Positions 1-64,000 of a stretch of DNA of 64,000 nucleotides are shown piece by piece. The position numbers and the translations under genes are program-made. Each line of letters opens with the position of its first letter. Positions within the stretch are counted from its first letter, which is position 1. Below the pieces are notes generated by a model. That model saw only the letters and a list, made by a program, of their open reading frames with translations. It did not search any database and had not been told where the DNA came from. The stretch comes from Deltaproteobacteria bacterium (GTDB taxonomy: Bacteria; Desulfobacterota; WTBG01; JAGOGO01), in contig JAGOGO010000001.1 in the NCBI GenBank assembly GCA_017996625.1, forward strand, positions 2,336-66,335, in the 5' to 3' direction.

Positions 1-1
1 T

Positions 2-1468
2 ATTCGTGACTGGTGCATTTCCCGGCAGATCTGGTGGGGGCACCGGATTCCGGCTTGGTACTGTAGAACCTGCGGGGAGCTTCTCGTAGCGCGGGAAGAT
101 CCGCAGATCTGCAAGAGTTGCGGCAGCAGCGATCTTTTCCAAGAGTCTGATGTCCTTGATACCTGGTTCAGCTCATCACTGTGGCCTTTTTCCACCTTGG
201 GGTGGCCGATCCGTACCAAAGAACTGGAACGATTCTATCCTACATCAGTGCTTGTCACGGGGTTCGATATTCTTTTTTTCTGGGTCGCCCGTATGATGAT
301 GATGGGGCTCAAGTTTATGGGCGATGTTCCTTTCCGCGATGTGTATATCCACGCTCTTGTCCGCGACTCCAAGGGACAGAAGATGAGCAAGTCGCTGGGG
401 AATGTCATTGACCCGCTGGTTATGATCGACAAGTATGGTGCCGATGCATTTCGCTTCACGCTGGCTGCCCTGGCTGCGCAAGGAAGGGACATCAAGCTTT
501 CTGAAGACATCATTGCCGGCTACCAGCATTTCGCCAACAAACTCTGGAACGCTTCCCGATTCGTATTGCTTAATTTGGATGACTACGATCCTGATCGGGT
601 TCCGCCCTACAGTGCGTATCCTTTGGCTGCCCAATGGATTCTTAGTCGCGCTAACCGCCTTATCAAGACCGTGCGCGCTGCGTTGGACAGCTTCAAATTT
701 AATGAGGCCGCCTCCGCACTGTATCAGTTTACCTGGCATGAATTCTGTGATTGGTATGTCGAACTCAGTAAAGTGGACCTCGGGGTCCCAGGAACTGACG
801 AGACAACGCGCCGAGCTACGCAGTGTGTGCTGGTGGATGTGCTCAACATTCTCCTTAAGCTTCTGCATCCGTTCATGCCTTTTGTTACTGAAGAGATTTG
901 GCAGAAGCTGCCAGGAAATCAGGGCAGCATCATGATTTCTGAGTTTCCCAAGGTGGACAGCAAGTTTCTCAATACCAAAGCTGAAGAAGATCTCGATCTT
1001 GTGAAGGAGATTATTTATAATATTAGAAACATCCGAGGAGAAATGAATATTCCCCCTTCCCAGAAGGCGGATGTGATCCTCGTGTGCAGCAGCAGTCAAG
1101 GCACGCAGCTTGCTAGACAGCAGCGGTATCTTATTCCATTGGCTTTTCTGAAGAGCCTTGCCTTTTTGTCAGGAAAAGAACGGCCAAAGGCAGCGGCTAC
1201 TGCAATTATCAAGGGGGTGGAAATCTACATTCCCTTGGCAGGCTTGATCAATTTCGGCGAAGAAGAAAGCCGTATTAAGAAAGAAATCGCTAAGGTAGAG
1301 AAAGATCTCTTGTTTGTCAGCAAGAAACTATCTAATGAGGATTTTCTTCTCAAGGCTCCCCAGGACATTGTGGAAAAAGAGCGACAGCGTCGCCAGGAAC
1401 TCATTGATAAACAGAACAAACTGAACACCGGTCTGAATCGTCTGATCTCTTTACGGGATGAACGGTAA
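2..1468 (+). CDS. valS: valyl-tRNA synthetase, C-terminal ~490 aa (5' end lies upstream of window)
   Basis: Open frame runs from the window edge in the same frame as ORF 197..1468. KMSKS signature (KMSKSLGNVIDP), ValRS editing/anticodon-binding region and C-terminal coiled-coil (KKEIAKVEKDLLFVSKKLSNEDF). Confidence 0.9.
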   Translation: MRDWCISRQIWWGHRIPAWYCRTCGELLVAREDPQICKSCGSSDLFQESDVLDTWFSSSLWPFSTLGWPIRTKELERFYPTSVLVTGFDILFFWVARMMMMGLKFMGDVPFRDVYIHALVRDSKGQKMSKSLGNVIDPLVMIDKYGADAFRFTLAALAAQGRDIKLSEDIIAGYQHFANKLWNASRFVLLNLDDYDPDRVPPYSAYPLAAQWILSRANRLIKTVRAALDSFKFNEAASALYQFTWHEFCDWYVELSKVDLGVPGTDETTRRATQCVLVDVLNILLKLLHPFMPFVTEEIWQKLPGNQGSIMISEFPKVDSKFLNTKAEEDLDLVKEIIYNIRNIRGEMNIPPSQKADVILVCSSSQGTQLARQQRYLIPLAFLKSLAFLSGKERPKAAATAIIKGVEIYIPLAGLINFGEEESRIKKEIAKVEKDLLFVSKKLSNEDFLLKAPQDIVEKERQRRQELIDKQNKLNTGLNRLISLRDER

Positions 1469-2295
1469 TGATTGATAGCACTGATGCACTCATTAGTCTT
1501 GCCCTATGGGAGGATATCGGCCATCGAGACGTAACGACCGACATTCTTATTGATGAATGCGCCATCGGCAGCGCTACGATCCTAGCCAAGGAGAACTTTC
1601 TGCTTGCCGGGCTCGAGGTTTTCACTCGGGTTTTTTACCACGTCGACAAACGGGTTGCGGTGCAGGCGATACTTCAGGACGGTGATGAAGTTGCCGCCGG
1701 GTCAACTGTCGCTCGAGTGACAGGACCGGTGCGGGCACTGCTCAGTGGAGAACGTACCGCACTCAATTTTTTGCAGAGACTTTCCGGGGTAGCTACGTTA
1801 GTTCGTCAGGTGACCGACAGTGTTCGGCAGTATCCGGCTCGTATTGTGGATACTCGCAAGACCACCCCTGGCTGGCGACAGCTTGAAAAGGATGCCGTTC
1901 GAATCGGAGGAGCGCGCAACCATCGTTGCGGGCTCTACGATGGAGTTCTCATTAAGGATAATCACATCCGGGCTGCAGGTGACATCACCACGGCAGTATC
2001 GCGGGCACGTGAACAGGCCCCTTTTACTCTGAAGATAGAAGTCGAGGTTGAAAGCCTTGCACAGCTTGAAGAGGCGCTGGCCAGCCGGGCTGATATCATC
2101 ATGCTGGACAATATGAGTCTCGATGACATGCGAGAAGCTGTAAAACGGGTAAACGGCCGCGCAATTATTGAAGCGTCTGGCGGCATAACGCCGGAAAACG
2201 TGGAAGACGTGGCCCGCACCGGTGTGGATGTGATTTCTATGGGAATGCTCACCAGCGCTCCCCGGGCAGTTGACATCAGTATGGAACTGGATTAA
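1468..2295 (+). CDS. nadC: nicotinate-nucleotide pyrophosphorylase (quinolinate phosphoribosyltransferase)
   Basis: 275 aa. Motifs typical of NadC: GERTALNFLQRLSGVAT, VDTRKTTPGWR, DGVLIKDNH, DIIMLDNM. Start overlaps the valS stop (ATGA). Confidence 0.85.
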   Translation: MIDSTDALISLALWEDIGHRDVTTDILIDECAIGSATILAKENFLLAGLEVFTRVFYHVDKRVAVQAILQDGDEVAAGSTVARVTGPVRALLSGERTALNFLQRLSGVATLVRQVTDSVRQYPARIVDTRKTTPGWRQLEKDAVRIGGARNHRCGLYDGVLIKDNHIRAAGDITTAVSRAREQAPFTLKIEVEVESLAQLEEALASRADIIMLDNMSLDDMREAVKRVNGRAIIEASGGITPENVEDVARTGVDVISMGMLTSAPRAVDISMELD

Positions 2296-2342
2296 CGGCC
2301 GGCTCATAGCGAATCAATCTCATTCAGCAAAGCAGGTATAGT

Positions 2343-3119
2343 ATGCTTCTTGCAATTGATATCGGAAATACCAACATTGTTATGGGTGTGTTTTCGGAAG
2401 AGACGCTTGTCAATGACTGGCGGATCGTTACTGCGCCGAGCAAGACAGAAGACGAATACGGAATTATAGTATATAACCTTTATCGCTCAGCAAACCTTGA
2501 CCTGAAGCAGACAGACGGGATAATTATATCGAGCGTTGTTCCGCCGATCATGAACACAATGGAGCGGCTCTGTGCCAGGTATTTTCATATTAACCCGCTG
2601 ATTGTAGGCCCGGGGCTCAAGACCGGTATGCCGATTCGCTACGATAATCCTCATGAAGTAGGAGCCGATCGAATCGTTAATGCGGTAGCTGCATACGATG
2701 CGTTCAAGAGCAGCCTTATTGTGGTGGATTTCGGGACCGCCACCACCTTTGATTGTGTTTCTCCTCAGGGCGAATACATGGGCGGTGCGATCGCTCCCGG
2801 AATTGGGATTTCCAGTGAGGCTCTCTTTAAAGCTGCTTCCAAGCTTCCACGGATCGAGCTGGTGAAGCCTGAATCGATTATTGGAAAGAACACGGTGACC
2901 AGTTTGCAGGCTGGAATCGTGTATGGTTACATTGCCATGGTGGATGGCATTGTGGAAAAAATCAAGAAACAGGTGAAAACAAATCCCAAGGTCGTTGCCA
3001 CTGGAGGACTAGCCACCTTTATTGCCGCAGAGTCCAAGTGCATCGATGAAGTCGATCCAATGCTCACGTTGAAGGGTCTTCGGATCATTTACGAAAAGAA
3101 TGTTAAGTATCGGGTTTAA
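2343..3119 (+). CDS. coaX: type III pantothenate kinase
   Basis: 258 aa. N-terminal [17 protein letters not shown] (actin-like ATPase fold), central [11 protein letters not shown] and DFGTATTFD motifs of CoaX/Bvg accessory factor family. Confidence 0.85.
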
Positions 3120-3267
3120 CGCCCGGATTGGGAGCAGTTGTTGAAATCGCGATTTGCGATTCGATACTGACGATATCAGAATGCAATTCTGAGCGTTTTT
3201 GTGGGATCATCACTGTTTGCGGTTGGATTGTTGCGAATTCGTCACCTTTCATCAAGCGAGGGCAACC

Positions 3268-3765
3268 GTGAAGCTCACACCCTTAGACATTCAGCAGCAG
3301 CGATTTTCGGTTAAGTTCAGGGGCTATGATATTCAGGAGGTGGATTCGTTTCTTGAGACAGTGGCTTCGGATGTTGAAGAGTATACTCAGAAGATCGATC
3401 GGCTCAATGAAGAAGTAGAACGAAAAAACGAGCGGATCTGGGAATATCAGAACATGGAAAAGACTCTCAAAGAAACCCTGATGATGGCCCAGACGACTTC
3501 GGAGGAAGTAAAGAAAAATGCCCAGCGGGCTGCTGATGATATGAGGCAGCATGCCCAGCGGGAGACGGAAACCATGCTCGCCGAAGCAAAACAGCAGTCA
3601 GCGAAAATAATGGAAGAGACCAATCTGCATCTGGCAAAGGTGCTTGCTGAGATCAGCGATCTTAAGGGAAAGAAAATTGTTATGGAGCAAGAGCTTCGAG
3701 CTTTTTTGGAGAAGCACCTCAGGCTCCTGGAAGAGACGGAGCGGACCAGCAGGACCGGTGAGTGA
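3268..3765 (+). CDS. DivIVA domain-containing cell-division protein
   Basis: Start set at in-frame GTG giving the canonical DivIVA N-terminus (V)KLTPLDIQQQRFSVKFRGYDIQEVDSFLE; rest is coiled-coil. The longer ORF from 3199 is a probable N-terminal over-extension. Confidence 0.75.
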   Translation: MKLTPLDIQQQRFSVKFRGYDIQEVDSFLETVASDVEEYTQKIDRLNEEVERKNERIWEYQNMEKTLKETLMMAQTTSEEVKKNAQRAADDMRQHAQRETETMLAEAKQQSAKIMEETNLHLAKVLAEISDLKGKKIVMEQELRAFLEKHLRLLEETERTSRTGE

Positions 3766-3775
3766 CCTGTCGGAT

Positions 3776-3936
3776 AGTGAAAAGTGAAGAGTGAAAAAAG
3801 TTCACCGTTGACCGAAAAACCAAAGGCTGGAGACGATCCCTTGTCGTCGACAAAAAAGATCTAATCCAGTCGGTCAACGGACAACGGTGAACAGTGAACG
3901 TACCCGTCACTTTTCCTTCCTACTCCTTACTGCTTT
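3776..3936. repeat. intergenic palindromic element, family member A (purine arm, inner 14-bp inverted repeat, pyrimidine arm)
   Basis: AGTGAAAAGTGAAGAGTGAAAAAAG, then TTCACCGTTGACCG ... CGGTCAACGG-ACAA-CGGTGAACAGTGAACG, then CACTTTTCCTTCCTACTCCTTACTGCTTT. Sits between the divIVA stop and the DUF167 start. Confidence 0.5.
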
Positions 3937-4005
3937 ATGCGTCCCTGCGCGAGAAAGAGTAGAGGTAATCGGGTGTCGGCCCTTACTCGACAAACAGGTA
4001 CCGCA

Positions 4006-4299
4006 ATGATTCAGGTGCGTGAAGACAAGACCGGCATCCTTTTTTGGATTACAGTAAAACCCCGGTCGAAGAAAAACGGTGTTATTATTGCCCACGATGA
4101 TACCGTTATCGTGCAGGTTACTGCAGCACCGGTAGAAGGAAAAGCGAATGAAGCGTGCTGTAAGGTCTTGGCCCAGGTGTTGGGAATAAGCAAGTCAAGC
4201 ATTTCCATTCGTACCGGCGAGACCTCAACAAAGAAACTGGTTCATTGCCGGAACATCTTTGCTGAGGAAGTCCGGTTGCGGCTCGATAGCAAAAAGTAA
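4006..4299 (+). CDS. DUF167 (YggU-like) family protein
   Basis: 97 aa from internal ATG (typical YggU length). ILFWITVKPRSKKNGVI...VTAAPVEGKANEA...LAQVLGISKSSISIRTGETSTKKLV matches the DUF167 signature. The upstream part of ORF 3937 overlaps a repeat element. Confidence 0.7.
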   Translation: MIQVREDKTGILFWITVKPRSKKNGVIIAHDDTVIVQVTAAPVEGKANEACCKVLAQVLGISKSSISIRTGETSTKKLVHCRNIFAEEVRLRLDSKK

Positions 4300-4405
4300 G
4301 AAGTTAAAAGTAAGAAGTAAAGAATATAGCGTAAGAAGTCATCAGACGATGAGCCATTTTCTATCCATTAACTCCTCACTTTTCACTCCTTACTTCTTAC
4401 TGTTA
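4294..4405. repeat. intergenic palindromic element, family member B
   Basis: AGTAAGAAGTTAAAAGTAAGAAGTAAAG ... ACTCCTCACTTTTCACTCCTTACTTCTTACTGTT. AGTAAGAAGTAA pairs with TTACTTCTTACT. Between DUF167 and mutM. Confidence 0.5.
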
Positions 4406-4413
4406 AGTGATTC

Positions 4414-5259
4414 ATGCCCGAGCTTCCAGAAGTCGAAACGATTAAGAGGGACCTAGCACCGCAGGTGGCGGGGAAAACGATTACCGCGGTAGAATTCCCT
4501 CCCGATCCTCGTTGCCGAATCCTGCGACGATTCTGCGCCTCGAAGGCCCTTTTTCAGAAGGAGCTTCAAGGCGTCCAAATCCTAAGTCTGCGGCGACGAG
4601 CAAAGTACCTCGTTTTCGATCTTATTCCAGCCGGCAGTCTGATTATGCATCTCGGCATGTCCGGTCAGATTCTCTTGCGTCCCTCAGGTACACCGCCCGA
4701 TCCTTATGTTCGCGCCATCGTATATCTCGATGATGAACACGAGATCCGGTTTTCCGACCCTCGCAAATTCGGCGAAATTCTCTTTTCACGTCCTCCACAG
4801 TGGAATCCGCCGGTGAATTTGGATTCCTTGGGGCCGGAGCCTTTGGAAGGCGAATGCACCATTTCTTATCTGACTGCAGTCCTAAAAAAATCTCACCGAC
4901 CGATCAAAACAGTTCTTATGGATCAGCAGATCATTGCTGGAATCGGAAACATATATAGCGACGAATCCTTATTTGCGGCGGCACTGCATCCCTGTCGTGA
5001 GGCGTGCTCACTGAGCCGAGAGGAGATTGCCCGGCTTCATCGAGCCCTACGTCATATTCTGCGCAAGGCGATCAAATACCGGGGTACTACTGCGCGAGAC
5101 CAGCGTTATCGCGACGGTCTCGGCAGGGCCGGAGAATTTCAGAACAGTCTTCAGGTATACCAGCGTTTCGGCCAGAAATGCCGAAGATGTAGTGCACAAA
5201 TAACAGCTCTTCGGATTGCCGGAAGAACCGCCTCGTTCTGCCCAAGGTGCCAGAAGTAG
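4414..5259 (+). CDS. mutM: formamidopyrimidine-DNA glycosylase (Fpg/MutM)
   Basis: N-terminal MPELPEVETIKRDL (catalytic Pro2/Glu3), H2TH region, C-terminal CxxC...CPRCQ zinc finger. Confidence 0.9.
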   Translation: MPELPEVETIKRDLAPQVAGKTITAVEFPPDPRCRILRRFCASKALFQKELQGVQILSLRRRAKYLVFDLIPAGSLIMHLGMSGQILLRPSGTPPDPYVRAIVYLDDEHEIRFSDPRKFGEILFSRPPQWNPPVNLDSLGPEPLEGECTISYLTAVLKKSHRPIKTVLMDQQIIAGIGNIYSDESLFAAALHPCREACSLSREEIARLHRALRHILRKAIKYRGTTARDQRYRDGLGRAGEFQNSLQVYQRFGQKCRRCSAQITALRIAGRTASFCPRCQK

Positions 5260-5405
5260 TGATAATTCCTCTAATTGCTATTACTACTATCCTGTGATAG
5301 ATTTAAACGATGGAAAATCGAATCATCAGGGTCCTCACCTGTCTACAGACTATGAAGAGTGATTTCGTGCCGGCAGGGAATATGGACTCATGGTGAGTAC
5401 TTCAC

Positions 5406-5855
5406 ATGAAGTACTGTGATATCTGTTGTCAGATCTCAGAACCTATCTCTTGCGGGGAGACGATATGCATGAGCAAGATTATAGAAATCGAAGACCGCAT
5501 TGAGTCGGAAAAACGCAAAAAAACTATAGCAGAAAAAAGACGGGCCATTGCTCCCTTGATTCATTTTCTACAGTGTTCATGCTGCAGAATGAAGTGTTGG
5601 CGTTGCGGTTCACAAGTAGAGCTGGCATCTCCGGGCGTGTCATCACCTGACATTCCGTTCAGCTTCTGTCCCACGTGTCGAGAAGAGTTTTTGGAGTACC
5701 AACGTTCCCAGCAGGAGCCGCTGCAGACAACAACTCCTTGGCACAATCCTGAATGGGAAGCCATGTGGGAAAAATGGATCGAGTATCAGGACGCGGTACG
5801 CACGTTTCATCGCTCTCAGGAGGTCCGGGACCTTTTTGCTGACTTGCGATGTTAA
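5406..5855 (+). CDS. hypothetical cysteine-rich (zinc-ribbon-like) protein
   Basis: ORF with CSCCRMKCWRC...CPTC cysteine clusters and a W/E-rich tail. No family recognised. True start may be the internal ATG (MSKIIEIEDRIE, around 5469). Confidence 0.35.
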   Translation: MKYCDICCQISEPISCGETICMSKIIEIEDRIESEKRKKTIAEKRRAIAPLIHFLQCSCCRMKCWRCGSQVELASPGVSSPDIPFSFCPTCREEFLEYQRSQQEPLQTTTPWHNPEWEAMWEKWIEYQDAVRTFHRSQEVRDLFADLRC

Positions 5856-6159
5856 TGCATTCCACCTTGCTCCATTTACAGGTGTAATTGGGCAACAAAA
5901 GACCTGAACCAGTTTAATAGTGACCGCAAGGAGCAGCAGACGGTATTGCTCGTCGAACCTCTGCCAGCTTAATGCATACTGTAACTCGATCTGCCAAGCA
6001 CTTAATATCTTTTGTATATTGGAAAAAGGTGCGGTCAAATATCACTTCGGCCTGCCGATGCCTTTTCGGAGTGATGAAAACCGTTTGTTTGCTCTCTTAA
6101 CGAATTTTTCACCATGCGCGTATCATGCAAGCTCATGATCCTGGAGAGAAAGCGCTTCT

Positions 6160-6363
6160 ATGGAAAAGGTCTTCATTTACAACGATCTCCTCGGCTTAAA
6201 GGGCACGTCCGGCATTCTTCATGAGGTAAACAGCAAAGGATATTACGTGACCGTTATCAGGATCAAGGAAAAGCGCCACCGGGTTCTGCTTCCGGTTCAG
6301 TCCACTGTAATCATTTACAGCGAACCGATCGTGGAAGTCGAGAATGCTCTCGATCTTGAATAG
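6160..6363 (+). CDS. hypothetical small protein (67 aa)
   Basis: Compact ORF in an otherwise empty gap immediately upstream of the rhodanese gene. No recognisable motif. Confidence 0.25.
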   Translation: MEKVFIYNDLLGLKGTSGILHEVNSKGYYVTVIRIKEKRHRVLLPVQSTVIIYSEPIVEVENALDLE

Positions 6364-6446
6364 AACGATGCTAGTCTGGAGCTGATCCTGGCGGTATGCG
6401 AGGCTCTCTGTGCCGGCGCATCTGAGCTGTTTCTCGCTCACGACGT

Positions 6447-6941
6447 TTGTGGAAGATAACTATGGTGAAACAGAAGGTTGTCGAAGCGCTTGTAATTCTA
6501 CTTGTTTCTGCAGTGCTTGCCATTTTTGCCAATGAACTGAGGTCTGACAGTCTTCCAGTGATTCGGGAAAAGGTTGCTACGTCTGCTGGCAATGATACGG
6601 CTATGGCGCCGACGATTTCGCTGGAGGCGTTTCTCGAAGTTAGCAAACACCCTGGAGTACTGATTCTCGACGTCCGGGCTGAAGAGGATTTTCAGGAAGC
6701 CCATATTCCCGGGGCACAGAGTCTTCCGTCAGAAAGTTCGGAAGAACAGACTGCTTCGGTTCTGCTCGACGTGGGGTATGATCAGGAAATAGTGGTTTAC
6801 TGCTCTGGCAGCGACTGCGAAGCAGCCGAGGATGTTGCCGTCTCACTTTGTGATCGTGGATATAGCGCGGTACGAGTGTTTTCCGGCGGGTGGGAAGAAT
6901 GGATCAACAGCAATCTTCCCATCGAATCTGAAGTGGAATAA
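6447..6941 (+). CDS. rhodanese-like domain protein with N-terminal membrane anchor
   Basis: Hydrophobic N-terminus (LVILLVSAVLAIFA). Rhodanese fold motifs LILDVRAEEDFQEAHIPGA and the active-site loop VVYCSGSDCEAA, with C-terminal GGWEEW. Confidence 0.75.
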   Translation: MWKITMVKQKVVEALVILLVSAVLAIFANELRSDSLPVIREKVATSAGNDTAMAPTISLEAFLEVSKHPGVLILDVRAEEDFQEAHIPGAQSLPSESSEEQTASVLLDVGYDQEIVVYCSGSDCEAAEDVAVSLCDRGYSAVRVFSGGWEEWINSNLPIESEVE

Positions 6942-6944
6942 CAG

Positions 6945-7012
6945 GCGGCAGCTGCAACAAACGAGCATGGAGCACGGAGCAGTGGAGCAGTGGAGCAAAG
7001 AGCAATCAATTG
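6945..7012. repeat. possible purine-rich family member (GGAGCA/GTGGAGCA repeats) after rhodanese stop
   Basis: GGAGCACGGAGCAGTGGAGCAGTGGAGCAAAGAGCAATCAATTGAGAATCAAG. Overlaps the annotated N-terminus of the MauE/DoxX ORF, so either coding or element. Confidence 0.25.
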
Positions 7013-7527
7013 AGAATCAAGATCGACGTAGGGATGCTTTTTTGAGCACCGTAAGTACGTTTGCCAAGAAGATTTTCACCCATCCCATTACCGCTGTGGT
7101 CGGAAGGCTGGTGCTTGGCAGTATCTTTGTGTATGCCGGCTGGGACAAGATTAATGATCCAGAAGCCTTTGCCGAGGCAATACACAACTATCGCATTCTG
7201 CCTGTAGCATCGATTAATCTCGTTGCCATTGTGCTTCCTTGGATAGAGCTGGTTTGCGGAGCACTACTCGTGGCAGGAGTGTTTACCGGTGGAAGCAGTT
7301 TGCTCATAGCGGCGCTTCTCGGGAGTTTTCTGCTTGCTCTGATATCAGCGTTGGTTCGAGGGCTTGATATCAGCTGTGGCTGCTTCTCCGGCCGGAGCAA
7401 AGATCCTATCACCATCTGGTACTTGCTGCGAGATGGGACGCTTCTTTTGTTTTCCCTGCAGATCCTATTTTTTGATCAATGCCGGTATAGCCTTGCTCGA
7501 CTGCGAAAGAAGCGCTCGGCAGTCTGA
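6967..7527 (+). CDS. MauE/DoxX family membrane protein
   Basis: Multi-pass hydrophobic protein (VGRLVLGSIFVYAGWDKINDPEAF...NLVAIVLPWIELVCGALL) with a C-terminal CGCFSG motif. Such proteins commonly partner rhodanese. Start chosen at internal ATG to avoid overlapping the rhodanese gene, but may lie further downstream (a TTG). Confidence 0.6.
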   Translation: MEHGAVEQWSKEQSIENQDRRRDAFLSTVSTFAKKIFTHPITAVVGRLVLGSIFVYAGWDKINDPEAFAEAIHNYRILPVASINLVAIVLPWIELVCGALLVAGVFTGGSSLLIAALLGSFLLALISALVRGLDISCGCFSGRSKDPITIWYLLRDGTLLLFSLQILFFDQCRYSLARLRKKRSAV

Positions 7528-7528
7528 A

Positions 7529-8602
7529 TTATGCTGCACCGGCACTATCTTGAAGGCGTTTTGATACTTCTTGTAACAGTTCCATAACCTGTTGCGAGAC
7601 TTCCAGCGCCAGAGAGCCAGTGCCGCAGCTGGGGGTGATTAACGACTGCCGAAGAATCATCTCTCTGGCGATACCCTTTTTCGCAAGTTCATCCACGTAC
7701 GTATTCCATCGTTGTACGAGCGAAGCGGCTGTTTCTTTCCTCACATCATCAGGATTCGCAGTGGGAACCAGCCCCCAGGCGAGAACGTTGCCCTGAGCGA
7801 GGAACTCCTTAATTGCATCAGCATAGAGAATGAGCTTCCCGAAGAAGCTGTATGCATCAAAGTTGAGGATATCACACCCACTTCGCATAAGCATTGCCCA
7901 GTCAGTATTCTCACAGCAGTGAATACCAGCTAATCCTCCGTCAGCATGAATGACCTCGATGATTTCTAAAAGATCGTTTTTTACATCATCCTCCGAAATG
8001 CCCAGAAATGCGGTTGATCCATAGGCAGCCAGGCTGGGTTCATCAATGAAAATAATGACGGGGACTCCTAGAAATCGAAACTGATGGATCTGCCAGCGCG
8101 CCTTGAGAGCAAGCGTTTTTACCACTACTTCACGCAGCCGGTTATCGTAATAGGCACTCCTCCCGTCCTGATCCTTGAGGGAGGTACCTAACGACACCGG
8201 ACCGCTGATTTGACCTTTTACGGCGGTCAGAGGAGCTGCCTTCTGCTTCAGTACTTCGAGCAGAGCGGGAATGCCCTGGGAGCAGGCGGCCGATATGCCG
8301 AAGCGGCTGTTGAATGGCAGGGTTTCCAACTCCAGAGCTTGAAGATAGTCTTCATAAAATCCCAGCAGTTCGGAATCAAAGCCAGGTGACCGTGTGTCAA
8401 AAAACAACTTTTCATTTTGATATACCAGGCCAGGTATGCCTTCATTATACTGAGAGGTCATCCCTTCCTCTGGAAAGGCCGGTAGCTGAGGCCAAACGGG
8501 GATGCGAGGAATGGTCTTCATGATAAGTCGAACGGCATCGCCAGCATTCCGGTGAGGAAAGCTGCCGATGGCAGTAGCTTCGCAGCAGGCAGGAATATTC
8601 AT
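7529..8602 (-). CDS. cobalamin-independent methionine synthase (MetE) C-terminal-domain-like methyltransferase
   Basis: 357 aa. Putative zinc-ligand pattern H-C-x-E (GIHCCENTDW) plus a late Cys (TPSCGTG) resembles MetE/UroD-fold methyltransferases. Assignment by motif only. Confidence 0.55.
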   Translation of the reverse strand: MNIPACCEATAIGSFPHRNAGDAVRLIMKTIPRIPVWPQLPAFPEEGMTSQYNEGIPGLVYQNEKLFFDTRSPGFDSELLGFYEDYLQALELETLPFNSRFGISAACSQGIPALLEVLKQKAAPLTAVKGQISGPVSLGTSLKDQDGRSAYYDNRLREVVVKTLALKARWQIHQFRFLGVPVIIFIDEPSLAAYGSTAFLGISEDDVKNDLLEIIEVIHADGGLAGIHCCENTDWAMLMRSGCDILNFDAYSFFGKLILYADAIKEFLAQGNVLAWGLVPTANPDDVRKETAASLVQRWNTYVDELAKKGIAREMILRQSLITPSCGTGSLALEVSQQVMELLQEVSKRLQDSAGAA

Positions 8603-8607
8603 GACTT

Positions 8608-10443
8608 TTACTCCACAGTTACGCTTTTTGCCAGGTTTCGTGGCTGGTCGACATCAGTACCTCGAAGGACTGCTACATGATAGGCAAAGAGCTGTAAAGG
8701 AATCGTGAGCAAAACCGGAGTGAGATAGAGATTGTTTGCCGGTACCGTAACGAGGTCATCTACCTTCATTTTGAGATGAGCATCCTGAAAGGACGTGATC
8801 GCAATTACTTTACCTTCTCGAGCTCTTATCTCCTCAATGTTGCCCAACATTTTTTCATAGGTGCTGTTGTGACTCAGCAAGACGACAGACGGAGTCCGCT
8901 CATCGATGAGAGCAATAGGTCCATGTTTCATTTCTCCGGCCGGGTAGCCTTCAGCATGAATATAGGATATTTCTTTAAGCTTTAGAGCTCCTTCCAGGGC
9001 GATAGGATAGTTGATTCCTCTCCCGAGAAAGAGAAAATCGTGGTATGGCACATAGTGTTTGGCAATCTCTCTGATCTTGCGTTCTTGCTGCAGAACATGT
9101 TCAGCTTGTACTGGCAGTTTGATAAGGTCATCGATAAGCTTTCCAGCAGCTTCGGCAGAGAGCGTTTTTCGCGCCAGTCCCCAGTATAAGGCGAACAGAT
9201 AGAGAACGACAAGCTGGGTGGTAAAAGCCTTGGTTGAAGCAACACCGATTTCCGGCCCGGCACGCGTATAGAGAACATCATCGGATTCTCGTGCCACGCT
9301 TGAATCAATGACATTACAGATCGAAACAATCCGGGCTCCTTTTTTCTTGGCTTCGCGTAAGGCGGCCAAGGTATCGGCAGTCTCCCCTGACTGCGAGATA
9401 CAGATCATGAGCGTTCGATCATTAACCAGTGGATTTCGGTATCGGAATTCCGAACCGAGATCGACATCAACAGGAGTACCGCAGAGATCCTCGATCATAT
9501 ATTTTCCTGCCAAGCCGGCATGCCAGGAAGTTCCGCACGCCACAATGCCCAGCCGCTCGACCCGCTCAACGACTTCGGAAGGGAGACGAATCTGCTCAGC
9601 CACAGCTGCGACACTATTTCCGTCAACTCTCCCGCGGATCGTATCGGTGATAGCCCGCGGTTGCTCAAAGATTTCCTTGAGCATGAAGTGCTTATAGCCT
9701 TCTTTCTCAGCCATGATGGGATCCCAGGAAATGATCTTGGGCTCTCGGCTGACCACTTCACCATCCAGCTTCATCAGGACTGGCAACTGCTTGTTTGATA
9801 AAACAGCCAGTTCACCATCCTCCAGAAAAATCATGGTACGGGTGTAACTCAAGATAGCCGGAATATCAGAGGCTGCGAAATACTCACCCTCTCCCAGGCC
9901 GACGATCATCGGGCTTTCTTTGCGGCCGGTGATCAGCTGGTCCGGACAGCCTTCGCATATTACTGCTACAGCAAAAGAGCCCTTCAGGGTGCGAAGAGCA
10001 TTCCTTGTTGCAGTCGTAAAGTCATTGTTGTCGTTGAGCTCCTGTTCGATCAGGTGGGCAATGACTTCAGTATCGGTTTCAGAGGAGAAAACATGTCCTT
10101 TTCTTTCCAGCTTCTCTTTCAGGGTCACATAATTTTCAATAATCCCGTTATGCACCACCGCTATGGATCCATAGACGTGCGGATGCGCGTTGCGCTCTGA
10201 TGGGCGGCCGTGCGTAGCCCAGCGCGTGTGTCCGATGCCAATGGATCCATCGATGCTGCTGGCACTGGTCAGTTTTTCCTCCAGGACGCGAATTTTCCCT
10301 TCGGTGCGCACGACGGAGATTTTGTCTTCACAGAACGAGGCAATGCCAGCAGAATCGTATCCCCGGTATTCGAGTCTCCGCAGTCCTTCCAGCAGTATCT
10401 CCTGAACCCGGCGGTTGCCTACGTATCCCACGATACCGCACAT
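8608..10443 (-). CDS. glmS: glutamine--fructose-6-phosphate aminotransferase (isomerizing)
   Basis: 611 aa. N-terminal MCGIVGYVG (Cys2 glutaminase nucleophile), two SIS domains, C-terminal ...KSVTVE. Confidence 0.95.
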   Translation of the reverse strand: MCGIVGYVGNRRVQEILLEGLRRLEYRGYDSAGIASFCEDKISVVRTEGKIRVLEEKLTSASSIDGSIGIGHTRWATHGRPSERNAHPHVYGSIAVVHNGIIENYVTLKEKLERKGHVFSSETDTEVIAHLIEQELNDNNDFTTATRNALRTLKGSFAVAVICEGCPDQLITGRKESPMIVGLGEGEYFAASDIPAILSYTRTMIFLEDGELAVLSNKQLPVLMKLDGEVVSREPKIISWDPIMAEKEGYKHFMLKEIFEQPRAITDTIRGRVDGNSVAAVAEQIRLPSEVVERVERLGIVACGTSWHAGLAGKYMIEDLCGTPVDVDLGSEFRYRNPLVNDRTLMICISQSGETADTLAALREAKKKGARIVSICNVIDSSVARESDDVLYTRAGPEIGVASTKAFTTQLVVLYLFALYWGLARKTLSAEAAGKLIDDLIKLPVQAEHVLQQERKIREIAKHYVPYHDFLFLGRGINYPIALEGALKLKEISYIHAEGYPAGEMKHGPIALIDERTPSVVLLSHNSTYEKMLGNIEEIRAREGKVIAITSFQDAHLKMKVDDLVTVPANNLYLTPVLLTIPLQLFAYHVAVLRGTDVDQPRNLAKSVTVE

Positions 10444-11831
10444 TATCGCTTCCCCTTTCGTCCCTTCAATATGGTTGCCATGCTATCCAGGTTGATTTGC
10501 TTGGATCGCTCTAAGGCGAGTGCTTCCGATGGTACGTTCTTAGTGATCGTAGATCCGGCGCCAATAATAGCACCCTTTCCGATCTGAACCGGAGCGACCA
10601 GCGCAGTATTGCTTCCGATGAACACGTCATCTTCAATGATGGTTGGATGCTTGGCAAAGCCATCGTAATTGCAGGTTATGGTTCCAGCACCCACATTGAC
10701 ATCGCTTCCAATAGTGCTGTCGCCCAGGTATGTGAGATGAGACGCCTTGGAACCTTTTCCGATGCGGGATTTTTTCACTTCGACAAAATTTCCGATCTTT
10801 GCTTCTTCCCCAATCTCAGTTCCGGGGCGAAGGTGAGCAAACGGTCCGATAGCAGCCTTATCCCGTACGATGCTTTCATGAACCACGGAACACCACTTTA
10901 TCAGCACATTCGATCCGATCGTGCTGTTCACGATGTGGCAACCGGCTCCAATGGTGCAGCCTGAACCGATGGTGCTGTTTCCTTCGATAAAGGTGTTAGG
11001 GTATACAATCGTATCCTGGCCGATGCGGACATCGTTGTCGATGTGAGTGGCTCCGGGATCAATGATTGTAACGCCTTGAAGCATCAGAGTCTCAAGGATC
11101 TCGATCCGTTTTAAACGGTCGGCCTGAGCAAGCTCGATCCGGGTGTTGACGCCCATGACCTCGTATTCGTTAGATACTGGTATCCCTTCGACCGTGCGCT
11201 TCTGTGCCCGAGCTATATCAACTGTGTCGGTGAGGTAGTATTCATTTTGGGCATTCTGCTGAGCAAGGAGGTTAAGAGCTTCGAGAAGGAACAACCCATC
11301 GAAGCAGTAAATGCCTGAGTTGATTTCGGAGACTCTCTTTTCCTCAGCAGAAGCATCCCGCTCTTCAATAATCCGCCTGATAGCACCATGTTCGTCTCGA
11401 ATGATGCGGCCATAACCGGTAGGATTGCTTTTGACTGTGGTCAGCACCGTGACCGCATTTTCTTTCTTTTGATGCGTTTCCACCAGCAACGCTAACGTTT
11501 TTGTCTGAATAAGCGGCACATCGCCACAGAGGAGGAGGATATCGCCGGAAAATCCGGTTAGAGCCTGCCGGGCACACATCACCGCATGTCCGGTGCCCAG
11601 CTGCTCGGGCTGAGAAACGATAACCAGATCGGGATCAGGAAAAGCCTCTCGCACTGCGTTTTCCTGATGGCCTAATACGAGAATTATTTTCTGGGAATCT
11701 ATTTGGCGCGCTGCCACCAGTGGATACTGCAGCATCGGTTTCCCGGCGACCCGATGCAGCACCTTGACTACTGAAGATTTCATCCGTGTCCCCTGGCCTG
11801 CAGCCAGAATAACGGTGGCGAGTTCTTTCAT
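10443..11831 (-). CDS. glmU: bifunctional UDP-N-acetylglucosamine pyrophosphorylase / glucosamine-1-phosphate N-acetyltransferase
   Basis: 462 aa. N-terminal VILAAGQGTRMKS nucleotidyltransferase motif, C-terminal left-handed beta-helix hexapeptide repeats. glmU-glmS are translationally coupled (ATGA). Confidence 0.95.
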   Translation of the reverse strand: MKELATVILAAGQGTRMKSSVVKVLHRVAGKPMLQYPLVAARQIDSQKIILVLGHQENAVREAFPDPDLVIVSQPEQLGTGHAVMCARQALTGFSGDILLLCGDVPLIQTKTLALLVETHQKKENAVTVLTTVKSNPTGYGRIIRDEHGAIRRIIEERDASAEEKRVSEINSGIYCFDGLFLLEALNLLAQQNAQNEYYLTDTVDIARAQKRTVEGIPVSNEYEVMGVNTRIELAQADRLKRIEILETLMLQGVTIIDPGATHIDNDVRIGQDTIVYPNTFIEGNSTIGSGCTIGAGCHIVNSTIGSNVLIKWCSVVHESIVRDKAAIGPFAHLRPGTEIGEEAKIGNFVEVKKSRIGKGSKASHLTYLGDSTIGSDVNVGAGTITCNYDGFAKHPTIIEDDVFIGSNTALVAPVQIGKGAIIGAGSTITKNVPSEALALERSKQINLDSMATILKGRKGKR

Positions 11832-12172
11832 GATTACCCTGCTTGCCTTATGGGTTCAGGCTGTACATGTGTTTCTCTGTCGTGATTATGATACCTCATA
11901 GTGGCTGTAGGATACCAGAAAGGCTCTCAGAAATACATCAAAAAGCTCGCTCGTAGTAGACCCCTCGGCGGATTGCCTTGTGTCGGGGAGCTTTCAGAAC
12001 GCATGGAAAGATCCTCACGAGGCGATATGGATTCATTCGATTGAGACTGGTTTTATCCGCGGACATGCTGTGAAGGCAGATTTGTCCTTGACATATACCG
12101 CCCCGTGTGATTACTCTATAAAGTCACTAACCAAACGATTTTTCTTATGAAATTGCTTTTTGGAGTTCGCCC

Positions 12173-14848
12173 ATGACCCCCATGGTTCGACAGTATGCTG
12201 CTATCAAGCAGCGCTATCCGGATGCGGTTCTCTTTTTTCGCCTCGGCGATTTCTACGAGATGTTTTTCGAAGACGCTGAGAGGGCATCACGGATTCTTGA
12301 TATTGTTCTTACCTCCCGCGAAGGAGGAAATGGGAACCGCATTCCCATGTGCGGCGTTCCCTATCATGCTGCTCAGGGATACATCACTCGCCTCACGAGA
12401 GAAGGACTTAAGGTGGCGATCTGTGAGCAGGTTGAGGATCCTAAGGCCGCTCGCGGTATCGTGAAACGAGAAGTGATTCGCATCATCACACCTGGCACCA
12501 ATATTCTTGATGAAGCTGATGAATCACAGGAAGAAAACTTTATTGTTGGTATGGTTCAAGAGCAGGGGATCGTCGGGCTTGCTCACCTTAATATGGGAAC
12601 CGGAACGTTTCGCGTAACCGAGCTGGGGTCTCGTGAAGATGTGTTGGGAGAGCTGGCACGCATCAAGCCGACCGAATGTGTGATCCCGGAAAAAATGGCC
12701 CAGTCACCCCACCTCCGGCCATTTCTCGATCGAGAACTCAAGGCAGTCGTCAACACCTATGAGCCATGGGTATTTTCTCTTGAGTATGCGGGTCGTGTAA
12801 TTAAGGAGCAGTTTAAAATTGCTTCCATGCAGGGCCTGGGGCTTGATGAGTATCCGATTGGCGCAATCGCCGCTGGCGCTGTGATTCATTACCTCCGGGA
12901 TAATATGCATGTTTCTCTGGACCATGTGCGGCCGCCTGCGATTTACTCCTCCAGCGAATACATGGTGCTCGACCGCAAGACGCTGCGCAATCTGGAGATC
13001 ATCACGACCACCAGCGGTGAAAAGGGAGATACCACGCTGCTAAAGGTGCTGAACCGGACGGTTACCCCGCTCGGTGGCCGACTGCTGCGGCAGTGGATCC
13101 GGCAGCCGCTCATTGCCGCGAATCTTATCAACGATCGGCTTGATGCAGTCGAGGAGTTTTTTCGTGAACGCAGTCTCATGTTCAAGCTGCGGGAAGCACT
13201 ACGTTTCATCCGAGATCTGGAACGAATTCTCGGTCGACTCGGGTGCAATCTTGGATCAGCCCGGGACCTAGTAGCGTTAAAAGACTCTCTCAAGCAGGTG
13301 CCACAGATGTATGAGCTTCTCTCACCCTGTGCGTCTACTCTGTTAGTGTACCAGCGCAGCCACTTGCATCACCTTGATATCCTTACTGAGGCTATTGAGG
13401 CGGCTATTGTGGATACTCCTCCACTTGGAACCAAAGAGGGAGGCATGATTCGGCGAGGATACCATGCGGAACTCGATGAACTCTATCGTATTGCCCATCA
13501 CGGCAAGGAATGGCTGGCTCAACTGCAGCAGCAGGAAGTCACCCGAACGGGCATAAAGTCACTCAAGATCCGCTATAATAAGGTCTTCGGATATTACATT
13601 GAAATCACGAAAGCGAACCTTGGCCAGGTTCCGGATTATTACATTCGGCGGCAGACGCTGGTCAACGCCGAACGTTTTGTCACTCCTGAGCTCAAAGAGT
13701 ACGAAGAACGAATTCTCGGTGCCGAGGAACGATCCTGCCAGATTGAACTGGAAATTTTTGAAGATCTTAGGAGCCGGGTCCTGCAGCAGAGTCGGGAAAT
13801 TCAGGAATTAGCTGAGTCACTTGCCGTAATCGACATTTTGGCAACCTTCGCGTATCTGGCACAGCAGTATCGATATGTTCGACCGACAATTGATGATAGC
13901 TCCGCAATATCCATTACTGGCGGACGACATCCGGTTGTTGAACACGTACTGGAGGAGGGACGATTCGTAGAAAATGACACCTTTGTCAATTGCGATGATC
14001 AGCAGCTGCTGGTCATTACCGGTCCGAACATGGCAGGCAAGTCGACGTACCTGCGGCAAGTTGCATTGCTCGTGCTTATGGCCCAGAGTGGAAGCTTTGT
14101 TCCTGCCGAGGCCGCACGCTTCGGGGTAGTAGACAAGATATTCACTCGCATCGGTGCTTCAGATAACCTCGCGCGAGGAGAAAGCACTTTTATGGTGGAA
14201 ATGATCGAGACCGCGCACATTTTGAACAATGCAACTGCTCGAAGTCTGATAATTCTGGATGAGATCGGGCGAGGGACCTCAACCTTTGACGGAGTGAGTA
14301 TCGCTTGGGCAGTATGCGAACACCTGTGCCGGCAATCGGGTCCGCGGCCGAAAACCCTCTTCGCCACCCATTACCATGAACTAACCGCCTTGGAAGAGAA
14401 CCTGTCAGGAGTGAAAAACTATACGATAATGGTAAAGGAGTACGAAGACGAAGTGGTTTTTATCCGTAAAATCATGCCGGGCAGCGCCGATCGCAGTTAT
14501 GGTATCCATGTTGGGAAAATGGCTGGATTGCCGGCAGAGGTCGTGGTACGGGCCGAGGCCATTCTCCGTGAACTCGAATCCGGGCCGGCAAAGGTTGGGC
14601 TCGTGAAGGTCCGGCAGCTGCTTCCTGATGCTGCGTTCTCATCGGCTTCAGCAGAAGTTTCTCCTGCAGGCGAGCGCAGCATGCAAACAAGAACCAGGCT
14701 GGAGCGCCAGCTGCCCTTTCTCCAGAGCCTTCCGCAGGACCATCCTGTTGTTAGGGAACTGATCGAGCTTGACATAAATGCCTTGACGCCCCTCCAAGCG
14801 CTCAATCAGCTCAACAAGCTGCAGATAATGGCGCAGAAAAAGGAGTGA
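12173..14848 (+). CDS. mutS: DNA mismatch repair protein MutS
   Basis: 891 aa. N-terminal mismatch-binding motif TPMVRQYAAIKQRYPDAVLFFRLGDFYEMFFEDA, Walker A GPNMAGKSTYLRQ, and DEIGRGTSTFDG. Confidence 0.95.
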   Translation: MTPMVRQYAAIKQRYPDAVLFFRLGDFYEMFFEDAERASRILDIVLTSREGGNGNRIPMCGVPYHAAQGYITRLTREGLKVAICEQVEDPKAARGIVKREVIRIITPGTNILDEADESQEENFIVGMVQEQGIVGLAHLNMGTGTFRVTELGSREDVLGELARIKPTECVIPEKMAQSPHLRPFLDRELKAVVNTYEPWVFSLEYAGRVIKEQFKIASMQGLGLDEYPIGAIAAGAVIHYLRDNMHVSLDHVRPPAIYSSSEYMVLDRKTLRNLEIITTTSGEKGDTTLLKVLNRTVTPLGGRLLRQWIRQPLIAANLINDRLDAVEEFFRERSLMFKLREALRFIRDLERILGRLGCNLGSARDLVALKDSLKQVPQMYELLSPCASTLLVYQRSHLHHLDILTEAIEAAIVDTPPLGTKEGGMIRRGYHAELDELYRIAHHGKEWLAQLQQQEVTRTGIKSLKIRYNKVFGYYIEITKANLGQVPDYYIRRQTLVNAERFVTPELKEYEERILGAEERSCQIELEIFEDLRSRVLQQSREIQELAESLAVIDILATFAYLAQQYRYVRPTIDDSSAISITGGRHPVVEHVLEEGRFVENDTFVNCDDQQLLVITGPNMAGKSTYLRQVALLVLMAQSGSFVPAEAARFGVVDKIFTRIGASDNLARGESTFMVEMIETAHILNNATARSLIILDEIGRGTSTFDGVSIAWAVCEHLCRQSGPRPKTLFATHYHELTALEENLSGVKNYTIMVKEYEDEVVFIRKIMPGSADRSYGIHVGKMAGLPAEVVVRAEAILRELESGPAKVGLVKVRQLLPDAAFSSASAEVSPAGERSMQTRTRLERQLPFLQSLPQDHPVVRELIELDINALTPLQALNQLNKLQIMAQKKE

Positions 14849-15062
14849 GAAGTAAGAAGAAGACGCCCTCGTTGCCAGCTCACGCTTATGCGTCATTCGT
14901 GTTGAATCCCTGTTGCGTGACAAACACGCTAGACGTTCGCGGCGGGGACGCCGCTCCCACAAGGCAGTGAAAAGTGAAATGCAAGAAGTACAAAGGCGAG
15001 GGGTGAGTCGTGTCTTCTCGTTCTTACTCCTCACTCTTGACTCCTTACTCCTTACTGTTTCA
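14849..15062. repeat. intergenic palindromic element, family member C (two purine arms, one long pyrimidine arm) in mutS-mutL spacer
   Basis: GAGAAGTAAGAAGAAGACG ... CAGTGAAAAGTGAAATGCAAGAAGTACAAAGG ... CGTGTCTTCTCGTTCTTACTCCTCACTCTTGACTCCTTACTCCTTACTGTTT. Confidence 0.5.
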
Positions 15063-15088
15063 TCGTCCGGGCGAGATAAGGACTTAGT

Positions 15089-16903
15089 ATGGGTACCATC
15101 AAAATTCTATCCGATAGCATTATAAATAAAATTGCCGCCGGCGAGGTGGTGGAGCGTCCGGCATCGGTGGTCAAGGAGCTGATAGAAAACAGCCTTGATG
15201 CCCAGGCAACCGCTCTTATGATTACAGTCAAACATGGCGGCAAAGAGCTTATACGCGTTGCTGATAACGGCTGTGGCATGAGCCGGGAAGATGCTTGTCT
15301 TAGCCTCAAACGGCACGCTACCAGCAAAATTGAATCAGTAGAGGATATTTTCCGGGTTGGCAGCTTCGGATTTCGTGGGGAAGCGTTACCGAGCATCGCT
15401 GCTGTTTCGCGTCTGACGCTTCTCACCCGGGAACAGAGCTCAGCAGCCGGAACTGAGATTGTTGTTGCAGGGGGTGCGGTGGAGTCGGTTCGCGATGCAG
15501 GAACAGCGATAGGTACGGCGGTGGAAGCGCGTGATCTTTTTTTCAATACACCGGCCCGGCAGAAGTTTCTCCGCAGTGAACGCTCCGAGTTTCTGGCTAT
15601 CGCTGACGTAGTGACGACATTCGCAAGCGGTAACCCTGAGGTGTCGTTCAAGCTTGTTCACGATACCCGGGCCACTCTTGATTGTTCAGCAGCGATCAGT
15701 TTAAGAGAGCGTATTGCGTCGCTGCATGGCGAAGAGATTGTGGCCGCCCTGATTCCGGTTGCCGGAGAATCGCAGGAAATCAAGATCTCCGGGTTTGTTA
15801 CCAGTCCCACTGTAAGTCGAGTGAATCGCACCGGGCAGTATCTTTTTATAAATCGTCGGCCTATCAAAAGCCCTGCCCTGGGTTTCGCTCTTCAGCAAGG
15901 GTGTGAAGGCCTGCTTCCGCAAAACCGGCATTGCATGGCTTTTCTTTTTTTTGAGATCGTACCATCGCGAGTTGATGTTAATGTGCATCCAAATAAGACC
16001 GAGGTGCGAGTGGCTAACGAGCGGGAGGTGCATAAGCTCCTTGTGGATACAATTCGTGCTGCGCTTCATTCACAATGGGGTTATCCGGCAGGAAAAGTGG
16101 CTGTTTTGAGTAATACGGTTCCGCTGGCTGCTTCTCGTCTGAAGCATGCGGGTTTTCAGTATAGCACTGTTGAAGACCAAGCCGATCTACCAGCGATTCA
16201 CCAGCCACTGTCTTTAGCATATAGCGGAGAAAAGACGACCCAGCAGCCAGAGAGCGTTTCTCTCCGGAGTGTGCCAGGTGATCGTGAATTGTCGTTTTTA
16301 TTTCCTGGCCGAAAAGGAGAAACGGCAACGCCCGCTGTACTAGGACAGTATCAGGCTTCTTACATCATCGCCGAATATGGCGCAAAGCTCCTGATTGTTG
16401 ATCAGCATGCCGCGCATGAGCGGATTATGTATGAGGACGTCCTTAGCTTGTTTGAAAGCGGACCCAAGACTTCGGAGCGTTTGCTTATTGCCGCGACTAT
16501 TTCGCTTGACTACCGAGAACAGGAAGCACTCGTGGAATATCTTCCGCTTCTCGAACAAATTGGTTTCGGAGTAAACGATCTCGGCCGCAATACTTACAGC
16601 ATTGATGCAGTGCCGGCTCTGTTGAAGAGGGAAGACTCAAGACAGCTGATTCTTGATATCGTCCATCAGGCACTGGAGGGATCCGGCGCGTACGCTGTTG
16701 ACGATCGAAAGAAGGCGTTGGCAGCCGCAATTGCTTGTAAGACCAAATCGTTGAAAGCTTCCTCGCGGTTACAGCCTGAAGCGATGCAGCATCTGGTAGA
16801 GCGCCTCTTTCAGACTCGCCAGCCTTTTTTCTGCCCTCATGGCCGGCCCACCTGTATTACCTTCACTAGAGAGGAATTAGAAAAACGATTTGGACGAAAG
16901 TAG
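15089..16903 (+). CDS. mutL: DNA mismatch repair endonuclease MutL
   Basis: 604 aa. GHKL ATPase N-terminus (AAGEVVERPASVVKELIENSLDA) and the C-terminal DQHAAHERIMYE metal-binding endonuclease motif. Confidence 0.95.
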   Translation: MGTIKILSDSIINKIAAGEVVERPASVVKELIENSLDAQATALMITVKHGGKELIRVADNGCGMSREDACLSLKRHATSKIESVEDIFRVGSFGFRGEALPSIAAVSRLTLLTREQSSAAGTEIVVAGGAVESVRDAGTAIGTAVEARDLFFNTPARQKFLRSERSEFLAIADVVTTFASGNPEVSFKLVHDTRATLDCSAAISLRERIASLHGEEIVAALIPVAGESQEIKISGFVTSPTVSRVNRTGQYLFINRRPIKSPALGFALQQGCEGLLPQNRHCMAFLFFEIVPSRVDVNVHPNKTEVRVANEREVHKLLVDTIRAALHSQWGYPAGKVAVLSNTVPLAASRLKHAGFQYSTVEDQADLPAIHQPLSLAYSGEKTTQQPESVSLRSVPGDRELSFLFPGRKGETATPAVLGQYQASYIIAEYGAKLLIVDQHAAHERIMYEDVLSLFESGPKTSERLLIAATISLDYREQEALVEYLPLLEQIGFGVNDLGRNTYSIDAVPALLKREDSRQLILDIVHQALEGSGAYAVDDRKKALAAAIACKTKSLKASSRLQPEAMQHLVERLFQTRQPFFCPHGRPTCITFTREELEKRFGRK

Positions 16904-17056
16904 ATTGTGCCTCCGGGCGGTCTCTCTCTTTTGGGAAACACTGTTGAAAGAGACTGGCTGATCTGATATAGAAAGAAATACCCAAAAAGATCTCGCTCGT
17001 TGGCTAAGCGAACCTGCTGTGGATCCATTTTTCTCTGCATGAATACGGAAATAGCT

Positions 17057-18010
17057 ATGATCAGGACCACGACTCGGAATAGAGGAAGCTGTTTGATACT
17101 TGGAGGATGCGGATTCATCGGATCGCATGTGGCTGAAGGATTGCTAGAGGCCGGCTATCATGTGCGAGTTTTTGACAAAATTAACGTAAGTACCCGGAAT
17201 ATCGATCACCTGATCAGCGAGATTGATCTCCGAGAAGGCGACTTTACTGATGAGGAAGCTGTCGGCTCAGCGCTTCAGAAGATCGACTATCTCTATCACT
17301 TTGTCGGCACCACTCTTCCGAAGACATCCACCGATAATCCAGTCTACGATGTCGAAAGTAATGTGGTGGGCACTCTCAAGCTGCTGGATCGGGCTGCACG
17401 GGAACAGGTGAAGAAAGTCATCTTTTGCTCATCGGGTGGAACGGTGTACGGTATTCCCCAGACCATACCGATACCCGAGGATCATTCGACTAATCCCACC
17501 TGCTCCTACGGCATTTCCAAGCTCACCATTGAAAAATATCTGGAGCTTTACTACCGTACCAGAGGGCTCCACTATCTATGCTTTCGTTTATCGAATCCTT
17601 ACGGTGAGCGTCAGAATGTGCATTCCATTCAAGGAGCAATAGCAGTGTTCCTCGGGCTGGTAAAGGATGAAAAGCCACTGGTGATCTGGGGAAGAGGGGA
17701 AACGACTCGCGACTACATCTATGTCAGAGATATCGTGCCTATATTCGTCAAGGCCGTGGATGTCAATCCGCCGTGGAGGGTCCTCAATCTCGGCAGTGGA
17801 CAAGGGACAACGCTGAATGAGTTGGTTGCTCTTATTAAAGATGTCACTCGTCGAAAGATTGCTGTTTGCCACACAGAAGAGCGAACAATTGATGTACCGG
17901 TGAATGTGCTGGATATATCCCGGATACGGCAAGCTTTTGACTTCACTCCCCAAACCTCTCTAGCTGAGGGCATTCTGCGTACCTGGGAATGGCTCCTTCA
18001 GTTTTCTTGA
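17057..18010 (+). CDS. NAD-dependent epimerase/dehydratase family protein (UDP-sugar 4-epimerase-like)
   Basis: Rossmann motif ILGGCGFIGSHVAEGL near the N-terminus. Catalytic YxxxK appears as YGISK. Start chosen at internal ATG, since the ORF from 17000 adds a Cys-rich leader that is unlikely to be real. Confidence 0.8.
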   Translation: MIRTTTRNRGSCLILGGCGFIGSHVAEGLLEAGYHVRVFDKINVSTRNIDHLISEIDLREGDFTDEEAVGSALQKIDYLYHFVGTTLPKTSTDNPVYDVESNVVGTLKLLDRAAREQVKKVIFCSSGGTVYGIPQTIPIPEDHSTNPTCSYGISKLTIEKYLELYYRTRGLHYLCFRLSNPYGERQNVHSIQGAIAVFLGLVKDEKPLVIWGRGETTRDYIYVRDIVPIFVKAVDVNPPWRVLNLGSGQGTTLNELVALIKDVTRRKIAVCHTEERTIDVPVNVLDISRIRQAFDFTPQTSLAEGILRTWEWLLQFS

Positions 18011-18013
18011 TCA

Positions 18014-18997
18014 ATGGCTCCTCGTGTTACTATTGTCATCGTTACTTGGAATAGCGAGCAATATATAGCACGCTGCCTTGCCGGCGTCAAAGCACAACGA
18101 TATACCGATTCAGAACTGATCATCGTCGATAACGGTTCCGGTGACAACACGCGTGCTTTGGTAAAGGAACACGCCCCTCAAGCACAGCTCATCAGCAACA
18201 AGAATAACGTTGGCTTCACGAAAGCGAGCAACCAGGGAATCTTGGCTTCCCGCGGTGAATTTATTTTCAGCCTTAATCCGGATGTCTTCCTGGAGCCGGA
18301 CTTTCTGAATGAACTCGTTGACCTCCTTTCCTCTAGTAAAGGATATGGCGCTGTGGGGGGAAAGCTGCTTCTCTATCGAGAGGGACAAGTTCCTGATGTT
18401 ATCGATTCTACCGGCCTCTTCACGAACCGGGGACTGCGAGCGGTGGATCGAGGAAATCGGGAGATCGACCGCGGCCAGCACGATACATCAGGGCCGGTGT
18501 TTGCATTGTGCGGCGCGGCAGTGCTGTTTCGCCGGGAAGCCCTGGAGCGTATTAAGATAGCAGATGAGTTTTTTGATGAGGAGTTTTTTGCCTATTATGA
18601 TGATCTCGACGTGGGATGGCGACTGCAACTCGCCGGATACGACATCGGGTATACCCCTCTCGCGCGAGCTTATCACGTGCGTGGCGGAAGCGGTCTGGGT
18701 GATACATTTTTTCGTAAGATTCCTGCAATGCAGCGCATCACTATGCGCAATCGATACCTGGTACTGATCAAAAACCTTTCGGTAGTTAATGCTGTTCTTT
18801 TTGCTCCGGCGTTGCTGCTGGTCGAGGCAGGGATAGTCGCATATACTGTTTTTCGGGCTCCGCATCTCTGGCGCGCTTACTGGGACGTACTCACGCGGTT
18901 GCCGGCTATGTACCGCAAGCGGCGCATTATCCAGTCGGAGCGGGTTCGCGATAGCAGATACATTCGCCGCTGGATTTCTACAACACGGTACGGGTGA
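18014..18997 (+). CDS. glycosyltransferase family 2 protein
   Basis: VTIVIVTWNSEQYIARCL...LIIVDNGSGDNT and the DxD-type region YYDDLD. C-terminal membrane-associated segment. Confidence 0.85.
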   Translation: MAPRVTIVIVTWNSEQYIARCLAGVKAQRYTDSELIIVDNGSGDNTRALVKEHAPQAQLISNKNNVGFTKASNQGILASRGEFIFSLNPDVFLEPDFLNELVDLLSSSKGYGAVGGKLLLYREGQVPDVIDSTGLFTNRGLRAVDRGNREIDRGQHDTSGPVFALCGAAVLFRREALERIKIADEFFDEEFFAYYDDLDVGWRLQLAGYDIGYTPLARAYHVRGGSGLGDTFFRKIPAMQRITMRNRYLVLIKNLSVVNAVLFAPALLLVEAGIVAYTVFRAPHLWRAYWDVLTRLPAMYRKRRIIQSERVRDSRYIRRWISTTRYG

Positions 18998-19003
18998 GTT
19001 TTT

Positions 19004-20194
19004 ATGAAGCCTTTGAAGGTGCTCGAAATAACCCAGTCTTCCGGGGGTGGTGTCCAGAAGTATGTGGTTCAGCTTTGCCAGCACCTGAACCGAAGCCGGT
19101 TTTCAGTAACTGGCTGCTGTGCCGTGCAGTCGCTGAGAGACGCCGAGAATGGTGATGTTCCTTTTCCCCTGGCGTTTGCGGAAGCAAAGGTACCGTATTT
19201 CATGGTGCCAATGGAACGTTCGATTAGCCCTCTGAAGGACCTTTTGGCTCTGGGCACGATATATCGAGAAATCAGAAATCGACACTTTGATATCGTGCAT
19301 GCCCATAGCTCGAAGGCAGGGGTGCTGGCCCGCATTGCCTCCCGCTGGACAAGGGTGCCGGTGGTTATTTATTCTCCTCATGCGTTTTCTTTTGCTGCTC
19401 CCGGATGGGGGAAAGAACAGCATATGTATATTATTTTTGAGCGAATTGCAGCTCGGTTCGGGGATATCATCATTGCCGATTCCCAGGGAGAAAGAGATCT
19501 GGCAATCGGTCATCGGATTGCTGATCCTGAAAATATAACCGTTATCTCTCCAGGAGTTCCTCTCGAAGACTATAAACCCCGGATGGCCGAAGAGCACAAG
19601 ATTCAACTCAGGGCTTCTCTGGGTATTAATCCGGACAGTGCGGTTATTATTTTTGTCGGCCGTCTGGCCACGCAGAAGGATCCAGTAACCTTCATTCAGG
19701 CCGCCGAGCATCTGGTAGCCGACATGCCTCAAGTTACCTTTTTGCTGGTGGGTGATGGTCCTTTGGCTGAGCAGTGCATTTATTTAATTCAGCAGGGACC
19801 ATTACATGATAGAATGAAGTTACTAGGGTGGCGTCGGGATTATCGAGATCTGCTTGCTCTTAGCGACATTGCTGTGGTTTCATCTCTTTTTGAGGGGCTA
19901 CCGTTTATTCTTTTGGAAGCTATGGCCCTTAGTATACCAGTCATCGCCACCGCTGTTGCCGGCAATCAGGACGTTGTCGTACACGAGAAAAACGGTCTTT
20001 TAGTCTCTCCAGAGGCACCGCTGGAAATAGCTGAACGATGCTGTTGGCTTCTACAGCATCCTGATCGGGCTAAGCACCTGAGCACTGCCGCCCGTCGCAC
20101 GGTAGAAAAGCGGTTCAGCATGGATACGATGCTTTCATTGACCGAACAGTTGTATATCAGCATGTATCAGAAAAAGAGTCTGCATCATGGTTGA
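19004..20194 (+). CDS. glycosyltransferase family 4 (GT-B) protein
   Basis: Motifs typical of GT4: EGLPFILLEAMALSIPVIAT, DIVHAHSSKAG, FVGRLATQKD. Confidence 0.85.
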   Translation: MKPLKVLEITQSSGGGVQKYVVQLCQHLNRSRFSVTGCCAVQSLRDAENGDVPFPLAFAEAKVPYFMVPMERSISPLKDLLALGTIYREIRNRHFDIVHAHSSKAGVLARIASRWTRVPVVIYSPHAFSFAAPGWGKEQHMYIIFERIAARFGDIIIADSQGERDLAIGHRIADPENITVISPGVPLEDYKPRMAEEHKIQLRASLGINPDSAVIIFVGRLATQKDPVTFIQAAEHLVADMPQVTFLLVGDGPLAEQCIYLIQQGPLHDRMKLLGWRRDYRDLLALSDIAVVSSLFEGLPFILLEAMALSIPVIATAVAGNQDVVVHEKNGLLVSPEAPLEIAERCCWLLQHPDRAKHLSTAARRTVEKRFSMDTMLSLTEQLYISMYQKKSLHHG

Positions 20195-20252
20195 CGGCAT
20201 TAGCAATCCCGCCTGCGGCGTGACTGGAGCTTTTTACTCCGCCGTATGATGT

Positions 20253-21677
20253 TTGCTTTTTATGGGGCCATTAATGGTTAAGAGGCACAGTCAGGTTTTC
20301 TTAACAATGCTTTTTGTCGGGGATATGGTGATTGTCGCTGGCAGCTGGCTGGCAGCCTACTATCTTCGATTTTATGTCGACTTCATTCCTATCTATAAAG
20401 AAATTCCACCCTTTCGAATATATTTTTCAGTCACATTCTATGCTGCTTTGATCTGGGCGATAACCTTCAGGGCTTTTGGCCTGTATAGTCCTATGCGCAC
20501 AGTGTCCAAGCTCGTAGAATCAACACGAATCGTAAAGGCATCGCTAGTTGCGTTTCTTGTTTTTATGGCAGTAGTCTTTTACCTTCGTGAATACAAATAC
20601 TCGCGCGGCGTACTTATTTATTTTTGGATCGTGAGCACCGTGGGACTGGTTTTTGCCCGCGGCACCATGCGCACAATCCTCCGCTTCTTCCGGAGGAAGG
20701 GGTATAACCTGCGCTTTATCTTGATTATTGGGGCTGGGGAACTTGGAAGGAGGCTTCTGCGTAGTATCAAAGCGCACCCGGAACTCGGTATGCGGGTGGT
20801 GGGATTCCTCACTCGACATCAGAAGAAGCTGAGGACCAGAATTGACGGAGTTCCTGTTCTCGGTGTGTATGAGGATGTACAGAATATCATCCGATCTCAG
20901 CCGATCGATCAGGTGTTCCTCGCTCTGCCTTTGGAAGAACACGCCCGATTGCGTGAGGTGATGCGAAGGATCGACAATGAAATTGTCGACGTGAAGATCA
21001 TTCCGGATATCTTTGAATACATGACCCTGGGTGCAGGGATCGCAGAACTCGATAACATGCCGATTATCAGTCTTCGCGATTCACCGCTTTACGGCTGGAA
21101 CCGTATCCTGAAGCGAGTATTCGATGTTGTGTTGTCACTTCTTCTGCTCATACTGCTTTCTCCCCTTATGGCAGGCATTGCCTGCCTGATCAAGCTCACC
21201 TCTCCCGGACCGATTTTTTTTCGCCAGGAGCGAATGGGCTTGGACGGGAAGCTTTTTACGATGCTTAAGTTTCGAACTATGGTCGAACATGCCGAGAAAG
21301 AAACCGGTCCGGTTTGGGCGAGCGCAAACGACGGTCGCCGCACGTGGATTGGAGCTTTTCTGAGAAAAACCAGTCTTGATGAACTTCCTCAATTCTTTAA
21401 CGTCTTAAAGGGTAACATGAGCATTGTTGGCCCCCGCCCGGAACGAGCTTTTTTTATTAATCAATTTAAAGAGATTGTTCCTCATTATATGCTCCGCCAT
21501 AAGATCAAGGCCGGTATAACCGGTTGGGCCCAGATAAATGGTTGGCGGGGAAACACATCGATCGAGAAGAGAATAGAGCACGATATTTATTATATTGAAA
21601 ACTGGTCTCTTCTTTTTGACGTGAAAATTATTGTGCTGACTCTTTGGAAGGGTATGCTGAGCAAGCACGCCTACTAG
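20253..21677 (+). CDS. polyprenyl-phosphate sugar phosphotransferase (WbaP/exopolysaccharide priming transferase family)
   Basis: N-terminal TM helices, central Rossmann-like region, C-terminal bacterial sugar transferase domain (KRVFDVVLSLLLLILLSPLM...PGPIFFRQERMGLDGKLFTMLKFRTM...LDELPQFFNVLKGNMSIVGPRPE). Confidence 0.9.
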   Translation: MLFMGPLMVKRHSQVFLTMLFVGDMVIVAGSWLAAYYLRFYVDFIPIYKEIPPFRIYFSVTFYAALIWAITFRAFGLYSPMRTVSKLVESTRIVKASLVAFLVFMAVVFYLREYKYSRGVLIYFWIVSTVGLVFARGTMRTILRFFRRKGYNLRFILIIGAGELGRRLLRSIKAHPELGMRVVGFLTRHQKKLRTRIDGVPVLGVYEDVQNIIRSQPIDQVFLALPLEEHARLREVMRRIDNEIVDVKIIPDIFEYMTLGAGIAELDNMPIISLRDSPLYGWNRILKRVFDVVLSLLLLILLSPLMAGIACLIKLTSPGPIFFRQERMGLDGKLFTMLKFRTMVEHAEKETGPVWASANDGRRTWIGAFLRKTSLDELPQFFNVLKGNMSIVGPRPERAFFINQFKEIVPHYMLRHKIKAGITGWAQINGWRGNTSIEKRIEHDIYYIENWSLLFDVKIIVLTLWKGMLSKHAY

Positions 21678-22499
21678 ACACGATACACTCCGCTTCTCAT
21701 TCAAATGCATGACAGAATGTCTCACGCTTGTATGATGCTCTCTGTTAATTTGAACAACACAGAAGCCTGAAAGAGTGTTATTCAGTTTTGCCGCTCTTCT
21801 TGAATGCCTCACAGTTTCTTTCAAGAACGAAACGTAGTGTCAAGCCTTATGCAAGATTAGAAAAATATTAGCTAAATTTGAGATCTTAGCGTTGTGCTAA
21901 GGTGGACGGAAATACTCGACTTGATCTGGAGGAAGATAAAGGCTGACCGGAATGTTTTACTCTGGCGTGATTGGATCCAAAAAAGGGGTGAGACGGGTAT
22001 ATCACATTGTTTTTGTGGTGAGTTTAAGACCCAAGGGGAGTATGGAGTGAATGATATACCCGTCGTACCCTAATAAAGAGGAGGAGATTATCCGCATCCA
22101 TCAGCAATTGCAAATATTGTACCAGCTTCAGCATGGTACGTATTCAACAAGAAGGACTTGTTCATTTTTGGCTGTTCGTTTCTAATTGAAGAGAAAATCG
22201 AGACATATTGTCTCAGCAAGGCAAGTTAGGGTGTAAATGTGTCACATAAATCCTCGGTGCTATTCATTCGACAACAAAGTTTTGCTTGAAGAAAGCATGC
22301 TTGTGTGAAAATATAGCAAAAAAAATTTGCACATTCATAAAATACTGTTAAGGTGTTGGTAAGCAATACGTTCTGTTTGCAGATATCGCCTTGTCCTGGA
22401 GAAAATTTCAGTAACAAATGTATTGCTGTTAGAAGTGGTAAGAATATTTATAAGACGTATTGTGGCTTTGGCCGGGAGAGAAAGAAGGAAAGATGACGC

Positions 22500-23813
22500 A
22501 TGCATAAGCTCTTTCTATGGACGCTGCTGATTTTCTGTGCTTTGGTTTTTGTGGTCGTAACAGTTGGAGATAATGAGTCATATGCTCCGGCTCCTCAGCT
22601 CACTGAATCCGAAAATTTCATTCTCGAAGGAGCCAAAGTACTTGAGCGCGGCCTGATTGAAAAGGAAGAAGTTGCAGCAGAGTGTCCTTCCACGAATACC
22701 GTGTGCGGAATTGTGCAATCAGGGCAGTCATTCTATTCGATAATGTGCGATCAGGGATTCTCTCCTCTTGCAGTTCATCACTACATTGATGCATTCAAGG
22801 AGGTGTTAAACTGCGGAAAACTTTCTACGGGAGATGAATATCGAATCGTAACTGATGACACTGACAATCTGGTCAGTTGTACCATTATCAGGGGCCCGGT
22901 TGACGTCTTCACCCTGTGCCATAATGGAGAGAATTTGGTTGCCTCAAAAGAGGCTATTGCTCTCGAGCAGAGGGTTGTACAGGTTCAAGGGACGATTAAG
23001 GACTCGGTATTCGGTGCAGTTCTGGATGCCGGAGAAAGAGAACAGCTTGCTATTAAGCTGGCGGATATCTTTGCCTGGGATATTGACTTTCGCCACGATC
23101 TCCATAGGGATGATAAGTTCACGATCATACTTGAAAAATACTATAAAGATGATGAGCTTGTCTGTTATGGTAATATCTTGGCGGTTGAGTTTAAGACTCA
23201 GCAAAGGGTTCACCGAGCAATTTTTTTCCGGAACGTCGACGGCCACGAAGATTACTACACGCCTGAAGGCTATTCCATACGCCGTTGTTTTCTGCGATCA
23301 CCGTTGCGCTTTACGAGGATAAGCTCGGGCTATTCTAAGCAGCGTTTTCATCCTATCCTCAAGACGTATCGGCCTCACCTTGGAGTTGACTTTGCGGCTC
23401 CGACTGGAACTCCCGTATGGGCAGTGGCCGATGGAGTGGTAACCTTCAAGGGGTGGAAGAGTGGCAATGGGAATACGGTCACCATTCGCCATCCAGGTGG
23501 ATATGAAACCATGTACAACCATCTTTCCCGTTACGGAAAGAACATCAGCCGAGGCACGTCCGTCCGGCAGAAGGATATTATCGGCTATGTTGGTACTACT
23601 GGCTTATCGACCGGGCCCCATCTCGATTACCGGATGAAAAAGAATGGTGTTTTCATTAATCCTCTCCAGGAAAAATTTCCATTTGGCATGCCTATTCCGG
23701 AAGGCAGCAGACAGGTATTTCTGCAGTTATCGAAGCAGATGATCGCCTGCCTCGAATCTGACAAGATTCCTTCGTCGGTAATGATGGCTGAGGCACGATC
23801 AGACCAGGAATAA
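22500..23813 (+). CDS. M23 family metallopeptidase with N-terminal membrane anchor
   Basis: N-terminal TM helix. C-terminal LytM/M23 motifs HLGVDFAAPTGTPVWAVADGVV...GNTVTIRHPGGYETMYNHL...GYVGTTGLSTGPHLDYR. Confidence 0.85.
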   Translation: MHKLFLWTLLIFCALVFVVVTVGDNESYAPAPQLTESENFILEGAKVLERGLIEKEEVAAECPSTNTVCGIVQSGQSFYSIMCDQGFSPLAVHHYIDAFKEVLNCGKLSTGDEYRIVTDDTDNLVSCTIIRGPVDVFTLCHNGENLVASKEAIALEQRVVQVQGTIKDSVFGAVLDAGEREQLAIKLADIFAWDIDFRHDLHRDDKFTIILEKYYKDDELVCYGNILAVEFKTQQRVHRAIFFRNVDGHEDYYTPEGYSIRRCFLRSPLRFTRISSGYSKQRFHPILKTYRPHLGVDFAAPTGTPVWAVADGVVTFKGWKSGNGNTVTIRHPGGYETMYNHLSRYGKNISRGTSVRQKDIIGYVGTTGLSTGPHLDYRMKKNGVFINPLQEKFPFGMPIPEGSRQVFLQLSKQMIACLESDKIPSSVMMAEARSDQE

Positions 23814-23872
23814 CCCGGATTACTATGCTGCTTTCAGCAAATGCGGGCAGCATTTTGATAGGTTAAAAACGA

Positions 23873-24322
23873 GTGCGTGTCGTTATCCAGCGTGTAAAGG
23901 AAGCCGAGGTGGTGGTCAGTGGTGAACTGATTAGTCATGTTGATCATGGCCTTCTTGTCCTTCTCGGCGTGAGCTCCGAAGACGACTACGAAGATGTCGA
24001 TCTTCTTGTAGACAAAATTGTTAACTTGCGGATTTTCGAAGATCAGGAAGGAAAACTGAACCATTCTCTGCTCGACGTGAAGGGGGAAATGCTGGTGGTT
24101 TCACAATTTACGCTCCTCGCAGCATGCAAGAAGGGTAGACGTCCTTCTTTTACCGCTGCTGCCGCTCCCGAACAGGCAAATGATCTCTATCAGCGTTTCA
24201 TTGCCGGGGTTCGGAGCCGAGGATTGCGCGTGGAAACCGGCCGGTTTCAGGCAAGCATGGATGTTCGCCTCATTAACTATGGTCCGGTAACCATTCTCCT
24301 GGATACGAGGAAGGATTTGTGA
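23873..24322 (+). CDS. dtd: D-aminoacyl-tRNA deacylase
   Basis: 149 aa, GTG start. (M)RVVIQRVKEAEVVV...GLLVLLGV...SQFTLLA and C-terminal GPVT match the Dtd family. Confidence 0.9.
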   Translation: MRVVIQRVKEAEVVVSGELISHVDHGLLVLLGVSSEDDYEDVDLLVDKIVNLRIFEDQEGKLNHSLLDVKGEMLVVSQFTLLAACKKGRRPSFTAAAAPEQANDLYQRFIAGVRSRGLRVETGRFQASMDVRLINYGPVTILLDTRKDL

Positions 24323-24326
24323 AGCC

Positions 24327-24926
24327 ATGACCGGTGTTATCCTGTCCGGCGGTGCAAGCAAACGCATGGGCCGCAACAAGGCTTTTATCGAGATCGAAGG
24401 TGAAAGAATCATCGATCGTACGGTTCGTGTTTTCAATGATCTTTTTGATGAAGTGATGATTGTATCCAATGCTCCTCTCGAATACGCGTACCTGGGAGTT
24501 CGCGTGGTCACTGATCTTCTGCCACACCGAGGTTCCCTGGGCGGCCTTTATACTGGTCTGTACCTCTCTTCGTCTTCCAAAGCATTTTTTGTCAGTTGCG
24601 ACATGCCTTTTCTAAACAAGAAGGTAATCTCATATTTCATCAGCAGAGCCGAAGGCGTTGATCTGGTAGTCTATCACTGCCAGAGTTACTGGGAACCCCT
24701 TCATGCCGTGTATTCCCAAAGCTTTCTCAAACCGTTTGAGCGGCTTCTCCAGCATGGTGAGCTAAAGATCGTTGAAGCGTACAAGCACATGAAGATACGC
24801 GAAGTGAAGAAAGCAGAAATCCAGCCATTTGATCCTGACCTGCATTCCTTGACAAATATCAATACCCCTGCGGACCTGCAGAAAATTTGCTCGCTTACCC
24901 GTACGGAATCACCATCTTTGGAGTAA
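24327..24926 (+). CDS. mobA: molybdenum cofactor guanylyltransferase
   Basis: 199 aa. N-terminal GVILSGGASKRMGRNKAFIE, and GPL-type loop. Confidence 0.8.
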   Translation: MTGVILSGGASKRMGRNKAFIEIEGERIIDRTVRVFNDLFDEVMIVSNAPLEYAYLGVRVVTDLLPHRGSLGGLYTGLYLSSSSKAFFVSCDMPFLNKKVISYFISRAEGVDLVVYHCQSYWEPLHAVYSQSFLKPFERLLQHGELKIVEAYKHMKIREVKKAEIQPFDPDLHSLTNINTPADLQKICSLTRTESPSLE

Positions 24927-25007
24927 GAATCGTCTTTCTTGCTGATTCGATGTAAAAGTCGGTGTCGTCTCACAGTTGTTGCCTCTAACAAAAATAGCGG
25001 CTGAACG

Positions 25008-25033
25008 GAGCGGGCACAGAACCCCGCTTTTCT
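25008..25033 (+). terminator. probable intrinsic terminator after mobA
   Basis: GAGCGGG-CACAGAA-CCCCGCTTTTCT: short GC stem plus T-run. Confidence 0.35.
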
Positions 25034-25075
25034 GAGCCTGACGTCTTGCGTTGGAAACAAGGAAGTCATAAGTCA

Positions 25076-26461
25076 ATGAAACGTTACTTTTTCATCGGTA
25101 TTGGCGGCAGCGGCATGAGTGCCCTTGCCCAGTTGAGCCGCAAGCAGGGGGCAACGGTGAGCGGTTCGGATCGAAATTATGACTGTGGTGTTGATCCCGA
25201 GTTGTTTGGCCGCCTTTGCCATCAAGGCATTAGCCTTTTTCCCCAGGATGGAAGCGGAATCACCGAAGCCCTGGATGAGGTGGTGGTTTCAGCAGCAGTG
25301 GAAGAGGGAAATCCGGATCTGAGGAGGGCTGCCGAACTGGGTCTGCCGGTTTCTTCTCGCAGCCACTTCCTGGCCAGGATCTTCAATCAGTCTCGAGGAA
25401 TTGCAGTAGCTGGCAGTAGCGGCAAATCGACAATTACTGCTATGGCAGCGCGTATTATGGATGCTGCCGGACTTGATCCCACCGTGATTAATGGAGCGGT
25501 TATCCCTGAATATCGTACAACCGGAAATGTGGGTAATCTGAAGCTTGGTAATTCTGACTATCTGTTGATAGAAACAGATGAGAGTGATGGGTCCGTGGCG
25601 CAGTATCATTCCGAGGTCGGTATCTTGGCAAACATTTCTAAAGATCATAAGCCCTTATGTGAACTGAAGGAAATATTCTCTGCATTTTTAAAAAATATAA
25701 AGTCGGCAGCTGTCGTCAACATGGACTGTCCTTATGTCCGAGAACTCTGTTCTCGATTCCCTGACGTCAATATGGTATCCTTTGCACTGGAGCACGAAAG
25801 CAACATTCATCCGGCATCCATTACCCGGACCGCGCAGGGTTCTTCGTTCAGAATAGAAGATGTTGAGTTTCGTCTTTCTGTACCTGGGCTGCACAATGTG
25901 GCTAACGCCCTAGCGGCGATCGCACTGGGAAGACAGTTGGGTATTTCTCTGACAAGTATGAGTCAGGCGCTCAGTTCATTTCGTGGCGTGGCCAGACGTC
26001 TGGAGCGAGTAGGTTGTGCAGGTGGTATAACCGTGTTCGACGACTTTGCTCATAATCCGGCAAAAATAGCTGCTTCTCTGAGTGCCTTGAGGAACGAGGA
26101 TAATCGCATTATCCTGCTTTATCAGCCCCATGGCTATGGACCGACGCGGTTTTTTAAGGATGAATTGGTGGAAACTTTCAACAATTACTTGACTTCATCT
26201 GATTATCTCATATTATTAAATATTTACTATGCAGGTGGGACAGCGGAAGCATCCATTTCTTCGACTGAAATTCTCAGTGCTATTCACAAACCTCACGCTG
26301 AAGTAATTCAAGATCGGCAGCAGGTGCCAGTTCGGGTGCTGGAAATTGCACAGCCTGGGGACGTTGTCATCGTAATGGGAGCCCGGGACCCTACGTTAAG
26401 CAATTTGGCGCGCTTGCTGGTTACGATGTTTGAAGAGGAAAAGCCTTCGTGCTGTTTATAA
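25076..26461 (+). CDS. Mur ligase family protein (MurC/Mpl-like UDP-N-acetylmuramate ligase)
   Basis: N-terminal dinucleotide-type fold FIGIGGSGMSALA...VSGSD, ATP-binding GIAVAGSSGKSTITAM, and Mur ligase central/C-terminal domains. Lies outside any dcw cluster, so Mpl (recycling ligase) is as likely as MurC. Confidence 0.65.
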   Translation: MKRYFFIGIGGSGMSALAQLSRKQGATVSGSDRNYDCGVDPELFGRLCHQGISLFPQDGSGITEALDEVVVSAAVEEGNPDLRRAAELGLPVSSRSHFLARIFNQSRGIAVAGSSGKSTITAMAARIMDAAGLDPTVINGAVIPEYRTTGNVGNLKLGNSDYLLIETDESDGSVAQYHSEVGILANISKDHKPLCELKEIFSAFLKNIKSAAVVNMDCPYVRELCSRFPDVNMVSFALEHESNIHPASITRTAQGSSFRIEDVEFRLSVPGLHNVANALAAIALGRQLGISLTSMSQALSSFRGVARRLERVGCAGGITVFDDFAHNPAKIAASLSALRNEDNRIILLYQPHGYGPTRFFKDELVETFNNYLTSSDYLILLNIYYAGGTAEASISSTEILSAIHKPHAEVIQDRQQVPVRVLEIAQPGDVVIVMGARDPTLSNLARLLVTMFEEEKPSCCL

Positions 26462-26506
26462 CTTTTATCTTAAGGAACCACTACCTAACTGAGAGGAGAT
26501 ACAACA

Positions 26507-26995
26507 GTGAACAGCTACGATGACGAAGAACGGGAACGCCCGTCGTGGAGCGAGATAGACAAACGCAAGGACCAAAGCAGACACGTTTCTGCGGAGCGAG
26601 CTCAACCAAAAAAATCCCGTTTGCACACGTGGGCTGCCAGGCAGTATCGTAAGGAGCTAGAGCGCTTGTGGATGGGGAAGAAGGGAACCGAGGAATGCCG
26701 AAAAGCTTTGGGTGAGATCCACAAGCGACATGGAACTCCGAAATTTCACACGACGGTCAAAGCCTTTATCAAGGAGTATGGACTCCCCGATGATTGGGAA
26801 ACTCTTTTTCTTTTGCTGGATTATCGTGATGTCGATACGGTACGGGAAGTAATGGAAAAGCTAAAAGACCTCTATCCGGAGAAGGGTCTGACCGAGATGC
26901 AAGGTTTTAGAGCCAAATTGGATATCATGGCGAGCACTGCAGGCAATGAAAAGTTGCGAGAGTCGGCACGAACGGTATTGATTGAGCTTCAGTAG
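26507..26995 (+). CDS. hypothetical protein (charged, 162 aa)
   Basis: GTG-initiated ORF with a K/R/E-rich N-terminal half and no recognisable domain. Convergent with the PxxKW-type gene. Confidence 0.35.
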   Translation: MNSYDDEERERPSWSEIDKRKDQSRHVSAERAQPKKSRLHTWAARQYRKELERLWMGKKGTEECRKALGEIHKRHGTPKFHTTVKAFIKEYGLPDDWETLFLLLDYRDVDTVREVMEKLKDLYPEKGLTEMQGFRAKLDIMASTAGNEKLRESARTVLIELQ

Positions 26996-27095
26996 CGAAA
27001 AGGGGGAAACGACCTAAAAGTGCAAGAAGGGGTGAACGGCTGGCAACGAGAAGGAATCGGATTAGCCGCCGCCCACCCGGAGGCATGAGCCAAGA
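26996..27095. repeat. intergenic element, family member (AAAAGTGCAAGAAGGGGTGAACGG) in convergent gap
   Basis: Shares TGCAAGAAG...GGGGTGA with member C, and the GGTGAAC core with A and E. Confidence 0.4.
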
Positions 27096-27101
27096 GAGTC
27101 A

Positions 27102-27353
27102 CTACATTTTACCTGCTGCCTTACGTTTGGAAGCCTTGAGAGCATTGAGAGCTTTCTTCTGCGTTGTATCTTCCTTTTTCACGTGAGTAGCAAAGTTGCA
27201 CGAACCATTCTTCCACTTTAATTGTGGCTCAGCGTAAATCGAACAGAATTTTCCGGTTTCATATTCCACAATCCGTGTGCAACCTTCGCATTCTGCTGTT
27301 ACGGTATAGCATTTGCCGCCATTATAGCCACATCCGGTTTTTTTCATAAACAT
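27102..27353 (-). CDS. PxxKW-type small cysteine-rich protein
   Basis: 84 aa from internal ATG (MFMKKTGCGYNGGKCYTVTAECEGCTRIVEYETGKFCSIYAEPQLKWKNGSCNFATHV...). Six spaced Cys and the P-x-x-K-W motif match the small family NCBI annotates as PxxKW family cysteine-rich protein. Plausible AAGG ribosome-binding site upstream of this ATG. Confidence 0.55.
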   Translation of the reverse strand: MFMKKTGCGYNGGKCYTVTAECEGCTRIVEYETGKFCSIYAEPQLKWKNGSCNFATHVKKEDTTQKKALNALKASKRKAAGKM

Positions 27354-27808
27354 GCAGTCAACGCCTTTTTTCAGTGTCTGACAGAGCACGAGAACCACCG
27401 CCTTTCTTCAATCTTACTGACCCTTGTTCAGCGATACATGAATGATGATGTTGAAAGATAAAAGACAACCCGACTATCAGCGACTAAGATATCGGGTTCG
27501 GTCGACATAATAAATGATCAATTATTATACACTTGTGTAATTTTGTCAAGAAAAAAAGAAAACTATTTTCCTCCCGGTGTACTGTTCTTTAGAAAAAGAT
27601 GCTTTGTTTTTCTGGTCGGATAATAATCTGTTTGCTCTATGTTTATGGTATTAACAGAGGTTAAGGTGTGGGTTTCGTCTCTTGCGACAGATTTTGCTTG
27701 GTGTGTTGCATTGAGAGGGAGATTACGGTAAAAAAGGAAACTAGCCTTTCAGAAATGCATGATCAGCCTGACGGAGTACGTATTACTGAAGGACTGAAGA
27801 CATGAGTT

Positions 27809-28885
27809 TTGGTCAGAAACACCGGTACGCATGGTTTTTCCTTTATTCCATCACTGACTTATTTACGTCCATCACTGAGAATTCCTGTAAAGAAGAATGC
27901 TTTGAAAAATCTTATTCGACGACTTGGTGATACCATCCTGGACGGGAAATCCCTCGGATTTTCCGAGGCAGTTTCGCTGTTAGCGGTCAATCAGTGCGAT
28001 CTCGTCGATCTTTTTGCTGCAGCTAATCGCGTGCGGCACCAGTTTCTTGGTGATCAAATTGAGTTCTGTACTATTATAAATGCCAAGTCCGGTCGTTGCT
28101 CTGAAGACTGCCGGTTTTGTGCTCAGTCCGCTCATTATACGGGAACGTGTGAGACGTATGCTATGCTCCCGGTCGAGGATATGCTTGCAGCCGCACTCGA
28201 TGCCAGCCGCCGCAAGGTTCAACGGTTCAGTATTGTAACGAGCGGAAGAACTCTTTCCCGTAAAGATCTAAAAACTGTTTGCACCGCTTCCGAGCGGATT
28301 CGAGAAAAAACACCTATGCTGGTCGATTGTTCCCTCGGATTTCTCTCTGCTGATCAGGCAAAGGCGTTAAAAGAAGCAGGCATAGATCGTTACCATCATA
28401 ATCTCGAGACTGCAGCAAGCTTTTTTGAGAAAGTCTGCACGACCCATACCTTCAGTGAAAAGCTGGCCACTATCAGCCGAGTCAAAGAAGCCGGTATGAG
28501 TATATGTTGCGGGGGCATTATGGGCCTCGGAGAAACTCCGGAACAGTGGCTAGAGCTTGTGTTTCAGTTGAGAGACCTGGAAGTGGATTGCATCCCCGTC
28601 AATATCCTGAATGCACGTCCTGGAACACCGCTCGAACAGGAAACACCACGTCCGCCTCACGCGGTACTAAAGATGCTTGCCATTACCAGGCTTATCGTTC
28701 CTCGTGCTGAGATTCGGCTTGCCGGAGGACGGGAAGTGAACCTGCGTGACCTCCAGAGTGCAGCTTTTTTGGCTGGGGTATCGGGAATGATCGTTGGGGG
28801 GTATTTGACGACACCTGGTCGCAGTATTGAAGAAGACAATCAATTAATCCGAGATCTAGGGCTTATCAGGGTACAAGACGGATGA
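27809..28885 (+). CDS. bioB: biotin synthase
   Basis: Radical SAM CxxxCxxC (CSEDCRFCAQS), YHHNLET, and GGIMGLGET motifs of BioB. 5' end uncertain: no in-frame ATG near the expected N-terminus; a TTG near 27899 (…KNLIRRLGD) is a plausible start. Confidence 0.8.
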   Translation: MVRNTGTHGFSFIPSLTYLRPSLRIPVKKNALKNLIRRLGDTILDGKSLGFSEAVSLLAVNQCDLVDLFAAANRVRHQFLGDQIEFCTIINAKSGRCSEDCRFCAQSAHYTGTCETYAMLPVEDMLAAALDASRRKVQRFSIVTSGRTLSRKDLKTVCTASERIREKTPMLVDCSLGFLSADQAKALKEAGIDRYHHNLETAASFFEKVCTTHTFSEKLATISRVKEAGMSICCGGIMGLGETPEQWLELVFQLRDLEVDCIPVNILNARPGTPLEQETPRPPHAVLKMLAITRLIVPRAEIRLAGGREVNLRDLQSAAFLAGVSGMIVGGYLTTPGRSIEEDNQLIRDLGLIRVQDG

Positions 28886-28901
28886 AAGAGAAGGTGGTGC
28901 T

Positions 28902-29588
28902 ATGAGAGTAGTATCTATCGAAGCAACAACCCTAGATGATGCCTGGCATCAGGCAGTATATAATCTTTTTGATCATGGATATAAGTATACTATCGATAGC
29001 GGAAGCTATGCCGGGAGCCAGCGAATTGAGTTTGATTTCGTGGTCATTCGGATCAAGAATCCGGCGGATGAGCCGCGACTTCCCAGAATTCCGGAGCAGC
29101 TTCGTATCCCCCCGCCGGTAAGTGATGATTATGTGGTGAATTATTTCAACGACTACATCATGGGTGGCAACAAAGCGAAAGGTGAGGATTATACGTATGG
29201 CGAGCGACTGACGAAAGCGCCTCGATCTGATGGAACCTTCTTTAGTCAAATCGAAGAAGCAATCCGACGATTCCGAACGGAGGGATTTGGTACTAATCAG
29301 ATTATTCTTCAAGTAGGGCAACCTTCGGACCTCTTATTGAATGATCCGCCCTGCCTGCGCCACATTGACCTGCGCATCCGGGATAGCATGCTCCACTTTT
29401 TTCCCTACTTCCGTTCCTGGGATCTATGGGGAGGGTTTCCCGCCAATCTGGCTGCGCTTCAGCTTCTCAAAGAATATATGGCCATGGAAATCGGCGTGGC
29501 TGACGGTGAAATCGTTGCTGCCTCCAAGGGTCTCCATATCTATAAGCATGTTGAGGAGCTGGCTAAACTGCGATTTGGAAAGCCCTAG
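28902..29588 (+). CDS. thymidylate synthase-like protein (short, archaeal-type ThyA fold)
   Basis: 228 aa. C-terminal half aligns to the ThyA catalytic core: NDPPCLRH (PPC active-site Cys), YFRSWDLWGGFPANLAALQLL (compare [21 protein letters not shown]), GEIVAASKGLHIYKHV (compare GDFVWTGGDTHLYSNH). Confidence 0.55.
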   Translation: MRVVSIEATTLDDAWHQAVYNLFDHGYKYTIDSGSYAGSQRIEFDFVVIRIKNPADEPRLPRIPEQLRIPPPVSDDYVVNYFNDYIMGGNKAKGEDYTYGERLTKAPRSDGTFFSQIEEAIRRFRTEGFGTNQIILQVGQPSDLLLNDPPCLRHIDLRIRDSMLHFFPYFRSWDLWGGFPANLAALQLLKEYMAMEIGVADGEIVAASKGLHIYKHVEELAKLRFGKP

Positions 29589-29660
29589 AATAGTGCGGTC
29601 ATAGCTGCTTCTCGCAATTCCTTTCTCTTATCAATCACCTATGATAACACCAGCCTGGAG

Positions 29661-30461
29661 GTGGTGATGAAACATAAAGACACCTTTACCTCGAAGCAAT
29701 CGTTTTTTTCCGGACTCACCTGCTCCGATGTCCAGCACCTCATCGAAAGACTGCCCTTTACCGTGATTGTGCTCAATGCTCACGGACAGGTGGTATATGT
29801 TAACGAGTGGGGAGAGAAGGTCTATCAGTGCACATTTGACGATATTCACCATCGTCCCCTCGCTGATATCCTGTTTGTGTCTGATCCGGACATCCTTGCC
29901 AATGCGCTTGCAGTAGCCTACAAAGGAAAAGTGGTTTTCAACGTACGGTGGCAGGAGGAGCAGTATTATGAGGGACGAGTGTTTTGGCGCGAGGCAACCT
30001 TCATTCCGTTTTTCGCTGAAACAGGAGACATTGAATATGTGATGGTGACTGTCAACGATATTACCGAGCACGTGCGATCGCAGAAAATGCTCATCAAGAG
30101 CCAGGAACAGTACCGAAGGATCTTTGAGTGCGCACCTGTTGCCATAGTGATTCTCGAGCGCGGTATCATTCGTGGCTCTAATCCAGCATGGGAGCTTCTT
30201 AGCGGATACTCACAAGAAGATCTTCTGGGAACCCGCGTCGAACGGATTGTGTCAGAGGAACATACCTCTGGCATTAGCTGGGTAGAAAAGCTGGAAACAG
30301 CGATTGATAAGGCGCAAGCAGGAGAAGTGCAGTCACTAACGATGTCTTGGAAGACAAACAGTGGTGACATTATAAGCACTTGTATAACAATTGGCTCGAC
30401 CAGCAGCAGCGGTAGCATCACTCCAGGCGCGCTAGTGGAAGTAATCATTCAAGAAGTTTAA
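29661..30461 (+). CDS. PAS domain-containing protein (two PAS folds, no output domain)
   Basis: Two PAS-like repeats (LPFTVIVLNAHGQVVYVNEWGEKVY... and YRRIFECAPVAIVILERGIIRGSNPAWELLSGYSQEDLLG). No kinase, GGDEF or HTH domain follows. Confidence 0.65.
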   Translation: MVMKHKDTFTSKQSFFSGLTCSDVQHLIERLPFTVIVLNAHGQVVYVNEWGEKVYQCTFDDIHHRPLADILFVSDPDILANALAVAYKGKVVFNVRWQEEQYYEGRVFWREATFIPFFAETGDIEYVMVTVNDITEHVRSQKMLIKSQEQYRRIFECAPVAIVILERGIIRGSNPAWELLSGYSQEDLLGTRVERIVSEEHTSGISWVEKLETAIDKAQAGEVQSLTMSWKTNSGDIISTCITIGSTSSSGSITPGALVEVIIQEV

Positions 30462-30722
30462 AAACAACCCTCTTAACCTAAAATTAAGAGAAAAAAGAAG
30501 GAAAAACCAGCTTTCAGAAGCTTGCGTCCGCTGATTGGATGTGAAAATTTTGTTCATAACTCACCTAAGAGATTAAAAGGTCGTTTTTTTTCTAAAGGGT
30601 CCTATCCTCCTTGGCTGATGAGAAAATGCCGTGAATTGCTGATAAATAGTGTTAGTTTTTGCAAGCTTATATGTTCGGTAGCGCTTTTTACATTCCTTCG
30701 GCAAAACGATCAAAAACAGCGG

Positions 30723-30753
30723 TTGACAGCATACCTTGGTCCTCGTTTATTAT
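30723..30753 (+). promoter_or_regulatory. sigma70-like promoter upstream of dnaA
   Basis: TTGACA, 17 bp spacer, TTTATT (TATTAT offset by 2), about 55 nt upstream of the dnaA ATG. AGGAGAG ribosome-binding site at -10 from the ATG. Confidence 0.5.
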
Positions 30754-30806
30754 CCTTCTAAGCCGAGAGAAACCCACCACCACATTTTAGAGCAGGAAGG
30801 AGAGAG

Positions 30807-32153
30807 ATGGAGCCACAACTCTTGAGGCAGTTTGAAGATCTTGTCAAAAAGAATATCGGCGTAACATCTTATAATCGTTGGTTTTCCCAAATCAAGCCCG
30901 AACGGATTGATGACCGAAAAGCAGTTCTTGCATGCCCTAATACGTTTGTTCTCGATTGGGTCAAACTTCATTACTATCCAATCATTGTGAAGACAATCCG
31001 AGAGTTGTTGGGAGAAACGGTGGCGGTGGAGCTCCTGGTGAAGGAATGTCCTTACGATGAAAACGGTGCAAGGATCAACACCCAGCAGCAGCGCTCACTT
31101 CCGGGAACAGAAAACTATTTGAATTGCCTGCCATTTGTAAATCAGGGATATTCATTCAGCAATTTCGTTGTCGGCCCGAGTAATCACCTGGCCTATGCTT
31201 CGGCCCTGGCGATAACCGAACCCGATTTCAGGCGTTACAATCCCTTTTTCATATACTCATCCGAGGGGCTCGGGAAGACTCATCTTTCAAGCGCCATGGG
31301 AGTGAAGATTTTCAATCACAATGCTGATGTCAAAATCTTCTATACAACCGCCGAGTGGTTCACCCATGAAATGATCCAGGCCCTACGAAAAAATCGGATC
31401 CTGGAATTCAAAGAAAGGTATCGGAAACACTGTGACGTTCTTTTTATCGAGGATATCCAATTTCTTCAGAAGAAAGAAAAAACCCAGGAAGAAATCTTTT
31501 ACACGCTGAATGCGCTGATTCAGATGGGAAAGCAGGTAGTGCTTACTGCGAATGCCAATCCCCGGGAGCTCAGCGACTTGAAATCTAATCTGAAATCGCA
31601 AATGGGAAGCGGGCTGGTAGTAGATATTCGGCAGCCCGATTACGAAACCAGGCGCGAAATTATTACCAAGAAATGTACTGAGGAGAAGGTTGAAATCTCA
31701 GATGATGCTGCCGATTTTATCGCCCGATCGATAACAAGCAACATTCGGGACTTGAAGAGTGCCTTGATCCATGTAATTGCCACTTCATCTCTGCTTGGCC
31801 AAGATATCACCATGGATGTGGTAAAGGAGAGTTTGAAGGGTTTTATAGAAAAGGCCAAAGTGATCGGTATCAATGAAATAAACAGCTTTATCGCCCAATA
31901 CTTCAAGATTTCGTTGGATCAGCTTCGCTCCAAATCCCGCAGTAGGACTGTTACCTATCCCCGGCAGATGTCATATTATTTTTGTCGGAAATATACCAAC
32001 AGTACATTGGCGGAAATCGGGAAGTGCTTCAACCGGAATCACTCATCAGTGGTACGGGCTCTGAATAAGTTCGAATCGAGCCTGCGCACTAATCGCAGTA
32101 TCCGTGACGCTGTCGACTTTTTGACCGAGAAGTTCGAAAAGAGCTATTTGTAG
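30807..32153 (+). CDS. dnaA: chromosomal replication initiator protein DnaA
   Basis: 448 aa. Domain I, AAA+ Walker A (SSEGLGKTHL), and Walker B (FIEDIQF) motifs. C-terminal DnaA-box-binding helix-turn-helix region (RSRTVTYPRQMSYYFCRKYTNSTLAEIGKCFNRNHSSV). Confidence 0.95.
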   Translation: MEPQLLRQFEDLVKKNIGVTSYNRWFSQIKPERIDDRKAVLACPNTFVLDWVKLHYYPIIVKTIRELLGETVAVELLVKECPYDENGARINTQQQRSLPGTENYLNCLPFVNQGYSFSNFVVGPSNHLAYASALAITEPDFRRYNPFFIYSSEGLGKTHLSSAMGVKIFNHNADVKIFYTTAEWFTHEMIQALRKNRILEFKERYRKHCDVLFIEDIQFLQKKEKTQEEIFYTLNALIQMGKQVVLTANANPRELSDLKSNLKSQMGSGLVVDIRQPDYETRREIITKKCTEEKVEISDDAADFIARSITSNIRDLKSALIHVIATSSLLGQDITMDVVKESLKGFIEKAKVIGINEINSFIAQYFKISLDQLRSKSRSRTVTYPRQMSYYFCRKYTNSTLAEIGKCFNRNHSSVVRALNKFESSLRTNRSIRDAVDFLTEKFEKSYL

Positions 32154-32159
32154 GTGGCT

Positions 32160-32255
32160 TGGAGAATGGAGAAAGGGAAAAATGGAGAATAGTGAATTTT
32201 TCCTTTGTTGTCCTTAAGCCCAGAACTATTTAACCATTTTCCCATTCTGCCACTT
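32160..32255. repeat. intergenic palindromic element, family member D, immediately after dnaA stop
   Basis: GGAGAATGGAGAAAGGGAAAAATGGAGAATAGTGAA ... CCATTTTCCCATTCTGCCAC. Same GGAGAATGG / CCATTCTCC arms as member E in inverse order. Confidence 0.5.
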
Positions 32256-32317
32256 AAGGAATATTCCACCTTTTCAGTACCCCAGCTTTTCTTTTACCGC
32301 GTGAAACCGCAGCAAGT

Positions 32318-33655
32318 TCATTTCCCGGAATGGTCTTTCTGCCGCCTCCTGCGGTCCAGTTCTCTTTTTATTTCCCGCTCCCAACCGCGATCAACAGGAC
32401 GATAATACCTCCGCCCTGCCAATTTTGAGGGAAGATGCTCCTGCTCCACCTGCGCTTCTGGAAAATTGTGAGCGTATTGGTAGTCCTTACCGTATCCGAG
32501 TTCTTTCATCAGCTTGGTTGGTGCATTGCGAAGGTGAAAAGGGACTGGCAAGGCGCCTTGTTCTCGGGCATCTCTTCGTGCTTCGCTAAAGGCCAGGTAT
32601 ACTGCGTTACTTTTTGGTGCACAAGCCAGGTATACGGCTGCTTGTGCAAGAGAGAGCTCACCCTCGGGAGAACCGAGGAATTGATAAGCCTGATAGGCAG
32701 CGAGAGCAATTTGAAGAGCCTGAGAATCGGCATTGCCGATATCTTCCGAAGCAAAGCGGACCATACGCCGGGCAAGGTAGAGAGGGTCCTCGCCAGCTTC
32801 AATCATCCGTGCCAGCCAGTACAGAGCAGCATCCGGGTCGCTGTCGCGCAAGCTCTTGTGCAGCGCTGAAATAAGATTATAGTGTTCCTCCCCTTTCTTG
32901 TCATAGAGCAGCGCCTTGCGCTGAAGGGAAGCGATGATATCTTCTGGCGCAATCTTGCGAATGGTATCAGGTCCTGGGGGTGTGCTGAGAACGACCAGCT
33001 CAAGAGTATTCAGAGCGGTGCGGGCGTCGCCGTCAGAGAAGTGGACGATTGTGTCCAGAGCCTCCGGGCTCATGGTGACCGGCAGCGACCCTAAGCCGCG
33101 TTCCGGGTCTTTTAGCGCATTTTGCACGATCTGCTGTATTGCTTCATCGCTTAGTTGGTTGAGCGTGAAGACCCTGCTTCGGGAAAGCAGCGGTGCAATA
33201 ACTTCAAAGGATGGATTTTCTGTCGTGGCACCAATGAGAATTACGGTGCCGTTTTCAATGTGAGGAAGAAAAGCGTCCTGCTGTGCCTTGTTGAAGCGAT
33301 GAATCTCATCAACAAAAAGGATGGTGCGTTTCTTGTGAAATGTCCACTGCCGCTTTGCATCAGCAATAACTTCCTTTAGTTCTTTGAGTCCCGAGGTAAC
33401 GGCGCTGAAGGCAACAAAGAACTCGCCGGACTCACGGGCGATGAGGTGAGCGAGGGTAGTCTTACCTGATCCTGGAGGACCCCAGAGGACCATGGAAGGG
33501 ATATTTTTTGTATGTATGGCTTGGCGGAGAACCCGTCCTTCGCCAAGGAGATGCTCCTGTCCAATGAATTCATCGAGAGTTCGTGGCCGCATCCGGTCAG
33601 CTAGAGGAGCTGTCACGTTCTCCTTTGTCTGAGGCGGTGTTGAAAAAAGATCCAT
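32318..33655 (-). CDS. rarA: replication-associated recombination protein A (MgsA/RarA AAA+ ATPase)
   Basis: 445 aa. LWGPPGSGKTTLAHLIA Walker A and ILFVDEIHRFNKAQQDAFL Walker B/sensor motifs. C-terminal MgsA helical domain. Confidence 0.9.
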   Translation of the reverse strand: MDLFSTPPQTKENVTAPLADRMRPRTLDEFIGQEHLLGEGRVLRQAIHTKNIPSMVLWGPPGSGKTTLAHLIARESGEFFVAFSAVTSGLKELKEVIADAKRQWTFHKKRTILFVDEIHRFNKAQQDAFLPHIENGTVILIGATTENPSFEVIAPLLSRSRVFTLNQLSDEAIQQIVQNALKDPERGLGSLPVTMSPEALDTIVHFSDGDARTALNTLELVVLSTPPGPDTIRKIAPEDIIASLQRKALLYDKKGEEHYNLISALHKSLRDSDPDAALYWLARMIEAGEDPLYLARRMVRFASEDIGNADSQALQIALAAYQAYQFLGSPEGELSLAQAAVYLACAPKSNAVYLAFSEARRDAREQGALPVPFHLRNAPTKLMKELGYGKDYQYAHNFPEAQVEQEHLPSKLAGRRYYRPVDRGWEREIKRELDRRRRQKDHSGK

Positions 33656-33831
33656 AGGTGCTGGCGAGATAAAGGTGGATGTTTTTCATCAGCTTAACGA
33701 CCAGGCTACCGTATTGTCAAGACAAAACCCCAAATCCACCGCCTCAAACATGATTGCTGTTGTGAGCCGGATGGTTAGCTACTGTCCCTGATCACCAGGA
33801 AAGTACGAGAGGCAAGGCGCCAAGGAGCGAT

Positions 33832-33910
33832 CCCGCGAAGCGGGTTACCCGTCAGCTCTTCTGGCCCGCGAAGCGGGTTACCCGTCAGCTCTTCTGGCCC
33901 GCGAAGCGGG
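33832..33910. repeat. 33-bp tandem repeat, 2.4 copies, each with a CCCGC-GAA-GCGGG hairpin
   Basis: CCCGCGAAGCGGGTTACCCGTCAGCTCTTCTGG x2, then CCCGCGAAGCGGG. Lies in the rarA / iorA divergent intergenic region. Confidence 0.8.
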
Positions 33911-33960
33911 ACAACCCAGCAGATCATGTTTTGATGGTGATTCGGGGGAATGCAGCCTGG

Positions 33961-33989
33961 TTGACAGGGACTATGCTTTGCACTATGAT
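33961..33989 (+). promoter_or_regulatory. sigma70-like promoter upstream of iorA
   Basis: TTGACA, 17 bp (GGGACTATGCTTTGCAC), TATGAT. AAGGAG ribosome-binding site 7 nt before the ATG at 34071. Confidence 0.55.
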
Positions 33990-34070
33990 TGCTGATCGCT
34001 GTCTTAAACTTCTTGCAATCCTCTTTCCCAGTATTCTGACATGTCTTAGTTCTATTCTTAAGGAGCATCA

Positions 34071-35903
34071 ATGAAACGAGTGCTTTCTGGAAATGAGGCA
34101 ATCGCCCGGGGTGCCTACGAAGCTGGCGTGTCTTTTGCGACTGGATATCCGGGAACACCAAGTACGGAGATCCTCGAAAATCTGATACGCTTCGACCGGA
34201 TTACGGTGGAATGGTCTCCAAACGAAAAAGTGGCGCTGGAAGTCGGCAGCGGTGCATCTCTTGGCGGGGCACGAACTCTGGTGACCATGAAACATGTGGG
34301 ACTCAATGTTGCTGCCGATCCGCTTCTCACGCTTCCCTATATTGGGGTCCGAGGCGGTCTCGTGCTTGTGACCGCAGATGACCCGGATATGCACAGCTCA
34401 CAAAACGAACAAGACAACCGCGCCTATGCCTCGTTTGCCAAGGTGCCGCTTTTGGAGCCAAGTGACAGTCAGGAAGCCAAGGACCTTGTTAAGACAGCAT
34501 TTGATCTGAGCGAAAAATTCGATACGCTGGTAATGCTGCGTACAACCACGCGCATTGCCCATTCTGATTCGGTTGTTTCCCTCGGGCAGGTGCGCCGGCC
34601 CAAAGTCTCTCTGCGGATCAGTAAAGACGTTGCGAAGTACGTTATGGTTCCGGCTTTTGCCCGCAGGCGGCATCCTCTGATTGAAAAGAGAATGGGAAAC
34701 CTAGCTGCCCTTGCCGAAATATCTTCTCTGAACCGGATCGAGTGGGGCTCGAAGGATGTAGGAATGATAACCAGCGGAATCAGCTATCAGTACGTCAAAG
34801 AAGTCTATCCTAATTTCTCAGTGCTAAAGCTGGGCATGACCCATCCCTTGCCTGATCGAATGATCAGTCAGTTTGCAGCACGGGTAAAGAAATTGTATGT
34901 GGTTGAAGAGCTGGAGCCGTATCTGGAAGATCACATCCGTAGTTTAGGCGTTGTGGTACACGGGAAATCCCGTTTGCCGCGCTGCGGAGAGCTGAATCCG
35001 GACATCGTCGAACAAGGACTGAGCGCCAAGAAAGTAAAACTCCGCAAAACGGATGTCGCTGTGTCCTCGGTTCCGGCTCGACCGCCGAATCTCTGTGCTG
35101 GTTGTCCTCACCGGGGCGTTTTTTACAGCCTGAATCGATTGAACGTCTTTGTCACCGGCGATATCGGGTGTTACACCCTGGCACATATGCCTCCGCTCAA
35201 TTCCCTGGATACGGCACTATGCATGGGAGCTGGCATCGGCCAAGCTCATGGCATCGAGCGGGCTCTCGGACCTGATGCTCAGGGGAAGGTTGTCGCAGTT
35301 ATAGGCGATTCAACCTTCCTGCATTCCGGTATCACCGGATTAATGAACATGGCATACAATCGGGGGAAAGGAACGGTGGTGCTCTTGGACAACCGTTTTA
35401 CCGCCATGACCGGAGGACAGGAGCATCCGGGAACCGGATTTACAATGGCCGGAGAACCGACATTTCGGGTAGACTATATGCATCTCGGAGAAGCTTTAGG
35501 AGTACGACATATACGGACAATCAATCCGTATAATCTTCAGAAGACCTATTCCGTATTAAAAGAAGAAGCCAGTCGGCCGGAACTTTCTCTCGTGATTTCC
35601 GAGGCTCCATGCATACTGAATCGCCGGGAGTATACACCTTTTACTGATCGGTTTGAAATTGATCAGGAGCAGTGCATCGGCTGCGGAACCTGCATTCGGC
35701 TGGGATGCCCAGCCCTCGGTTGGAATGCAGAAGCTGCTTCCAGGGCCACTGGAGACGGCACCGCGACACGAAAAAAACGCAAAGGATTTGCCTCCCTCGA
35801 TCCTCTGCTTTGCATTGGCTGCGGTATGTGTCAGCAGGTATGTAAAACGAAAGCGATTAGCAAAGTCGCAGAGCAGGGGGTTAAAGAAGACCTCAGTGGT
35901 TAA
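34071..35903 (+). CDS. iorA: indolepyruvate:ferredoxin oxidoreductase alpha subunit-like TPP enzyme
   Basis: 610 aa. N-terminal VLSGNEAIARGAYEAGVSFATGYPGTPSTEI (POR/IOR domain), TPP-binding region, and two C-terminal 4Fe-4S ferredoxin motifs (CIGCGTCIRLGCP, CIGCGMCQQVC). No iorB follows. Confidence 0.7.
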   Translation: MKRVLSGNEAIARGAYEAGVSFATGYPGTPSTEILENLIRFDRITVEWSPNEKVALEVGSGASLGGARTLVTMKHVGLNVAADPLLTLPYIGVRGGLVLVTADDPDMHSSQNEQDNRAYASFAKVPLLEPSDSQEAKDLVKTAFDLSEKFDTLVMLRTTTRIAHSDSVVSLGQVRRPKVSLRISKDVAKYVMVPAFARRRHPLIEKRMGNLAALAEISSLNRIEWGSKDVGMITSGISYQYVKEVYPNFSVLKLGMTHPLPDRMISQFAARVKKLYVVEELEPYLEDHIRSLGVVVHGKSRLPRCGELNPDIVEQGLSAKKVKLRKTDVAVSSVPARPPNLCAGCPHRGVFYSLNRLNVFVTGDIGCYTLAHMPPLNSLDTALCMGAGIGQAHGIERALGPDAQGKVVAVIGDSTFLHSGITGLMNMAYNRGKGTVVLLDNRFTAMTGGQEHPGTGFTMAGEPTFRVDYMHLGEALGVRHIRTINPYNLQKTYSVLKEEASRPELSLVISEAPCILNRREYTPFTDRFEIDQEQCIGCGTCIRLGCPALGWNAEAASRATGDGTATRKKRKGFASLDPLLCIGCGMCQQVCKTKAISKVAEQGVKEDLSG

Positions 35904-36168
35904 GGGTTCAAAGTGGAGCATTAAGCGAAAGCCTCTGGGCGGCTTCGGTCCCCGGTAGATCGCAGAAGAAACTCTTCTTTAGCTGTGATTCCTCACTTCG
36001 TTCGGTGGATAAAGAGCTGAGGCGCAGCCCGCCTAGCCGGCAATGACGGACTGTCGTGAAGTTTCATACGAGGAGTAAAGGAATCCGTTCTCAGCAGGAC
36101 ACTTTATAAGACTCTGGCGACACACGAGCCTCCCAAGAGCCTGCAAGCATAGGATTTCGGTACCGTTC

Positions 36169-37182
36169 ATGACGTATGATCAAACAGATAAAGATTTCAT
36201 ACCGGGCTATCAGCGCCTGCGGCGATCCGGGGAGCTTGCCGAACGGATTCGCCAGGCGTACGAGCGGCTTTCCTGCTGCACACTCTGTCCCCGACAGTGC
36301 CGGGTTAATCGGTATCACGGTGAGCGAGGCTATTGCGGAGCTGGTGACTGTGTGAAAATAGCACGCTTCCTCCCTCACTTTGGTGAGGAGCCGCCCTTGA
36401 TCGGAATGCAAGGGGCCGGAACCATCTTCTTCTCGCACTGTAGTCTGAAATGCTGTTACTGTCAGAATTATCAGATTAGTCATCAGAGCTTGGGGCAGGA
36501 AACAACGGTCGTTGCTCTTGCACGGATCATGTGTGAGCTTCAGGAACAAGGGTGCGCCAATATTGATCTGGTAACTCCGACTCAGTATCTTCCTTTTATT
36601 TTGGATGCGGTTCGCCTCGCGGCAGAGAATGGCCTGATTATCCCTCTGGTATATAACAGCAGCGGGTATGAATCCCTGGAGACACTGCATCTTCTCGACG
36701 ACATCGTGGATATTTTTCTTCCTGATTGGAAATACAGCACCTCAGATCTGGCTGAGGAGTTCTCTCATGCTCCGGACTATCCTTCGGTATGTGAGGAGGC
36801 GGTGCGGGAAATGTACTATCAGGTGGGAGATCTTGTTGAAGACCCAAACGGACTAGCCCGCAGGGGGCTGATTGTTCGACATCTTGTCCTTCCCGGTTCT
36901 CTTGATAACACTGAACGTATCCTCAGGCGGATTGCTGAGCTGTTTCCAGACAGCATCCGAGTGAGTCTCATGTCGCAGTATGTGCCTTGCTATCAGAGTG
37001 AATTGCACCCGGGTCTCGATCGTCCTCTCACTGAAAGCGAGTACGGACGAGCCCGGGAAGTTCTGGAGGAGTGTGGTCTGGCTGAATGCTGGATCCAGGA
37101 GTTAGAAAGCCGTTGCCTTTTTTTGCCTGATTTTACCAAAGAGGATCCCTTTGGGGATACAAGTTCACGGGTCGAAGGTTAG
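36169..37182 (+). CDS. radical SAM protein, PflX-like (pyruvate formate-lyase activase homolog, COG1313 type)
   Basis: N-terminal auxiliary CxLCPRQC...GERGYCG motif followed by the radical SAM CSLKCCYCQN cluster. Confidence 0.7.
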   Translation: MTYDQTDKDFIPGYQRLRRSGELAERIRQAYERLSCCTLCPRQCRVNRYHGERGYCGAGDCVKIARFLPHFGEEPPLIGMQGAGTIFFSHCSLKCCYCQNYQISHQSLGQETTVVALARIMCELQEQGCANIDLVTPTQYLPFILDAVRLAAENGLIIPLVYNSSGYESLETLHLLDDIVDIFLPDWKYSTSDLAEEFSHAPDYPSVCEEAVREMYYQVGDLVEDPNGLARRGLIVRHLVLPGSLDNTERILRRIAELFPDSIRVSLMSQYVPCYQSELHPGLDRPLTESEYGRAREVLEECGLAECWIQELESRCLFLPDFTKEDPFGDTSSRVEG

Positions 37183-37189
37183 CAGGAAC

Positions 37190-37435
37190 TCGGAGCGGGA
37201 AAGATACTGGAATAATGGATGACCTCTTGAAGTGAGCGAGGATCGCGGAAGAAAATCCTAAATGCGAATCTCTCAGCACTAAACAAATTCCAAATCCAAA
37301 GGCTCTAAGGTCCTAAACCAAACGAATTCTCCCATTCTCCATTTTTCCAATCTCCCACCATTCCGCTCCTCAGTCGGTGAACGGTGAACGGACAACGGTG
37401 AACGCGTAAGCCTCTAAGCGGTGAACACGCGGCAG
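37190..37435. repeat. intergenic palindromic element, family member E, plus 4x GGTGAAC direct-repeat array
   Basis: GGAGCGGGAAAGATACTGGAATAATGGATG ... CCCATTCTCCATTTTTCCAATCTCCCACCATTCCGCTCC, then CGGTGAACGGTGAACGGACAACGGTGAACGCGTAAGCCTCTAAGCGGTGAACACGC. The 17-mer AACGGACAACGGTGAAC is identical to 3876-3892. Confidence 0.55.
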
Positions 37436-37593
37436 ATAACCGCAGTATCACGGCCGTGGAGAAACCTCTTGACTTGGTTCGGAAATGAGATAGAGTTTCT
37501 GTTTGATCCTGAGAACGGGTATCGCCCATTCATCAAAGCAGCGTCTGTGTGTCAAGCGGGTGAGCGAAATCAAAGAGAATCACACTGCGTTCC

Positions 37594-38265
37594 ATGGTAC
37601 AAAAGAAACCCAGAGGAGCTTTGAAGCTTGCATATAGCAAGAAGTCTGCGCAAGGGGATCGGTTTCGGAGATCACGATCTCGCATTCTTGCACTGCTTGC
37701 TTTCGTTGCTCTGGCTGCGATTACGGCACTTTCATTGTATATTGTTAAGAACCCCATCTGGGTGGCAGGCTCTGGTTGTACCACAACGTATATTCCCTCG
37801 TCGATTCATTCTCCGGAGGGTTCCTCGATACAACTAAAAAGTGCCAGTGTAACGCTTTTCTTTTCCGATCCAGACAGTGGTCTGTTAATCCGTGAAAAGC
37901 GCTCAATTGTCTGGAATCCTGCAGATCTGAAGAGTCAGGTTCGAGCTATTCTTTATGACCTGCAGAAAGGATCGAAACAGAACCTGCTCAATCCGATGCC
38001 GGCTCTTGCACAAGTACGCGATATCTCTTTCCAGGGCGATATGGCGGTCCTGGATTTCAGCAGAGAATTACGGGATCATCATCCCGGAGGAAGTCTTGCT
38101 GAAATGCATACCATTTATGCTATTGTCAATTCTGTGACCTTGAACATCGCATCCGTCAAAAAAGTTCAGATCCTCATTGAAGGCAAGACTGTGGAAACAT
38201 TGAAAGGGCACATTGACTGCCGTTCACCATTGGCTCCAAACTTTTCCCTTATCAAAGCGAGTTAG
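37594..38265 (+). CDS. GerMN domain-containing (sporulation/germination-like) membrane-anchored protein
   Basis: Basic N-terminus plus TM helix ([21 protein letters not shown]), then a region matching the GerMN fold ([18 protein letters not shown]...VRAILYDL...[33 protein letters not shown]...[11 protein letters not shown]). Confidence 0.5.
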
Positions 38266-38267
38266 CA

Positions 38268-40307
38268 GTGGCCAAGAAGAGCCGTTTGGACAGAATCCGC
38301 AACATTGGTATCATCGCCCATATCGATGCCGGCAAGACTACGGTGACCGAGCGAATTCTTTTCTATACCGGAAGGATTCATAAGATGGGCGAGGTACATG
38401 ATGGACAGGCAGCTATGGACTACCTCATTCAGGAGCAGGAACGAGGCATCACCATCACTTCAGCAGCGACCACGTGCGTGTGGCAAGGCACGGACATCCA
38501 TCTGATTGATACACCCGGGCACGTGGACTTCACGATTGAGGTGGAGCGGTCTCTGAGAGTTCTGGATGGCGCGGTCGTCGTGTTCTGCGCAGTGGGAGGC
38601 GTGGAACCTCAATCGGAGACGGTATGGCACCAGGCAGACAGGTATCGGGTTCCGCGGCTGGCATTCATCAACAAGATGGACCGTATTGGATCGGATTTTC
38701 GCGGCGTCATCCAGCAGATGAAAGACAAGTTGGGTGCCCGGCCGCTCGTTCTTCAGCTGCCGCTGGGATCTGAATCAGACTTCAAAGGAGTTATTGACCT
38801 TATTGCCAATCAGGCGCTGGTTTGGGATGACGATACGCTTGGTGTGTCTTTTACTTCCATGCCGATACCAGAAGCGTATCGTGATGAGGCAGCTGAGTAT
38901 CGCGACCGTCTTATGGAGACACTCGCCGAAGGTGATGACCTTCTTTTAGAAAAGTACCTTTCCGGGGCAGAGATTACTGCCGATGAGGCTCACCAGGCAG
39001 TGCGAAGCCTCACCCTGAGTTATGCGGTAACACCGGTTCTTTGTGGATCAGCATTGCGGAATAAGGGTATTCAACCAGTGCTGGATGCTGTTGTCCGATA
39101 TCTTCCGTCACCGCAGGATGTGCCCGCAGTGATGGGCATTAATCCCCGAACCAATGACAAGGAGGAGAGACTCAGCAGCGATGATGCTCCGCTAACTGCA
39201 TTCGCCTTTAAGGTTCTGACCGATGAGGAAAAGCGAAAGCTAGTGTTTCTACGTATTTATTCTGGCGTGATCCAGGCTGAAACTGCTGTCTACAATGCTT
39301 CCAAGAACAAAACCGAGCGACTGGCCCGCCTGTTTCGAATGTATTCTAATAAGCGGGAGCGATTACCTGAGGCTCGCGCGGGAGACATTGTCGCTGCCGT
39401 GGGCCTCAAGGATACAATTACCGGTGATACCCTCTGTGATCCTCAACATCCAATTCTTCTCGAGCCCCTTGATTCTTACCGCCCGGTGATGTCTGTCGCT
39501 ATAGAGCCGAAGACCCGCAGTGACATGGAAAAGCTGGAGGGCGCGTTAAACAAGCTGGTGGATGAAGATCCGACGTTTACCGTCAAGCATGATGAAGACT
39601 CTGATCAGACTATTATTTCAGGCATGGGAGAGCTGCATCTGGATGTGCTGGTTACCAGGCTGCTGCAAGATTTCAATATCAACGTTAACGTGGGCAAGCC
39701 CCAGGTCGTGTATCGTGAGACGATCACGAGATCTGTTGAACACGAAGCAACCTTTGACCGGGAAATCGGGGGAACGCGCAACTACGGTAACGTACGGGTT
39801 AGGCTTGAGGCTCTGAAACGCGGAAGCGGCGTTGAATATGCAAATACGCTGGCAGAAGGTAGTCTCCCTGCGAATATCCTCAGTGCCATCGAAATGGGAA
39901 TCCATGAAAGGCTTCTATCCGGCGTGGCGGCTGGTTATCCGGTTGTCGATGTGAAGATCAGTCTGATCAATGCCCTGCTCCAGGATAGTGCCTCTACTGA
40001 ACTAGCCTATAAGATTGCCGCATCAATGGCGGTAAAAGAAGGATGCGAAAAAGCCGGCCCGGTTCTCCTTGAGCCGATTATGGCCCTTGATGTCGTAGTA
40101 CCGGAGGAATTCATGGGCGAGGTTATCGGTGATCTCAATGCGCGGCGAGGCAGACTTGGCAATATTACACCTAAAGGAAAGGTATCGGTGATCAAGGCAA
40201 TGGTACCGCTCAAAGAAACCTTCGGTTATTCCACGAGCCTGCGATCAGCCAGCCAGGGCCGCGGCACATTTACCATGCAGTTTTCTCATTACGACCAGGC
40301 GGGATAG
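38268..40307 (+). CDS. elongation factor G paralog (EF-G2-like translational GTPase)
   Basis: 679 aa, GTG start 3 nt after the upstream stop. G domain [21 protein letters not shown], and EF-G domains II-V. Shorter and more divergent than canonical FusA, and not in a str operon (rpsL-rpsG-fusA-tuf). Confidence 0.85.
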
Positions 40308-40309
40308 GG

Positions 40310-40365
40310 ATTAGTTAAGTGGAGAATTGGTCAAATAGTGAATTGGTAGAATGATTGAGTTGCAT
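40310..40365. repeat. purine-rich family member after the EF-G paralog stop
   Basis: AGTTAAGTGGAGAATTGGTCAAATAGTGAATTGGTAGAATGATTGAG (AGTGGAGAA / AGTGAATTGG units). Confidence 0.35.
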
Positions 40366-40505
40366 GGTGAAAAGGCCACCAGACATTCATGACCAGGGTA
40401 CCTGTTCCTTCTTAAACAAGAACCACTTAACGATTCAACCAATTCCGGACTCACCGTGCTCCGCGCTCTCTGTCTCTAAATCCCCGGACCACTTCCTCGA
40501 TCAGC

Positions 40506-41792
40506 TCACTCCACCAGCGCCTGTTTCAATACTTCTGCAAGGTGCTTCACTGCTTGCTGCTTATTCATGGCATGAAAACCATCCTGAAACTGCATCAGAC
40601 ATCCCATGCACGAGGTAACCACCGTATCTATACCTGCCTCTTCAATCGATCGTACTCGCCTGCGGAAGATCTGCAAGGATAGATCATAATGACTCACGTC
40701 AAAGCTGCCTCCGGAGCCACAGCAAAGGTTTTCCTGGCCGGTCTCAACGAATTCCGCTCCTCGTATTGCACGGAGCAGCTCTCGCGGTTGCATGATGATG
40801 CCCTGCGCCCGCCGCAGGTGGCAGGGATCATGGAAAGTAAAACGAACCTGTTCTTCGGCCTGAAAATTCTTCATCGCAGGCAAACCCGCGTCCACAAGAA
40901 GTTCGGATAGATCCTTTACTCGCTGAGAAAACGCTAAGGCCTTCTGCCTTGAACTTTTGTCCTCAAACAATGCAGGATACTGCTTGAGGTGAGCACTGCA
41001 GGAAGAGCAGAATGCAACTATCGGGACAGATTCTTCTCCTGCGAAGGCGTCGATTGTTCGTCTGGCGATCTGGCGGGCGGCTTCGATCTCCCCTGCTCCT
41101 GATGCCATTAGTCCACAGCAGCTTTGTTCCGGAGGGATTACAACCGGAATACCGAGGTGTTCCAGCAGAGCCAGGGCAGCTTCGGCAATACCGGGAAGTA
41201 TATAGTTTGCAACACAGCCGATAAAGAGCAGCGCTCCCGGGTGATGTGGTTGAGATCGTTTTCGCCGGACATCGAGAAAAGACTGCTGTGCCAGAGCTGG
41301 AATAATCCGCGCCGATTTTTCTCTTCCTCTGGGCAGGCGATAGTAGAGGCCGCTTTCAAGCGGAACCTTTTTCAAAAGCAGCGGCTCAAGTGCTTTTCCC
41401 GCTTGATAGAGCCGGTCAAGCCGCTGCGGAAAGGGCAGAATGCGTGATAGAAAGGTTTTATACGCTAAAGCTGAATTCCTTCGAGAGGTGAATATGGTGC
41501 GGGCCTTGCGGATAAGCTCGTATGCTGGCACCATATTCGGACAGATTTCCGTGCAGGCGCCACAAAGGAGGCAGCATGATAAGATATCGTTTATGTTTGC
41601 TTCTGATAACGACCCGGAGGCGGCAGCCTCAATGAGAGCGATCTTGCCCCGGGCGGTTTGCGGTTCGCGTCCGGTTTCTCGATAAATCGGACAGACGCTC
41701 AGGCAACGACCACACTTGACGCACGCGGCGGCTTCGCTGGCCAAGCTATCGACGGATTCGATAGTGAGGTTGTGATTGGGTTTCCCTTCCAT
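40506..41792 (-). CDS. Fe-S oxidoreductase, GlcF/HdrD-like (two 4Fe-4S ferredoxin motifs plus CCG domains)
   Basis: CVKCGRCLSVCPIY and CCLLCGACTEICP ferredoxin motifs. C-terminal cysteine-rich CCG domains (CCGSGG). Confidence 0.8.
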   Translation of the reverse strand: MEGKPNHNLTIESVDSLASEAAACVKCGRCLSVCPIYRETGREPQTARGKIALIEAAASGSLSEANINDILSCCLLCGACTEICPNMVPAYELIRKARTIFTSRRNSALAYKTFLSRILPFPQRLDRLYQAGKALEPLLLKKVPLESGLYYRLPRGREKSARIIPALAQQSFLDVRRKRSQPHHPGALLFIGCVANYILPGIAEAALALLEHLGIPVVIPPEQSCCGLMASGAGEIEAARQIARRTIDAFAGEESVPIVAFCSSCSAHLKQYPALFEDKSSRQKALAFSQRVKDLSELLVDAGLPAMKNFQAEEQVRFTFHDPCHLRRAQGIIMQPRELLRAIRGAEFVETGQENLCCGSGGSFDVSHYDLSLQIFRRRVRSIEEAGIDTVVTSCMGCLMQFQDGFHAMNKQQAVKHLAEVLKQALVE

Positions 41793-41798
41793 TAGCGG

Positions 41799-43196
41799 TC
41801 AGTATTCTTCAGCCGGATTTCCGTAAAAGATTTTCCCGGGATTGAGAATGTCATTGGGATCAAAAGCTCGTTTGATTCTCTTCATTAAAGCAATTTCAGT
41901 ATCGGTAAGCTCCATCCCAAGATAGGCTGCTTTCGTGATCCCGATGCCGTGCTCGCCGGAAATGGTTCCTCCCAATTCAATGACTGTTTGAAAAAGCTCT
42001 TTTACTACTCTTTCAGCTTTCTCTGGTTCGCCTTTTCGCGATTTGTCATACATGACATTCACATGCAGATTCCCGTCACCGGCATGGCCAAAGCTGATAA
42101 CCGGGAGCTGAAATTTCTTTTTGATCTGTTCCAGCCGGTGGAACAAGTCCGGGATTCGACTGCGCGGAACCACGATATCCTCATTGATCTTAGTTAGCTT
42201 GAGCTGCATCAGCGCTGGAGAGATGGCCTGCCGAATCTGCCAGAGCGTTTCGGCCTCCTGATCCGTTTGCGCTTGTTTAATGTAAAACGCTTCCCGGTTT
42301 CTGCACAATTCTTCTATCCTGTCAGTCTGTTTTTTCATCGTCAGAGGATCGCCATCCAGTTCGATGAGCAGGACGGCCTCAGTACCGGCTGGCAGGTTCA
42401 ATGGTCGATACGTGCTGACGCAACGGATTGAAGCCTGGTCGATCAGCTCAAGTTTTGCGGGGATAATACCGCTTCGAATGATATCGGATACCGTATGCGA
42501 ACAGGCTTCGATGCTGCTGAAAGCGGCTATGAGCGTACGCGTGGCTTCCGGCTTGGGGATGAGGCGAACGTATATTTTTGTAATAATTCCCAGAGTCCCT
42601 TCAGATCCTACAATAAGACGGGTGATGTCATATCCTACCACCCCTTTCATGGTACGCACACCGGTGGTGATTATTTCACCGGTCGGCAAGACCACTTCCA
42701 GGCCAGTTACATAATCGCGAGTGACTCCGTATTTCAGGCCGTGTGGACCGCCGGCATTCTCAGCTGCGTTACCTCCCAAGCTCGAAAAGGCCAGACTTGA
42801 AGGATCCGGGGGATAAAAAAGTCCACGTTTTTTTACTTCATTCTGAAAATCCCCACAGAGCACACCTGGTTCAACGATCGCGGTGAGATTGTCGGCGTCA
42901 ATTTCCACAATGCGGTTCAAGCGAGTAGTCACCAGGACAACGCCACTGAGGATGGCCAAGGCGCCACCGGTAAATCCGCTTCCTGCGCCCCGGGGAATCA
43001 CGGCAAACTGCATCCTGTTTGCAAGCCGGAGAATCTCGGCTATCTCTTGAGCGGTCCCGGGAAACACAACTGCATCGGGAAGAAATTTCCGGTTTACTGC
43101 GTCATAGGAATAGCAGACCAGAGATTCGGAATCAGTGAGGACGTTTTCTTTGCCCACAATTTTCATGAGCAGATAGATGGCGTTCTTCTTTAGCAA
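41799..43196 (-). CDS. FAD-linked oxidase, GlcD / D-lactate dehydrogenase family
   Basis: 465 aa. FAD-binding PCMH domain (VIPRGAGSGFTGGA) and C-terminal FAD-oxidase domain. Directly upstream of, and co-directional with, the GlcF-like gene. Confidence 0.85.
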   Translation of the reverse strand: MLKKNAIYLLMKIVGKENVLTDSESLVCYSYDAVNRKFLPDAVVFPGTAQEIAEILRLANRMQFAVIPRGAGSGFTGGALAILSGVVLVTTRLNRIVEIDADNLTAIVEPGVLCGDFQNEVKKRGLFYPPDPSSLAFSSLGGNAAENAGGPHGLKYGVTRDYVTGLEVVLPTGEIITTGVRTMKGVVGYDITRLIVGSEGTLGIITKIYVRLIPKPEATRTLIAAFSSIEACSHTVSDIIRSGIIPAKLELIDQASIRCVSTYRPLNLPAGTEAVLLIELDGDPLTMKKQTDRIEELCRNREAFYIKQAQTDQEAETLWQIRQAISPALMQLKLTKINEDIVVPRSRIPDLFHRLEQIKKKFQLPVISFGHAGDGNLHVNVMYDKSRKGEPEKAERVVKELFQTVIELGGTISGEHGIGITKAAYLGMELTDTEIALMKRIKRAFDPNDILNPGKIFYGNPAEEY

Positions 43197-43397
43197 CGAT
43201 GATGCTCCCTTCGGGTAGTACTACTGGTAAGTGACACTGTTTGTCCAGGGCAGCGTCGATCCGCCATACGGATTAACGAGAAGCCGACTCGGTGTTGTCG
43301 CCAGAGTGCGAGAATCGCGTTGTTGTGCCGCGAACGTGCGTTCCATGTATGCCAAAAGATAATAGCATTACGCTGGAAAGGATGAAAGGTCAAGGAT

Positions 43398-43547
43398 CTA
43401 GGGACTGTATGATAATGCCCTAATGGGTTAAAAATAGATCGAGGGAATGCACCAATTGGTGATTATCAGCATGACATTCCTTGGACTATTTCTCCTCGGC
43501 TTTATCAGAATGTGCCTTCATGACCTATTGTCATACAGTCCCTAGAC
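43398..43547. repeat. pair of 19-bp inverted repeats 112 bp apart (CTAGGGACTGTATGATAAT / ATTGTCATACAGTCCCTAG)
   Basis: 18/19 match in inverted orientation. The internal segment carries TTATCAG / CATGAC sub-repeats. Lies in the divergent region between the glcD-like gene and the membrane-protein gene. Confidence 0.6.
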
Positions 43548-43631
43548 TTTGGTGATCATGCCCTTGAAAAACAAGACACAACTGGATAGAGTAGTTTTGT
43601 TGGACTGTTCAAGAAAGGGCGTGAATCCGGA

Positions 43632-44801
43632 ATGATGAACCATAGTACACTCTCACCTCTGTCATCCAGTCAGCGAAGCAGACGACCGTGGGCCTGGGCT
43701 CAATTGGCAACCGGCCTCCTGCTGGCCGTTGTTTCAGGAATCCTTCTTTTCCAAAGGGTGGAACCTTTTGCGTCCGAGTTCTACCTCTTTATCTGGTGGT
43801 CCTATATTATTGCTATCGATGCAGTCACTTATCTCATTCAAAACAACTCGCTTATTATCAGCAGGACCAGAGAATTCCTGATCATGCTGCCCTGGTCGGT
43901 TGCGTTCTGGCTGCTATTTGAGATGGTGAACCTGCGCCTAGATAACTGGCACTACATCAATGTCGCCAGCAACATCTGGGTCCGCTGGCCGGGCTATTTT
44001 CTCGCCTATGCCACAGTGCTTCCGGGTATTTTTGAGACCGCAGAAGTGCTTGGTTGCCTCGGATTGTATCACAGGGTGCGGTGCCGGCAGCGGGTGATCG
44101 CTCCAGTGCGGTTTTTTGCGTTCTATGGGACCGGAATTCTTTTTCTTGCTTTGAGCCTGGCAGCTCCCCGCTTCTGCTTTCCCCTGATCTGGCTGGCGTT
44201 CATTTTTCTGCTGGAACCGCTAAACTATACACATGGCGGCTTATCGTTGCTGCGCGACTGGGAGTTGGGGAAGCCGAAAAATCTGCTGCTTCTGCTCACT
44301 GCGGGACTTGTCTGCGGAGGGCTATGGGAGCTCTGGAACTTCTGGGCCGGCGCTAAATGGATCTACACGGTTCCATTCTTCGACGAACTCAAGATTTTTG
44401 AAATGCCGCTTGCGGGGTTTCTCGGATTTCCTCCCTTTGCGGTTGAGTGCTACGTGATGTACAATTTTATTTCGCTCTTCCGTGGGAAGAGAACCTGGTT
44501 GAAAGACAATCCACCTCAAACCTCATACCGACGGTTATCCCCTCGCGTGACGCTCAGTGTTGCGGCTGTAATGATACTTTTCTTCGCTATCGGCTTCCAG
44601 GTTCTTGACCGTCATACGGTGAAATCGTTTGCTCTGCGGCCAACCCTGAGCACCAGCAAGACACCATCTGCCGTGTTGTCCCGCGAAACGGGAATCATCG
44701 TCACGAACTCGGTGCCTTGCATCGTATGTTTTGCCGATGCCCAGGCTAACCAGTTTTGGTTGGAAAGCCGGAAAGTGCTTGCAAACAACACTCGTTGGTG
44801 A
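43632..44801 (+). CDS. hypothetical integral membrane protein
   Basis: 389 aa with 8-10 predicted hydrophobic helices and W/F-rich loops. No family recognised. Confidence 0.45.
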   Translation: MMNHSTLSPLSSSQRSRRPWAWAQLATGLLLAVVSGILLFQRVEPFASEFYLFIWWSYIIAIDAVTYLIQNNSLIISRTREFLIMLPWSVAFWLLFEMVNLRLDNWHYINVASNIWVRWPGYFLAYATVLPGIFETAEVLGCLGLYHRVRCRQRVIAPVRFFAFYGTGILFLALSLAAPRFCFPLIWLAFIFLLEPLNYTHGGLSLLRDWELGKPKNLLLLLTAGLVCGGLWELWNFWAGAKWIYTVPFFDELKIFEMPLAGFLGFPPFAVECYVMYNFISLFRGKRTWLKDNPPQTSYRRLSPRVTLSVAAVMILFFAIGFQVLDRHTVKSFALRPTLSTSKTPSAVLSRETGIIVTNSVPCIVCFADAQANQFWLESRKVLANNTRW

Positions 44802-44872
44802 TAAAAAAACCTTTTCTTAGACGGCTGAGAACGAGCCTTTATTCTTATTGAATTGACGGAACTGATGCACCC

Positions 44873-45703
44873 ATGATTAGCGCAGAGAAAGTTACAGAAC
44901 TGGAGGGCGTTGCTCGCGATTTACGCGGTGATATTCTGAGGATGCTCACGAAAGCCTGTTCGGGTCACACTGGCGGATCCCTTTCAGCAGTGGAGATCCT
45001 TACCGCACTCTACTTTCATACGCTTCGGCACGATCCGAAGAATCCTTCCTGGCCGGATCGCGACCGGTTTGTTCTGTCCAAAGGGCACGGAGCTCCCGTT
45101 CTCTATGCGGCTCTTGCCCGTTGCGGCTACTTTGACCGGGCTGTTCTCACTACACTGCGGGAACTGGGAAGCATCCTGCAGGGCCATCCAGATATGAAGT
45201 CTACTCCTGGTGTGGATATATCCACTGGATCCCTTGGTCAAGGACTCTCCCTAGCCAATGGCATGGCTCTGGCGCTACGCCTGGACAATCGGCCATCCCG
45301 GGTCTACGCTGTGCTGGGAGATGGAGAAATTCAGGAAGGACAAGTCTGGGAAGCCGCCATGGCTGCTGCTCATTACCGCCTGGATAATCTGTGTGCCATT
45401 ATTGACAATAACGGACTCCAGATAGACGGACCGGTAGAAAAGATCATGAGCCTGGGCTCGATTGCCGATAAGTGGGCTTCTTTCGGATGGAAGGTGTTCT
45501 GTGTGGACGGCCACAGTTTTCCGGATCTTATCGGTGCGCTGGATCAGACTAAGTCGGTCAAAGAGCAGCCGTCGGTCATTGTCGCCAGGACGCTCAAAGG
45601 TAAGGGGTGCTCCTTTTGTGAAGGCAAAGTAGAATACCATGGCGTAGCTCCCTCAGCTGAGGAGCTGGAATGTGCCCTGAAGGAGCTTGGCTGTGAGTGC
45701 TAA
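44873..45703 (+). CDS. transketolase, N-terminal (TPP-binding) subunit
   Basis: 276 aa. SGHTGGSLSAVEILTALYF, and TPP motif GDGEIQEGQVWEA. Confidence 0.9.
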   Translation: MISAEKVTELEGVARDLRGDILRMLTKACSGHTGGSLSAVEILTALYFHTLRHDPKNPSWPDRDRFVLSKGHGAPVLYAALARCGYFDRAVLTTLRELGSILQGHPDMKSTPGVDISTGSLGQGLSLANGMALALRLDNRPSRVYAVLGDGEIQEGQVWEAAMAAAHYRLDNLCAIIDNNGLQIDGPVEKIMSLGSIADKWASFGWKVFCVDGHSFPDLIGALDQTKSVKEQPSVIVARTLKGKGCSFCEGKVEYHGVAPSAEELECALKELGCEC

Positions 45704-45764
45704 CAGGGTGTTGAAAAAAATACGCCGCCGACAGCGGGCTCTTTCAACAGCTTGCTAAAGGAAG

Positions 45765-46748
45765 GTGATCGTTTTGTCAAACCTAACAGACCTGCGCGAG
45801 GCTTACGGAAAAACACTTGCTCAACTTGGCGAGGAGAACGAAAACATTGTGGTCCTTGATGCGGACCTTTCGGGATCCACCAAGACGAGTGTTTTTGGGA
45901 AGAAATTTCCTCATCGTTTTTTCAATATGGGAGTAGCCGAGCAGAACATGATCAGTACTGCTGCCGGGTTGGCAGCTGCGGGCAAAATTGCGTTTGCCAG
46001 CACTTTCGCCGTGTTCGCCTCTGGACGAGCCTGGGAACAGATACGATACAGCGTTGCCTACAATCGCCTCAACGTAAAAATCGTGGCCAGCCACGGCGGC
46101 ATCACCGTAGGCCCTGACGGAGGATCACACCAGTGTGCGGAAGATATCGCCATCATGAGGGTTCTTCCCTCGATGCGGGTGATTGTTCCCGGCGATGGAA
46201 TCGAGATGAGAGAGGTCATCAAGGCGGTCGCCGAGATTCCCGGACCATTCTATGTACGTGGATCCCGAGTGAAGTTTCCCGCTCTCGTGGGGGAAAATTA
46301 CCGCTTTCAGCTGGGAAAAGGAGTCGTGCTGCGCGACGGTCGAGATGTAACTTTGATTGGGACCGGATTGATGGTGTCAAAATGTCTGGAGGCTGCCGAG
46401 GTCTTGGACCAGGAAGGGATTTCAACTCGAGTGGTAAACATGTCTACAATCAAACCTCTCGATGAAGAACTGGTGATTGATTGCGCGGCGCAGACGCAAG
46501 GTATCGTCACTGCTGAAGAGCACTCCATTATCGGAGGGCTGGGAAGTGCAGTGGCTGAAGTCCTCGGTGAAAAGCTTCCTGCTCCACTCGTGCGGATCGG
46601 TGTCCGGGACTCCTTTGGGCACTCAGGAACGGCTGACGAATTACTCGATCTTTTTGGGCTGTCATCCCGGAGTATCGTCATGGCGGCAAAGCAGACCCTG
46701 GGGATGCACCGAGGCGAACGCACCATGATGACTATGGCAATGCGCTGA
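45765..46748 (+). CDS. transketolase, C-terminal (pyrimidine-binding) subunit
   Basis: 327 aa. Pyr domain (FNMGVAEQNMISTAAGLA) and C-terminal transketolase domain. Adjacent to the N-terminal subunit. Confidence 0.9.
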   Translation: MIVLSNLTDLREAYGKTLAQLGEENENIVVLDADLSGSTKTSVFGKKFPHRFFNMGVAEQNMISTAAGLAAAGKIAFASTFAVFASGRAWEQIRYSVAYNRLNVKIVASHGGITVGPDGGSHQCAEDIAIMRVLPSMRVIVPGDGIEMREVIKAVAEIPGPFYVRGSRVKFPALVGENYRFQLGKGVVLRDGRDVTLIGTGLMVSKCLEAAEVLDQEGISTRVVNMSTIKPLDEELVIDCAAQTQGIVTAEEHSIIGGLGSAVAEVLGEKLPAPLVRIGVRDSFGHSGTADELLDLFGLSSRSIVMAAKQTLGMHRGERTMMTMAMR

Positions 46749-47081
46749 CCACTCAGTTGGTGACGCTTGTACCTCTAGAAACGCCACGTGCTTGCACCTG
46801 CCGCCAGTATCTGCTTTTCTCAATATTGTTGTCCGCTTGTTTTGCTCAGGATCTTGTTCCACGGCTCGAATCATGATGTTCTCCTCTTCTCCAGCATAGG
46901 AGATTTCCACCAGTATAAGTCGGTATGATTCCCTCACCGACAGCCGGCTGTTATCTGCTCCTGTTGAAATATGGTATAGTGAAAGCAGCTGCGGACTCGC
47001 AGGATATTGATCTGTAGATACTATCAACACAGCATTCTCAAAGAGAGTTCCCGCTGGAACAACGTTTCAAAAAAGCATGCC

Positions 47082-47795
47082 ATGATTCAGTTGTACAATG
47101 TCGACAAAACGTATTCCTCCCGGTACCCGGCGCTCAGTGACATCAATCTGGATATCGGTAAGGGAGAATTCGTTCTGATTGTCGGGCCAAGCGGAGCTGG
47201 GAAGACGACGCTTCTCAAGCTAATGTTTCTCTCAGAAATGCCTTCCCGCGGGCGCGTTGTGATCAATGGAATGGACACCCGGAAGATCACTGGACCGCAG
47301 ATTTCACTCCTGCGCCGCAAAATCGGATTTGTGTTCCAAGACTTCAAGCTGCTCCCTCACCGATCGGTATATGACAATGTTGCAATAAGCCTGGAAGTGC
47401 TGATGATGAAAAGGAGGCTGGTCAAACGCCGCGTTCAACAGGTTCTCAAGCACGTGGGCCTTCTGAATCGTGCTGATGCCATACCGCTGATCCTATCGGG
47501 AGGGGAACAGCAGCGGGTGGCCATTGCCCGGGCTGTGGTCAAGGATCCATTGATTTTACTGGCTGATGAGCCTACGGGAAATCTGGATCTGGATATCACC
47601 AGAGACATTATGAAGCTTTTCAAGATCATTAATTCCTGGGGAACCACGATTGTAATAGCGACCCATAACAAGGCGCTCCTTGAGTACCGTCCGACCAAAG
47701 TGATCGCCCTTAAGAAAGGGGCTATTCAGGAAGTGTTTGTTTCCAGCAGGATGGCGAACTCGGAGGATACCAGTCTTCCATCCGGTGGTGAGTAA
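47082..47795 (+). CDS. ftsE: cell division ATP-binding protein FtsE
   Basis: Start at internal ATG ([11 protein letters not shown]). Walker [13 protein letters not shown] signature [14 protein letters not shown], Walker [13 protein letters not shown]. Confidence 0.9.
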
Positions 47796-47797
47796 CC

Positions 47798-48700
47798 GTG
47801 GCATTTAGATACCTTTTCTACTTTATCGGGAAAGCCCTACAGAACAGCAGGCACTTTCTGCTTATCAATCTCATTACCGTAGGGATCATCAGCCTCTCGC
47901 TTGTGGTCGTAAGTGTGTTCCTGATAGTGTTCTTAAATCTTCGTACCTACCTGGATACCTGGCGAGGTCAGATTCAAATCAGCGCATACTTGGCTGACGA
48001 TGCCCTGGATCCAACGTCGTTGTCCTCGTTAGGGGACTCGCTCCTGAATTTTCCTGAGGTGAAGAACATCACTATCATCTCCAAAGATGATGCCCTTCAG
48101 TTTTTGAAGCGTAGCTTCCCTCATCAGGCTATTGCCCTCGAAAGCATGCAGAAGAATCCCCTTCCGGCCTCCATTGACATTCAGCTTAATGAGAGCTACG
48201 ATAATTTAAATACAATTAAGGAACTTGCCGAAAGGATCCGGAACCTCTCAGGTGTTGAAGAAGTCGAATATGGTGCTGCATGGCTGGAAGGGTATGCACA
48301 AATGCTCGACTTCTTCGTGATGGCAGCGTTTGTTGTCGGAGCAGTGGTCATTTTAGCCACCGTATTTATTATCTCCAATACAATCCGCCTCACAATATAT
48401 GCCCGCAAGGAAGAAATCGAAGTCCTGCGCTTTGTCGGAGCTGCTAATTCCTTTATCAGAGTACCTTTCTATGTTGAGGGAATTCTTCAGGGTCTAGCCG
48501 GCAGCCTGATTGCTTTGGCACTGGTTTATGGCTGTTTCTGCCTTTTCACGAATTGGATTAGTCAGTCTTCTCCTTTTCCTGTTCACCTCATGCAATTCTC
48601 TTTCCTTTCGTCTTCGTATCTGCTGCTGGTCATTGTGGGAGGAATGCTGACTGGTTTGCTGGGAAGCTGGTGTTCACTGGGGAGATATTTACGCATGTAG
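47798..48700 (+). CDS. ftsX: cell division permease FtsX
   Basis: 300 aa, GTG start 3 nt after the ftsE stop. One TM helix, periplasmic loop, then three C-terminal TM helices typical of FtsX. Confidence 0.9.
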   Translation: MAFRYLFYFIGKALQNSRHFLLINLITVGIISLSLVVVSVFLIVFLNLRTYLDTWRGQIQISAYLADDALDPTSLSSLGDSLLNFPEVKNITIISKDDALQFLKRSFPHQAIALESMQKNPLPASIDIQLNESYDNLNTIKELAERIRNLSGVEEVEYGAAWLEGYAQMLDFFVMAAFVVGAVVILATVFIISNTIRLTIYARKEEIEVLRFVGAANSFIRVPFYVEGILQGLAGSLIALALVYGCFCLFTNWISQSSPFPVHLMQFSFLSSSYLLLVIVGGMLTGLLGSWCSLGRYLRM

Positions 48701-48797
48701 CAGATGGTTGAAGAGGCAGCCGAGTGTTATTGTGGGGAACGCGTCCGGATTCATTAGGAAAGCAGGCTGACCGTCCGGCAGCCGCCATCAGGTTACT

Positions 48798-49982
48798 ATG
48801 CAGTATCCCGTTTGTTTGTTTTTCTCATTTACTTTCCTTCTCGTTACGCAGCTGATCGTTCCCTGCTGGAGTGGGGAGGATAAGACAGCTGATACCGCCA
48901 CTCGTCTGGGCCGGGGAAAAAGTGAGCTGCAGGGCTTACAGAAGAAGCTTCGCAGCGAGCAAGCTCAGCTTAAGGAGTCCCGGGTAAAAGAAAAAAAAGT
49001 CGTCTCGGAACTAAACCGCATCGAAAAAGAACTGGTGCAAAAGGAGCAATCACTTCGCACCTACGAGCAGCAGGCAAAGAAGAAGAAATCACAGATTGAC
49101 CTGCTTGCTATTCGCTTGCGCGACCTGCAAATGAGGGTGAAAGAGGATGAGAATACCCTGTCTCTCGCTGCCCGAGCACTTTATCAACTGAGCCGTACCA
49201 CCATGGCCAGGGTGTTCTTCTCGGGGTCAAGCTTTTCTGACGCGGTTCGCCAGCACACGTACCTGACAAAGGTTATTGATTATAATGCTGGTTGTGTTGA
49301 TCATTATACGCATGTCCTGAAAGAGATCGAGCGTGATCGACAGATGTTGAAGGAAGATAGCTCAAAGCTTGCTGTCCTGGCTGATGAGGTTCGCTCGACG
49401 CAGGAAGAGATTCTGCGACACAAACAAGGCAAAGCCACTCTGTTGGCGAAGGTGAAGTCTGAAAAAGAAGCTCACGCCAGTGCAATTCGGGAACTCGAGA
49501 AAGCTTCCCGGCAGCTTCAGGCGCTGATTGATCGGCTGGAAAAGAGTGGATCGATCTCAGTGCCTTCAAGCACAAAAGGTTTCGCCTCTGGCAAAAGGAA
49601 ATTCAATTTTCCGGTTGATGGTGATATCATAACTTACTTTGGAAAACAGGAAGACAAAGACTTTTCTACCATTTCCTTCAATAATGGGATCGAAATCAGG
49701 GCTCCCCAGGGCAGTCCAATCAAGGCAATTTTCTCAGGAGCCGTCATTTATGCAAACTGGTTTAAAGGATACGGCAATCTGCTTATCATTGACCACGGAG
49801 CAGGCTACTATTCCCTTTCTGGTCATGCATCATCACTTGCCAAGAAGGTCGGCGAAACAGTAAAAGAAGGAGATACCATAGGGTATGTTGGGGATACGGG
49901 ATCACTCAAGGGTGCTAATCTTTATTTTGAAATCAGGCACCAAGGCAAGCCGCTCAATCCCCTCGACTGGCTCAAACATTAA
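48798..49982 (+). CDS. murein hydrolase activator EnvC-like (coiled-coil plus M23/LytM domain)
   Basis: Signal/TM, long coiled-coil (LQKKLRSEQAQLKE...), C-terminal degenerate M23 domain (GIEIRAPQGSPIKAIFSGAVIYANWFKGYGNLLIIDHGAGYYSLSGH). Directly follows ftsEX. Confidence 0.8.
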   Translation: MQYPVCLFFSFTFLLVTQLIVPCWSGEDKTADTATRLGRGKSELQGLQKKLRSEQAQLKESRVKEKKVVSELNRIEKELVQKEQSLRTYEQQAKKKKSQIDLLAIRLRDLQMRVKEDENTLSLAARALYQLSRTTMARVFFSGSSFSDAVRQHTYLTKVIDYNAGCVDHYTHVLKEIERDRQMLKEDSSKLAVLADEVRSTQEEILRHKQGKATLLAKVKSEKEAHASAIRELEKASRQLQALIDRLEKSGSISVPSSTKGFASGKRKFNFPVDGDIITYFGKQEDKDFSTISFNNGIEIRAPQGSPIKAIFSGAVIYANWFKGYGNLLIIDHGAGYYSLSGHASSLAKKVGETVKEGDTIGYVGDTGSLKGANLYFEIRHQGKPLNPLDWLKH

Positions 49983-50025
49983 ATAACAGTATCAGCAATC
50001 TTTTTGTAGAACAAGGAGCTCAAGC

Positions 50026-51441
50026 GTGAACGAACGAAAACAGCAATCGTCCTGGATTCTCTTGATCGCCGTTTTTCTTCTCGGTTTCCTACTTAACGAG
50101 TACAGCGGATCGCTCGTATCAGCGGTTACCGACAAGAGCTATGAGAATCTCAAGGTTTTTAGCGACGTTCTGTATATTATTCAGAAAGACTATGTCGAAG
50201 AAACAAAAGTCGATGACCTGGTTGAAGGGGCGATCAAAGGAATGCTGAACATGCTTGATCCCCACTCCGCGTATATGCCTCCGGACATGTATCAGGAGAT
50301 GCAGGTTGAGACTAAAGGGAGTTTTGGTGGACTCGGCATAGAACTCACGGTAAAGGACGGTACGCTTACCGTTGTGGCACCGATTGAAGATACCCCTGCT
50401 TTCCGTGCAGGCATTAAGGCCGGAGATCAGATCGTCAAAATTGAAGGTTCATCGACTAAGGACATGACGATTATGGATGCAGTCAAGAAACTGCGCGGGA
50501 AAAAAGGTACGACGGTGACGATATCAATCATACGTGAGGGTTTGACTGAGCCGAAAGATATCAAGATTACCCGGGACACCATTGAAATCAAGAGCGTGAA
50601 GTCGAAGATTATTGATGAGCGCATCGGATATATTCGTATAACTCAGTTTCAGGAACACACCGCCAGAGACTTCAGCGAGGCACTGAAAGGTTTCGAACAG
50701 CAGGTGGCGAAGCCGATAGGCCTCATTCTTGATCTGCGTAACAATCCTGGAGGCCTCCTCGAACAGGCAGTTGAGGTGAGCGATGAATTCGTTGATTCTG
50801 GGCTTATTGTATACACTGAAGGCCGAACCCCCGACCAGCGGATGGAGTTCCGCGCGCGGCCAAATGACAAAAAGCGCGATTATCCGATCATCGTTTTGGT
50901 TAATGCTGGAACCGCCAGCGGTTCGGAGATTGTAGCCGGAGCACTACAGGATGACGAACTGGCGTTGATTATGGGAACTACTACCTTTGGGAAAGGTTCA
51001 GTTCAGACGGTGATACCACTAGAGAACGGGGCTGGTATGCGGCTGACAACAGCCAAGTATTTTACTCCCAAGGGACGACTTATTCACGCCAAAGGGATTG
51101 AGCCGGACATCGTTGTCGAAGACAGCATCGAGCAGATTGCGAAGGATATGCCGGGAGTGCGGTTTATAAGGGAAAAAGATCTGCAGGGAGAAAAAGATGA
51201 GGAAGCTACTTCTGATCAGAAAAGCAAAGAGGGTGTGAACAATGAGCCGGCAAAAGAAGGAACAAATGATCGGAATAGTGATAAGCCTGCTGGATCGACG
51301 CTGTCTCCGGAATCGCAGAAAAAAGAAGACGGTCCGGACAGTGATCCGCCATTGGATCGTGCAGTCGAACTGCTGAAAAGCTGGAAAGTCTTTCGGCAGA
51401 TCGGGAATGGCTCCACAACCAAGATCGATAAGGCATTGTGA
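50026..51441 (+). CDS. ctpA: carboxyl-terminal processing protease (S41 family)
   Basis: GTG start. PDZ domain (GLGIELTVKDGTLTVVAPIEDTPAFRAGIKAGDQIVKIEG), catalytic motifs S41 (LDLRNNPGGLL, GTASGSEIVAGALQD, TFGKGSVQ). Long E/K/D-rich C-terminal extension. Confidence 0.9.
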   Translation: MNERKQQSSWILLIAVFLLGFLLNEYSGSLVSAVTDKSYENLKVFSDVLYIIQKDYVEETKVDDLVEGAIKGMLNMLDPHSAYMPPDMYQEMQVETKGSFGGLGIELTVKDGTLTVVAPIEDTPAFRAGIKAGDQIVKIEGSSTKDMTIMDAVKKLRGKKGTTVTISIIREGLTEPKDIKITRDTIEIKSVKSKIIDERIGYIRITQFQEHTARDFSEALKGFEQQVAKPIGLILDLRNNPGGLLEQAVEVSDEFVDSGLIVYTEGRTPDQRMEFRARPNDKKRDYPIIVLVNAGTASGSEIVAGALQDDELALIMGTTTFGKGSVQTVIPLENGAGMRLTTAKYFTPKGRLIHAKGIEPDIVVEDSIEQIAKDMPGVRFIREKDLQGEKDEEATSDQKSKEGVNNEPAKEGTNDRNSDKPAGSTLSPESQKKEDGPDSDPPLDRAVELLKSWKVFRQIGNGSTTKIDKAL

Positions 51442-51451
51442 GGTATATGCG

Positions 51452-51805
51452 ATGAACCCTCAAATTGTGTATGTGATTGTTGCCAGCCTTGGCGGGATCG
51501 GCATAATAGTCCTCCTGGTGTTTCTCATACCGGTGCTTGTCCAGGTGCGGAAGACCGCTCAGCAATTCGAGGTGACTGCTGCGACATTAGAAAAGGTACT
51601 CGATCAGGATTTTAGAGAATTGCTTGATCAGGGTGAGAAAGTTTTACAGGAATTGGAAGACTTGCCGCCATGGGTAAAAGATAAACTTGCCCGCTTTCCG
51701 AGCGAACGCGTTTTACCGGCTATGCCTCTCGTAGGCGGCTCGCTGGGAAGGACGCTGTTTCTTTGGGCGCTTCGGGGAGGTTGGCAGCTTTTTAAGAAAA
51801 AATAA
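51452..51805 (+). CDS. DUF948 domain membrane protein
   Basis: Start at internal ATG. One TM helix (IVYVIVASLGGIGIIVLLVFLIPVLV) followed by a QVRKTAQQFEVTAATLEKVLD helical region typical of DUF948. Confidence 0.55.
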   Translation: MNPQIVYVIVASLGGIGIIVLLVFLIPVLVQVRKTAQQFEVTAATLEKVLDQDFRELLDQGEKVLQELEDLPPWVKDKLARFPSERVLPAMPLVGGSLGRTLFLWALRGGWQLFKKK

Positions 51806-51859
51806 CACAAGGAATAATCTTGCGCTATATTAAGTACTTCAATGAAAGGGGGTGCGGTT

Positions 51860-52183
51860 ATGAGTGACAATCGTTCTGGATTCGGCTTTGCGGCATTGGC
51901 GTTGTCGTTTATCAGCGGTGGAATCGTGGGGGCTGCTTTGGGAGTGCTTTTTGCACCTCGAAGCGGGCTGGAGACCCGAGAGATGATCAAGGAACAGGCG
52001 GATGAAGCATGTGTCCGGATCCGGGATGCTGCTGATACGATCATAGAGCGCGCAGAGGAACTGGCTGCCACCGGTCGGGGGAAATGGGGTGATGCTCGCG
52101 AGGTTGTGCATGCCTCAGTCGAACGGGTAAAAGACAGCCTGAACAAGAAAATCGAAGAGGCTGCGGAAATTGACAAGCCGTGA
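51860..52183 (+). CDS. YtxH-like domain protein
   Basis: Start at internal ATG (MSDNRSGF) behind an AAAGGGGG ribosome-binding site. N-terminal hydrophobic segment GFGFAALALSFISGGIVGAALGVLFAP, followed by a charged helical tail. Confidence 0.55.
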   Translation: MSDNRSGFGFAALALSFISGGIVGAALGVLFAPRSGLETREMIKEQADEACVRIRDAADTIIERAEELAATGRGKWGDAREVVHASVERVKDSLNKKIEEAAEIDKP

Positions 52184-52249
52184 CCGAAGAGGCCACTCTT
52201 GAATCGTCCGGTGCTGAACGGAGGCACTGCATTAAGGGAATGTTCTGCT

Positions 52250-52279
52250 AAATAGGCGCCTTGGCGCCTATTTTTTTTG
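52250..52279 (+). terminator. rho-independent terminator after ytxH-like gene
   Basis: AAATAGGCGCC-TTG-GCGCCTATTTTTTTTT: perfect 8-9 bp GC-rich stem followed by a T8 run. Confidence 0.8.
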
Positions 52280-52435
52280 ACCTACCCCCTATGATATACT
52301 ACCAGTAGGTGGTGTGACCTGCTCTCTCCTTTCTTCAGTCAACGGGGTTGTATGGGATCTCCCCGCGTATCCAATCTCTTTGCAATCCCGCAGTAGTCAT
52401 ACTCTACTCCACCAACAAGATGCTATTCGCAGAGC

Positions 52436-53479
52436 ATGCTCGATATGAATCGTTGGAGGTGCGCTTGTATGGAAAAGCTCAGCAGGTCAATTGACATCAT
52501 GATCTGGATATCTTTAGTGATGTTCTTATCGCTTATATGTCTTGAGGAAAATCACGCTCAGGGAGGCGATTTGCCCGGTGATGGTGATATTGCCGGCTAT
52601 AATGCTGTTATCGGTACTAGCGGAGAAGGCGCTAGTGCACATAGTGCATCGTACTATGCCATCATAGCTGGCATCGCTGACTATCCTGGCTCTCTTAATG
52701 ATCTTGAATACACGGATGATGATGCCCTCGATATGCGAGATGCTCTGCTGCAGTATTCGAACTGGAATCCGTCCCATATCCAGCTCCTTCTGGATGGTTC
52801 GGCATCAGTGCAAGGGATTTACGACGCAATACAGAACGTGGCTGAGATCATGACTCGTAATGATATTCTACTCTTTTACTTCTCAGGACATGGCACTAAT
52901 AAGACCGATAAAGCTCCACTTGATGAAGTTGATGGGAAAGACGAGTACCTGTGCGCTTATGATGACGGCATTAGTGATGATCAGCTCAGCGCTTGGCTTG
53001 GAACACTTGATACAAGTCATGTGGTTGTCATGCTGGACACCTGTTTCAGCGGTGGACAGATCGAAGACGATGGGGGTGCTCGCTCGCGCACTTTTCCGGG
53101 TACGTTGGAAACTATACTTCGTGGTGACGGTTTTGCCGCCGATTTTCAGGTGCCTCGGCAAGGGGCAAAAGATTTTGAAGAAGATGACGGCTATATTGTT
53201 CTCACTGCCTGCGACGACAATCAGCTTTCTATGGAATTGTCGTCGCTGGGCAATGGCCTGTTCACCTATTTAACCCTCATGGTATTTGACAAGAATTGCG
53301 GCAGCGGCCTCGATCAGTCGCTTTCCGCCGAAGATATCGGCAAGCGGACGCTATGGGCCTTCTGGGCGATGTATGCAGCCAATCCTTCGCTCTACTCATA
53401 TTTAGGTCAGATGCCTCAATTTCTCGATGGGTACCCGGTGGGTTCTCCCACCAGTGCCGAGCTGCCACTATGTTACTAG
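52436..53479 (+). CDS. caspase-family (peptidase C14) protein with N-terminal signal/anchor
   Basis: His-Gly (LLFYFSGHGTNK) and Cys (VVVMLDTCFSGG) catalytic dyad in canonical C14 spacing, IAGIADYPG P20-like start, signal-like N-terminus (IMIWISLVMFLSLICL; alternative start MEKLSRS around 52469). Confidence 0.7.
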   Translation: MLDMNRWRCACMEKLSRSIDIMIWISLVMFLSLICLEENHAQGGDLPGDGDIAGYNAVIGTSGEGASAHSASYYAIIAGIADYPGSLNDLEYTDDDALDMRDALLQYSNWNPSHIQLLLDGSASVQGIYDAIQNVAEIMTRNDILLFYFSGHGTNKTDKAPLDEVDGKDEYLCAYDDGISDDQLSAWLGTLDTSHVVVMLDTCFSGGQIEDDGGARSRTFPGTLETILRGDGFAADFQVPRQGAKDFEEDDGYIVLTACDDNQLSMELSSLGNGLFTYLTLMVFDKNCGSGLDQSLSAEDIGKRTLWAFWAMYAANPSLYSYLGQMPQFLDGYPVGSPTSAELPLCY

Positions 53480-53889
53480 AAATCAACTTCTTACGTATGG
53501 AGTGATGCCAAGCATCCCTTAACAGACGGTCGGAGAGTGAAACCGCTACTACTCTCGGGCCGTTTTTTATTTGCACGCATTATTCTTTACTGCACTTTGT
53601 CGGTTGACAATGATATTATTTACTTGAACTCTTGTGATTTTTTCGTTACGTTTTACTATCTTCGTACACAGCCTCAGGAGGTGCGATTGCTTCTCAGGAA
53701 GCTGGTTTTCTGTAAATGATGCTTGCAGCTTTCCAAGTTTTTGTTTATAAAAACTATTTTAGATATCTTCGGGAGAAAGAAGTCATCAGGCGGTAAGAGT
53801 CGTGCTTGTGTGAACGGTAAAGAATGTTGTGTCACCGGCAGTAATCACTGTAGAAGCTTAACGTGAGTATAAACCGAAAGGCAGGAACC

Positions 53890-54174
53890 ATGGTTAAATC
53901 AGAACTCATAGAAAAGTTGGCAGAAAGCAGTAACATCAGCAAGTCCTTGGCTGAAACAGTGGTCAATATCATTTTTGACAGTATGGTGGAAGAGCTGAAG
54001 CGGGGAAAACCGATAGAGATCAGAGGCTTCGGGAGCTTCCGGGTGCGGAATTATAGTGGCTACACCGGAAGGAATCCTCGAACCGGAGATAAAGTGGACG
54101 TTGATGCCAAGAAGCTTCCATTTTTTCGAGCCGGAAAAGAGTTGCGTGATCGTCTTAATGATCAGGCAGGTTGA
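53890..54174 (+). CDS. HU/IHF family DNA-binding protein
   Basis: Start at internal ATG (MVKSELIEKLAE...). Typical HU/IHF-beta motifs: IEIRGFGSFRVRNY, RNPRTGDKVDV, and KKLPFFRAGKELR. Confidence 0.85.
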   Translation: MVKSELIEKLAESSNISKSLAETVVNIIFDSMVEELKRGKPIEIRGFGSFRVRNYSGYTGRNPRTGDKVDVDAKKLPFFRAGKELRDRLNDQAG

Positions 54175-54305
54175 TGCCCCGGCAGCTATGCGGCTGCCAC
54201 GAGCATCACGGCTTTTGAGGATAGTGCACGAAGGATATCATCGGCTCAGTGGTAGCCGCCATACCAAGGTTGATGCGCAGGTGCAATGCTTGCCGATGAG
54301 GTTTG

Positions 54306-55730
54306 CTATGCCTCCCGTTCGGTAACAGTATGGATTGCCGCAAAAGTGATTTCCAGAGCACGGCGGAGTTCTGATTCGGTAATGCTTAAGGGAGGCATAA
54401 GAACAATGACATCGCCGAGTGGTCGAATGGCAAGGCCGTTCTTCCGGGCTTCCCTGATCACTCGCCGCCCGACGTTCGCCTCGACTGGATAGGGTTCTTT
54501 TGTAGTCCGATCACGGACCAGCTCAATGCCCACCATAAATCCTTTCTGACGCACCTCACCGACGTGTTTGAGCTCTTCCAAGGAATGAAGTAGTTGTGAG
54601 AGCACCATGATTTTTCCCTGAAGACAGCCGAGCGTATTCTCTTGTTCAAAAACATCGAGGCTAGCCAGCGCAGCGGCACAAGCCACTGGATTGCCGGTAT
54701 AGGTATGGCCGTGGAAAAAGGTTTTCTGCTTGTGGTATTCACCAAGAAATGCGCAATAGACTTCATTGGTGGCAAGTGTTGCGGCAAGGGGAAGGTACCC
54801 GCCCGTTATTCCCTTTCCCATGGTCATGATATCCGGGGAAACACCTTCATGCTCGCAGGCAAACATTCGCCCGGTGCGGCCAAATCCTGTCGCTACTTCA
54901 TCAGCAATAAGCAGGACTTCATAGCGGTCACATACCTCGCGGGCTCTTCGGAGATATCCATCAGGAAAAACAATCATTCCAGCAGCACCCTGCACTAAGG
55001 GCTCGACGATGAAGGCAGCGAGCTTCTCATGGTGAGCGGCGATAGCGCGTTCCATCTCATCAAAGCATTCTTTCTTGCATGTCTTGGGCTCAAGCGAAAG
55101 AGCACAGTGGTAGCAGTAAGGAGAAGGAACACGAATGTGCTCGGTGAGAAGAGGTCGGTAGATCTTGTGAAAGAGCTCAATGCCGCCAACACTTACTGCA
55201 CCCAGGGTGTCTCCGTGGTAAGAATTCTCCAAGAATGCGAAAGTGGTTTTTTGCGGCCGCGGATCGCTGCGTTGCTGCCAGTACTGAAAGGCAATCTTCA
55301 ACCCGATTTCCACAGCAGCGGAGCCGCATTCTGAATAGAAGACTTTAGCAAGTCCTGGCGGGCTGATCTGTACCAGACGCTCGGCAAGGTGAATGGCCGG
55401 TATGTTGCTCGGGCCGAGAAGCGTGGTGTGGGCGATTTTTTGTACCTGATCAATAATAGCGCCGGTTATTACCGGATGCTGGTGGCCGTGGACTGTCACC
55501 CAGAGTGAGGAGACTCCGTCGAGATAGCGGTTGCCATGCACATCGATGAGATAACTGCCTTTGCCTTCCGCAATGATGAGCGGTTCTTCCCGATCATACT
55601 CGAACATTTGAGTAAAAGGATGCCAGAGGTATTCCCTGTCGCAAGTTGCGAGGTTGTGCAAATACTCCTCATCGGAGTATGACTGCGTAAGAAAGGACTG
55701 TCGACTAGTTCTCATCGGATTCTCTTTCAC
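54306..55730 (-). CDS. bioA: adenosylmethionine-8-amino-7-oxononanoate aminotransferase
   Basis: 474 aa. Class III PLP aminotransferase with PLP Lys in TMGKGITGG, and CAFLGEYHKQKTFFHGHTYTGNP. Immediately downstream of bioF on the same strand. Confidence 0.85.
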   Translation of the reverse strand: MKENPMRTSRQSFLTQSYSDEEYLHNLATCDREYLWHPFTQMFEYDREEPLIIAEGKGSYLIDVHGNRYLDGVSSLWVTVHGHQHPVITGAIIDQVQKIAHTTLLGPSNIPAIHLAERLVQISPPGLAKVFYSECGSAAVEIGLKIAFQYWQQRSDPRPQKTTFAFLENSYHGDTLGAVSVGGIELFHKIYRPLLTEHIRVPSPYCYHCALSLEPKTCKKECFDEMERAIAAHHEKLAAFIVEPLVQGAAGMIVFPDGYLRRAREVCDRYEVLLIADEVATGFGRTGRMFACEHEGVSPDIMTMGKGITGGYLPLAATLATNEVYCAFLGEYHKQKTFFHGHTYTGNPVACAAALASLDVFEQENTLGCLQGKIMVLSQLLHSLEELKHVGEVRQKGFMVGIELVRDRTTKEPYPVEANVGRRVIREARKNGLAIRPLGDVIVLMPPLSITESELRRALEITFAAIHTVTEREA

Positions 55731-55743
55731 AAGATGGCTGAAG

Positions 55744-56937
55744 TTAAATAATGTTGAATGCCTTTCCTGCCTTTTCTATTACGTCCAGTGCGTAGTGCAG
55801 GTCTTCCCAGGTATGCGTGGCGATAAGAGAGATTCGTAAGCGGGATAGTCCTTCCGCCACTGTAGGAGGACGAATCCCATGAGCGTTGATTCCTTGTTCA
55901 AAAAGGCGCCGGGAGAATTGAACTGTTTTTGCTGCATCCCCGATAACAAGGGGGATAATCGGTGTTTCGCTCTCCAGGGTATTGAAGCCTGCCTCGACAA
56001 GTCGCTTTCTGAAAAAGTGAGTCATGTCCCAGAGCCTATTCCGCAAGTCGGAAGCCTGCTCCGCCAGTTCGAGAGCGGCATAGTTCACGGACAACACTGC
56101 TGGAGGAAGACCGGTGGTATACATGAGATTACGACTCTTGTTGATAAGATAGTCGATCAGGGTACGACTTCCGGCAATGTATCCGCCGAGACTTCCGAGA
56201 GCTTTGCTGAAGGTACCCATATGAATATGGATGTCTTCCTTCATGTGAAAATGTTCGGCGGTGCCGCTCCCCCGCTTCCCCAGCACGCCAGTAGCATGTG
56301 CTTCATCCACCATGATCCAGCAGCCGTAATGCCGAGCGAGTTCGCTCAATTCTGCAAGCGGTGCAATCGTACCGTCCATACTGAAAACCCCGTCAGTGAT
56401 GATCAGCCGATTTCGCCCTGCCGGACTCGTCCGGATTCTTTTTTCCAGCACATCCAGATTTCGATGAGGGTAGATTATGATGGCAGCGCCGCTGAGCCGG
56501 CAGCCATCGACAATGCTGGCATGATTCAGCTCATCACTGAATATAATGTCCTCAGGACCGGCTAGTGCTGTAATCACTCCGAGATTGGCCTGATAGCCGG
56601 TGGGAAAAACGAGAGCCGCTTCAGTCTCCTTGAAACGCATCAAGCGTTCCTCGAGTTTTTGATAGAGGCTGCAGTTTCCTGCGATCAGACGAGAGGCGCC
56701 GACTCCTACGCCGTACTGCTCGAGAGCATTCGCTGCTGCCTGTCTGAGTACAGGATGATTGGCAAAGCCCAGATAGTTATTGGATGAAAATTGAATGAGC
56801 CTGCGGCCGTCAGCCATAACCACTGCATCAGCAGCAGAGTCAAGGCTTCGCAAGGAACGATACAAGCCTTTTTCTCTGATCTGTTCAAGCTGCGTCTGCA
56901 AGTATGTGTTCAGATCCGTCTTCAAGACATTCCCCAT
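55744..56937 (-). CDS. bioF: 8-amino-7-oxononanoate synthase
   Basis: Start at internal ATG (MGNVLKTDL), 397 aa. The N-terminal Cys-rich extension of ORF ...57072 is not expected for BioF. LIQFSSNNYLGFANHP motif, and PLP Lys in the GTFSKALGSLGG region. Confidence 0.85.
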   Translation of the reverse strand: MGNVLKTDLNTYLQTQLEQIREKGLYRSLRSLDSAADAVVMADGRRLIQFSSNNYLGFANHPVLRQAAANALEQYGVGVGASRLIAGNCSLYQKLEERLMRFKETEAALVFPTGYQANLGVITALAGPEDIIFSDELNHASIVDGCRLSGAAIIIYPHRNLDVLEKRIRTSPAGRNRLIITDGVFSMDGTIAPLAELSELARHYGCWIMVDEAHATGVLGKRGSGTAEHFHMKEDIHIHMGTFSKALGSLGGYIAGSRTLIDYLINKSRNLMYTTGLPPAVLSVNYAALELAEQASDLRNRLWDMTHFFRKRLVEAGFNTLESETPIIPLVIGDAAKTVQFSRRLFEQGINAHGIRPPTVAEGLSRLRISLIATHTWEDLHYALDVIEKAGKAFNII

Positions 56938-57255
56938 CAGGAACAGTATGATTGTAATACACCGTGCGTGGCTGTCGCATAGCAGGCCCGGCCGGCAGCC
57001 GACAAACATCCGGCGACTAGTCGGGAGCGTGCAAAGGCATCTATAGATTGCACCATGGCAGCAAAAAGTCAACGACTAAAAGAAACGTGGTTGACAATTA
57101 AAATATGATATATAGGTCCGATAAGACCCGGACGGCCTATACTACACCTGCTGACAGAAAAAAATCTGTTGATTTTTAAGGCGCTAGAATTTACTTTGTA
57201 GAAGTGCGCCTCAATCCAAGGATGTTTAGCTTCGTAAACTCAAAGGAGGTGTCTG

Positions 57256-57987
57256 GTGATCCCAAGCAGCCTTTCGAGAAAATTCAGAGAAAACTTCCTT
57301 GATCCGTGGCAGGAACATCTCCATGCCGAAAAAGCAGGAAAGACTCCGTTAAGCATTGCAGTGATAAACCAGAAAGGAGGCGTCGGCAAGACAACTATTG
57401 CCATCAATTTGGCTGCAGCAATTGCTCAGCATGGTAAAGATGTGCTGCTCGTCGACGGCGATCCTCAGGAATCTGTGAAGCTCTGGCATCAATCGGTTAC
57501 TGTGGAGCAGCCGTTCAGCGTTCTCGCTATTGCAGAATCAGATCGATTCAAAGGGGTTCCTGGATTTGACGAGAAGCGCCTGCACATTGTCATTGATTGC
57601 CCTCCCACCTTAAACAGAATATCTCAGCTGGCTCTCGAGGAAATCAGACTGGTGCTGATTCCCGTTACGCCATCGCCACTTGATCTCTGGAGCAGCCAAG
57701 GGACGGTAGATATGGTGCGTGAGGCGCAGCAGGAAAACCCGCAGCTCAAAGCCCGGTTCATCATTTCTCGGAAGATCGTTCAGACTACCCTGGGGGAATC
57801 GATTCGTGAAGCTCTAAGTCGATATGATATTCCTGTCCTCGAGACAGAGATTACCCAACGCGTATCTCTGGCGAAGGCGTTGATGGCAGGCAAGAACATT
57901 TTTCAGTTCGCACCCCAGAGTGAATCAGCGTTTGAATTCGAGGACCTGTATGCGGAAGTGAGCCGCCTGCGCTGGCACAAGCAGTAG
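57256..57987 (+). CDS. ParA/MinD-family P-loop ATPase (orphan, no ParB adjacent)
   Basis: Deviant Walker A NQKGGVGKTTIAINLAAA, and DGDPQES/DCPP motifs. GTG start, so the N-terminal 30 aa are uncertain. Confidence 0.75.
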   Translation: MIPSSLSRKFRENFLDPWQEHLHAEKAGKTPLSIAVINQKGGVGKTTIAINLAAAIAQHGKDVLLVDGDPQESVKLWHQSVTVEQPFSVLAIAESDRFKGVPGFDEKRLHIVIDCPPTLNRISQLALEEIRLVLIPVTPSPLDLWSSQGTVDMVREAQQENPQLKARFIISRKIVQTTLGESIREALSRYDIPVLETEITQRVSLAKALMAGKNIFQFAPQSESAFEFEDLYAEVSRLRWHKQ

Positions 57988-58089
57988 CAACGCGAGCATC
58001 TTGCCTGTGCAAGCCGGGAGCGTACAGAAGGTTTTCCTCCAAGCAGGTATGCGGAAGTCATTTGACAGCAGCCTTCTTCATTGTGACGT

Positions 58090-58192
58090 TTGTCATGTCG
58101 AGTGCTTTCCAGTGTCATTTCGAGCGTAGCGAGAAATCTCTCTTCTCCTGAGATTTCTCAGTCGTCCCGCGTGAATACTTCGAAACGACACT
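58090..58192. other. nested hairpin structure in convergent gap (ParA-like / cyclase)
   Basis: Inner perfect 10-bp stem GAGAAATCTC-(9 nt)-GAGATTTCTC. Outer arms TGTCATTTCGAG / CTTCGAAACGACA. Direct repeat TGTCATGTCGAG / TGTCATTTCGAG upstream. Confidence 0.45.
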
Positions 58193-58312
58193 CTCCTGCC
58201 GACCTTCGGAAATAATACTGCCTCTGCGCCACAGTTCTTTCGGATACCTGCCTAGAAGGCATTCCATTTGAAGCTAATGGCGATTCAGCCATGTTTCAGC
58301 GTATCCTGCCTT

Positions 58313-60580
58313 TCATTTTGTTTTGCACGTGAATATACCATCCCAATTTTCCGGCACCGATGTTTGCCGGCACGCTTGGCATCGGGAGAGGTAAACACGC
58401 GCCGGCTGGTCGTGCGGATTTATTTCCAATACCTGCCGAAACGAGTCTTCTGCCTGTCTCCATTCCTGATTGCGATAGAAACTAAGTCCCTGATGAAAGC
58501 GCCGCACCATCCGGCAAACACGTTCAGGCATATCGAGGTATCCCATCAGTTCGTAGATCCGGAGCGGAAGCTTTTTCCCAGTAACCAGCACGTCATCGAG
58601 TTCTCGACAGGAAAAATGATTTTTTACCTGCTCATAGGTATATTCACTGATAATGATGTGTGTGCCATACAGCTTGTTTAGTCCTTCCAGCCGAGAGCCG
58701 AGGTTGACCGCGTCACCTAGTACGGTATAGTCGAAACGCAGTGCCGAACCCATGTTGCCCACTGCCATTATGCCAGTGTTGATACCAATCCCGATATCGA
58801 ACGAAAGGCTTCCTTCGGCTGCCCACTTTCCCTGAAGCATATGGAGCTTCGTGACCATGTCGAGTGCTGCACGACAGCATCGGAGCGCGTGATCATGCTG
58901 CTCAATCGGAGCACCAAAGATAGCCATGATTGCGTCGCCGATATACTTATCCAGTGTTCCCTCCTGTTGAAAAATGATTCTGGTCATAGCGGTGAAATAG
59001 TCGTTCAGCAGCCGCACCAGTTCGTCGGGAGAAAGCTGTTCCGAGATGGTCGTGAAGCCCCGAATATCCGCAAAGAGTACGCTCAACTCTTTTTTTTCGC
59101 CGCCGAGCTGCAGTTTTTCCGGGTGTCTGAGCATCTCTGCCACTACGGTTGGTGGAACATATACACTGAAGGTATCGCGAATCTTTGCTTTCTCTCGCTC
59201 TTCAGTGCGGTAGCAAAAGAGGGTTATTCCGGTGTATACCGAAGCAATGGTCATCATCGGATAGACAAGATTGAGCCAGATGCGGAGCGTATGAAAAATA
59301 ATGTGATCAAGAAAAAGGTACAGCGCTATAAATGCACCTGTCCCCAGTATGCCGTAGAGTGCGCGAATACGAGGCAGAATAAGCGAGTACGCCAGCCCCA
59401 GAATGATGATTATTCCGTATTCGATTAGCGAACACCAGGCTGGACGGCGGAGGAAGTCTCCCTGCAGGACAGTGTCAATGATGGTGGCGTGGATTTCCGG
59501 CCCAGGAAAAACACCGTCCAAGGGAGTCGAACACCAGTCGGTGATTCCTTTTGCAGTGGCCCCAATAATAACCATCTTATCTTGAAACGTTTGCGGATCA
59601 ATTCGCTGGTTGATTACATCCGCGCATGAGTATGAAGGAAAGGTGCGGCTTGGCCCGCGATAGTGTACCAGCATGAAACCATTTTCATCAGTAGGAATCT
59701 CTTGGCCTCTGATCCAGACCCCGCGGATGCCCTGTTCCTCGATCGTGAGGATCGGCTCTTCGCCAAAGTAGCGATGCAGCATCCGGAGAGCGAGAGGAGG
59801 AAAGAATTCGCCTCCGCATATCATTACGAGTGGAACCTGACGGACGACGCCGTCGGTGTCGGGACAGATGTTGAAGTAGCCTGAACCCTGGGCAGCGGCG
59901 CAGAAGTATGAGAGATTGGCTTCGGCAGCATAGGCTTCAGGAAAACGTATCTTTGTGGCGGCAGAAGAACCGTACTTTACAGCATACGCTGATCCAATAA
60001 CGCTTTCGAAGTTCAGATGCTGTCGTCCCGGAGCAATATGTCGCGCCTCCTGAGCGTCGGTGTGAAAAAAATATCCCAGAATCACCCGCCCTGATCGAGC
60101 GATGCTTTCAGCCAGCACGTGATCTGTATCAGCTTTTTCTTGTATCTGTTTCAGATATGTCGCAAGAGCAGCATTCTTCACAGCTAGTTTGCCGATTTCC
60201 TGCCGGATCGCTTGTACCTGCTGCACAATGCTGTTTTCATCCGGTTCGGAAAAAACGATATCAAACCCGACAACCCCGGCTCCGTAGCTGCTCAGGATGC
60301 TGATCAATTCGGCAATGCGGTTGCGCGGCCACGGCCAGCGGCCTATCTCATCCACACTCTTTTCATCAATGGCTACTATAACAACTCGGTCGAGAGGCTT
60401 GGTTTTCGCTTGTGTTCTCAGACGCAGATCGTAGAGATTTCTTTCGAACTGATCCAAGAAACCAATTTGCAGAAAACGTACCATGAGGCAGCAGATCGTT
60501 ATGATGATCCCAATTCGAAAAGGGGTAACTGTCGGCAGGTGGCTGACGATGAAGCGTCTTGAGAGCCTAAACGAGCGCAT
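58313..60580 (-). CDS. CHASE2 sensor domain-containing class III adenylate/guanylate cyclase with C-terminal TPR
   Basis: 755 aa. N-terminal TM plus CHASE2 periplasmic domain, TM cluster, cyclase homology domain (LSVLFADIRGFTTISEQL...YIGDAIMAIFGAP), C-terminal TPR-like segment. Confidence 0.85.
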   Translation of the reverse strand: MRSFRLSRRFIVSHLPTVTPFRIGIIITICCLMVRFLQIGFLDQFERNLYDLRLRTQAKTKPLDRVVIVAIDEKSVDEIGRWPWPRNRIAELISILSSYGAGVVGFDIVFSEPDENSIVQQVQAIRQEIGKLAVKNAALATYLKQIQEKADTDHVLAESIARSGRVILGYFFHTDAQEARHIAPGRQHLNFESVIGSAYAVKYGSSAATKIRFPEAYAAEANLSYFCAAAQGSGYFNICPDTDGVVRQVPLVMICGGEFFPPLALRMLHRYFGEEPILTIEEQGIRGVWIRGQEIPTDENGFMLVHYRGPSRTFPSYSCADVINQRIDPQTFQDKMVIIGATAKGITDWCSTPLDGVFPGPEIHATIIDTVLQGDFLRRPAWCSLIEYGIIIILGLAYSLILPRIRALYGILGTGAFIALYLFLDHIIFHTLRIWLNLVYPMMTIASVYTGITLFCYRTEEREKAKIRDTFSVYVPPTVVAEMLRHPEKLQLGGEKKELSVLFADIRGFTTISEQLSPDELVRLLNDYFTAMTRIIFQQEGTLDKYIGDAIMAIFGAPIEQHDHALRCCRAALDMVTKLHMLQGKWAAEGSLSFDIGIGINTGIMAVGNMGSALRFDYTVLGDAVNLGSRLEGLNKLYGTHIIISEYTYEQVKNHFSCRELDDVLVTGKKLPLRIYELMGYLDMPERVCRMVRRFHQGLSFYRNQEWRQAEDSFRQVLEINPHDQPARVYLSRCQACRQTSVPENWDGIFTCKTK

Positions 60581-60768
60581 GTGGAAGTTTCTCCGAAGGG
60601 CCAGAAGTCAATTGTAGATCGACGGCAACGGTATTTTCAGGCTTCGACCGAACCAGGAGGTGATGCAATAAGGGATGAGAGAGCTGGTGCGTTCCTCCCT
60701 CCCTGCAATTTGCTCGTGCGGATCGCAGTCCTCCGAGGTCGATACTGAGCCGCAACGGAAAAAGTACA

Positions 60769-62895
60769 CTACTTGCAAGCCGCACGGGAAAACCATCCGG
60801 CATCAGTGTTGGCAGGAGCTTCGATTTCGCCGGGCATAAACATCCGGGCAGGAATAAGGAGCTCCACGGTCTGATCGCTCACGTTCTGTATCCAATATCC
60901 TCTCCATGGCTCCAGAAGATCTGAAGGAACATAGGTGTTGTTTTCATATTTCCAGAGCACCGGAGTAGTCCAGATATTCTGCGGTGCGGTCACAAGTGTT
61001 GTGAATGCTCCATTGCGTACCCATACTTCACGCCAGGCAACCGGAAAAGGGAAAGGGCATCCGATCTGGACATATCCTGGGGGGATAGAGAGAACGAAAT
61101 TCTTTTCCATGCTTACAGGAAAGCCGTTTGCGCTCAGGGGCGTGTCCCAGGTGGTAATAAGCCAATACCCTATGTCAGGAGTGACGTCAGGGACATCGGG
61201 ATATTCATGGTACGCTGTATCCTTTGGTGAATACCAGAAAAGCCTCCAACGTGAAGGATCATATGGTCCTAGTTCATCCTTCAGCACCGCCACCGGATCA
61301 GGGTTGGAAGGATACAGCGGGAAGGAAATCATATCGTATACCATGTCAGGAAAAGGCGTGGGGGTCATGCAACATACTTCGCCCTGAGCATCAGTAACAA
61401 ATCCGAAAACCGGATAGGCTGCTGCACCATATACGTTACGGGCAACTACCGTCCAAAAATAGCATTGATAAGGAGCAAGAAATATTTCCTCCGGCCGGGG
61501 TCCAGAGCTTGCGTCGACACAGAAGAGTGGCTCGTTGAGATCACGTATGGTATGCTCGACAGAAGCAAGAAGAGGATCGCGACTTACATAGAGATCGTAG
61601 AGAGTAGCGTTTTGTGCAGCTGGCCATGAGAAACAGAGGTCATCAGGGCCTATTCCGACAGCCCCCTGTCCCGGATAGAGCTGTTGTGCGGGCAAGGGAT
61701 CGGGAATCAGGGGCAATGAGGGGTAAACGAAAACGGTAGCCGTTTCCTGGTCCATCAGAGATCCGTCACTCACTTCAAAGGTGATGAAATGGGATCCGAC
61801 CTGTTCCAAGTGAGGAGTCCATTGGAATACGGCACTTTCAGCAGAAAAGGATGCCCCGGATGGAAGGCTTTCGGCTCGAAACATTAGTGGATCCATATCC
61901 GGATCTGTGGCGGTGACCGAAAAACTGAGCGTGGCGCTTGACATGATCCGGTGATTTCCTATTGGGTTAAGCATCGGAGGTTGATTGAGATTATTCACGG
62001 TGATGGTAGTTGATGCATAGGCCATGCTTGTACCATCCGAAACGAAAAAAGCTGCCTCATAGGTTCCGGCCTGATCAAACGTTGGCGTCCATGAAAACAG
62101 AGGCGGTGTCGTGAATGTATCGAATGAAGCGCCGGTAGGCAGACTTGTAGCTCCATAGGTGAGAGGATCGCTGTCCGGATCCTGGCCGACAACTGGTATC
62201 GTCAGCAGCACAGTCTCGGTAGCCTGGTAGTGTTCAGCCATGGTAAGGAGTGGCGGATGGTTTACGTTGACAACCGTGACGGTCATGGTCTTGGAAGCAA
62301 CTGCATCTCCGTCGCTGACCACAAAAGTGATGATGTAGGTGCCGGCTTGAGCGTATGTGGGTGTCCAGGAAAACGTCTGACCAACGAACGTTGCGCCCTC
62401 AGGAAGATTAGACGCCGAGAAATGCAGGATGTCTCCGTCGGCGTCAGAAGCGGAAATGGTACGGCGGATTCTCTCGTTTTCATTCACTGTGCAGCTGCCA
62501 AGGGAATCTATGGCGGGTGGTGTGTTTGCGCTGAAATATGCCATAACCGAATAAACGCCATCCACCAGCAGCGTTGCCGGATTGGAGGTGGAATTCAGGC
62601 TGCCGCTCCAGTGACTGAACCGTTGCCCCGATTCTGGATAAGCCCTGAGCGTGACCGACGTTGGTGAAACAAATGCTTCATTGCAGTCTCCCGGACAGGC
62701 AATATACATGCCCGTGTCCCGAACCGAACCGGACCCGGAAATGTTTACGGAAAGATCATAGAGAAATCCGTACACCTCTGTGGGCACAAGAGGGAAGAAA
62801 CCTGTCAAAATGAAAACGGAGAGTAAAACGAGGTTTTTTGAGGTCGGTTTGTCGATTTGCACTTCCGGGCCTCCTTCGAGAAAACAGTTGTTCAC
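60769..62895 (-). CDS. secreted protein with tandem Ig-like (He_PIG / cadherin-like) repeats
   Basis: 708 aa. Signal peptide (LVLLSVFILTGFFPLVP), then at least three repeats of a ~95-aa module (DADGDILHFSASNLPEGATF...FSWTPT; DPDSDPLTYGATSLPTGASF...FSWTPT; DPDMDPLMFRAESLPSGASF...FQWTP). C-terminal W/Y-rich beta-rich domain ending in CK. Confidence 0.6.
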   Translation of the reverse strand: MNNCFLEGGPEVQIDKPTSKNLVLLSVFILTGFFPLVPTEVYGFLYDLSVNISGSGSVRDTGMYIACPGDCNEAFVSPTSVTLRAYPESGQRFSHWSGSLNSTSNPATLLVDGVYSVMAYFSANTPPAIDSLGSCTVNENERIRRTISASDADGDILHFSASNLPEGATFVGQTFSWTPTYAQAGTYIITFVVSDGDAVASKTMTVTVVNVNHPPLLTMAEHYQATETVLLTIPVVGQDPDSDPLTYGATSLPTGASFDTFTTPPLFSWTPTFDQAGTYEAAFFVSDGTSMAYASTTITVNNLNQPPMLNPIGNHRIMSSATLSFSVTATDPDMDPLMFRAESLPSGASFSAESAVFQWTPHLEQVGSHFITFEVSDGSLMDQETATVFVYPSLPLIPDPLPAQQLYPGQGAVGIGPDDLCFSWPAAQNATLYDLYVSRDPLLASVEHTIRDLNEPLFCVDASSGPRPEEIFLAPYQCYFWTVVARNVYGAAAYPVFGFVTDAQGEVCCMTPTPFPDMVYDMISFPLYPSNPDPVAVLKDELGPYDPSRWRLFWYSPKDTAYHEYPDVPDVTPDIGYWLITTWDTPLSANGFPVSMEKNFVLSIPPGYVQIGCPFPFPVAWREVWVRNGAFTTLVTAPQNIWTTPVLWKYENNTYVPSDLLEPWRGYWIQNVSDQTVELLIPARMFMPGEIEAPANTDAGWFSRAACK

Positions 62896-63069
62896 TCGCG
62901 GGAAAGAGATATATGCTCAGGCTGAATAAATTTCCGCTGAGTGACGTCAACTCACGCTAATCTGAGAAGCCAAACGATTCTCAAGTCAGATACAGCTGGG
63001 TACGATGAACAGCCGGCGGTTCTTTTTGTATAAGTCGGCATAACGTGCTTTATCTTTAGTGAAAAAGCT

Positions 63070-64000
63070 ATGCTGGAACATGACGGAATACCGAAAAACT
63101 TTGTGCGAATTACCAGCAATGGTTTCTATCTGCCGGAACTTGACGGGCTGCGTTTTCTTGCCATTGCCTCGGTTTTTCTGTTCCACGTGTACGCCTACCT
63201 CACAGCGCACCAGAACATTTTTTCTGGTACCGCTGCGGAGTATGATCTGCTCCAGCGTTTTTTGAGAAATGGAGGTGCCGGAGTCCCCCTCTTCTTCGTT
63301 ATCAGCGGCTTTACTATTTCTCTGCCGTTTGCGTCTCATAGCATCTGCAGAACCTCGCCGCCAGACCTCACCTATTACTTCTGTCGCCGCCTGACCCGTA
63401 TCGAAGCCCCCTATGCCCTTTGCATGGTGATATTTGCCAGCGTTCTAGCGCTGACGGGAACCTATCCCATGGTGGAGGTTCTGCATCGAATGGGCGCAGG
63501 CCTGCTGTATTTGAACAGCGTGCTCTATGGTGGAAGCATGAGTATTATCAATGAAGTGGTGTGGTCGCTGGAAGTGGAAGTCCAATTCTATGTCCTGGCA
63601 CCGGTTCTCTGCATGAGTTTCGCTCTCGGACGGATGCTCAGGAGAGGATTGTTTATCGGAGCTATGCTGGTTGCGGCGCTTCTACAGTGCTGCAGCAGCA
63701 CATGGGTTTTTAGCCCGCTTACGGTTGTGGGAAATCTCCAGTACTTTGCTGCCGGTTTGTTGATTGCCGATTTGTATCTCACTCGAGGGGCGCCAGGTAC
63801 GAGCAGGCAGAAGCTGATCATTGACGGTGTTGGCTGTGCTGTAATTCCCCTCATTTTCTATTTTGGATGGAAGACTCCAACATCAAGATTCCTGACACCG
63901 TTTCTGATGGTCTTGCTGTGCTACGGGGTTCTTAGAGGTGTTGTGCTTCGCCGGCTCTTTTCTTTCTCCTGGATAGTCCTGGTTGGAAGCATGTGCTATT
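63070..64000 (+). CDS. acyltransferase family 3 membrane protein (3' end beyond window)
   Basis: ATG at 63070. FYLPELDGLRFLAIASVFLFHVY and GGAGVPLFFVISGF motifs of OafA-type acyltransferases. Open to the window end (frame 63070). Confidence 0.7.
   Translation, partial: MLEHDGIPKNFVRITSNGFYLPELDGLRFLAIASVFLFHVYAYLTAHQNIFSGTAAEYDLLQRFLRNGGAGVPLFFVISGFTISLPFASHSICRTSPPDLTYYFCRRLTRIEAPYALCMVIFASVLALTGTYPMVEVLHRMGAGLLYLNSVLYGGSMSIINEVVWSLEVEVQFYVLAPVLCMSFALGRMLRRGLFIGAMLVAALLQCCSSTWVFSPLTVVGNLQYFAAGLLIADLYLTRGAPGTSRQKLIIDGVGCAVIPLIFYFGWKTPTSRFLTPFLMVLLCYGVLRGVVLRRLFSFSWIVLVGSMCY

Follow-up and report, generated by a model that had tools for sequence, protein, structure and literature searches.

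Stop-codon-associated tandem heptamer arrays with hairpin potential in the intergenic gaps of a bacterial genome

Heptanucleotide repeats are the commonest class of long simple-sequence repeats and have been put down to polymerase slippage (Mrazek 2007, as cited in PMC4679880). In Xanthomonas campestris and X. axonopodis, GGGAATC arrays, whose G-tracts form G-quadruplexes, make 70-75 convergent inverted pairs per genome (Rehm et al. 2015, PMC4692102). In Geobacter metallireducens, sites of 3-5 tandem 7-9-nt repeats (consensus units GTTGCTYN, TCTCCGTS and MTYCTGA) occur in pairs on opposite strands; they were called global regulator binding sites and read by the authors as putative IHF/HU sites (Aklujkar et al. 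2009, PMC2700814). The STRR of cyanobacteria, the TAACTGA repeats of Beggiatoaceae (MacGregor 2015, PMC4679880) and the heptamers of Nostoc (bioRxiv 10.1101/2022.06.06.494920) are almost all direct repeats upstream of start codons (in Beggiatoa 169 direct sets and 1 indirect), and many lie a few nt from the start codon without a canonical ribosome-binding site. REP elements stabilise the upstream mRNA, and ribosomes can stall at stop codons near them (PMC12306157). Template switching is able to create and maintain hairpins (PMC8794818).

The arrays in the window, the whole 64,000-nt stretch of DNA analysed here, are long simple-sequence repeats of the heptanucleotide class, as are the cyanobacterial STRR arrays, and this kind of bacterial repeat, including convergent pairs in Xanthomonas and Geobacter, is already known. 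The initial annotation had found no named family for them, yet they match the LSSR/STRR repeats as far as these are described in the sources above. As in Xanthomonas, the units are tandem 7-mers, mostly intergenic, with nearby convergent arrays on opposite strands (dozens of pairs in Xanthomonas) able to form stem-loops, and position is kept among relatives while length and sequence vary. However, the units of the window are A-rich (AGTGAAN, AGTAAGA, GGTGAAC) and mostly without G-tracts, several unit types and mosaic arms occur in the same genome, and the anchoring to stop codons seen here is not reported for GGGAATC (PMC4692102). The nearest named homologues put the host in the phylum-level neighbourhood of Geobacter (Thermodesulfobacteriota), and with the G. 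metallireducens sites the arrays share the short opposite-strand layout, the variable spacing and the occurrence in one species but not in a close relative. The units differ, and a relation to stop codons is not described for the Geobacter sites (PMC2700814). Like STRR and TAACTGA repeats, the arrays are intergenic tandem heptamers abundant in sporadic lineages, and a start-proximal position with no canonical ribosome-binding site is found before mutM (E2 3' arm) and in locus L123, but the dominant form here is the inverted pair with its first arm tied to the upstream stop.

The best analogy for a role, also suggested in the initial annotation, is that of the REP/BIME elements of enterobacteria and pseudomonads, which likewise follow genes, in gaps that are co-directional or convergent, as extragenic imperfect palindromes without U-tracts. 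Many E. coli REPs are near enough to the stop to affect terminating ribosomes, and the hairpins of the window are similarly stop-adjacent. Membership in that family fails, as the elements have no common palindrome consensus and no GTAG/CGTC tag, their arms are tandem 7-mers, and a search of the window gave no RAYT gene.

The stretches cited in the initial annotation were confirmed in the sequence, and assemblies made independently from more than 10 samples agree at 99.9-100% identity across the elements, so these are not assembly artefacts. The 6- and 9-nt units proposed earlier give way to a true unit of 7 nt (TRF and periodicity scan), and the tandem heptanucleotides are AGTGAAN, AGTAAGA, GGTGAAC and GGAGAAT. 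TRF reported period 7 at 3776-3797, 4291-4321, 32160-32190 and 37375-37404, period 7/8 at 6963-6997 and period 14 at 15022-15056. A scan of the window over periods 4-12 gave four arrays at period 7 and single ones at periods 8 and 9, the remaining periods yielding nothing. Every array in the window lies between ORFs, and its seven divergent (promoter-containing) gaps hold none. The runs are lineage-specific 7-nt tandem arrays, placed in gaps that follow genes. Several unit types coexist in the genome, and a single arm can combine two of them. Units with TGA or TAA recurring every 7 nt give stops in all three frames, as TGA does in the outer 5' array of E1 (3774-3799). This is not universal, as GGAGAAT and CAGCCCA units hold no stops, and in locus L014 the stop-containing arm is oriented inward.

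The elements had been proposed to be hairpins with arms starting at or just after stop codons. This stands as a recurrent intergenic class at five loci (3774-3932, 4291-4406, 14840-15057, 32160-32253 and 40308-40447), where a purine-rich array lies at the stop codon or at most 9 nt from it, but three of the eight loci cited do not fit (37190-37435, 6945-7012 and 26996-27101). In most gaps a reverse-complementary pyrimidine-rich array follows 30-150 nt past the purine array, so that the whole gap can be folded into a long imperfect hairpin with its base touching the stop, and most elements can indeed fold in this way without a U-tract, as had been described. In a duplex test, where the 3' arm was shuffled with its composition kept (z given as sense/antisense), the arms at all five loci pair better than the shuffles, and z of the whole-gap folds spans -1.6 to -7.4 among the hairpin elements.

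In the first element (E1; all features are given on the + strand), the outer 5' arm (AGTGAAA/AGTGAAG/AGTGAAA, 3774-3799; TRF period 7, 3.1 copies) begins 9 nt past the stop (3763-3765) of divIVA, an assignment confirmed by Pfam, and is followed by the inner 5' arm GTTCACCGTTGACCG (3800-3814), complementary to GGTSAAC units. The periodicity scan gave the inner 3' arm (GGTCAAC, GGACAAC, GGTGAAC, AGTGAAC; 3871-3899) and the whole-gap fold the outer 3' arm TCACTTTTCCTTCCTACTCCTTACTG (3907-3932), which ends 4 nt before an ATG at 3937. Pairing of 3800-3814 with 3871-3899 reaches -23.7 kcal/mol (z -6.3; reached by 0/500 shuffles), the complete arms (3774-3814 with 3871-3932) give z -6.0/-6.3, and the whole gap folds at -59.1 kcal/mol (z -5.4 on the + and -5.1 on the - strand); the outer arms by themselves are weak (z -1.9/+0.5). 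The DUF167 gene may start at 4006, as called by the pipeline, instead of 3937, which would make this gap longer. The 5' arm of E2 (AGTAAGA/AGTTAAA, 4291-4339; TRF periods 7 and 14, inverted repeat I1) contains the DUF167 stop codon (4297-4299), and its 3' arm TTAACTCCTCACTTTTCACTCCTTACTTCTTACTGTTAA (4368-4406, from the fold) ends 7 nt short of the mutM ATG (4414), and the interval lacks a canonical Shine-Dalgarno. The arms give z -2.7/-5.4, and the fold -24.9 kcal/mol on the + strand (z -2.6) and -45.5 kcal/mol on the - strand (z -7.4). In E3, the mutS stop codon (14846-14848) is inside the 5' arm AAGGAGTGAGAAGTAAGAAGAAGACG (14840-14865), which pairs (z -3.6/-3.4) with a 3' arm of pyrimidine heptamers (CTTACTC, CTCACTC, TTGACTC, CTTACTC, CTTACTG; 15013-15057, TRF) located 30 nt 5' of the mutL start (15089). 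Pairing of this 3' arm with an internal purine array found by motif match (AGTGAAA AGTGAAA TGCAAGAAGTA, 14966-14990) is not above chance (z -1.4).

The two remaining hairpins lie in convergent gaps. The 5' arm of E4 (GGAGAAT/GGAGAAA/AGTGAAT, 32160-32196; TRF period 7) is 6 nt past the dnaA stop (32151-32153), and the 3' arm ends in ACCATTTTCCCATTCTGCCAC (32229-32254; fold z -1.6/-1.8, duplex z -1.6/-3.3). The 5' arm of E6, a purine run of loose 7-9-nt periodicity (GTTAAGTGGAGAATTGGTCAAATAGTGAATTGGTAGAATG, 40308-40358; fold z -2.1/-2.7), is 1 nt past the stop (40305-40307) of the EF-G paralog, and its 3' arm ends in CCACTTAACGATTCAACCAATTCCG (40417-40447, from the fold and the duplex test; z -2.0/-3.4). 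At 37190-37435 a paired hairpin was not recovered: its two arrays do not pair with one another on the + strand, and folding of the whole gap gives z = 0. The pyrimidine-rich 7-8-nt array E5a (ATTCTCC CATTCTCC ATTTTTCC AATCTCCC, 37326-37364; TRF period 8) has only a weak partner at 37190-37222 (duplex z -2.6/-3.1), and E5b (CGGTGAA x4.3, 37375-37404; TRF and periodicity scan) has no complementary arm nearby (+ strand z 0.0 against E5a). The stretch 6945-7012, listed earlier as a possible copy, holds an unpaired 7/8-nt array (E8: GAGCACG GAGCAGTG GAGCAGTG GAGCAAA, 6963-6997, TRF; fold z +0.7) downstream of the rhodanese stop codon (6941) and ahead of a MauE/DoxX domain (Pfam, from about nt 7090). 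The start codon nearby is uncertain, as gene callers disagree on it, and E8 may be part of the 5' UTR or code for an N-terminal extension. At 26996-27101 there is no array but a different hairpin (GGGTGAACGGCTG...GCCGCCCACCC), conserved in one relative.

Motif sharing between the elements far exceeds chance. With at most one mismatch, ACTCCTTACT occurs 14 times (2.3 expected) and RGTGAANRGTGAA 8 times (1.0 expected), the latter always within elements. The 9-mers from which a link between loci had been drawn are weak evidence, as GGAGAATGG occurs 4 times (0.83 expected) and TGCAAGAAG 5 times (0.95 expected), several of them outside the elements cited; the identity of 21/22 nt between 3871-3892 and 37382-37403 is a stronger link. 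The arms vary by locus and the spacers are unrelated, so one covariance model, as had been envisaged for a single homologous family, cannot capture the elements. The suggestion of a genome-wide repeat family holds as a repeat class, found beyond the window in related and unrelated genomes and in at least 120 metagenome stretches, but not as a homologous sequence family.

A survey of 1.43 Mb drew on the window, 3 related loci and 80 unrelated genomes. Of its 32 period-7 arrays, 24 were non-coding, in sequence that is 91% coding; 14 had an inverted partner at most 300 nt away and only 2 a direct one. Arrays of periods 6 and 9 were mostly coding and almost never had an inverted partner. The arrangement of stop codon, array, spacer, reverse-complement array and Shine-Dalgarno/start recurs elsewhere with unrelated units: several Desulfobacterota MAGs have the stop-array-spacer-inverted-array layout, and a Clostridia MAG has a CATCAGC/CTGATGC pair between mutS and mutL, laid out as in the window. 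Arrays without any partner also occur (E5b, E8, L032, L018). A metagenome scan for AGTGAAN x3 returned the at least 120 stretches mentioned above. Among the matches listed, adjacent array pairs were purine-first in 16 cases, pyrimidine-first in 4 and direct in 10, for 19 of 23 same-strand upstream ORFs the stop fell between -11 and +9 nt from the array, and AGTGAAN recurred in contigs of 23-75% GC.

Between relatives, arrays are retained at two orthologous sites in the closer ones while the sequence turns over. The element 5' of mutM is present in L097, a relative with 69% identical MutM, where it folds with z -4.2 and shows 4 compensatory and 0 broken pairs of 24. The array following dnaA persists, though diverged, in relatives whose DnaA is 80% and 69% identical (in L226 and L227 as G-rich quasi-heptamers at the place of the E4 5' arm), without a significant hairpin (z -0.7 or weaker). 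The other gaps gain or lose arrays between relatives, and in 82 kb from relatives with 53-60% identical MutM there are no arrays. In L087, an assembly otherwise 99.92% identical, one 7-nt unit (ACTCCTT, 15040-15046) is deleted from the E3 3' arm, an indel that shows slippage.

We consider it about an even bet (probability roughly 0.5) that the elements are heptamer arrays grown by slippage and paired into stop-anchored hairpins with a REP/BIME-like role in the transcript. The arrays would lengthen and shorten by whole units during replication, as in the indel polymorphism above, and the arms could stay complementary through template switching at quasi-palindromes, which copies one arm from the other, or through selection for pairing. 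By analogy with REP/BIME, the hairpin would form at the 3' end of the transcript or between cistrons, where it might block 3'-to-5' exonucleases and determine how stable the segments of an operon are relative to one another. Since its base is within the ribosome footprint of the stop, an influence on termination at the upstream gene is also conceivable, and stop-bearing units, with TGA or TAA in all three frames, might keep ribosomes from melting the stem. A possible though doubtful alternative is a functionless by-product, in which heptamer slippage and template-switch copying across small palindromes accumulate where harmless, and arrays abut stops because they expand up to the coding constraint and stop-bearing units cannot be absorbed into ORFs. 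The rapid turnover, with no arrays at 53-60% MutM identity, the slippage polymorphism in L087 and the ascription of such repeats to slippage in the literature (Mrazek 2007, as cited in PMC4679880) agree with this, and E2 resembles a degraded version of the element in L097, which is better paired. The sense transcript, moreover, does not fold better: the antisense is equal or stronger at E2, E4, E5 and E6, because the + strand mismatches are A.C, and in other genomes the fold energies are mixed, a pattern more in line with copying at the DNA level than with selection for pairing in the mRNA. The arrays with no partner, the lack of a significant hairpin after dnaA in the relatives and the units free of stops also speak against the stop-anchored hairpin reading. 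However, neutral growth does not predict the purine-first bias (16:4 among the matches listed), and the marked preponderance of inverted over direct partners, which is specific to period 7, the recurrence of AGTGAAN across 23-75% GC (again among the matches listed), the compensatory changes at the mutM site and the positions retained at 69% (MutM) and 69-80% (DnaA) identity argue against the by-product.

It is unlikely that the arrays are rows of DNA-level sites that bind a regulator or a nucleoid-associated protein (IHF/HU-type, as the Geobacter authors proposed; PMC2700814) or a domesticated transposase (REP-RAYT-like), with inverted pairs joining two bound arrays. Units are alike across the loci of one genome, as with RGTRAAN and the shared 21/22 nt in the window and the CAGCCNN-type units recurring in L014, and the fixed inward/outward polarity of the pairs among the matches listed resembles terminal inverted repeats. 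Yet units vary widely across loci and genomes while the complementarity of arms within a locus is kept, the divergent gaps of the window lack arrays, the window has no Y1-transposase homolog, and the sole relative carrying a Y1_Tnp gene has no arrays. Unconventional terminators or independent small-RNA genes, both raised in the initial annotation, we regard as very improbable. Long hairpins directly past stop codons, at E4 and E6 between convergent genes, would suit them, but the elements have no match in Rfam and no promoter-like signal above chance. Termination is made unlikely by the missing U-tract, with a terminator scan negative at the elements, together with the position of E1-E3 in co-directional gaps (divIVA-DUF167-mutM and mutS-mutL), where the downstream genes would be cut off. 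Canonical sequences of a GC stem plus a T-run, read by eye, are found elsewhere in the genome, for example at 52250-52275 and at L087:1660-1702.

The purine-rich and pyrimidine-rich runs in the intergenic gaps of the window are tandem heptamers. The initial annotation had described them as units of AGTGAA, AGTAAGAAG or GGAGAATGG; sequence reading instead gives arrays such as AGTGAAA-AGTGAAG-AGTGAAA, AGTAAGA-AGTTAAA-AGTAAGA-AGTAAAG, GGTCAAC-GGACAAC-GGTGAAC-AGTGAAC and GGAGAAT-GGAGAAA. The loci are the divIVA-DUF167 gap (E1, 3774-3932), the DUF167-mutM gap (E2, 4291-4406), the region before the MauE/DoxX gene (E8, 6963-6997), the mutS-mutL gap (E3, 14840-15057), the region after dnaA (E4, 32160-32254), the arrays E5a and E5b at 37326-37404 (E5) and the region after the EF-G paralog (E6, 40308-40447). 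Tandem Repeats Finder assigned period 7, 14 or 7/8 at six loci, with period 7 at 3776, 4291, 32160 and 37375, and a sliding scan of the window over periods 4-12 returned four arrays of period 7, one each of periods 8 and 9 and none of the others; a looser threshold gave six period-7 arrays. The length of a heptamer is not a multiple of 3, and every array in the window lies between ORFs. Head-to-tail heptamers in at least three copies and a mainly non-coding position define the heptanucleotide LSSR/STRR class, and both are found here. For annotation, the elements are to be treated as simple-sequence arrays, and they do not form a new family of RNA genes. Calls of gene starts and stops beside such arrays are unreliable, and pipelines differ at two genes of the window: the DUF167 start is ambiguous between 3937 and 4006 (window 3937-4005), and MauE/DoxX receives two different starts from different pipelines (window 6958-7090). 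The Pfam domains of both genes start well 3' of the ambiguous gene starts.

Sharing of units between loci, as claimed at the outset, stands in that motifs recur far above chance. Allowing at most one mismatch, ACTCCTTACT occurs 14 times in the window against 2.3 expected and RGTGAANRGTGAA 8 times against 1.0 expected, every one of the latter within elements, and 3871-3892 matches 37382-37403 at 21 of 22 positions while the spacers of these two elements are unrelated. The two 9-mers first cited for the sharing are weaker evidence. Within the window the arms vary from locus to locus, spacers are unrelated and no tag recurs; the arms are non-homologous between loci, and any one element has at most two orthologs. 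The units AGTGAAN, AGTAAGA, GGTGAAC and GGAGAAT are without regular GGG tracts.

The elements are not assembly artefacts, since the window is 99.9-100% identical to contigs of two NCBI MAGs and of several metagenomes from anaerobic digesters. A MutS search of the genome collection for close relatives had a top match of only 49-51% identity and yielded no orthologous elements. MutM and DnaA homologues at 56-65% identity carry the labels Deltaproteobacteria, Desulfobacterota or Thermodesulfobacteriota MAGs, and judging from these names the host probably represents a deep branch of Thermodesulfobacteriota. Cumulative GC skew climbs steadily over 1-64000, including dnaA at 30807, with no minimum beside this gene.

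Folding of whole gaps on both strands, scored as z against dinucleotide shuffles, gave -5.4 (+ strand) and -5.1 (- strand) at E1 (3766-3936), -2.6 and -7.4 at E2 (4288-4413), about -2.2 and about -2.5 at E3, -1.6 and -1.8 at E4 and -2.1 and -2.7 at E6; z was 0 on both strands at E5 and positive on both at E8. Purine and pyrimidine runs pair somewhat through composition alone, and therefore the 3' arm was also shuffled internally. By this measure E1 (z -6), E2 (-2.7 sense, -5.4 antisense) and E3 (-3.6 and -3.4) were significant on both strands, and E4 (-1.6 and -3.3) and E6 (-2.0 and -3.4) were clear on the antisense strand only, the sense being marginal. The earlier proposal of hairpin-forming arms thus holds at five loci, where pairing exceeds that of shuffled arms, and fails at others: E5 has only a weak partner, E8 has none, and 26996-27101 carries no array. 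The last of these gaps, initially counted in the family, contains a GGGTGAACGGCTG...GCCGCCCACCC hairpin between the genes for a 162-aa hypothetical protein and DUF6811 (whole-gap z -1.2 on the + strand and -2.8 on the - strand). Because it lacks a heptamer array and is conserved in the relative L226 (L226:5717-5830; DnaA 80% identical), it is a different feature.

All five paired loci are purine-first, and at E1 the pairing is nested, with an inner GTTCACC/GGTGAAC pair inside an outer AGTGAAN/TCACTTT pair. Counted from the final base of the upstream stop codon, the base of the stem falls between -7 and +9 nt at these loci, in agreement with the early observation that the elements start near stop codons, and at E2 and E3 the first units include the stop codon itself. 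The next start codon is reached only by the 3' arm of E2, and by that of E1 if DUF167 starts at the ATG at 3937. At E2, E4, E5 and E6 the antisense RNA folds better because the mismatches are A.C on the + strand; in other genomes the comparison of sense and antisense folding is mixed.

Comparison of closely and distantly related sequences shows how such arrays change. Sixteen near-identical contigs differ by approximately 15 single-base differences (about 1 SNP per 10 kb) and two indels, one a 1-nt deletion at 11432 in the near-identical assembly L090 and the other a deletion in another such assembly, L087, that removes precisely one unit (ACTCCTT, 15040-15046) of the E3 pyrimidine array. This whole-unit loss is the signature of slippage, seen as a single event. 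The element upstream of mutM is found in both the window and the relative L097 (MutM 69% identical), where pairing survives the divergence of the arms (z -4.2); both partners are altered in 4 of the 24 predicted pairs, and no pair is disrupted. The site after dnaA is common to the window, L226 and a second relative, L227 (DnaA 80% and 69% identical), with diverged G-rich quasi-heptamers in the relatives and no significant hairpin after dnaA in L226 or L227. In other gaps arrays were gained or lost between relatives, and L227 has an array pair between POR-like and radical-SAM genes that terminates at the ATG. At a threshold of 0.70 the array counts were 6 in the window (64 kb), 2 in L097, 1 in L101, 1 in L226 and 3 in L227; there were none in 82 kb from four relatives with 53-60% MutM identity, and no arrays in the 5.6 kb upstream of the window as read in L087. 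Kept sites with diverged sequence, gains and losses, and absence from the distant relatives therefore show the arrays to be a recent expansion, specific to the lineage and quick to turn over. The same gene context with variation in length and sequence is also the pattern of the Xanthomonas repeats.

Heptamer arrays were first described in cyanobacteria. In most of the prokaryotic genomes surveyed, heptanucleotide repeats reportedly outnumber every other class of long simple-sequence repeat, and they are ascribed to polymerase slippage (Mrazek 2007, as summarised in PMC4679880). Cyanobacterial STRRs, the Beggiatoaceae TAACTGA repeats (PMC4679880) and the Nostoc heptamers near start codons (10.1101/2022.06.06.494920) are direct-repeat members of the class. 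TAACTGA is not found in the window arrays and, in contrast to the TAACTGA direct repeats just upstream of starts, the window's arrays are for the most part inverted and anchored at stops. Paired arrays have also been described: Xanthomonas has 70-75 convergent inverted GGGAATC pairs per genome, conserved in position and variable in length (PMC4692102), and Geobacter metallireducens has paired opposite-strand arrays of 7-9-nt units (PMC2700814). The window resembles Xanthomonas in having close, convergent opposite-strand arrays able to fold, at five loci, whereas its units lack the G-rich, G-quadruplex-forming sequence. The heptamer-array class and its convergent pairs are already known, and what is new here is the units and the lineage.

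The layout is not restricted to the window. The MutS search also supplied 80 loci centred on this gene in unrelated genomes, which became an unplanned, unbiased control set. Together with the window and three related loci they amount to 1.43 Mb, of which a simple ORF caller marks 91% as coding. Against this 91% coding background, 24 of 32 period-7 arrays were non-coding, and a partner within 300 nt was inverted in 14 of the 32 and direct in 2. Arrays of period 6 (23 of 25) and period 9 (26 of 30) were mostly coding and essentially without inverted partners. A Clostridia MAG carries CATCAGC x4, a 70-nt spacer and CTGATGC x4 between the mutS stop and the mutL ribosome-binding site, as well as CAGCCCA/TGGGCTG units upstream of mutS, and several Desulfobacterota MAGs have units such as AGTGAAT, GGTGAAA and GCTCTTT/AAAGAGC; elements with the window-like layout in these MAGs fold with z of -2.2 to -5.9. 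A metagenome scan with AGTGAANAGTGAANAGTGAA matched at least 120 stretches. Among the matches listed, contigs span 23-75% GC, and adjacent arrays within 300 nt are purine-first (AGTGAA...TTCACT) in 16 cases, pyrimidine-first in 4 (all with an identical 57-nt gap) and direct in 10, against 1:1:2 expected from random orientation. In 23 cases among these listed matches a same-strand ORF was present upstream, and in 19 of them its stop was positioned -11 to +9 nt from the array. Distances from array to neighbouring start codons were scattered over 0-140 nt. In one metagenome contig (L123) an arm terminates directly at the ATG, and in another (L121) the arms are mosaics of two unit types in mirrored order. 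A stop-anchored, purine-first layout with unrelated units thus recurs in Clostridia, Desulfobacterota MAGs and many metagenome contigs, in small and non-random samples, and this uncultured digester bacterium adds to the sporadic set of lineages in which heptamer arrays have spread through the gaps between genes. Three features lend themselves to experiment: an excess of inverted partners that is particular to period 7, the biased orientation of the pairs and their anchoring at stop codons.

Single contigs offered further observations. A rumen-type metagenome contig (L125:2540-2760) has compound arrays of GAGAGTT xN followed by AGTGAAG x4, which are themselves duplicated in a block of approximately 140 nt. 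At L108:186-642, AGTGAAT x4 and ATTCACT x4 lie on either side of an ORF for a candidate small four-helix-bundle/23S rRNA intervening-sequence protein, and at L227:21108-21356 a GTCAGTG array directly adjoins the stop of another gene of this kind (PF05635). The 3' ATTCACT array in L108 (610-650) falls within the stretch of the following ORF that is predicted to encode a signal peptide, so translation of an array is possible.

How the arms remain complementary, and what the hairpin does, we infer from position and from known systems. The closest working analogy is REP/BIME, as the window elements are likewise extragenic palindromes 3' of genes, in co-directional or convergent gaps; all eight loci are so placed and the seven divergent gaps contain none, a trend that alone is not significant at these numbers. 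REPs protect upstream mRNA and, near a stop codon, interfere with terminating ribosomes (PMC12306157). On this positional basis a REP/BIME-like role appears most likely, while membership of the REP family itself fails: unlike REP/BIME, the elements have no single 20-40-nt palindrome consensus and no GTAG/CGTC head, their arms differ, their spacers are unrelated and the tag is absent. The 64-kb window contains no Y1_Tnp homolog of the RAYT type (tblastn best E = 0.29). In the relative L225 (MutM 60% identical) a RAYT/IS200-like Y1_Tnp (PF01797) protein is encoded at L225:13445-14056 (-), yet there are no heptamer arrays in 21 kb. A MITE or mobile cassette was rejected because spacers are unrelated, none being repeated in the window, and the two pairs of a metagenome contig (L122) share arms with unrelated spacers. 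The hairpins do lack a U-tract, as first described, with no T-run after the AT-rich arms. The suggested role as unconventional terminators found no backing, as the elements have no GC-rich stem with U-tract and the intrinsic-terminator test failed; the promoter/terminator consensus scan of the window gave totals at chance level and nothing at the elements. Across the whole window Rfam covariance models gave no match at gathering score, and the tRNA/tmRNA scan found nothing.

A neutral origin of the arrays is a serious rival. As to the upkeep of complementary arms, template switching in quasi-palindromes is established as a process that creates and maintains hairpins and yields apparent compensatory changes (PMC8794818), and it fits the absence of a sense-strand folding advantage. 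Selection on a sense mRNA hairpin through G.U tolerance is unsupported, antisense folding being equal or better. Mimicry of SD/anti-SD (AAGGAG in purine arms, CTCCTTA in pyrimidine arms) was set aside as a general account, since the units in other genomes are unrelated. Nor are all-frame stop codons a universal property: GGAGAAT and CAGCCCA units contain no stops, and in L014, another genome with CAGCCNN-type units, the stop-containing arm faces inward. We regard it as quite improbable that purine-first inverted heptamer pairs are, rather than passive hairpins, a widespread translational device for termination-reinitiation across a 100-250-nt gap. Under such a scheme the first arm could set all-frame stops at the gene end, ribosomes could be unable to melt the stem, and the stem could draw the upstream stop near the downstream start codon, sometimes without a Shine-Dalgarno sequence; E2 before mutM, L123 before a candidate coaX-like gene and L227 before the radical-SAM gene could be examples. 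If this were true, the recurrence of AGTGAAN at 23-75% GC among the matches listed would point to a conserved contact with the ribosome or with a protein associated with it.

Other repeats were also noted in the window. A perfect 33-nt tandem repeat, CCCGCGAAGCGGGTTACCCGTCAGCTCTTCTGG, is present in 2.4 copies at 33832-33910, in a gap between divergent genes that precedes the POR-like gene at 34071. The divergent gap 43197-43631 holds a 20-nt inverted repeat (43397-43416/43527-43546; 95% complementary, 110-nt spacer) unrelated to the heptamer arrays. Finally, 21678-22499 is an 822-nt stretch of lower GC without an ORF of at least 80 aa; it has a 19-nt inverted repeat at 21986-22004/22052-22070, and a part of it, GGGTATATCACATT...GATATACCCGTCGT, is conserved in L226 at about 580-660.

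Follow-up and report, generated by a model that had tools for sequence, protein, structure and literature searches.

A palindrome between divIVA and DUF167 as the probable inner tier of a repeat-derived intergenic spacer element

Imperfect palindromes of tens to ~150 nt that lie between co-transcribed genes or in 3' UTRs are familiar from the REP/BIME, ERIC and Correia elements. These fold in mRNA and affect its stability or its processing by RNase III, and they form families with a conserved full-length consensus and many near-identical copies, the REPs having a cognate RAYT transposase. Other intergenic repeats are built from heptanucleotides: PMC4692102 and PMC4679880 describe heptameric repeats as over-represented among bacterial simple-sequence repeats in intergenic regions, and summarise the proposal that polymerase slippage accounts for the 7-nt excess (Mrazek et al. 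2007). In two Xanthomonas genomes, GGGAATC repeats form convergent pairs with stem-loop or cruciform potential at 70 of 186 and 75 of 183 sites; most sites lie between co-oriented ORFs (16% convergent, 7-8% divergent), repeat length differs between species, and most of the repeats are transcribed (Rehm et al. 2015, PMC4692102). For the TAACTGA repeats of Beggiatoaceae and cyanobacteria, direct arrangement is the rule, with 1 inverted set in 170; they directly precede start codons, in a single orientation, and are predicted to be hairpin-free (MacGregor 2015, PMC4679880).

Here we analysed a palindrome in the 240-nt spacer (3766-4005) between divIVA and a DUF167/YggU-family gene, within a stretch of DNA of 64 kb (the window, to which all coordinates refer). 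We interpret this palindrome as probably being the inner tier of an intergenic spacer element that derives from repeats and is specific to its lineage, and which we call element A. The two genes belong to a plus-strand run comprising valS, nadC, coaX, divIVA, DUF167 and fpg/mutM (Pfam); the divIVA stop codon TGA occupies 3763-3765, and the start of the DUF167 gene was set by homology (N-termini in the related loci L002, L003 and L153) together with gene calls. The features of the locus, and the related elements discussed below, are as follows.

3268..3765, plus strand: divIVA, the upstream gene (165 aa, GTG start; Pfam PF05103, E 2e-34; same start in gene calls, 10 contigs)
3776..3797, plus strand: outer 5' arm of element A, purine-rich heptamers AGTGAAA AGTGAAG AGTGAAA (TRF period 7, 3.1 copies)
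3800..3814, plus strand: inner 5' arm, two heptamer units, G-TTCACCG-TTGACCG, GTTCACCGTTGACCG
3815..3870, plus strand: core, 56 nt, with three further nested helices (fold)
3871..3899, plus strand: inner 3' arm, four tandem heptamers CGGTCAA CGGACAA CGGTGAA CAGTGAA(C) (period-7 scan, inverted repeats)
3901..3936, plus strand: outer 3' arm, pyrimidine-rich, TCACTTTTCCTTCCTACTCCTTACTGCTTT (fold)
4006..4299, plus strand: DUF167/YggU-family gene, downstream (97 aa; Pfam PF02594, 2e-22; gene calls)
4288..4406, plus strand: element B, outer-tier paralogue between DUF167 and mutM, a (GTAAGAA)n purine/pyrimidine hairpin (inverted repeats, TRF, fold)
14843..15060, plus strand: element C, between mutS and mutL, of the same purine/pyrimidine heptamer family as B
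37375..37404, plus strand: second CGGTGAA-family array, CGGTGAA CGGTGAA CGGACAA CGGTGAA CG (TRF, period-7 scan)

The heptamers of the outer 5' arm are followed by AAA and then by GTTCACCGTTGACCG, whose leading G extends to 3800 the 14-mer TTCACCGTTGACCG (3801-3814) from which a sequence-only reading of this DNA had drawn its palindrome. The inverted match of that 14-mer is present between divIVA and DUF167, as the reading had it, and both flanking genes are confirmed by Pfam; what it took for an insertion of ACAA is a whole additional heptamer, CGGACAA, and the CGGTGAA that it ended at 3889 in fact ends at 3891. We observed in the inner arms a simple-sequence repeat with a 7-nt unit, arrayed as (TTCACCG)2 on one side and, inverted, as (CGGTNAA)4 on the other. 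A repeat finder placed the reverse complement of the inner 5' arm in three overlapping downstream registers, namely 3870-3885 (16 nt, 88%, duplex energy -18.3 kcal/mol), 3878-3892 (15 nt, 93%, -21.5 kcal/mol) and 3885-3899 (15 nt, 87%, -16.9 kcal/mol), with 56-70 nt between the arms depending on the register.

Folded as RNA, the region 3766-3940 reached a minimum free energy (MFE) of -59.1 kcal/mol vs. -37.8 ± 3.6 kcal/mol for dinucleotide shuffles (z -5.9; 0 of 200 shuffles equal), and its inner part alone (3798-3901) reached -42.4 kcal/mol (z -5.8), with the MFE structure making up 70% of the ensemble. The predicted hairpin spans 3769-3923 (155 nt) and has five nested helix groups, which in the MFE fold are as follows.

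3769-3793 with 3901-3923: outer purine/pyrimidine helix
3800-3814 with 3878-3892: heptamer-tier helix (11 + 3 bp)
3819-3831 with 3865-3874, 3835-3838 with 3858-3861, and 3841-3845 with 3849-3853: core helices

The outer 5' arm thus has 3901-3923 as its MFE partner, and the tail of the outer 3' arm (3924-3936) is unpaired. A two-tier hairpin of about 160 nt had been supposed from the letters; the outer arms do extend the stem, to ~155 nt and beyond what shuffles give, and the tiers number more than two. When 28 intergenic spacers (90-450 nt) from the window were folded, the divIVA-DUF167 spacer had the lowest z-score, and a search for inverted repeats of at least 14/15 matches with loops of 3-100 nt returned two loci only in the window, element A and the neighbouring spacer at 4304-4309 (mean of 0.3 matches in shuffled windows). 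For element A the antisense RNA was slightly more stable than its sense counterpart (-67.3 vs. -59.1 kcal/mol), for element B much more so (-46.8 vs. -28.5), and these better antisense folds do not favour selection on the sense mRNA. The matches of element B to Rfam at a permissive threshold were chance miRNA-precursor matches only.

The 7-nt periodicity observed in element A recurs in the window. Period 7 (and 14) was the only enriched tandem-repeat period, with 3 sites per period vs. ~0-0.2 in shuffles; a strict scan of periods 4-12 returned 3871-3899, 15026-15060 and 37375-37404 only, all of period 7, while a looser scan added 3774-3797 and, at period 14, also 4288-4323 and 4368-4395. In 219 kb of other genomes there was one period-7 match. 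Further heptamer arrays lie at 3776, 4288, 15026 and 32160. The 14-mer family gave 12 matches in the window (≤3 mismatches) vs. 4.8 expected, an enrichment that arises entirely from two arrays, that of element A and that at 37375-37404; no complementary array was found near the latter.

The outer arms of element A are of a second family of heptamers (AGTGAAA / GTAAGAA and complements), from which elements B and C are also built, with looser relatives after dnaA (~32159-32255) and after an EF-G-like gene (~40310-40445). The outer 3' arm of A has ACTCCTTACTG in common with the 3' arms of B and C, which are themselves 91% identical to each other along 34 nt, and ACTCCTTACT occurs 14 times vs. 2.3 expected, with 10 of the 14 occurrences inside elements A-C. 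It is only in its nesting inside this second family that element A is unusual. We also considered covariation at the level of the family, such that the arms of each member match only each other, and this held for elements D and E and failed for A-C, the 5' arm of A being 90% complementary to the 3' arm of B over 20 nt.

We then compared the divIVA-DUF167 junction in related genomes. The best DivIVA matches among species-representative genomes were 62-66% identical and came from MAGs labelled Deltaproteobacteria or Proteobacteria. Among 5.8 billion proteins no DivIVA homologue of between 69% and 100% identity was found, and the nearest matches had the labels Deltaproteobacteria or Desulfobacterota. 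MAGs that carry the locus include GCA_035342615.1 and GCA_035340455.1. Ten conspecific contigs from other samples (L023-L032) carried an identical DivIVA and an identical 240-nt spacer with no difference in unit number, a constancy of length that is little informative given their near-identity to the window overall (99.97-100%; 0-2 differences in 3-10 kb). Element A was not found at the junction in any of four relatives (L002, L003, L153 and L154; DivIVA 62-67% identical). In L153 the order groES-valS-nadC-coaX-divIVA-DUF167 is kept with a spacer of 9 nt between the last two genes; in L002 and L003 this spacer is short, roughly 20-30 nt; in L154 it is an unrelated 860 nt, and that of L001 is likewise long and unrelated. 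Since the relatives' junctions lack the element and have short or unrelated spacers, element A is a gain in the present lineage and not an ancestral operator. L153 does have a CGGTGAA-type array elsewhere, between the groEL stop codon and the groEL terminator hairpin, and judged from these sequences such repeats move or arise independently of the neighbouring genes.

Because the genes are on the same strand and the spacer has no promoter or terminator consensus, element A is probably co-transcribed with divIVA, DUF167 and mutM: within 3766-4005 we found no promoter consensus, and no U-tract or terminator-like site, on either strand, and the only plus-strand promoter-like site nearby lies upstream of divIVA (3141-3168). 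The pattern of the repeats suggests that heptamer arrays of this kind arise by replication slippage and inverted duplication round a pre-existing hairpin, the stem lengthening by single 7-nt units and each arm growing independently; such independent growth would fit both the 2 vs. 4 units of the inner arms and the three usable registers. Once transcribed, element A is predicted to fold into an imperfect stem-loop of ~155 nt in the mRNA. Its 240-nt structured spacer stands where an ancestral one of ~9-30 nt was compatible with translational coupling. Most probably the stability and translation of divIVA would thereby be uncoupled from the downstream genes, by a barrier to 3' exonucleases or a site for a double-strand-specific RNase, as the analogy of REP, ERIC and Correia elements would suggest. 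Taken as a whole, with its origin and inferred RNA action included, we regard this account as rather likely to be correct. That an RNA-level effect of element A is real is an argument by analogy, and we advance it tentatively, as something that may well not hold; that the element is a neutral or selfish by-product, with the same structure and the same origin, we consider nearly an even prospect.

We considered whether element A might instead be a miniature mobile element (MITE, REPIN or Correia-like) inserted at the divIVA-DUF167 junction, with the nested arms as its terminal inverted repeats. Such an insertion would agree with a lineage-specific gain of ~200 nt where relatives have ~9-30 nt, with the long imperfect palindrome at a site of the transcribed type, and with outer arms held in common with elements B and C. 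However, the core (3812-3872) had no second copy by BLAST in the window or in any of the other loci compared, where for A, B and C the repeat arms alone matched; the members of the family have the repeat type of their arms in common and differ in internal sequence and length; the arms are periodic repeats of variable unit number, not defined termini; and no target-site duplication was seen by eye at the ends of element A. With a search that covered 64 kb of the host genome, these observations weaken a mobile origin, which we judge unlikely.

To place the repeat-derived spacer in a wider setting, we searched JGI metagenome contigs for runs of three CGG[AT][CG]AA units (CGGWSAA x3). Such arrays occurred in at least 120 contigs with GC of 0.33-0.73. 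Among the matches listed with sufficient flank, 37% of arrays vs. 86% of random positions on the same contigs fell within crude ORFs, and among the matches listed the intergenic contexts were co-directional in 31 cases, convergent in 12 and divergent in 4, with no strand preference (18 sense vs. 13 antisense). A complementary array of at least 2 units lay within 200 nt of 38 of the 128 arrays listed (26 upstream, as at divIVA-DUF167, and 12 downstream), and the density of complementary arrays among these matches was 0.93/kb near an array vs. 0.07/kb elsewhere, a 13-fold local enrichment. Several loci folded into long heptamer stems round a central hairpin (e.g. L080, L137, L076 and L100), the most striking being L080, in which a perfect terminator-like hairpin stands between (TTGTCCG)n and (CGGACAA)n. 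We thus observed the architecture of element A widely, and the unit itself is not special: on viral contigs CGGWSAA gave 51 matches, and two control heptamers of matched composition gave 39 and at least 120. CGGWSAA as a universal heptamer is ruled out by controls that are as common or commoner, which points to a general heptamer-repeat phenomenon.

The same arrays bear on whether element A acts as DNA, either as a cruciform or slipped-strand structure or as an array for a nucleoid or single-strand-binding protein, with effects on replication, recombination or supercoiling. As single-stranded DNA the region folds to -29 kcal/mol (z -3.9), and antisense folds equal or exceed sense ones. The arrays have no strand preference relative to genes, which fits a DNA-level or neutral origin as well as an RNA role. 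Their avoidance of divergent (promoter) spacers and preference for positions downstream of genes are, however, more easily explained if they are tolerated or used in transcribed 3' regions; bulges also interrupt the stems and so disfavour cruciform extrusion, and we know of no candidate binding protein. We consider a DNA-level function improbable. We give about as little credence to a bolder extension of the repeat-derived account, namely that inverted heptamer arrays are active, general products of stem extension, with 7-nt units added symmetrically round existing hairpins; this process would operate in many phyla, would use terminators and other 3'-end structures as seeds, and would yield nested 'onion' palindromes such as element A and L080. 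If it were true, register-degenerate stems could serve as tunable RNA or DNA structures.

A dedicated cis-regulatory RNA (an attenuator, riboswitch-like leader or intrinsic terminator) or an antisense small RNA gene would be in keeping with the very stable fold and with the good fold of the minus-strand RNA (-67.3 kcal/mol), and is nevertheless very improbable: the window had no Rfam match at gathering thresholds and element A none at E up to 10, there is neither a promoter nor a U-tract terminator on either strand of the spacer, nor conservation in relatives, and the stems, low-complexity repeats whose registers are degenerate, do not resemble a fold specific to a ligand or protein. No tRNA or tmRNA was found in the window. 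Integron attC sites were considered since they too are imperfect palindromes downstream of genes; on inspection RYYYAAC/GTTRRRY core sites were absent, and the element has housekeeping genes as neighbours. For a sigma-54 -24/-12 motif the core, examined by eye, has neither the right spacing nor the right GC dinucleotide, and near dnaA (30807-32153) there was neither a DnaA-box cluster nor a GC-skew switch to mark a replication origin.

The least probable of all, to which we give hardly any weight, is the dimeric operator for the DUF167-mutM transcript that the sequence-only reading had offered, for although inverted GTTCAC/GTGAAC hexamers are present and the window shows some enrichment of the 14-mer family, these half-sites are units of 7-nt tandem arrays, they lie ~80-90 nt apart, off the helical repeat and not at a short fixed promoter spacing, no sigma-70-like promoter consensus accompanies them in 3766-4005, the enrichment is due wholly to the two arrays, of which the sole further occurrence (37375-37404) is direct and without an inverted partner, and the same arrays occur in unrelated organisms beside any genes. 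As a refutation that reading had named a lack of covariation or conservation of the inverted arms in the equivalent spacers of related genomes; the arms are not conserved upstream of the DUF167 orthologues in L002, L003, L153 and L154, and an ancestral regulatory site therefore fails.

The outcome is that a candidate operator or riboregulator for DUF167-mutM is removed and a repeat-derived spacer put in its place, which for a single locus matters little. The occurrence of CGGTGAA-type arrays in contigs of widely differing GC, downstream of genes and with about a third of them paired, is a modestly useful pattern, as heptamer arrays can pass for palindromic binding sites or structured RNAs in genome scans, and a 7-nt periodicity together with multiple pairing registers provides a quick guard against such misreading. 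If the hairpins do alter mRNA stability, the locus would in addition be an example of spacer growth uncoupling a tightly coupled gene pair.

With respect to known systems, element A differs from REP, ERIC and Correia elements in that only the repeat type of its arms is common, the core being unique in the window and the other loci compared, and among the papers searched for the exact repeat none contained CGGTGAACGGTGAA or its complement. Like the cyanobacterial STRR and TAACTGA repeats (PMC4679880), it consists of dispersed intergenic heptamer arrays that are often 'split' by related 7-mers, its forward copies of CGGTGAA, AGTGAAA and GTAAGAA give stop codons in three frames, and relatives have shorter, repeat-free spacers at the equivalent junction; unlike TAACTGA, it has inverted arrays and a strong hairpin as its defining features. 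Element A belongs to the inverted heptanucleotide repeat pairs, an already known intergenic kind: its arms are imperfect tandem arrays of at least 2 units (4 in the right arm, 2 in the left), these are complementary, close together and on opposite strands, forming inverted repeats in three registers, and the arrays are intergenic and dispersed at several sites within the 64-kb window. The closest described analogue is the inverted heptamer pairs of Xanthomonas (Rehm et al. 2015), with which it has in common the 7-nt unit, imperfect tandem arrays (2 to many), an intergenic position mostly between co-oriented genes and seldom between divergent ones, and the frequent arrangement of arrays as close convergent pairs. 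It departs from (GGGAATC)n in its host, an uncultured lineage, in its unit, which is of the CGGTGAA type and not G-rich and thus without G-quadruplex potential, and in its arrays forming one tier of a larger structure, with other heptamers outside them and a palindromic core inside.

We found that the two hairpin spacers on either side of the DUF167 gene, element A (the heptamer-repeat nested hairpin between divIVA and DUF167, 3769-3923) and element B (the purine/pyrimidine-arm hairpin between DUF167 and mutM, 4288-4406), carry arms that match one another. Over 20 nt, the 5' arm of element A (3776-3795) shares 90% complementarity with the 3' arm of element B (4368-4387), more than it has with its own 3' arm, and the 5' arms of the two elements are direct repeats of each other, both starting GATAG. 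This long-range pairing, if formed, would loop out the entire DUF167 gene. The fold of element B is also strand-asymmetric: across the DUF167 to mutM region (4280-4413), the antisense RNA folds at -46.8 vs. -28.5 kcal/mol for the sense RNA, and mismatched A.C positions in the plus-strand arms are G.U pairs on the minus strand. Either antisense transcription or a mutation bias in one direction, from G to A in the purine arm, may lie behind this asymmetry.

Hairpin spacers with purine and pyrimidine arms also occur elsewhere in the window:

14843-15060, element C, between mutS and mutL
32159-32255, 3' of dnaA, convergent with an mgsA/rarA-like gene
40310-40445, 3' of an EF-G-like gene

The neighbours of the hairpin spacers include the DNA-repair and replication genes mutM, mutS, mutL, dnaA and rarA; with so few cases, this neighbourhood may be a coincidence.

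Other repeats were seen in the window as well. A 33-nt perfect tandem repeat (2.4 copies, 33832-33910; CCCGCGAAGCGGGTTACCCGTCAGCTCTTCTGG), every unit of which contains a small GC-rich hairpin, lies in a 415-nt divergent spacer, downstream of the start of the mgsA-like gene. An inverted repeat of 20 nt (43397-43416/43527-43546; 95% complementary, arms 110 nt apart) occupies a 435-nt divergent spacer that ranks second among window spacers for structure (folding-energy z score against shuffled sequence, -3.2). At 37326-37404, an 8-nt pyrimidine-rich array (ATTCTCCC-like, 4 copies) immediately adjoins four CGGTGAA units, the heptamer family of the inner 3' arm of element A, and one more CGGTGAAC follows 15 nt downstream; no complementary partner was found near either array or the downstream CGGTGAAC.

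Heptamer arrays of this type recur in metagenome contigs. In VFQP010005483.1 (L080:4736-6346), the nested palindromes are very large (-114 to -137 kcal/mol): perfect terminator-like hairpins are flanked by arrays of at least 7-8 TTGTCCG/TTGACCG units and by arrays of their complements, and a (CGGTCAG)n array adjoins them. A near-identical form, GCGTGAA-(CGGTSAA)3-4-CGGGAC..., is found across many high-GC soil contigs (L045, L055, L057, L076, L084, L100, L108, L112, L138 and L145; all metagenomic, GC 0.50-0.69). The TGA of its first unit is often the stop of a long ORF and, since each 7-nt unit shifts the reading frame, three TGA-containing units place a stop codon in all frames.

Finally, ACTCCTTACT is enriched in the window (14 matches vs. 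2.3 expected), with matches clustering in the pyrimidine arms, immediately 5' of the downstream genes (3922-3931, 4371-4401 and 15026-15056). The start codon of DUF167, within 3937-4006, is uncertain: the in-frame ATG 3937 lies 1 nt past the pyrimidine-rich run and ~5 nt past its ACTCCTTACTG motif; GTG 3974 has GAGGT six bases 5'; and ATG 4006 is preferred by gene callers and homologue N-termini. We take the CUCCUUA of the pyrimidine arms to be similar to the 16S rRNA 3' tail; the purine arms opposite (AAGGAG, GTAAGAAG) presumably resemble Shine-Dalgarno sequences.

Follow-up and report, generated by a model that had tools for sequence, protein, structure and literature searches.

The window, as we call the whole 64-kb stretch of DNA analysed here, carries a short gene of the thymidylate synthase (ThyA) type, thy, directly behind the biotin synthase gene bioB (Table 1). 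The first-pass annotation had read this frame as a 228-aa product starting 16 nt after the bioB stop codon, and both the extent of the ORF and the gap were confirmed. Downstream on the same strand lie a gene for a two-PAS-domain protein and, 1.2 kb away, dnaA, which places thy in the replication-initiator region. A scan for DnaA boxes (TTATCCACA, at most one mismatch) revealed neither enrichment nor a cluster around dnaA. We also encountered an antisense ORF of 129 aa (28932..29321, minus strand) that recurs in 64 related loci; as it only mirrors the conserved sense frame of thy, it was rejected as a gene.

Table 1. Features of the thy locus, with example loci from relatives; positions refer to the window unless a locus is named
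Feature	Position	Strand	Evidence or remark
Small Cys-rich DUF6811 protein	27102-27398	-	Divergent, 5' of bioB
bioB (biotin synthase)	27809..28885	+	Upstream neighbour; TIGR00433, 395 bits (cut-off 225); Radical_SAM and BATS domains
bioB-thy spacer, 16 nt	28886..28901	+	SD-like AAGGTGGT at 28891-28898
thy, short ThyA-type thymidylate synthase gene	28902..29588	+	ATG ORF, 228 aa plus stop codon
T131-N132-Q133 in place of S-R126-R127	29292..29300	+	HMMER and hhalign both align N132/Q133 with R126/R127
Active-site loop D148-P-P-C151-L-R153	29343..29360	+	HMMER/hhalign; D148, C151 and R153 in 80/80 species loci
R171-S172-W-D174...N182 (E. coli R166, S167, D169, N177)	29412..29447	+	hhalign alignment
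H212-I-Y214 (E. coli H207, Y209)	29535..29543	+	hhalign alignment
Two-PAS-domain protein, 266 aa, without output domain	29661..30461	+	Downstream neighbour; Pfam PAS matches
dnaA	30807..32153	+	Pfam DnaA_N/Bac_DnaA/Bac_DnaA_C (identical contig); 1.2 kb 3' of thy
dnaN-gyrB-thy loci (L018-L085), examples	L052:417-2849 (gyrB); L023:6399-7517 (dnaN)		

The alignment of the BioB frame with TIGR00433 begins at residue 50, with about 49 residues preceding it, and the BioB ortholog in a related locus (L010) is 327 aa long. Translation of bioB may begin not at the TTG at position 27809 but perhaps further downstream. On some contigs a 45-aa ORF is called just 5' of bioB, and a sigma-70-like promoter match (11/12) is found at 27549-27521 on the minus strand, near the DUF6811 gene. 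A consensus scan found no terminator-like site between bioB, thy and the PAS gene; 3' of thy, the first one is at 30522-30544. A common transcript of the three is therefore plausible, as had been proposed for bioB and thy from their spacing. The three genes are probably co-transcribed merely as a matter of local synteny, with the PAS gene probably the last member of the unit. A PAS-only protein between thy and dnaA is kept in the close clade (10 loci).

The assignment to the ThyA fold proved sound. Residues 96-220 score 47.5 bits on Pfam family PF00303 (gathering score, 24.3), HMMER searches pair the C-terminal half of the protein with solved ThyA chains at E = 4e-9, and in an AlphaFold2 model computed with 49 homologs (pLDDT 93.9, pTM 0.91) the whole chain adopts the ThyA fold. 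Both the shortness of the protein and its divergent N-terminal half, noted on first inspection, were likewise borne out. The NCBI entry for the identical protein, from a Thermodesulfobacteriota MAG, is already annotated "thymidylate synthase". The closest solved structure is 9iqc, a short ThyA-fold enzyme with FAD bound, with an identity of 17-20%.

The label "archaeal-type" is an approximate one. That is, the best curated model is indeed that of the methanogen-type thymidylate synthases, TIGR03283, which aligns over residues 5-216, while the canonical model TIGR03284 yields 36 bits; yet the TIGR03283 score of 103.5 bits lies below the cut-off of 174.55, and we rejected membership in the methanogen equivalog. 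Ten diverse relatives of Thy scored 60-108 bits on TIGR03283, all under the cut-off, and ORF59 of Methanobacterium virus PhiF1, used as a positive control, reached 187.1 bits. Since the bacterial proteins stay below a threshold that the control passes, we regard Thy and its relatives as a separate clade. When methanogen sequences were sought among 150 listed representatives, all ten candidates fell short of the TIGR03283 cut-off, and cluster look-ups returned Deltaproteobacteria only.

At E <= 1e-3, Thy has 3725 homologs, which form 1414 clusters at 50% identity, and a protein identical to it occurs on 12 metagenome contigs; together, these observations rule out a chance ORF. Clade members are carried by at least 593 species-level genomes, from Thermodesulfobacteriota/Desulfobacterales, Planctomycetota/Brocadiia, Omnitrophota and Spirochaetota, and by 196 viral contigs in IMG/VR, with the same invariant residues. 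A literature search returned nothing specific describing this bacterial short ThyA clade. Two kinds of domain architecture stand out among the homologs. In one protein of 422 aa (P0239), the short ThyA domain (residues 5-211) is fused to a thymidine kinase (PF00265, residues 244-418). Five others (P0125, P0128, P0135, P0243 and P0257; 470-990 aa) contain one or two inteins with Hint, Intein_splicing and LAGLIDADG domains, with one insertion site at or beside the catalytic Cys (around residues 151-153) and another around residues 105-113. Intein insertion at a catalytic Cys is typical for essential DNA-precursor enzymes.

Phage copies of the clade sit in replication modules, next to polB-UDG, RecA, clamp and helicase genes. 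Several phage loci (L093-L172) also have a radical-SAM QueE-like gene and a 468-aa protein without a Pfam match as neighbours. A homolog 66% identical to Thy is encoded on a phage-like contig of 188 kb (L007/L008/L093; gene L007:10001-10666), which consists mainly of small hypothetical genes on one strand and also carries genes for N6_N4 methyltransferases, GIY-YIG and SLT proteins.

The neighbourhood of cellular copies offered a direct look at the bioB adjacency, which the first-pass annotation had found unusual enough to question the substrate of the enzyme. Among 80 species-level loci, BioB is encoded upstream of thy in five, all from the clade with at least 81% identity and with gaps of 16-522 nt. 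In 21-23 of the 80 species, belonging to the Desulfobacterales, gyrB lies directly upstream in the order dnaN-gyrB-thy (gaps of 0-174 nt in 21 species), and in a further arrangement a NYN/YacP gene takes this place (14/80 species; Omnitrophota and Planctomycetia). A relative at 77% identity keeps the order bioB-thy-PAS-dnaA despite an inverted block upstream, and in another, at 51% identity, bioB is absent from the vicinity of the gene. Replication genes thus adjoin thy in two independent arrangements, dnaN-gyrB-thy and, in the clade of the window, thy-PAS-dnaA.

These counts bear on the idea that the protein is a partner of BioB in biotin or sulfur-insertion chemistry. The 16-nt gap, the shared strand, the lack of an intervening terminator and the retention of the neighbours in the closest relatives would all suit such a partnership. 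We nevertheless give it next to no credence: the pair is confined to five of the 80 species with a gap that ranges from 16 to 522 nt, gyrB or NYN/YacP genes stand upstream elsewhere, phage copies have no bioB nearby, and the bioA, bioD and bioF-like genes of the closest named relative, ORM2a, are located elsewhere in its genome. A biotin-related role was therefore rejected on the neighbourhood statistics of the 80 loci, and a functional meaning of the adjacency is not supported. The bioB adjacency is local synteny without functional coupling.

ORM2a is a benzene fermenter from a strictly anaerobic consortium, and its genome, the nearest with a name, is a closed MAG (CP113000.1, 3.30 Mb, 100% complete; GTDB Desulfobacterota, BSN033, UBA8473). 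The ORM2a ortholog (L013) is 81% identical to Thy, lies at the chromosome end and keeps bioB as its neighbour. Under KEGG module M00938, a single thymidylate synthase is given for ORM2a, K00560, OS130_15675/WAC07624.1 (supplement of PMC13101534), which lies two locus tags after BioB, OS130_15665/WAC07623.1 (PMC13101534). The KEGG table also contains class II RNR, dut, tmk and ndk, and thyX (K03465) is not listed in it (PMC13101534). Within the 64-kb window and the loci included in this search, tblastn with approximate query sequences of E. coli FolA, T. maritima ThyX and E. coli ThyA found no thyX, folA or thyA other than the gene itself. Whether another thyA or thyX exists, a question raised on first inspection, can thus be answered in the negative for what is listed for the closed ORM2a genome and for the window; status as the only thymidylate synthase refers to the KEGG table of this relative and to these 64 kb.

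To place the catalytic residues, we combined HMMER and hhalign mappings, which agree for the C-terminal half, the only half that hhalign recovered against E. coli ThyA, and scored conservation in 80 species genomes, 80 viral copies and 114 diverse representatives. The nucleophile loop predicted from the letters is present as D-P-P-C151 (29343-29354), with Cys151 corresponding to E. coli Cys146 and found in 113 of the 114 representatives and in 160/160 loci. Arg171/Ser172 correspond to the phosphate-binding Arg166/Ser167, Asp174 to Asp169, a pterin contact, His212/Tyr214 to His207/Tyr209, which contact the deoxyribose 3'-OH, and Y99 to E. coli Y94. Asn182 is the equivalent of Asn177, which specifies uracil and is Asp in cytosine enzymes. 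All eight of these residues (Y99, C151, R171, S172, D174, N182, H212 and Y214) are invariant in the 80 species genomes, are present in 77-80 of the 80 viral copies and are nearly invariant in the 114 representatives. Judged from the alignments, this conserved set is that of the uracil, deoxyribose, phosphate and pterin contacts expected for an enzyme dependent on dUMP and folate. The earlier suspicion that the true substrate may not be dUMP is therefore not favoured, given the invariance of Asn182, His212/Tyr214, Arg171/Ser172 and Asp174 and an ortholog that is the only thymidylate synthase listed in ORM2a.

Several hallmarks of canonical ThyA are altered at the same time. The inter-subunit, phosphate-binding arginine pair Arg126/Arg127 is replaced by Asn-Gln in 80/80 species, N132 being present in 110 and Q133 in 100 of the 114 representatives. 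In L. casei thymidylate synthase, these two arginines reportedly tolerate substitution, unlike Arg166. Asp148 occupies the position three residues before the catalytic Cys (M. tuberculosis A-L-P-P-C against N-D-P-P-C here, by HMMER) and would be the counterpart of Leu143, an equivalence by position and not by coordinates, as hhalign puts a gap there; a hydrophobic residue is found at this place in 0/114 representatives. His147 and Gln165 correspond to Leu152 and Phe170, and, by position counting on the hhalign alignment, the cofactor-pocket residues Leu172 and Phe176 to Gly177 and Ala181 of Thy. Only 14 residues follow Tyr214, compared to 55 in E. coli and a family median of 17, so that the C-terminal ~40-45 residues of canonical ThyA, the segment that closes over the cofactor, are absent. 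In the N-terminal half, no sequence alignment to E. coli ThyA was obtained, leaving Arg21, Glu58 and Trp80 without mapped equivalents.

The clade has invariant basic residues of its own, namely, R41, R153 and K209. Arg41 is a candidate equivalent of Arg21, by secondary-structure register only. As PhiF1 ORF59 keeps T-R-R and is without both R153 and K209, we infer that these two residues may compensate for the lost Arg126/Arg127 pair. More broadly, Arg41, Arg153, Lys209 and Asp148 are suggested to offset the missing Arg126'/Arg127' and a remodelled Glu58/His147/Gln165 network.

A bulky hydrophobic Leu143 has been proposed to exclude water and thereby favour the methyl product, an acidic residue leading to a hydroxymethyl or hydroxyl product instead (PMC13326640). 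Taken literally, this rule predicts that Thy is a dUMP hydroxymethylase. Such an enzyme, or another that modifies C5 other than by methylation and is not a thymidylate synthase, would account for Asp148, given that the same position is acidic in T4 dCMP hydroxymethylase, MilA and the 5hodCMP synthases; Asn182 and Asp174 would then mean dUMP and folate as its substrates. The abundance of the clade in phages (196 IMG/VR contigs) and weak matches to a phage "deoxyuridylate hydroxymethyltransferase" (28% identity) point the same way. We did not follow the rule to this prediction because methanogen-type thymidylate synthase has the same pattern, with Glu at this position in K-E-I-P-C, and because the genomic evidence argues for dTMP. 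A hydroxymethylase would leave dTMP without a source in the closed ORM2a genome, for which no other thymidylate synthase is listed, and it sits badly with a chromosomal gene beside replication genes that is universal in at least 593 free-living species, with the existence of the thymidine kinase fusion and with the lack of hypermodification genes consistently adjoining thy. We thus deem a hydroxymethylase very unlikely. The Leu143 rule may not be transferable to the short ThyA architecture. In the clade described here, as in the methanogen-type enzymes and the 5hodCMP synthases, all three of them short groups, the C-terminal segment is missing, residue 143 is acidic and residues 147 and 165 are non-canonical.

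A related alternative is a flavin-dependent pyrimidine-nucleotide 5-hydroxylase like RB69 gp48/HY126 (PDB 9iqc). According to the published scheme, Asn at position 177 goes with dUMP and Asp with dCMP, and the flavin hydroxylases carry Asn at position 169 (PMC13326640). Two of the three diagnostic substitutions are missing from Thy, in which position 177 is Asn instead of Asp and position 169 is Asp instead of Asn; identity is merely 17-20%, and the reaction requires O2 (PMC13326640), yet ORM2a comes from a strictly anaerobic consortium. Given these mismatches, hydroxylase activity seems hardly credible.

A different issue is posed by the cofactor. ORM2a has FolE2, FolK, FolP and FolC together with the THF-type Wood-Ljungdahl pathway, and its KEGG table has no KO for a dihydrofolate reductase (DHFR), neither folA (K00287) nor folM (K13938) (PMC13101534). 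Within 10 kb of thy, no FolA-like gene was seen in 92 cellular and 80 viral loci. Conceivably, the enzyme makes dTMP with a non-canonical cofactor, taking its hydride from a flavin or other reductant or using a different C1 carrier, such that no dihydrofolate would be produced and no FolA needed. Besides the absence of folA or folM from the ORM2a table and of FolA-like genes from the surveyed loci and the 64-kb window, the FAD in 9iqc, the exchange of Leu172/Phe176 for Gly177/Ala181 with loss of the C-terminal lid, and the alteration of all three of His147, Gln165 and Leu143 can be cited in its favour. Against it, Asp174 (Asp169) is invariant while flavin enzymes carry Asn, and the likeness to 9iqc is explicable by the common short architecture alone. 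De novo folate synthesis requires some dihydrofolate reductase regardless, so the missing folA says little here and is no argument against thymidylate synthase activity. On balance, we judge a non-canonical cofactor unlikely, and the missing DHFR by itself leaves a small chance of unusual cofactor handling.

Taking these lines of evidence together, we consider it likely that thy encodes the housekeeping thymidylate synthase, a short ThyA-fold enzyme of a bacterial and phage clade that would methylate dUMP at C5 to give dTMP. We infer from homology and genomic context both this product and the sources of the C1 unit and the hydride, as well as the functions of Arg41, Arg153, Lys209 and Asp148. 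The thymidine kinase fusion, the inteins at the catalytic Cys, the replication-gene neighbours and the phage replication modules are all consistent with a dTMP synthase, as is the occurrence of the acidic C-3 residue with Asp169 and Asn177 in a genuine methanogen-type enzyme, PhiF1 ORF59. Counted against it are the Asn-Gln pair in place of Arg126/Arg127, the Asp at the Leu143 position, the changed His147 and Gln165, the absent lid, an ORM2a genome without a KEGG-recognisable DHFR and a sole-synthase status that is taken from the KEGG table of a relative. The first-pass annotation had tied a simple housekeeping role to two findings, the presence of all canonical binding residues and the absence of any other thyA or thyX: no other is listed in ORM2a, but R126/R127, Leu143 and the C-terminal lid are not kept. 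Some doubt about the exact chemistry remains because of the Asn-Gln pair, the Asp at position 143 and the missing lid.

By homology with ThyA, Cys151 would add to C6 of dUMP, with Asn182 reading the uracil face, Arg171/Ser172 holding the phosphate and His212/Tyr214 the 3'-OH. Asp174 would bind the pterin moiety of a methylene-tetrahydropterin cofactor, CH2-THF being the most likely one since the lineage has the THF-type Wood-Ljungdahl pathway, and Tyr99 would assist deprotonation at C5. It is also conceivable, though quite unlikely in our view, that the short clade, marked by T-N-Q, D-P-P-C-L-R, Phe and Trp flanking R-S and the lack of a lid, is mechanistically distinct, with a one-subunit active site in which Arg153 and Lys209 replace the partner arginines and from which dihydrofolate is perhaps not released. 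If true, a distinct mechanism would explain how folate-using anaerobes like ORM2a can rely on a ThyA-type enzyme while having no recognisable DHFR.

For the window itself, the outcome is ordinary annotation: thy would be the gene for the dTMP synthase of a BSN033-class member of the Desulfobacterota related to the benzene fermenter ORM2a, and its link to bioB is incidental. For the clade, it is of note that pipelines routinely name its members thymidylate synthase though they are without several ThyA hallmark residues, and that the clade breaks the recently published Leu143 rule for methyl versus hydroxymethyl products (PMC13326640). The activity of one member would extend the limits of that rule or reveal new chemistry. 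The clade also bears on the long-standing problem of "ThyA without FolA" in anaerobes, ORM2a being a "missing DHFR" case. Interest rises only if the unusual active site of the clade reflects a different chemistry.

Among known systems, canonical ThyA (EC 2.1.1.45; E. coli, L. casei and M. tuberculosis) shares 16-20% identity with Thy, which has, in the predicted model, an extra N-terminal beta-strand formed by residues 3-8. MilA (PDB 5jnh) and T4 dCMP hydroxymethylase (PDB 6l18) have Asp177 and act on cytosine nucleotides, whereas the equivalent residue of Thy is an invariant Asn. The phage 5-hydroxy-dCMP synthase (RB69 gp48/HY126; PDB 9iqc) has Asp177, Asn169 and Phe209 and keeps S-R-R, in contrast to the uracil/folate pattern of Asn182 and Asp174 in Thy, and only the acidic residue 143 is common to both. 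In the PhiF1 genome, the methanogen-type gene lies directly upstream of a gene for a DnaE-type polymerase with an N-terminal family-4 UDG domain (L092:3889-6579), an arrangement that echoes the polB-UDG fusions beside bacterial-phage copies of thy. The methanogen-type thymidylate synthases (TIGR03283), exemplified by PhiF1 ORF59 and MJ0757, resemble Thy in their length of ~210-230 aa, in aligning over the full length, in the lack of a C-terminal lid and in a Y-T-Y-G-[DE]-R motif. They likewise have an acidic residue at C-3, a Leu after the Cys, Asp169 and Asn177. PhiF1 ORF59 is 27% identical to Thy and differs in having T-R-R without Arg153 and Lys209, where the family described here has T-N-Q with both basic residues invariant; that family is hosted by bacteria and by phages of bacteria, with THF in use in place of H4MPT.

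Follow-up and report, generated by a model that had tools for sequence, protein, structure and literature searches.

For decades, tandem heptamer repeats have been reported from the intergenic DNA of cyanobacteria, Xanthomonas, Beggiatoaceae and Geobacter, with no agreement on their origin or function. The GGGAATC repeats of Xanthomonas and the GGGGA(C/T)T repeats of Nostoc are intergenic heptamers that lie near gene ends and mostly have four units. Some of them form convergent pairs on opposite strands, and related species differ in both the length and the sequence of the arrays (Rehm et al. 2015, PMC4692102). In Geobacter metallireducens, paired arrays consist of four GTTGCTYN octamers or five MTYCTGA heptamers; elements with four GGACCGG heptamers also occur, and insertion sequences are associated (Aklujkar et al. 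2009, PMC2700814). Most of these arrays are opposite-strand pairs at variable distance, found at dozens of intergenic sites, and they were read without testing as IHF/HU or regulator 'global regulator sites' (PMC2700814). The cyanobacterial STRR and the Beggiatoaceae TAACTGA repeats are abundant intergenic heptamers in two to six copies, often just upstream of start codons, with one heptamer common to distant lineages (PMC4679880; 10.1101/2022.06.06.494920). The TAACTGA repeats show a 5'-leader bias, and one indirect repeat was reported among 169 sets (MacGregor 2015, PMC4679880).

The array described here lies in a window of 64,000 nt (the whole stretch of DNA that was analysed) from an uncultured member of the Thermodesulfobacteriota of anaerobic digesters, whose intergenic DNA is rich in period-7 arrays, often as inverted pairs of arms. 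The unit is GGNNAAC, with five fixed and two variable positions. Like the Xanthomonas and Nostoc repeats, the arrays are intergenic runs of heterogeneous heptamers with fixed and variable positions and a four-unit mode. However, the unit has another sequence, is not G-quadruplex-forming and occurs in another phylum, and here such arrays form, in two contigs, the ends (terminal inverted repeats) of a miniature transposable element (MITE) bordered by target-site duplications, and the pair polarity is absolute. G. metallireducens belongs to a related lineage (formerly Deltaproteobacteria) and also has tandem units of 7–8 nt in arrays of four to five, but its unit sequences differ, and no target-site duplications or MITE structure are reported in PMC2700814. 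The GGNNAAC arrays share with STRR and TAACTGA the character of intergenic tandem heptamers spread across genomes; in contrast to TAACTGA, they are often inverted pairs and have no gene-direction bias. Short intergenic units in mosaic or nested arrangements at gene boundaries also recall the REP/BIME/REPIN elements of Proteobacteria. Those elements are mobilised by RAYT (Y1) transposases, leave no target-site duplications and have single-palindrome units, whereas the present units are tandem heptamers and one element, found at loci L051 and L056, has 8-bp duplications. Membership of this class was rejected on account of these duplications and because no RAYT was seen beside the arrays: no Y1 transposase lies next to those of the window, and the Y1_Tnp gene of L135 is not array-associated. 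A further comparison is with the omega repressor of plasmid pSM19035, which binds WATCACW heptads and prefers direct and converging over diverging arrangements. Each heptad binds one ribbon-helix-helix dimer with an orientation preference, and the sites are plasmid-borne operators at few promoters, adjoining the omega gene. The resemblance is in layout and orientation rule only (contiguous units of 7 bp, cf. GTTCACC, repeated directly or inverted); the present arrays are on the chromosome and occupy very many loci with no such gene nearby, and no ribbon-helix-helix gene was identified beside them.

The features at 37.3 kb are the following.

37163..37168, + strand: lone GTTCAC in the last codons of the radical-SAM ORF; pairs with GTGAAC at 37398-37403 in folds.
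37192..37222, + strand: purine-rich tract GGAGCGGGAAAGATACTGGAATAATGGATGA, predicted inverted partner of the pyrimidine-rich array, with weak pairing.
37313..37405, + strand: composite repeat of ~93 nt, CTAAACCAAACGAA ... GGTGAACGC, which recurs at the non-homologous locus L097.
37327..37369, + strand: pyrimidine-rich period-7/8 array, TTCTCCC ATTCTCC ATTTTTCC AATCTCCC ACCATTCC GCTCC, directly 5' of the GGTGAAC array.
37376..37403, + strand: right-arm array (GGNNAAC)n, the core of the finding; four contiguous units, GGTGAAC GGTGAAC GGACAAC GGTGAAC.
37420..37426, + strand: extra lone GGTGAAC, out of register with the array, in the promoter-proximal block kept in the closest relative.
37469..37496, + strand: sigma-70-like promoter of GerMN/EF-G2, TTGACT-16-TAGAGT; a conserved spacer feature, not part of the repeat.

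The original prediction had placed four GGTGAAC copies just upstream of the GerMN gene (37594-38265) and the EF-G paralogue (38268-40307), and this location is correct. The copies are present on the + strand, starting at 37376, 37383, 37397 and 37420 (span 37376-37426). Of the spacings given, 14 and 23 bp hold; the third is 7 bp from start to start and not 8. A lag-7 segment covers 37371-37406, and GGACAAC at 37390-37396 is the third unit of the period-7 array. GGTGAAC occurs 15 times in the window against an expected 6.85 +/- 2.4; six of these fall in this array and a second one at 3.8 kb, and the remaining nine correspond to the background level. None of 200 dinucleotide shuffles of the window contained three or more copies within 60 nt.

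The pyrimidine-rich array is underlain by a lag-8 segment (37321-37358), and the layout of a CCATTTTTCC-type array followed by a GGTGAAC array was also found at L058, L059, L062, L070 and L097. At L097 the match to the window comprises 37350-37405 (56 nt, 98%) and 37313-37345 (33 nt, 94%), with unrelated flanks; L070 and L108 match the ~93-nt composite in part. The MFE fold and the centroid fold each show the purine-rich tract paired, but the region overall is not more stable than shuffles (z -0.1 to +0.8). A hairpin at this locus was rejected, as 37150-37412 folded as RNA and as DNA was not more stable than shuffles. This copy has a right arm, but a left arm is not clearly recognisable, a GTAWCC terminus is absent and no target-site duplication is convincing; its only candidate for an inverted partner is the GTTCAC at 37163, which may be an eroded remnant of a left (GTTNNCC) arm. 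A CTCTAAG pair (37303/37412, flanking 37310-37410) was considered as a target-site duplication and dropped, because L097 shares only 37313-37405 in other flanks and the relative L130 keeps the pyrimidine-rich array.

The second locus has both arms.

3776..3797, + strand: outer purine-rich array AGTGAAA AGTGAAG AGTGAAA, partnered by the pyrimidine-rich array at 3905-3933.
3800..3813, + strand: left arm GTTCACC GTTGACC; pairs with 3872-3892 in a long hairpin.
3872..3899, + strand: right arm GGTCAAC GGACAAC GGTGAAC AGTGAAC; contains the shared 17-mer.

An identical 17-mer at the two loci had been claimed, and AACGGACAACGGTGAAC does occur exactly at 3876-3892 and 37387-37403. By itself this is weak evidence, because a dispersed exact 17-mer was present in 21 of 200 shuffles of the window. 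The similarity extends beyond it: CAGTCGGTCAACGGACAACGGTGAAC (3867-3892) and CAGTCGGT[GAACGGT]GAACGGACAACGGTGAAC (37371-37403) agree in 25 of 26 bases and differ otherwise by the indel of one 7-nt unit. The shared segment is not part of a longer ordinary duplication, since the flanks of the two copies are unrelated. The arms at 3800-3813 and 3872-3899 are arranged as terminal inverted repeats, and the outer pair of arrays encloses this GTTCACC/GGTGAAC module. The intergenic segment 3766-3936 folds at -59.1 kcal/mol, compared with -37.1 for shuffles (z = -5.7). No target-site duplication was found at this copy, and the relatives reached via Fpg carry different upstream genes, so orthologues gave no usable comparison.

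Period-7 arrays are common in the intergenic DNA of the window. The 7.8 kb of intergenic sequence contain six lag-7 segments, where shuffles give 0.04 (none of 100 shuffles reached the observed number), and 56 kb of coding sequence contain none. The arrays continue in the 8.5 kb upstream of the window (L041), and the result of many loci per genome rests on ~72 kb. Three further inverted pairs are listed here.

4300..4406, + strand: inverted heptamer pair, AGTAAGA type / CTTACTT type, upstream of fpg; fold z -2.3.
14966..15068, + strand: inverted heptamer pair, AGTGAAA type / CTTACTC type, between mutS and mutL; fold z -2.0.
32160..32256, + strand: inverted pair of GGAGAAT/TGGAGAA-type and CCATTTTCC-type arrays, downstream of dnaA; fold z -2.1.

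Paired arrays at four window sites besides 3766-3936 fold with z between -1.9 and -2.3. Several unrelated heptamer families (GGTGAAC, AGTGAAA, AGTAAGA, GAGCAAA, CTTCAGT, CTTGAAT and GGAGAAT) are present in this one genome. The inverted-array architecture upstream of fpg is also present in the relative L133. It is kept in a relative with 69% protein identity, which may be a sign that some loci are maintained by selection or concerted evolution. No polymorphism in unit number or presence was observable among the recovered strain contigs, which are 99.98-100% identical.

Members of the family are scattered along gene boundaries, both in this genome and in many others from the environment. The 21-mer GGTSAACGGACAACGGTGAAC has exact matches in at least 85 metagenome contigs from ~40 datasets, with GC contents of 40 to 70% and unrelated flanks. 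The same 21-mer had no match in 2.9 million viral contigs, which speaks against a phage origin. An anchored set of 75 distinct arrays with unrelated flanks contained 171 GGTGAAC, 92 GGACAAC, 21 GGTCAAC and 15 GGATAAC units. Array length has its mode at four units (28 bp) in both the anchored (39/75) and the unanchored (35/73) arrays and does not follow a geometric distribution. In all 23 anchored cases with two arms, GTTNNCC stands 5' of GGNNAAC; within 300 nt, opposite-type pairs were found 38 times in this left-right order and never in the reverse. This strict polarity is what terminal inverted repeats would give. The arrays adjoin both the starts and the ends of many unrelated genes, in either orientation (23 vs 19, no significant bias). 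Many end 5-35 nt before a start codon, and they are equally near to stop codons. A literature search for the exact heptamer strings returned nothing relevant.

One subfamily at least is a true transposable element of the non-autonomous kind: in L051 and L056, heptamer arrays are the terminal inverted repeats of a non-coding 233-bp element, which is 98.3% identical between the two. The copies lie in unrelated flanks and are bordered by perfect but differing 8-bp target-site duplications (GTGTGGAG in L051, CTTATTGT in L056); L052 has a 6/8 match. The element also occurs in shorter versions of 141 nt and ~95 nt. Its right end is identical to window positions 37374-37404 in 31 of 31 bases. Together with the dispersal of the GGNNAAC family in at least 85 contigs, this supports one option of the original prediction, namely a shared origin in a mobile or recombining element. 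A systematic search for target-site duplications in 24 paired arrays scored only the L051/L056 family (1/24, with 0.8 expected by chance). The element resembles known MITEs in its terminal inverted repeats, its duplications and its copies in unrelated flanks; it differs in that the terminal repeats are themselves tandem heptamer arrays, and the window copies differ further in having neither the terminal GTAWCC unit nor a duplication. In ISDge4, of the IS66 family, the termini read GTAACT... and the direct repeat is 8 bp long (PMC12898284), an example that the GTA(A/T)C termini and 8-bp duplication of L051/L056 match. In the loci examined, no autonomous element with matching ends was found, and none of the array pairs flanks a segment large enough for a transposase.

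The array at 37.3 kb is probably the solo right arm of a mobile-element-derived heptamer-repeat family. The elements would be mosaics of a (GTTNNCC)n left arm and a (GGNNAAC)n right arm, typically of four units or 28 bp, that spread through transposition by a transposase acting in trans. The GTAWCC termini and the 8-bp duplication suggest a resemblance to the IS66 family; a full-length IS66-like partner would be expected to end in GTAWCCGTTCACC..., with 8-bp duplications. The copies would then diverge through slippage of units, substitution and nesting within one another, which would account for the single substitution and the single 7-nt unit that distinguish the two window copies. The array at 37.3 kb lies between the pyrimidine-rich sister array and the conserved GerMN/EF-G2 promoter. 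With two arms, as at 3.8 kb, the transcript could fold into a long hairpin, plausibly an RNase III or stability element. The fixed length of four units and the exact conservation of sequence in genomes of widely differing GC content could instead reflect the binding of a conserved host protein.

Such a host protein is the subject of the strongest alternative, which is itself judged unlikely. The arrays would be genome-wide sites on duplex DNA for a protein that polymerises at a 7-bp register and has a global architectural or regulatory role, for example an omega-like ribbon-helix-helix protein or, as proposed for G. metallireducens, a nucleoid protein of the IHF/HU type, and the MITE would merely carry these sites. 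The contiguous 7-bp units with five fixed and two variable positions, the length peak at four units and the strict polarity of inverted pairs all agree with this, and recognition of duplex DNA would be consistent with the lack of a preferred direction with respect to transcription. The complementarity of the arms points the same way. Unit by unit it is at chance level (44/77 vs 42.3 +/- 2.3) and no better than between arms paired across loci; it was therefore dropped as evidence for a selected hairpin, and the arms behave as independent arrays of oriented sites and not as a maintained palindrome. The genome paper on G. metallireducens proposes exactly such sites for its paired arrays (PMC2700814). 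However, the many unrelated heptamer families would need many proteins or one very permissive protein, and no candidate binding protein was identified. Moreover, the orthologous spacer of relatives lacks this array, and the target-site duplications show that some copies arrive by transposition.

A role at the RNA level is distinctly less probable. Paired arrays would form hairpins that act in termination, stability or RNase III cleavage, and solo arrays in 5' leaders would bind a translational regulator. The better-than-shuffled folds of the paired arrays in the window and the many metagenome arrays that end shortly ahead of a start codon can be cited for it. In addition, the 23S rRNA intervening sequences have a 28-bp terminal stem, the length of four heptamers, which is cut by RNase III (PMC4990558), and translational control was proposed for the TAACTGA repeats of Beggiatoaceae (MacGregor 2015, PMC4679880). 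The 37.3-kb array fits poorly, as it has no partner and no excess fold stability on either strand (37365-37470, z +0.66 and +0.41). It also lies outside the leader of the GerMN mRNA, because it is upstream of the conserved promoter. Solo arrays in general face either way and are as close to stop codons, and Rfam gave no match over the whole window at the gathering score and none for 37100-37650 at E <= 1.

The original prediction had read the GGTGAAC copies as iterated response-regulator sites or an iteron set. This reading, with GerMN/EF-G2 as the specific target of control, is very improbable. The array does end 43-66 nt upstream of the -35 of the promoter-like site, a frequent position for activators, and the lone GGTGAAC at 37420-37426 aligns with AGTGAAC in the closest relative (L130, GerMN 73% identical). 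However, response regulators of the OmpR/NarL type are expected to repeat at ~10-11 bp and iterons at ~20-22 bp, and contiguous units of 7 bp suit neither. The orthologous spacers of L130, L131 and L132 do not have the tandem array, although the promoter is conserved; L130 and L131 have the block CTTGACTT..GATAGAGTTTC unchanged (among GTDB representative genomes, the best GerMN match is 39-44% identical). Identical arrays also stand beside dozens of unrelated genes in unrelated contigs, at starts and ends and in either orientation. An origin or iteron set was rejected as well, since there is no rep gene near the array, DnaA boxes are at chance level and unclustered, and the GC skew does not switch. 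The comparison of orthologues largely refutes this reading, and judged from these spacers the array is a lineage-specific addition and not a conserved operator. The GGTGAAC array is not a control site specific to the GerMN/EF-G genes, and any effect on their promoter is probably incidental.

The last alternative, neutral by-products of polymerase slippage (heptamer microsatellites) with a coincidental 17-mer, is hardly credible: heptamers are over-represented in many bacterial genomes, for which a polymerase footprint has been put forward as the explanation (Mrazek 2007, as cited in PMC4692102), exact dispersed 17-mers occur in 10% of shuffles and a difference of exactly one unit between the window copies is typical of slippage, but slippage alone amplifies arbitrary local heptamers, cannot give an identical 21-mer in at least 85 unrelated contigs and leaves the four-unit mode, the 38:0 polarity and the target-site duplications unexplained, so that as a sole explanation it is contradicted and stays in the preferred mobile-element model as the source of changes in unit number.

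A wider proposal, which at present seems unlikely, is that the (GTTNNCC)4...(GGNNAAC)4 modules are an undescribed and widespread superfamily of heptamer arrays in anaerobic bacteria. It would have fixed 28-bp arms, absolute polarity, modular nesting and sometimes a four-helix-bundle gene (23S rRNA IVS protein, PF05635) as cargo, with arms that a dedicated protein binds or that RNase III cuts in the transcript. If true, this would make intergenic heptamer repeats, MITEs and rRNA intervening sequences related forms of a single type of selfish element.

To the heptamer repeats described so far, the present analysis adds the unit family GGNNAAC and an uncultured lineage of Thermodesulfobacteriota. 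For annotation, it means that heptamer arrays should not be taken for gene-specific operators. The target-site duplications are concrete evidence that heptamer arrays can be the terminal repeats of transposable elements, and the four-unit mode, the 38:0 polarity of the arms and the lack of bias relative to genes are three rules for which every functional model has to account.

The repeat upstream of the GerMN and EF-G2 genes had been predicted to carry four GGTGAAC copies at spacings of 8, 14 and 23 bp. The last two values are right, whereas the first is 7; with start-to-start distances of 7, 14 and 23, the first 28 nt therefore form a single contiguous array of four heptamers without gaps, of which the third is the variant GGACAAC. 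The features concerned are (window coordinates, forward strand):

3800-3813: left arm of the 3.8-kb copy, GTTCACC GTTGACC
37192-37222: purine-rich tract, weak partner of the pyrimidine-rich array
37327-37369: pyrimidine-rich array of period 7/8, immediately 5' of the GGTGAAC array
37376-37403: four-unit heptamer array GGTGAACGGTGAACGGACAACGGTGAAC
37420-37426: extra GGTGAAC copy

The window has 15 GGTGAAC sites, where 6.85 ± 2.4 would be expected, and 200 dinucleotide shuffles held at most two copies per 60-nt stretch. The 37.3-kb and 3.8-kb arrays account for six of the 15, which leaves the motif elsewhere in the window at background level. No inverted partner of the 37.3-kb array was found, and its folding is no better than that of shuffles (z = +0.66 and +0.41).

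The exact 17-mer shared by the two loci was borne out (3876-3892 and 37387-37403). By itself it carries little weight, since some dispersed exact 17-mer also turns up in 21 of 200 shuffles. The similarity extends further: CAGTCGGTCAACGGACAACGGTGAAC (3867-3892) matches CAGTCGGT[GAACGGT]GAACGGACAACGGTGAAC (37371-37403) at 25 of 26 bases once an indel of one whole unit is allowed for; the two copies have unrelated flanks. At 3.8 kb, the left arm pairs with a right arm, GGTCAAC GGACAAC GGTGAAC AGTGAAC, which includes the 17-mer. This GTTCACC/GGTGAAC module is nested within an AGTGAAA/TCACTTT pair, and 3766-3936 folds more stably than shuffles (z = -5.7).

The GGTGAAC array is not an isolated feature of the window. 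A self-similarity scan found lag 7, and more weakly lag 8, as the only enriched periods, and every segment of either period is intergenic. The 7.8 kb of intergenic DNA contain six with lag 7, where shuffles give 0.04; the 56 kb of coding sequence contain none. Other units are AGTGAAA, AGTAAGA, CTTACTC, GGAGAAT and CCATTTT, to which the 8.5 kb preceding the window add GAGCAAA, CTTCAGT and CTTGAAT. The arrays are mostly inverted arm pairs whose folds are more stable than those of shuffles (four further pairs, z from -1.9 to -2.3). The surrounding genes are core chromosome (valS, mutS, mutL, dnaA, a radical-SAM gene, GerMN and the EF-G paralogue) of an uncultured Thermodesulfobacteriota ('Deltaproteobacteria bacterium') known from repeated assemblies of anaerobic digesters, and every copy recovered shows 99.98-100% identity. 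Intergenic heptamer arrays with other units, some of them inverted pairs, were also seen in unrelated MAGs (Poribacteria and unclassified bacteria) fetched via GerMN homology (CGTAAAA/CGTAATG, GTTTCAC, CTTGAAT and AATCTAA; L015 2060-2125 and 10712-10755, L020 10584-10630, L023 8476-8543, L010 18517-18559), so that such arrays extend beyond a single phylum.

An exact scan of public metagenome contigs with GGTSAACGGACAACGGTGAAC returned 85 stretches, a lower bound since the window's own contigs were not among the matches; one chance match would need, by our estimate, roughly 10^12 bases. The matches come from about 40 datasets, span 40 to 70% GC and have unrelated flanks; a scan of viral contigs gave no match. 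The 75 distinct arrays anchored on this 21-mer are built of GGTGAAC (171 units), GGACAAC (92), GGTCAAC (21) and GGATAAC (15), that is, a unit of five fixed and two variable positions. Four units is the modal length, both for anchored arrays (39/75) and for unanchored ones from the same loci (35/73; 17, 12, 35, 3, 3, 1 and 2 for two to eight units), a peak that free slippage would not yield. GTTNNCC lies 5' of GGNNAAC in all 23 anchored cases with an inverted partner and in all 38 opposite-type arm pairs at most 300 nt apart. Because this arrangement reads alike on both strands, the asymmetry is real. Intergenic arrays make up 70 of the 75 (about 93%). The median distance to a start or stop codon is about 16 nt, and both orientations to the neighbouring gene occur (23 vs 19). 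Unit-by-unit complementarity of the arms (44/77) shows no excess over that from shared composition (42.3 ± 2.3). The array-bearing contigs (568 kb) hold 248 distinct lag-7 arrays, including other unit families known from the window.

Evidence for mobility comes from two contigs of different metagenomes (L051 and L056), which share a 233-bp element (start GTATCCGTTCACCGTTAT, end CGGTGAACGGTGAACGGACAACGGTGAACGGTTAC) at 98.3% identity within unrelated flanks. Both copies lie between perfect 8-bp direct duplications, of different sequence in the two (GTGTGGAG, CTTATTGT), the hallmark of a MITE. The right end of the element equals window 37374-37404 at 31/31 positions. Shorter versions also occur: L116 has one of about 95 nt and L052 one of 141 nt, whose flanks match at 6/8 positions. 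The window array belongs to a longer composite, 37313-37405 (about 93 nt), which is found again at a non-homologous site in contig L097 and in part in L070/L108. Three contigs (L058, L059, L062) carry the full nested layout (GTTCACC array, TGGAAAA array, loop, TTTTCCA array, GGTGAAC array), and the 37.3-kb locus resembles a decayed form of it. Neither window copy yielded a target-site duplication or a left terminus, and among 24 paired arrays searched systematically, only the L051 family had duplications. Termini that open with GTA(A/T)C, together with the 8-bp duplication, resemble those of an IS66-family element (PMC12898284), which may offer a lead. Separately, the near-identical strains L041 and L042 differ in the genes that precede groESL, where one carries SSB and an acyltransferase and the other CbiMQO. 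The breakpoint, at about 4540-4580 in these contigs and some 4 kb before the start of the window, is at a heptamer array, and a MITE-like terminus, GATGAACGGTTAC, lies exactly at it in L042.

In three relatives the radical-SAM/GerMN/EF-G2 gene order, or failing that the region upstream of GerMN, is retained (GerMN identity 73% in L130, 52% in L131, 51% in L132). The tandem array is absent from all three orthologous spacers, and those of L131 and L132 hold no arrays. A promoter-like block, TTGACTT-N16-GATAGAGTTTC (37469-37496), is invariant in L130 and L131. L130 keeps the pyrimidine-rich array and a promoter-proximal RGTGAAC, and a CCCGCGAAGCGCGGG hairpin replaces CAGTC-(GGTGAAC GGTGAAC GGACAAC GGTGAAC)-GCGTAAGCCTCTAAGC. 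This absence marks the array as a recent, lineage-specific addition rather than a conserved operator. Some sites do keep their architecture, since the inverted pair upstream of fpg (4300-4406) is matched by a same-family pair in L133 (Fpg 69% identical).

Several other repeats were noted. The L130 hairpin is related to a perfect 33-nt tandem duplication, CCCGCGAAGCGGGTTACCCGTCAGCTCTTCTGG x2 with a partial third copy (33832-33897), in the divergent spacer between an MgsA-type AAA gene and a POR gene. In L131, about 480 nt (14811-15299) is inserted between the CCG/Fer4 and FAD-oxidase genes, which are adjacent in the window (compare 41792-41799) and in L132. In this insertion, heptamer arrays in inverted orientation, GTCAGTGGTCAGTGGTCCGT and ACGGACAACGGACCACTGACCACGGAC, enclose a PF05635 '23S rRNA IVS protein' (four-helix-bundle) ORF, as in a 23S rRNA intervening sequence, yet the site is intergenic; contig L013 has a comparable ORF between heptamer arrays. 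Inverted repeats of 20 nt (TCTAGGGACTGTATGATAAT/ATTGTCATACAGTCCCTAGA, 95% complementary, 43397-43416 and 43527-43546, 110 nt apart) and 19 nt (GGGTGAGACGGGTATATCA/TGATATACCCGTCGTACCC, 21986-22004 and 22052-22070) lie in a 435-nt divergent intergenic region and in an AT-rich, unusually long (822 nt) one, 21678-22499, respectively; the latter has no Rfam match.

The best-supported reading of the 37.3-kb array is a solo right arm of a mobile-element-derived mosaic repeat family built from heptamers. Dispersal and the MITE right end support the option of a shared mobile origin raised at first. Dispersal, polarity, modal arm length and the duplication-flanked MITE are observed facts; the window copies themselves would have arrived by the route of that MITE, possibly with an IS66-like transposase. 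The main rival holds that the arrays are putative sites for a host protein reading a 7-bp register, which fits the four-unit mode, the lack of matching between individual units of the two arms and the free orientation relative to transcription. One candidate reader would be an omega-like ribbon-helix-helix protein. IHF/HU was proposed for the G. metallireducens arrays (PMC2700814). At this locus, the many unrelated unit families in one genome and the lack of the array in orthologous spacers speak against such a reader. RNA-level roles, as proposed for TAACTGA repeats (PMC4679880) and suggested by the RNase III-cut 28-bp stem of 23S rRNA intervening sequences (PMC4990558), are plausible for paired copies, which may act as RNA hairpins, but not for the solo 37.3-kb array, which lies upstream of the promoter. 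The response-regulator sites or iterons of the original prediction fail on spacing, conservation and context: the array is absent from relatives in which the promoter block is invariant, and the window, despite dnaA (30807-32153, region 30462-32317), has no DnaA-box cluster or GC-skew switch, so that an origin is not evident.

Among the closest descriptions are the Xanthomonas GGGAATC arrays (mostly four units, convergent pairs included, intergenic, species-variable; PMC4692102), the paired G. metallireducens arrays of four or five units of 7-8 nt (PMC2700814), cyanobacterial STRR and Beggiatoaceae TAACTGA repeats, and MITEs. No paper containing the GGTGAAC/GGACAAC array strings was found in the literature. 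The present case adds an explicit connection of heptamer arrays with a MITE that has target-site duplications, together with the rules of polarity and length.
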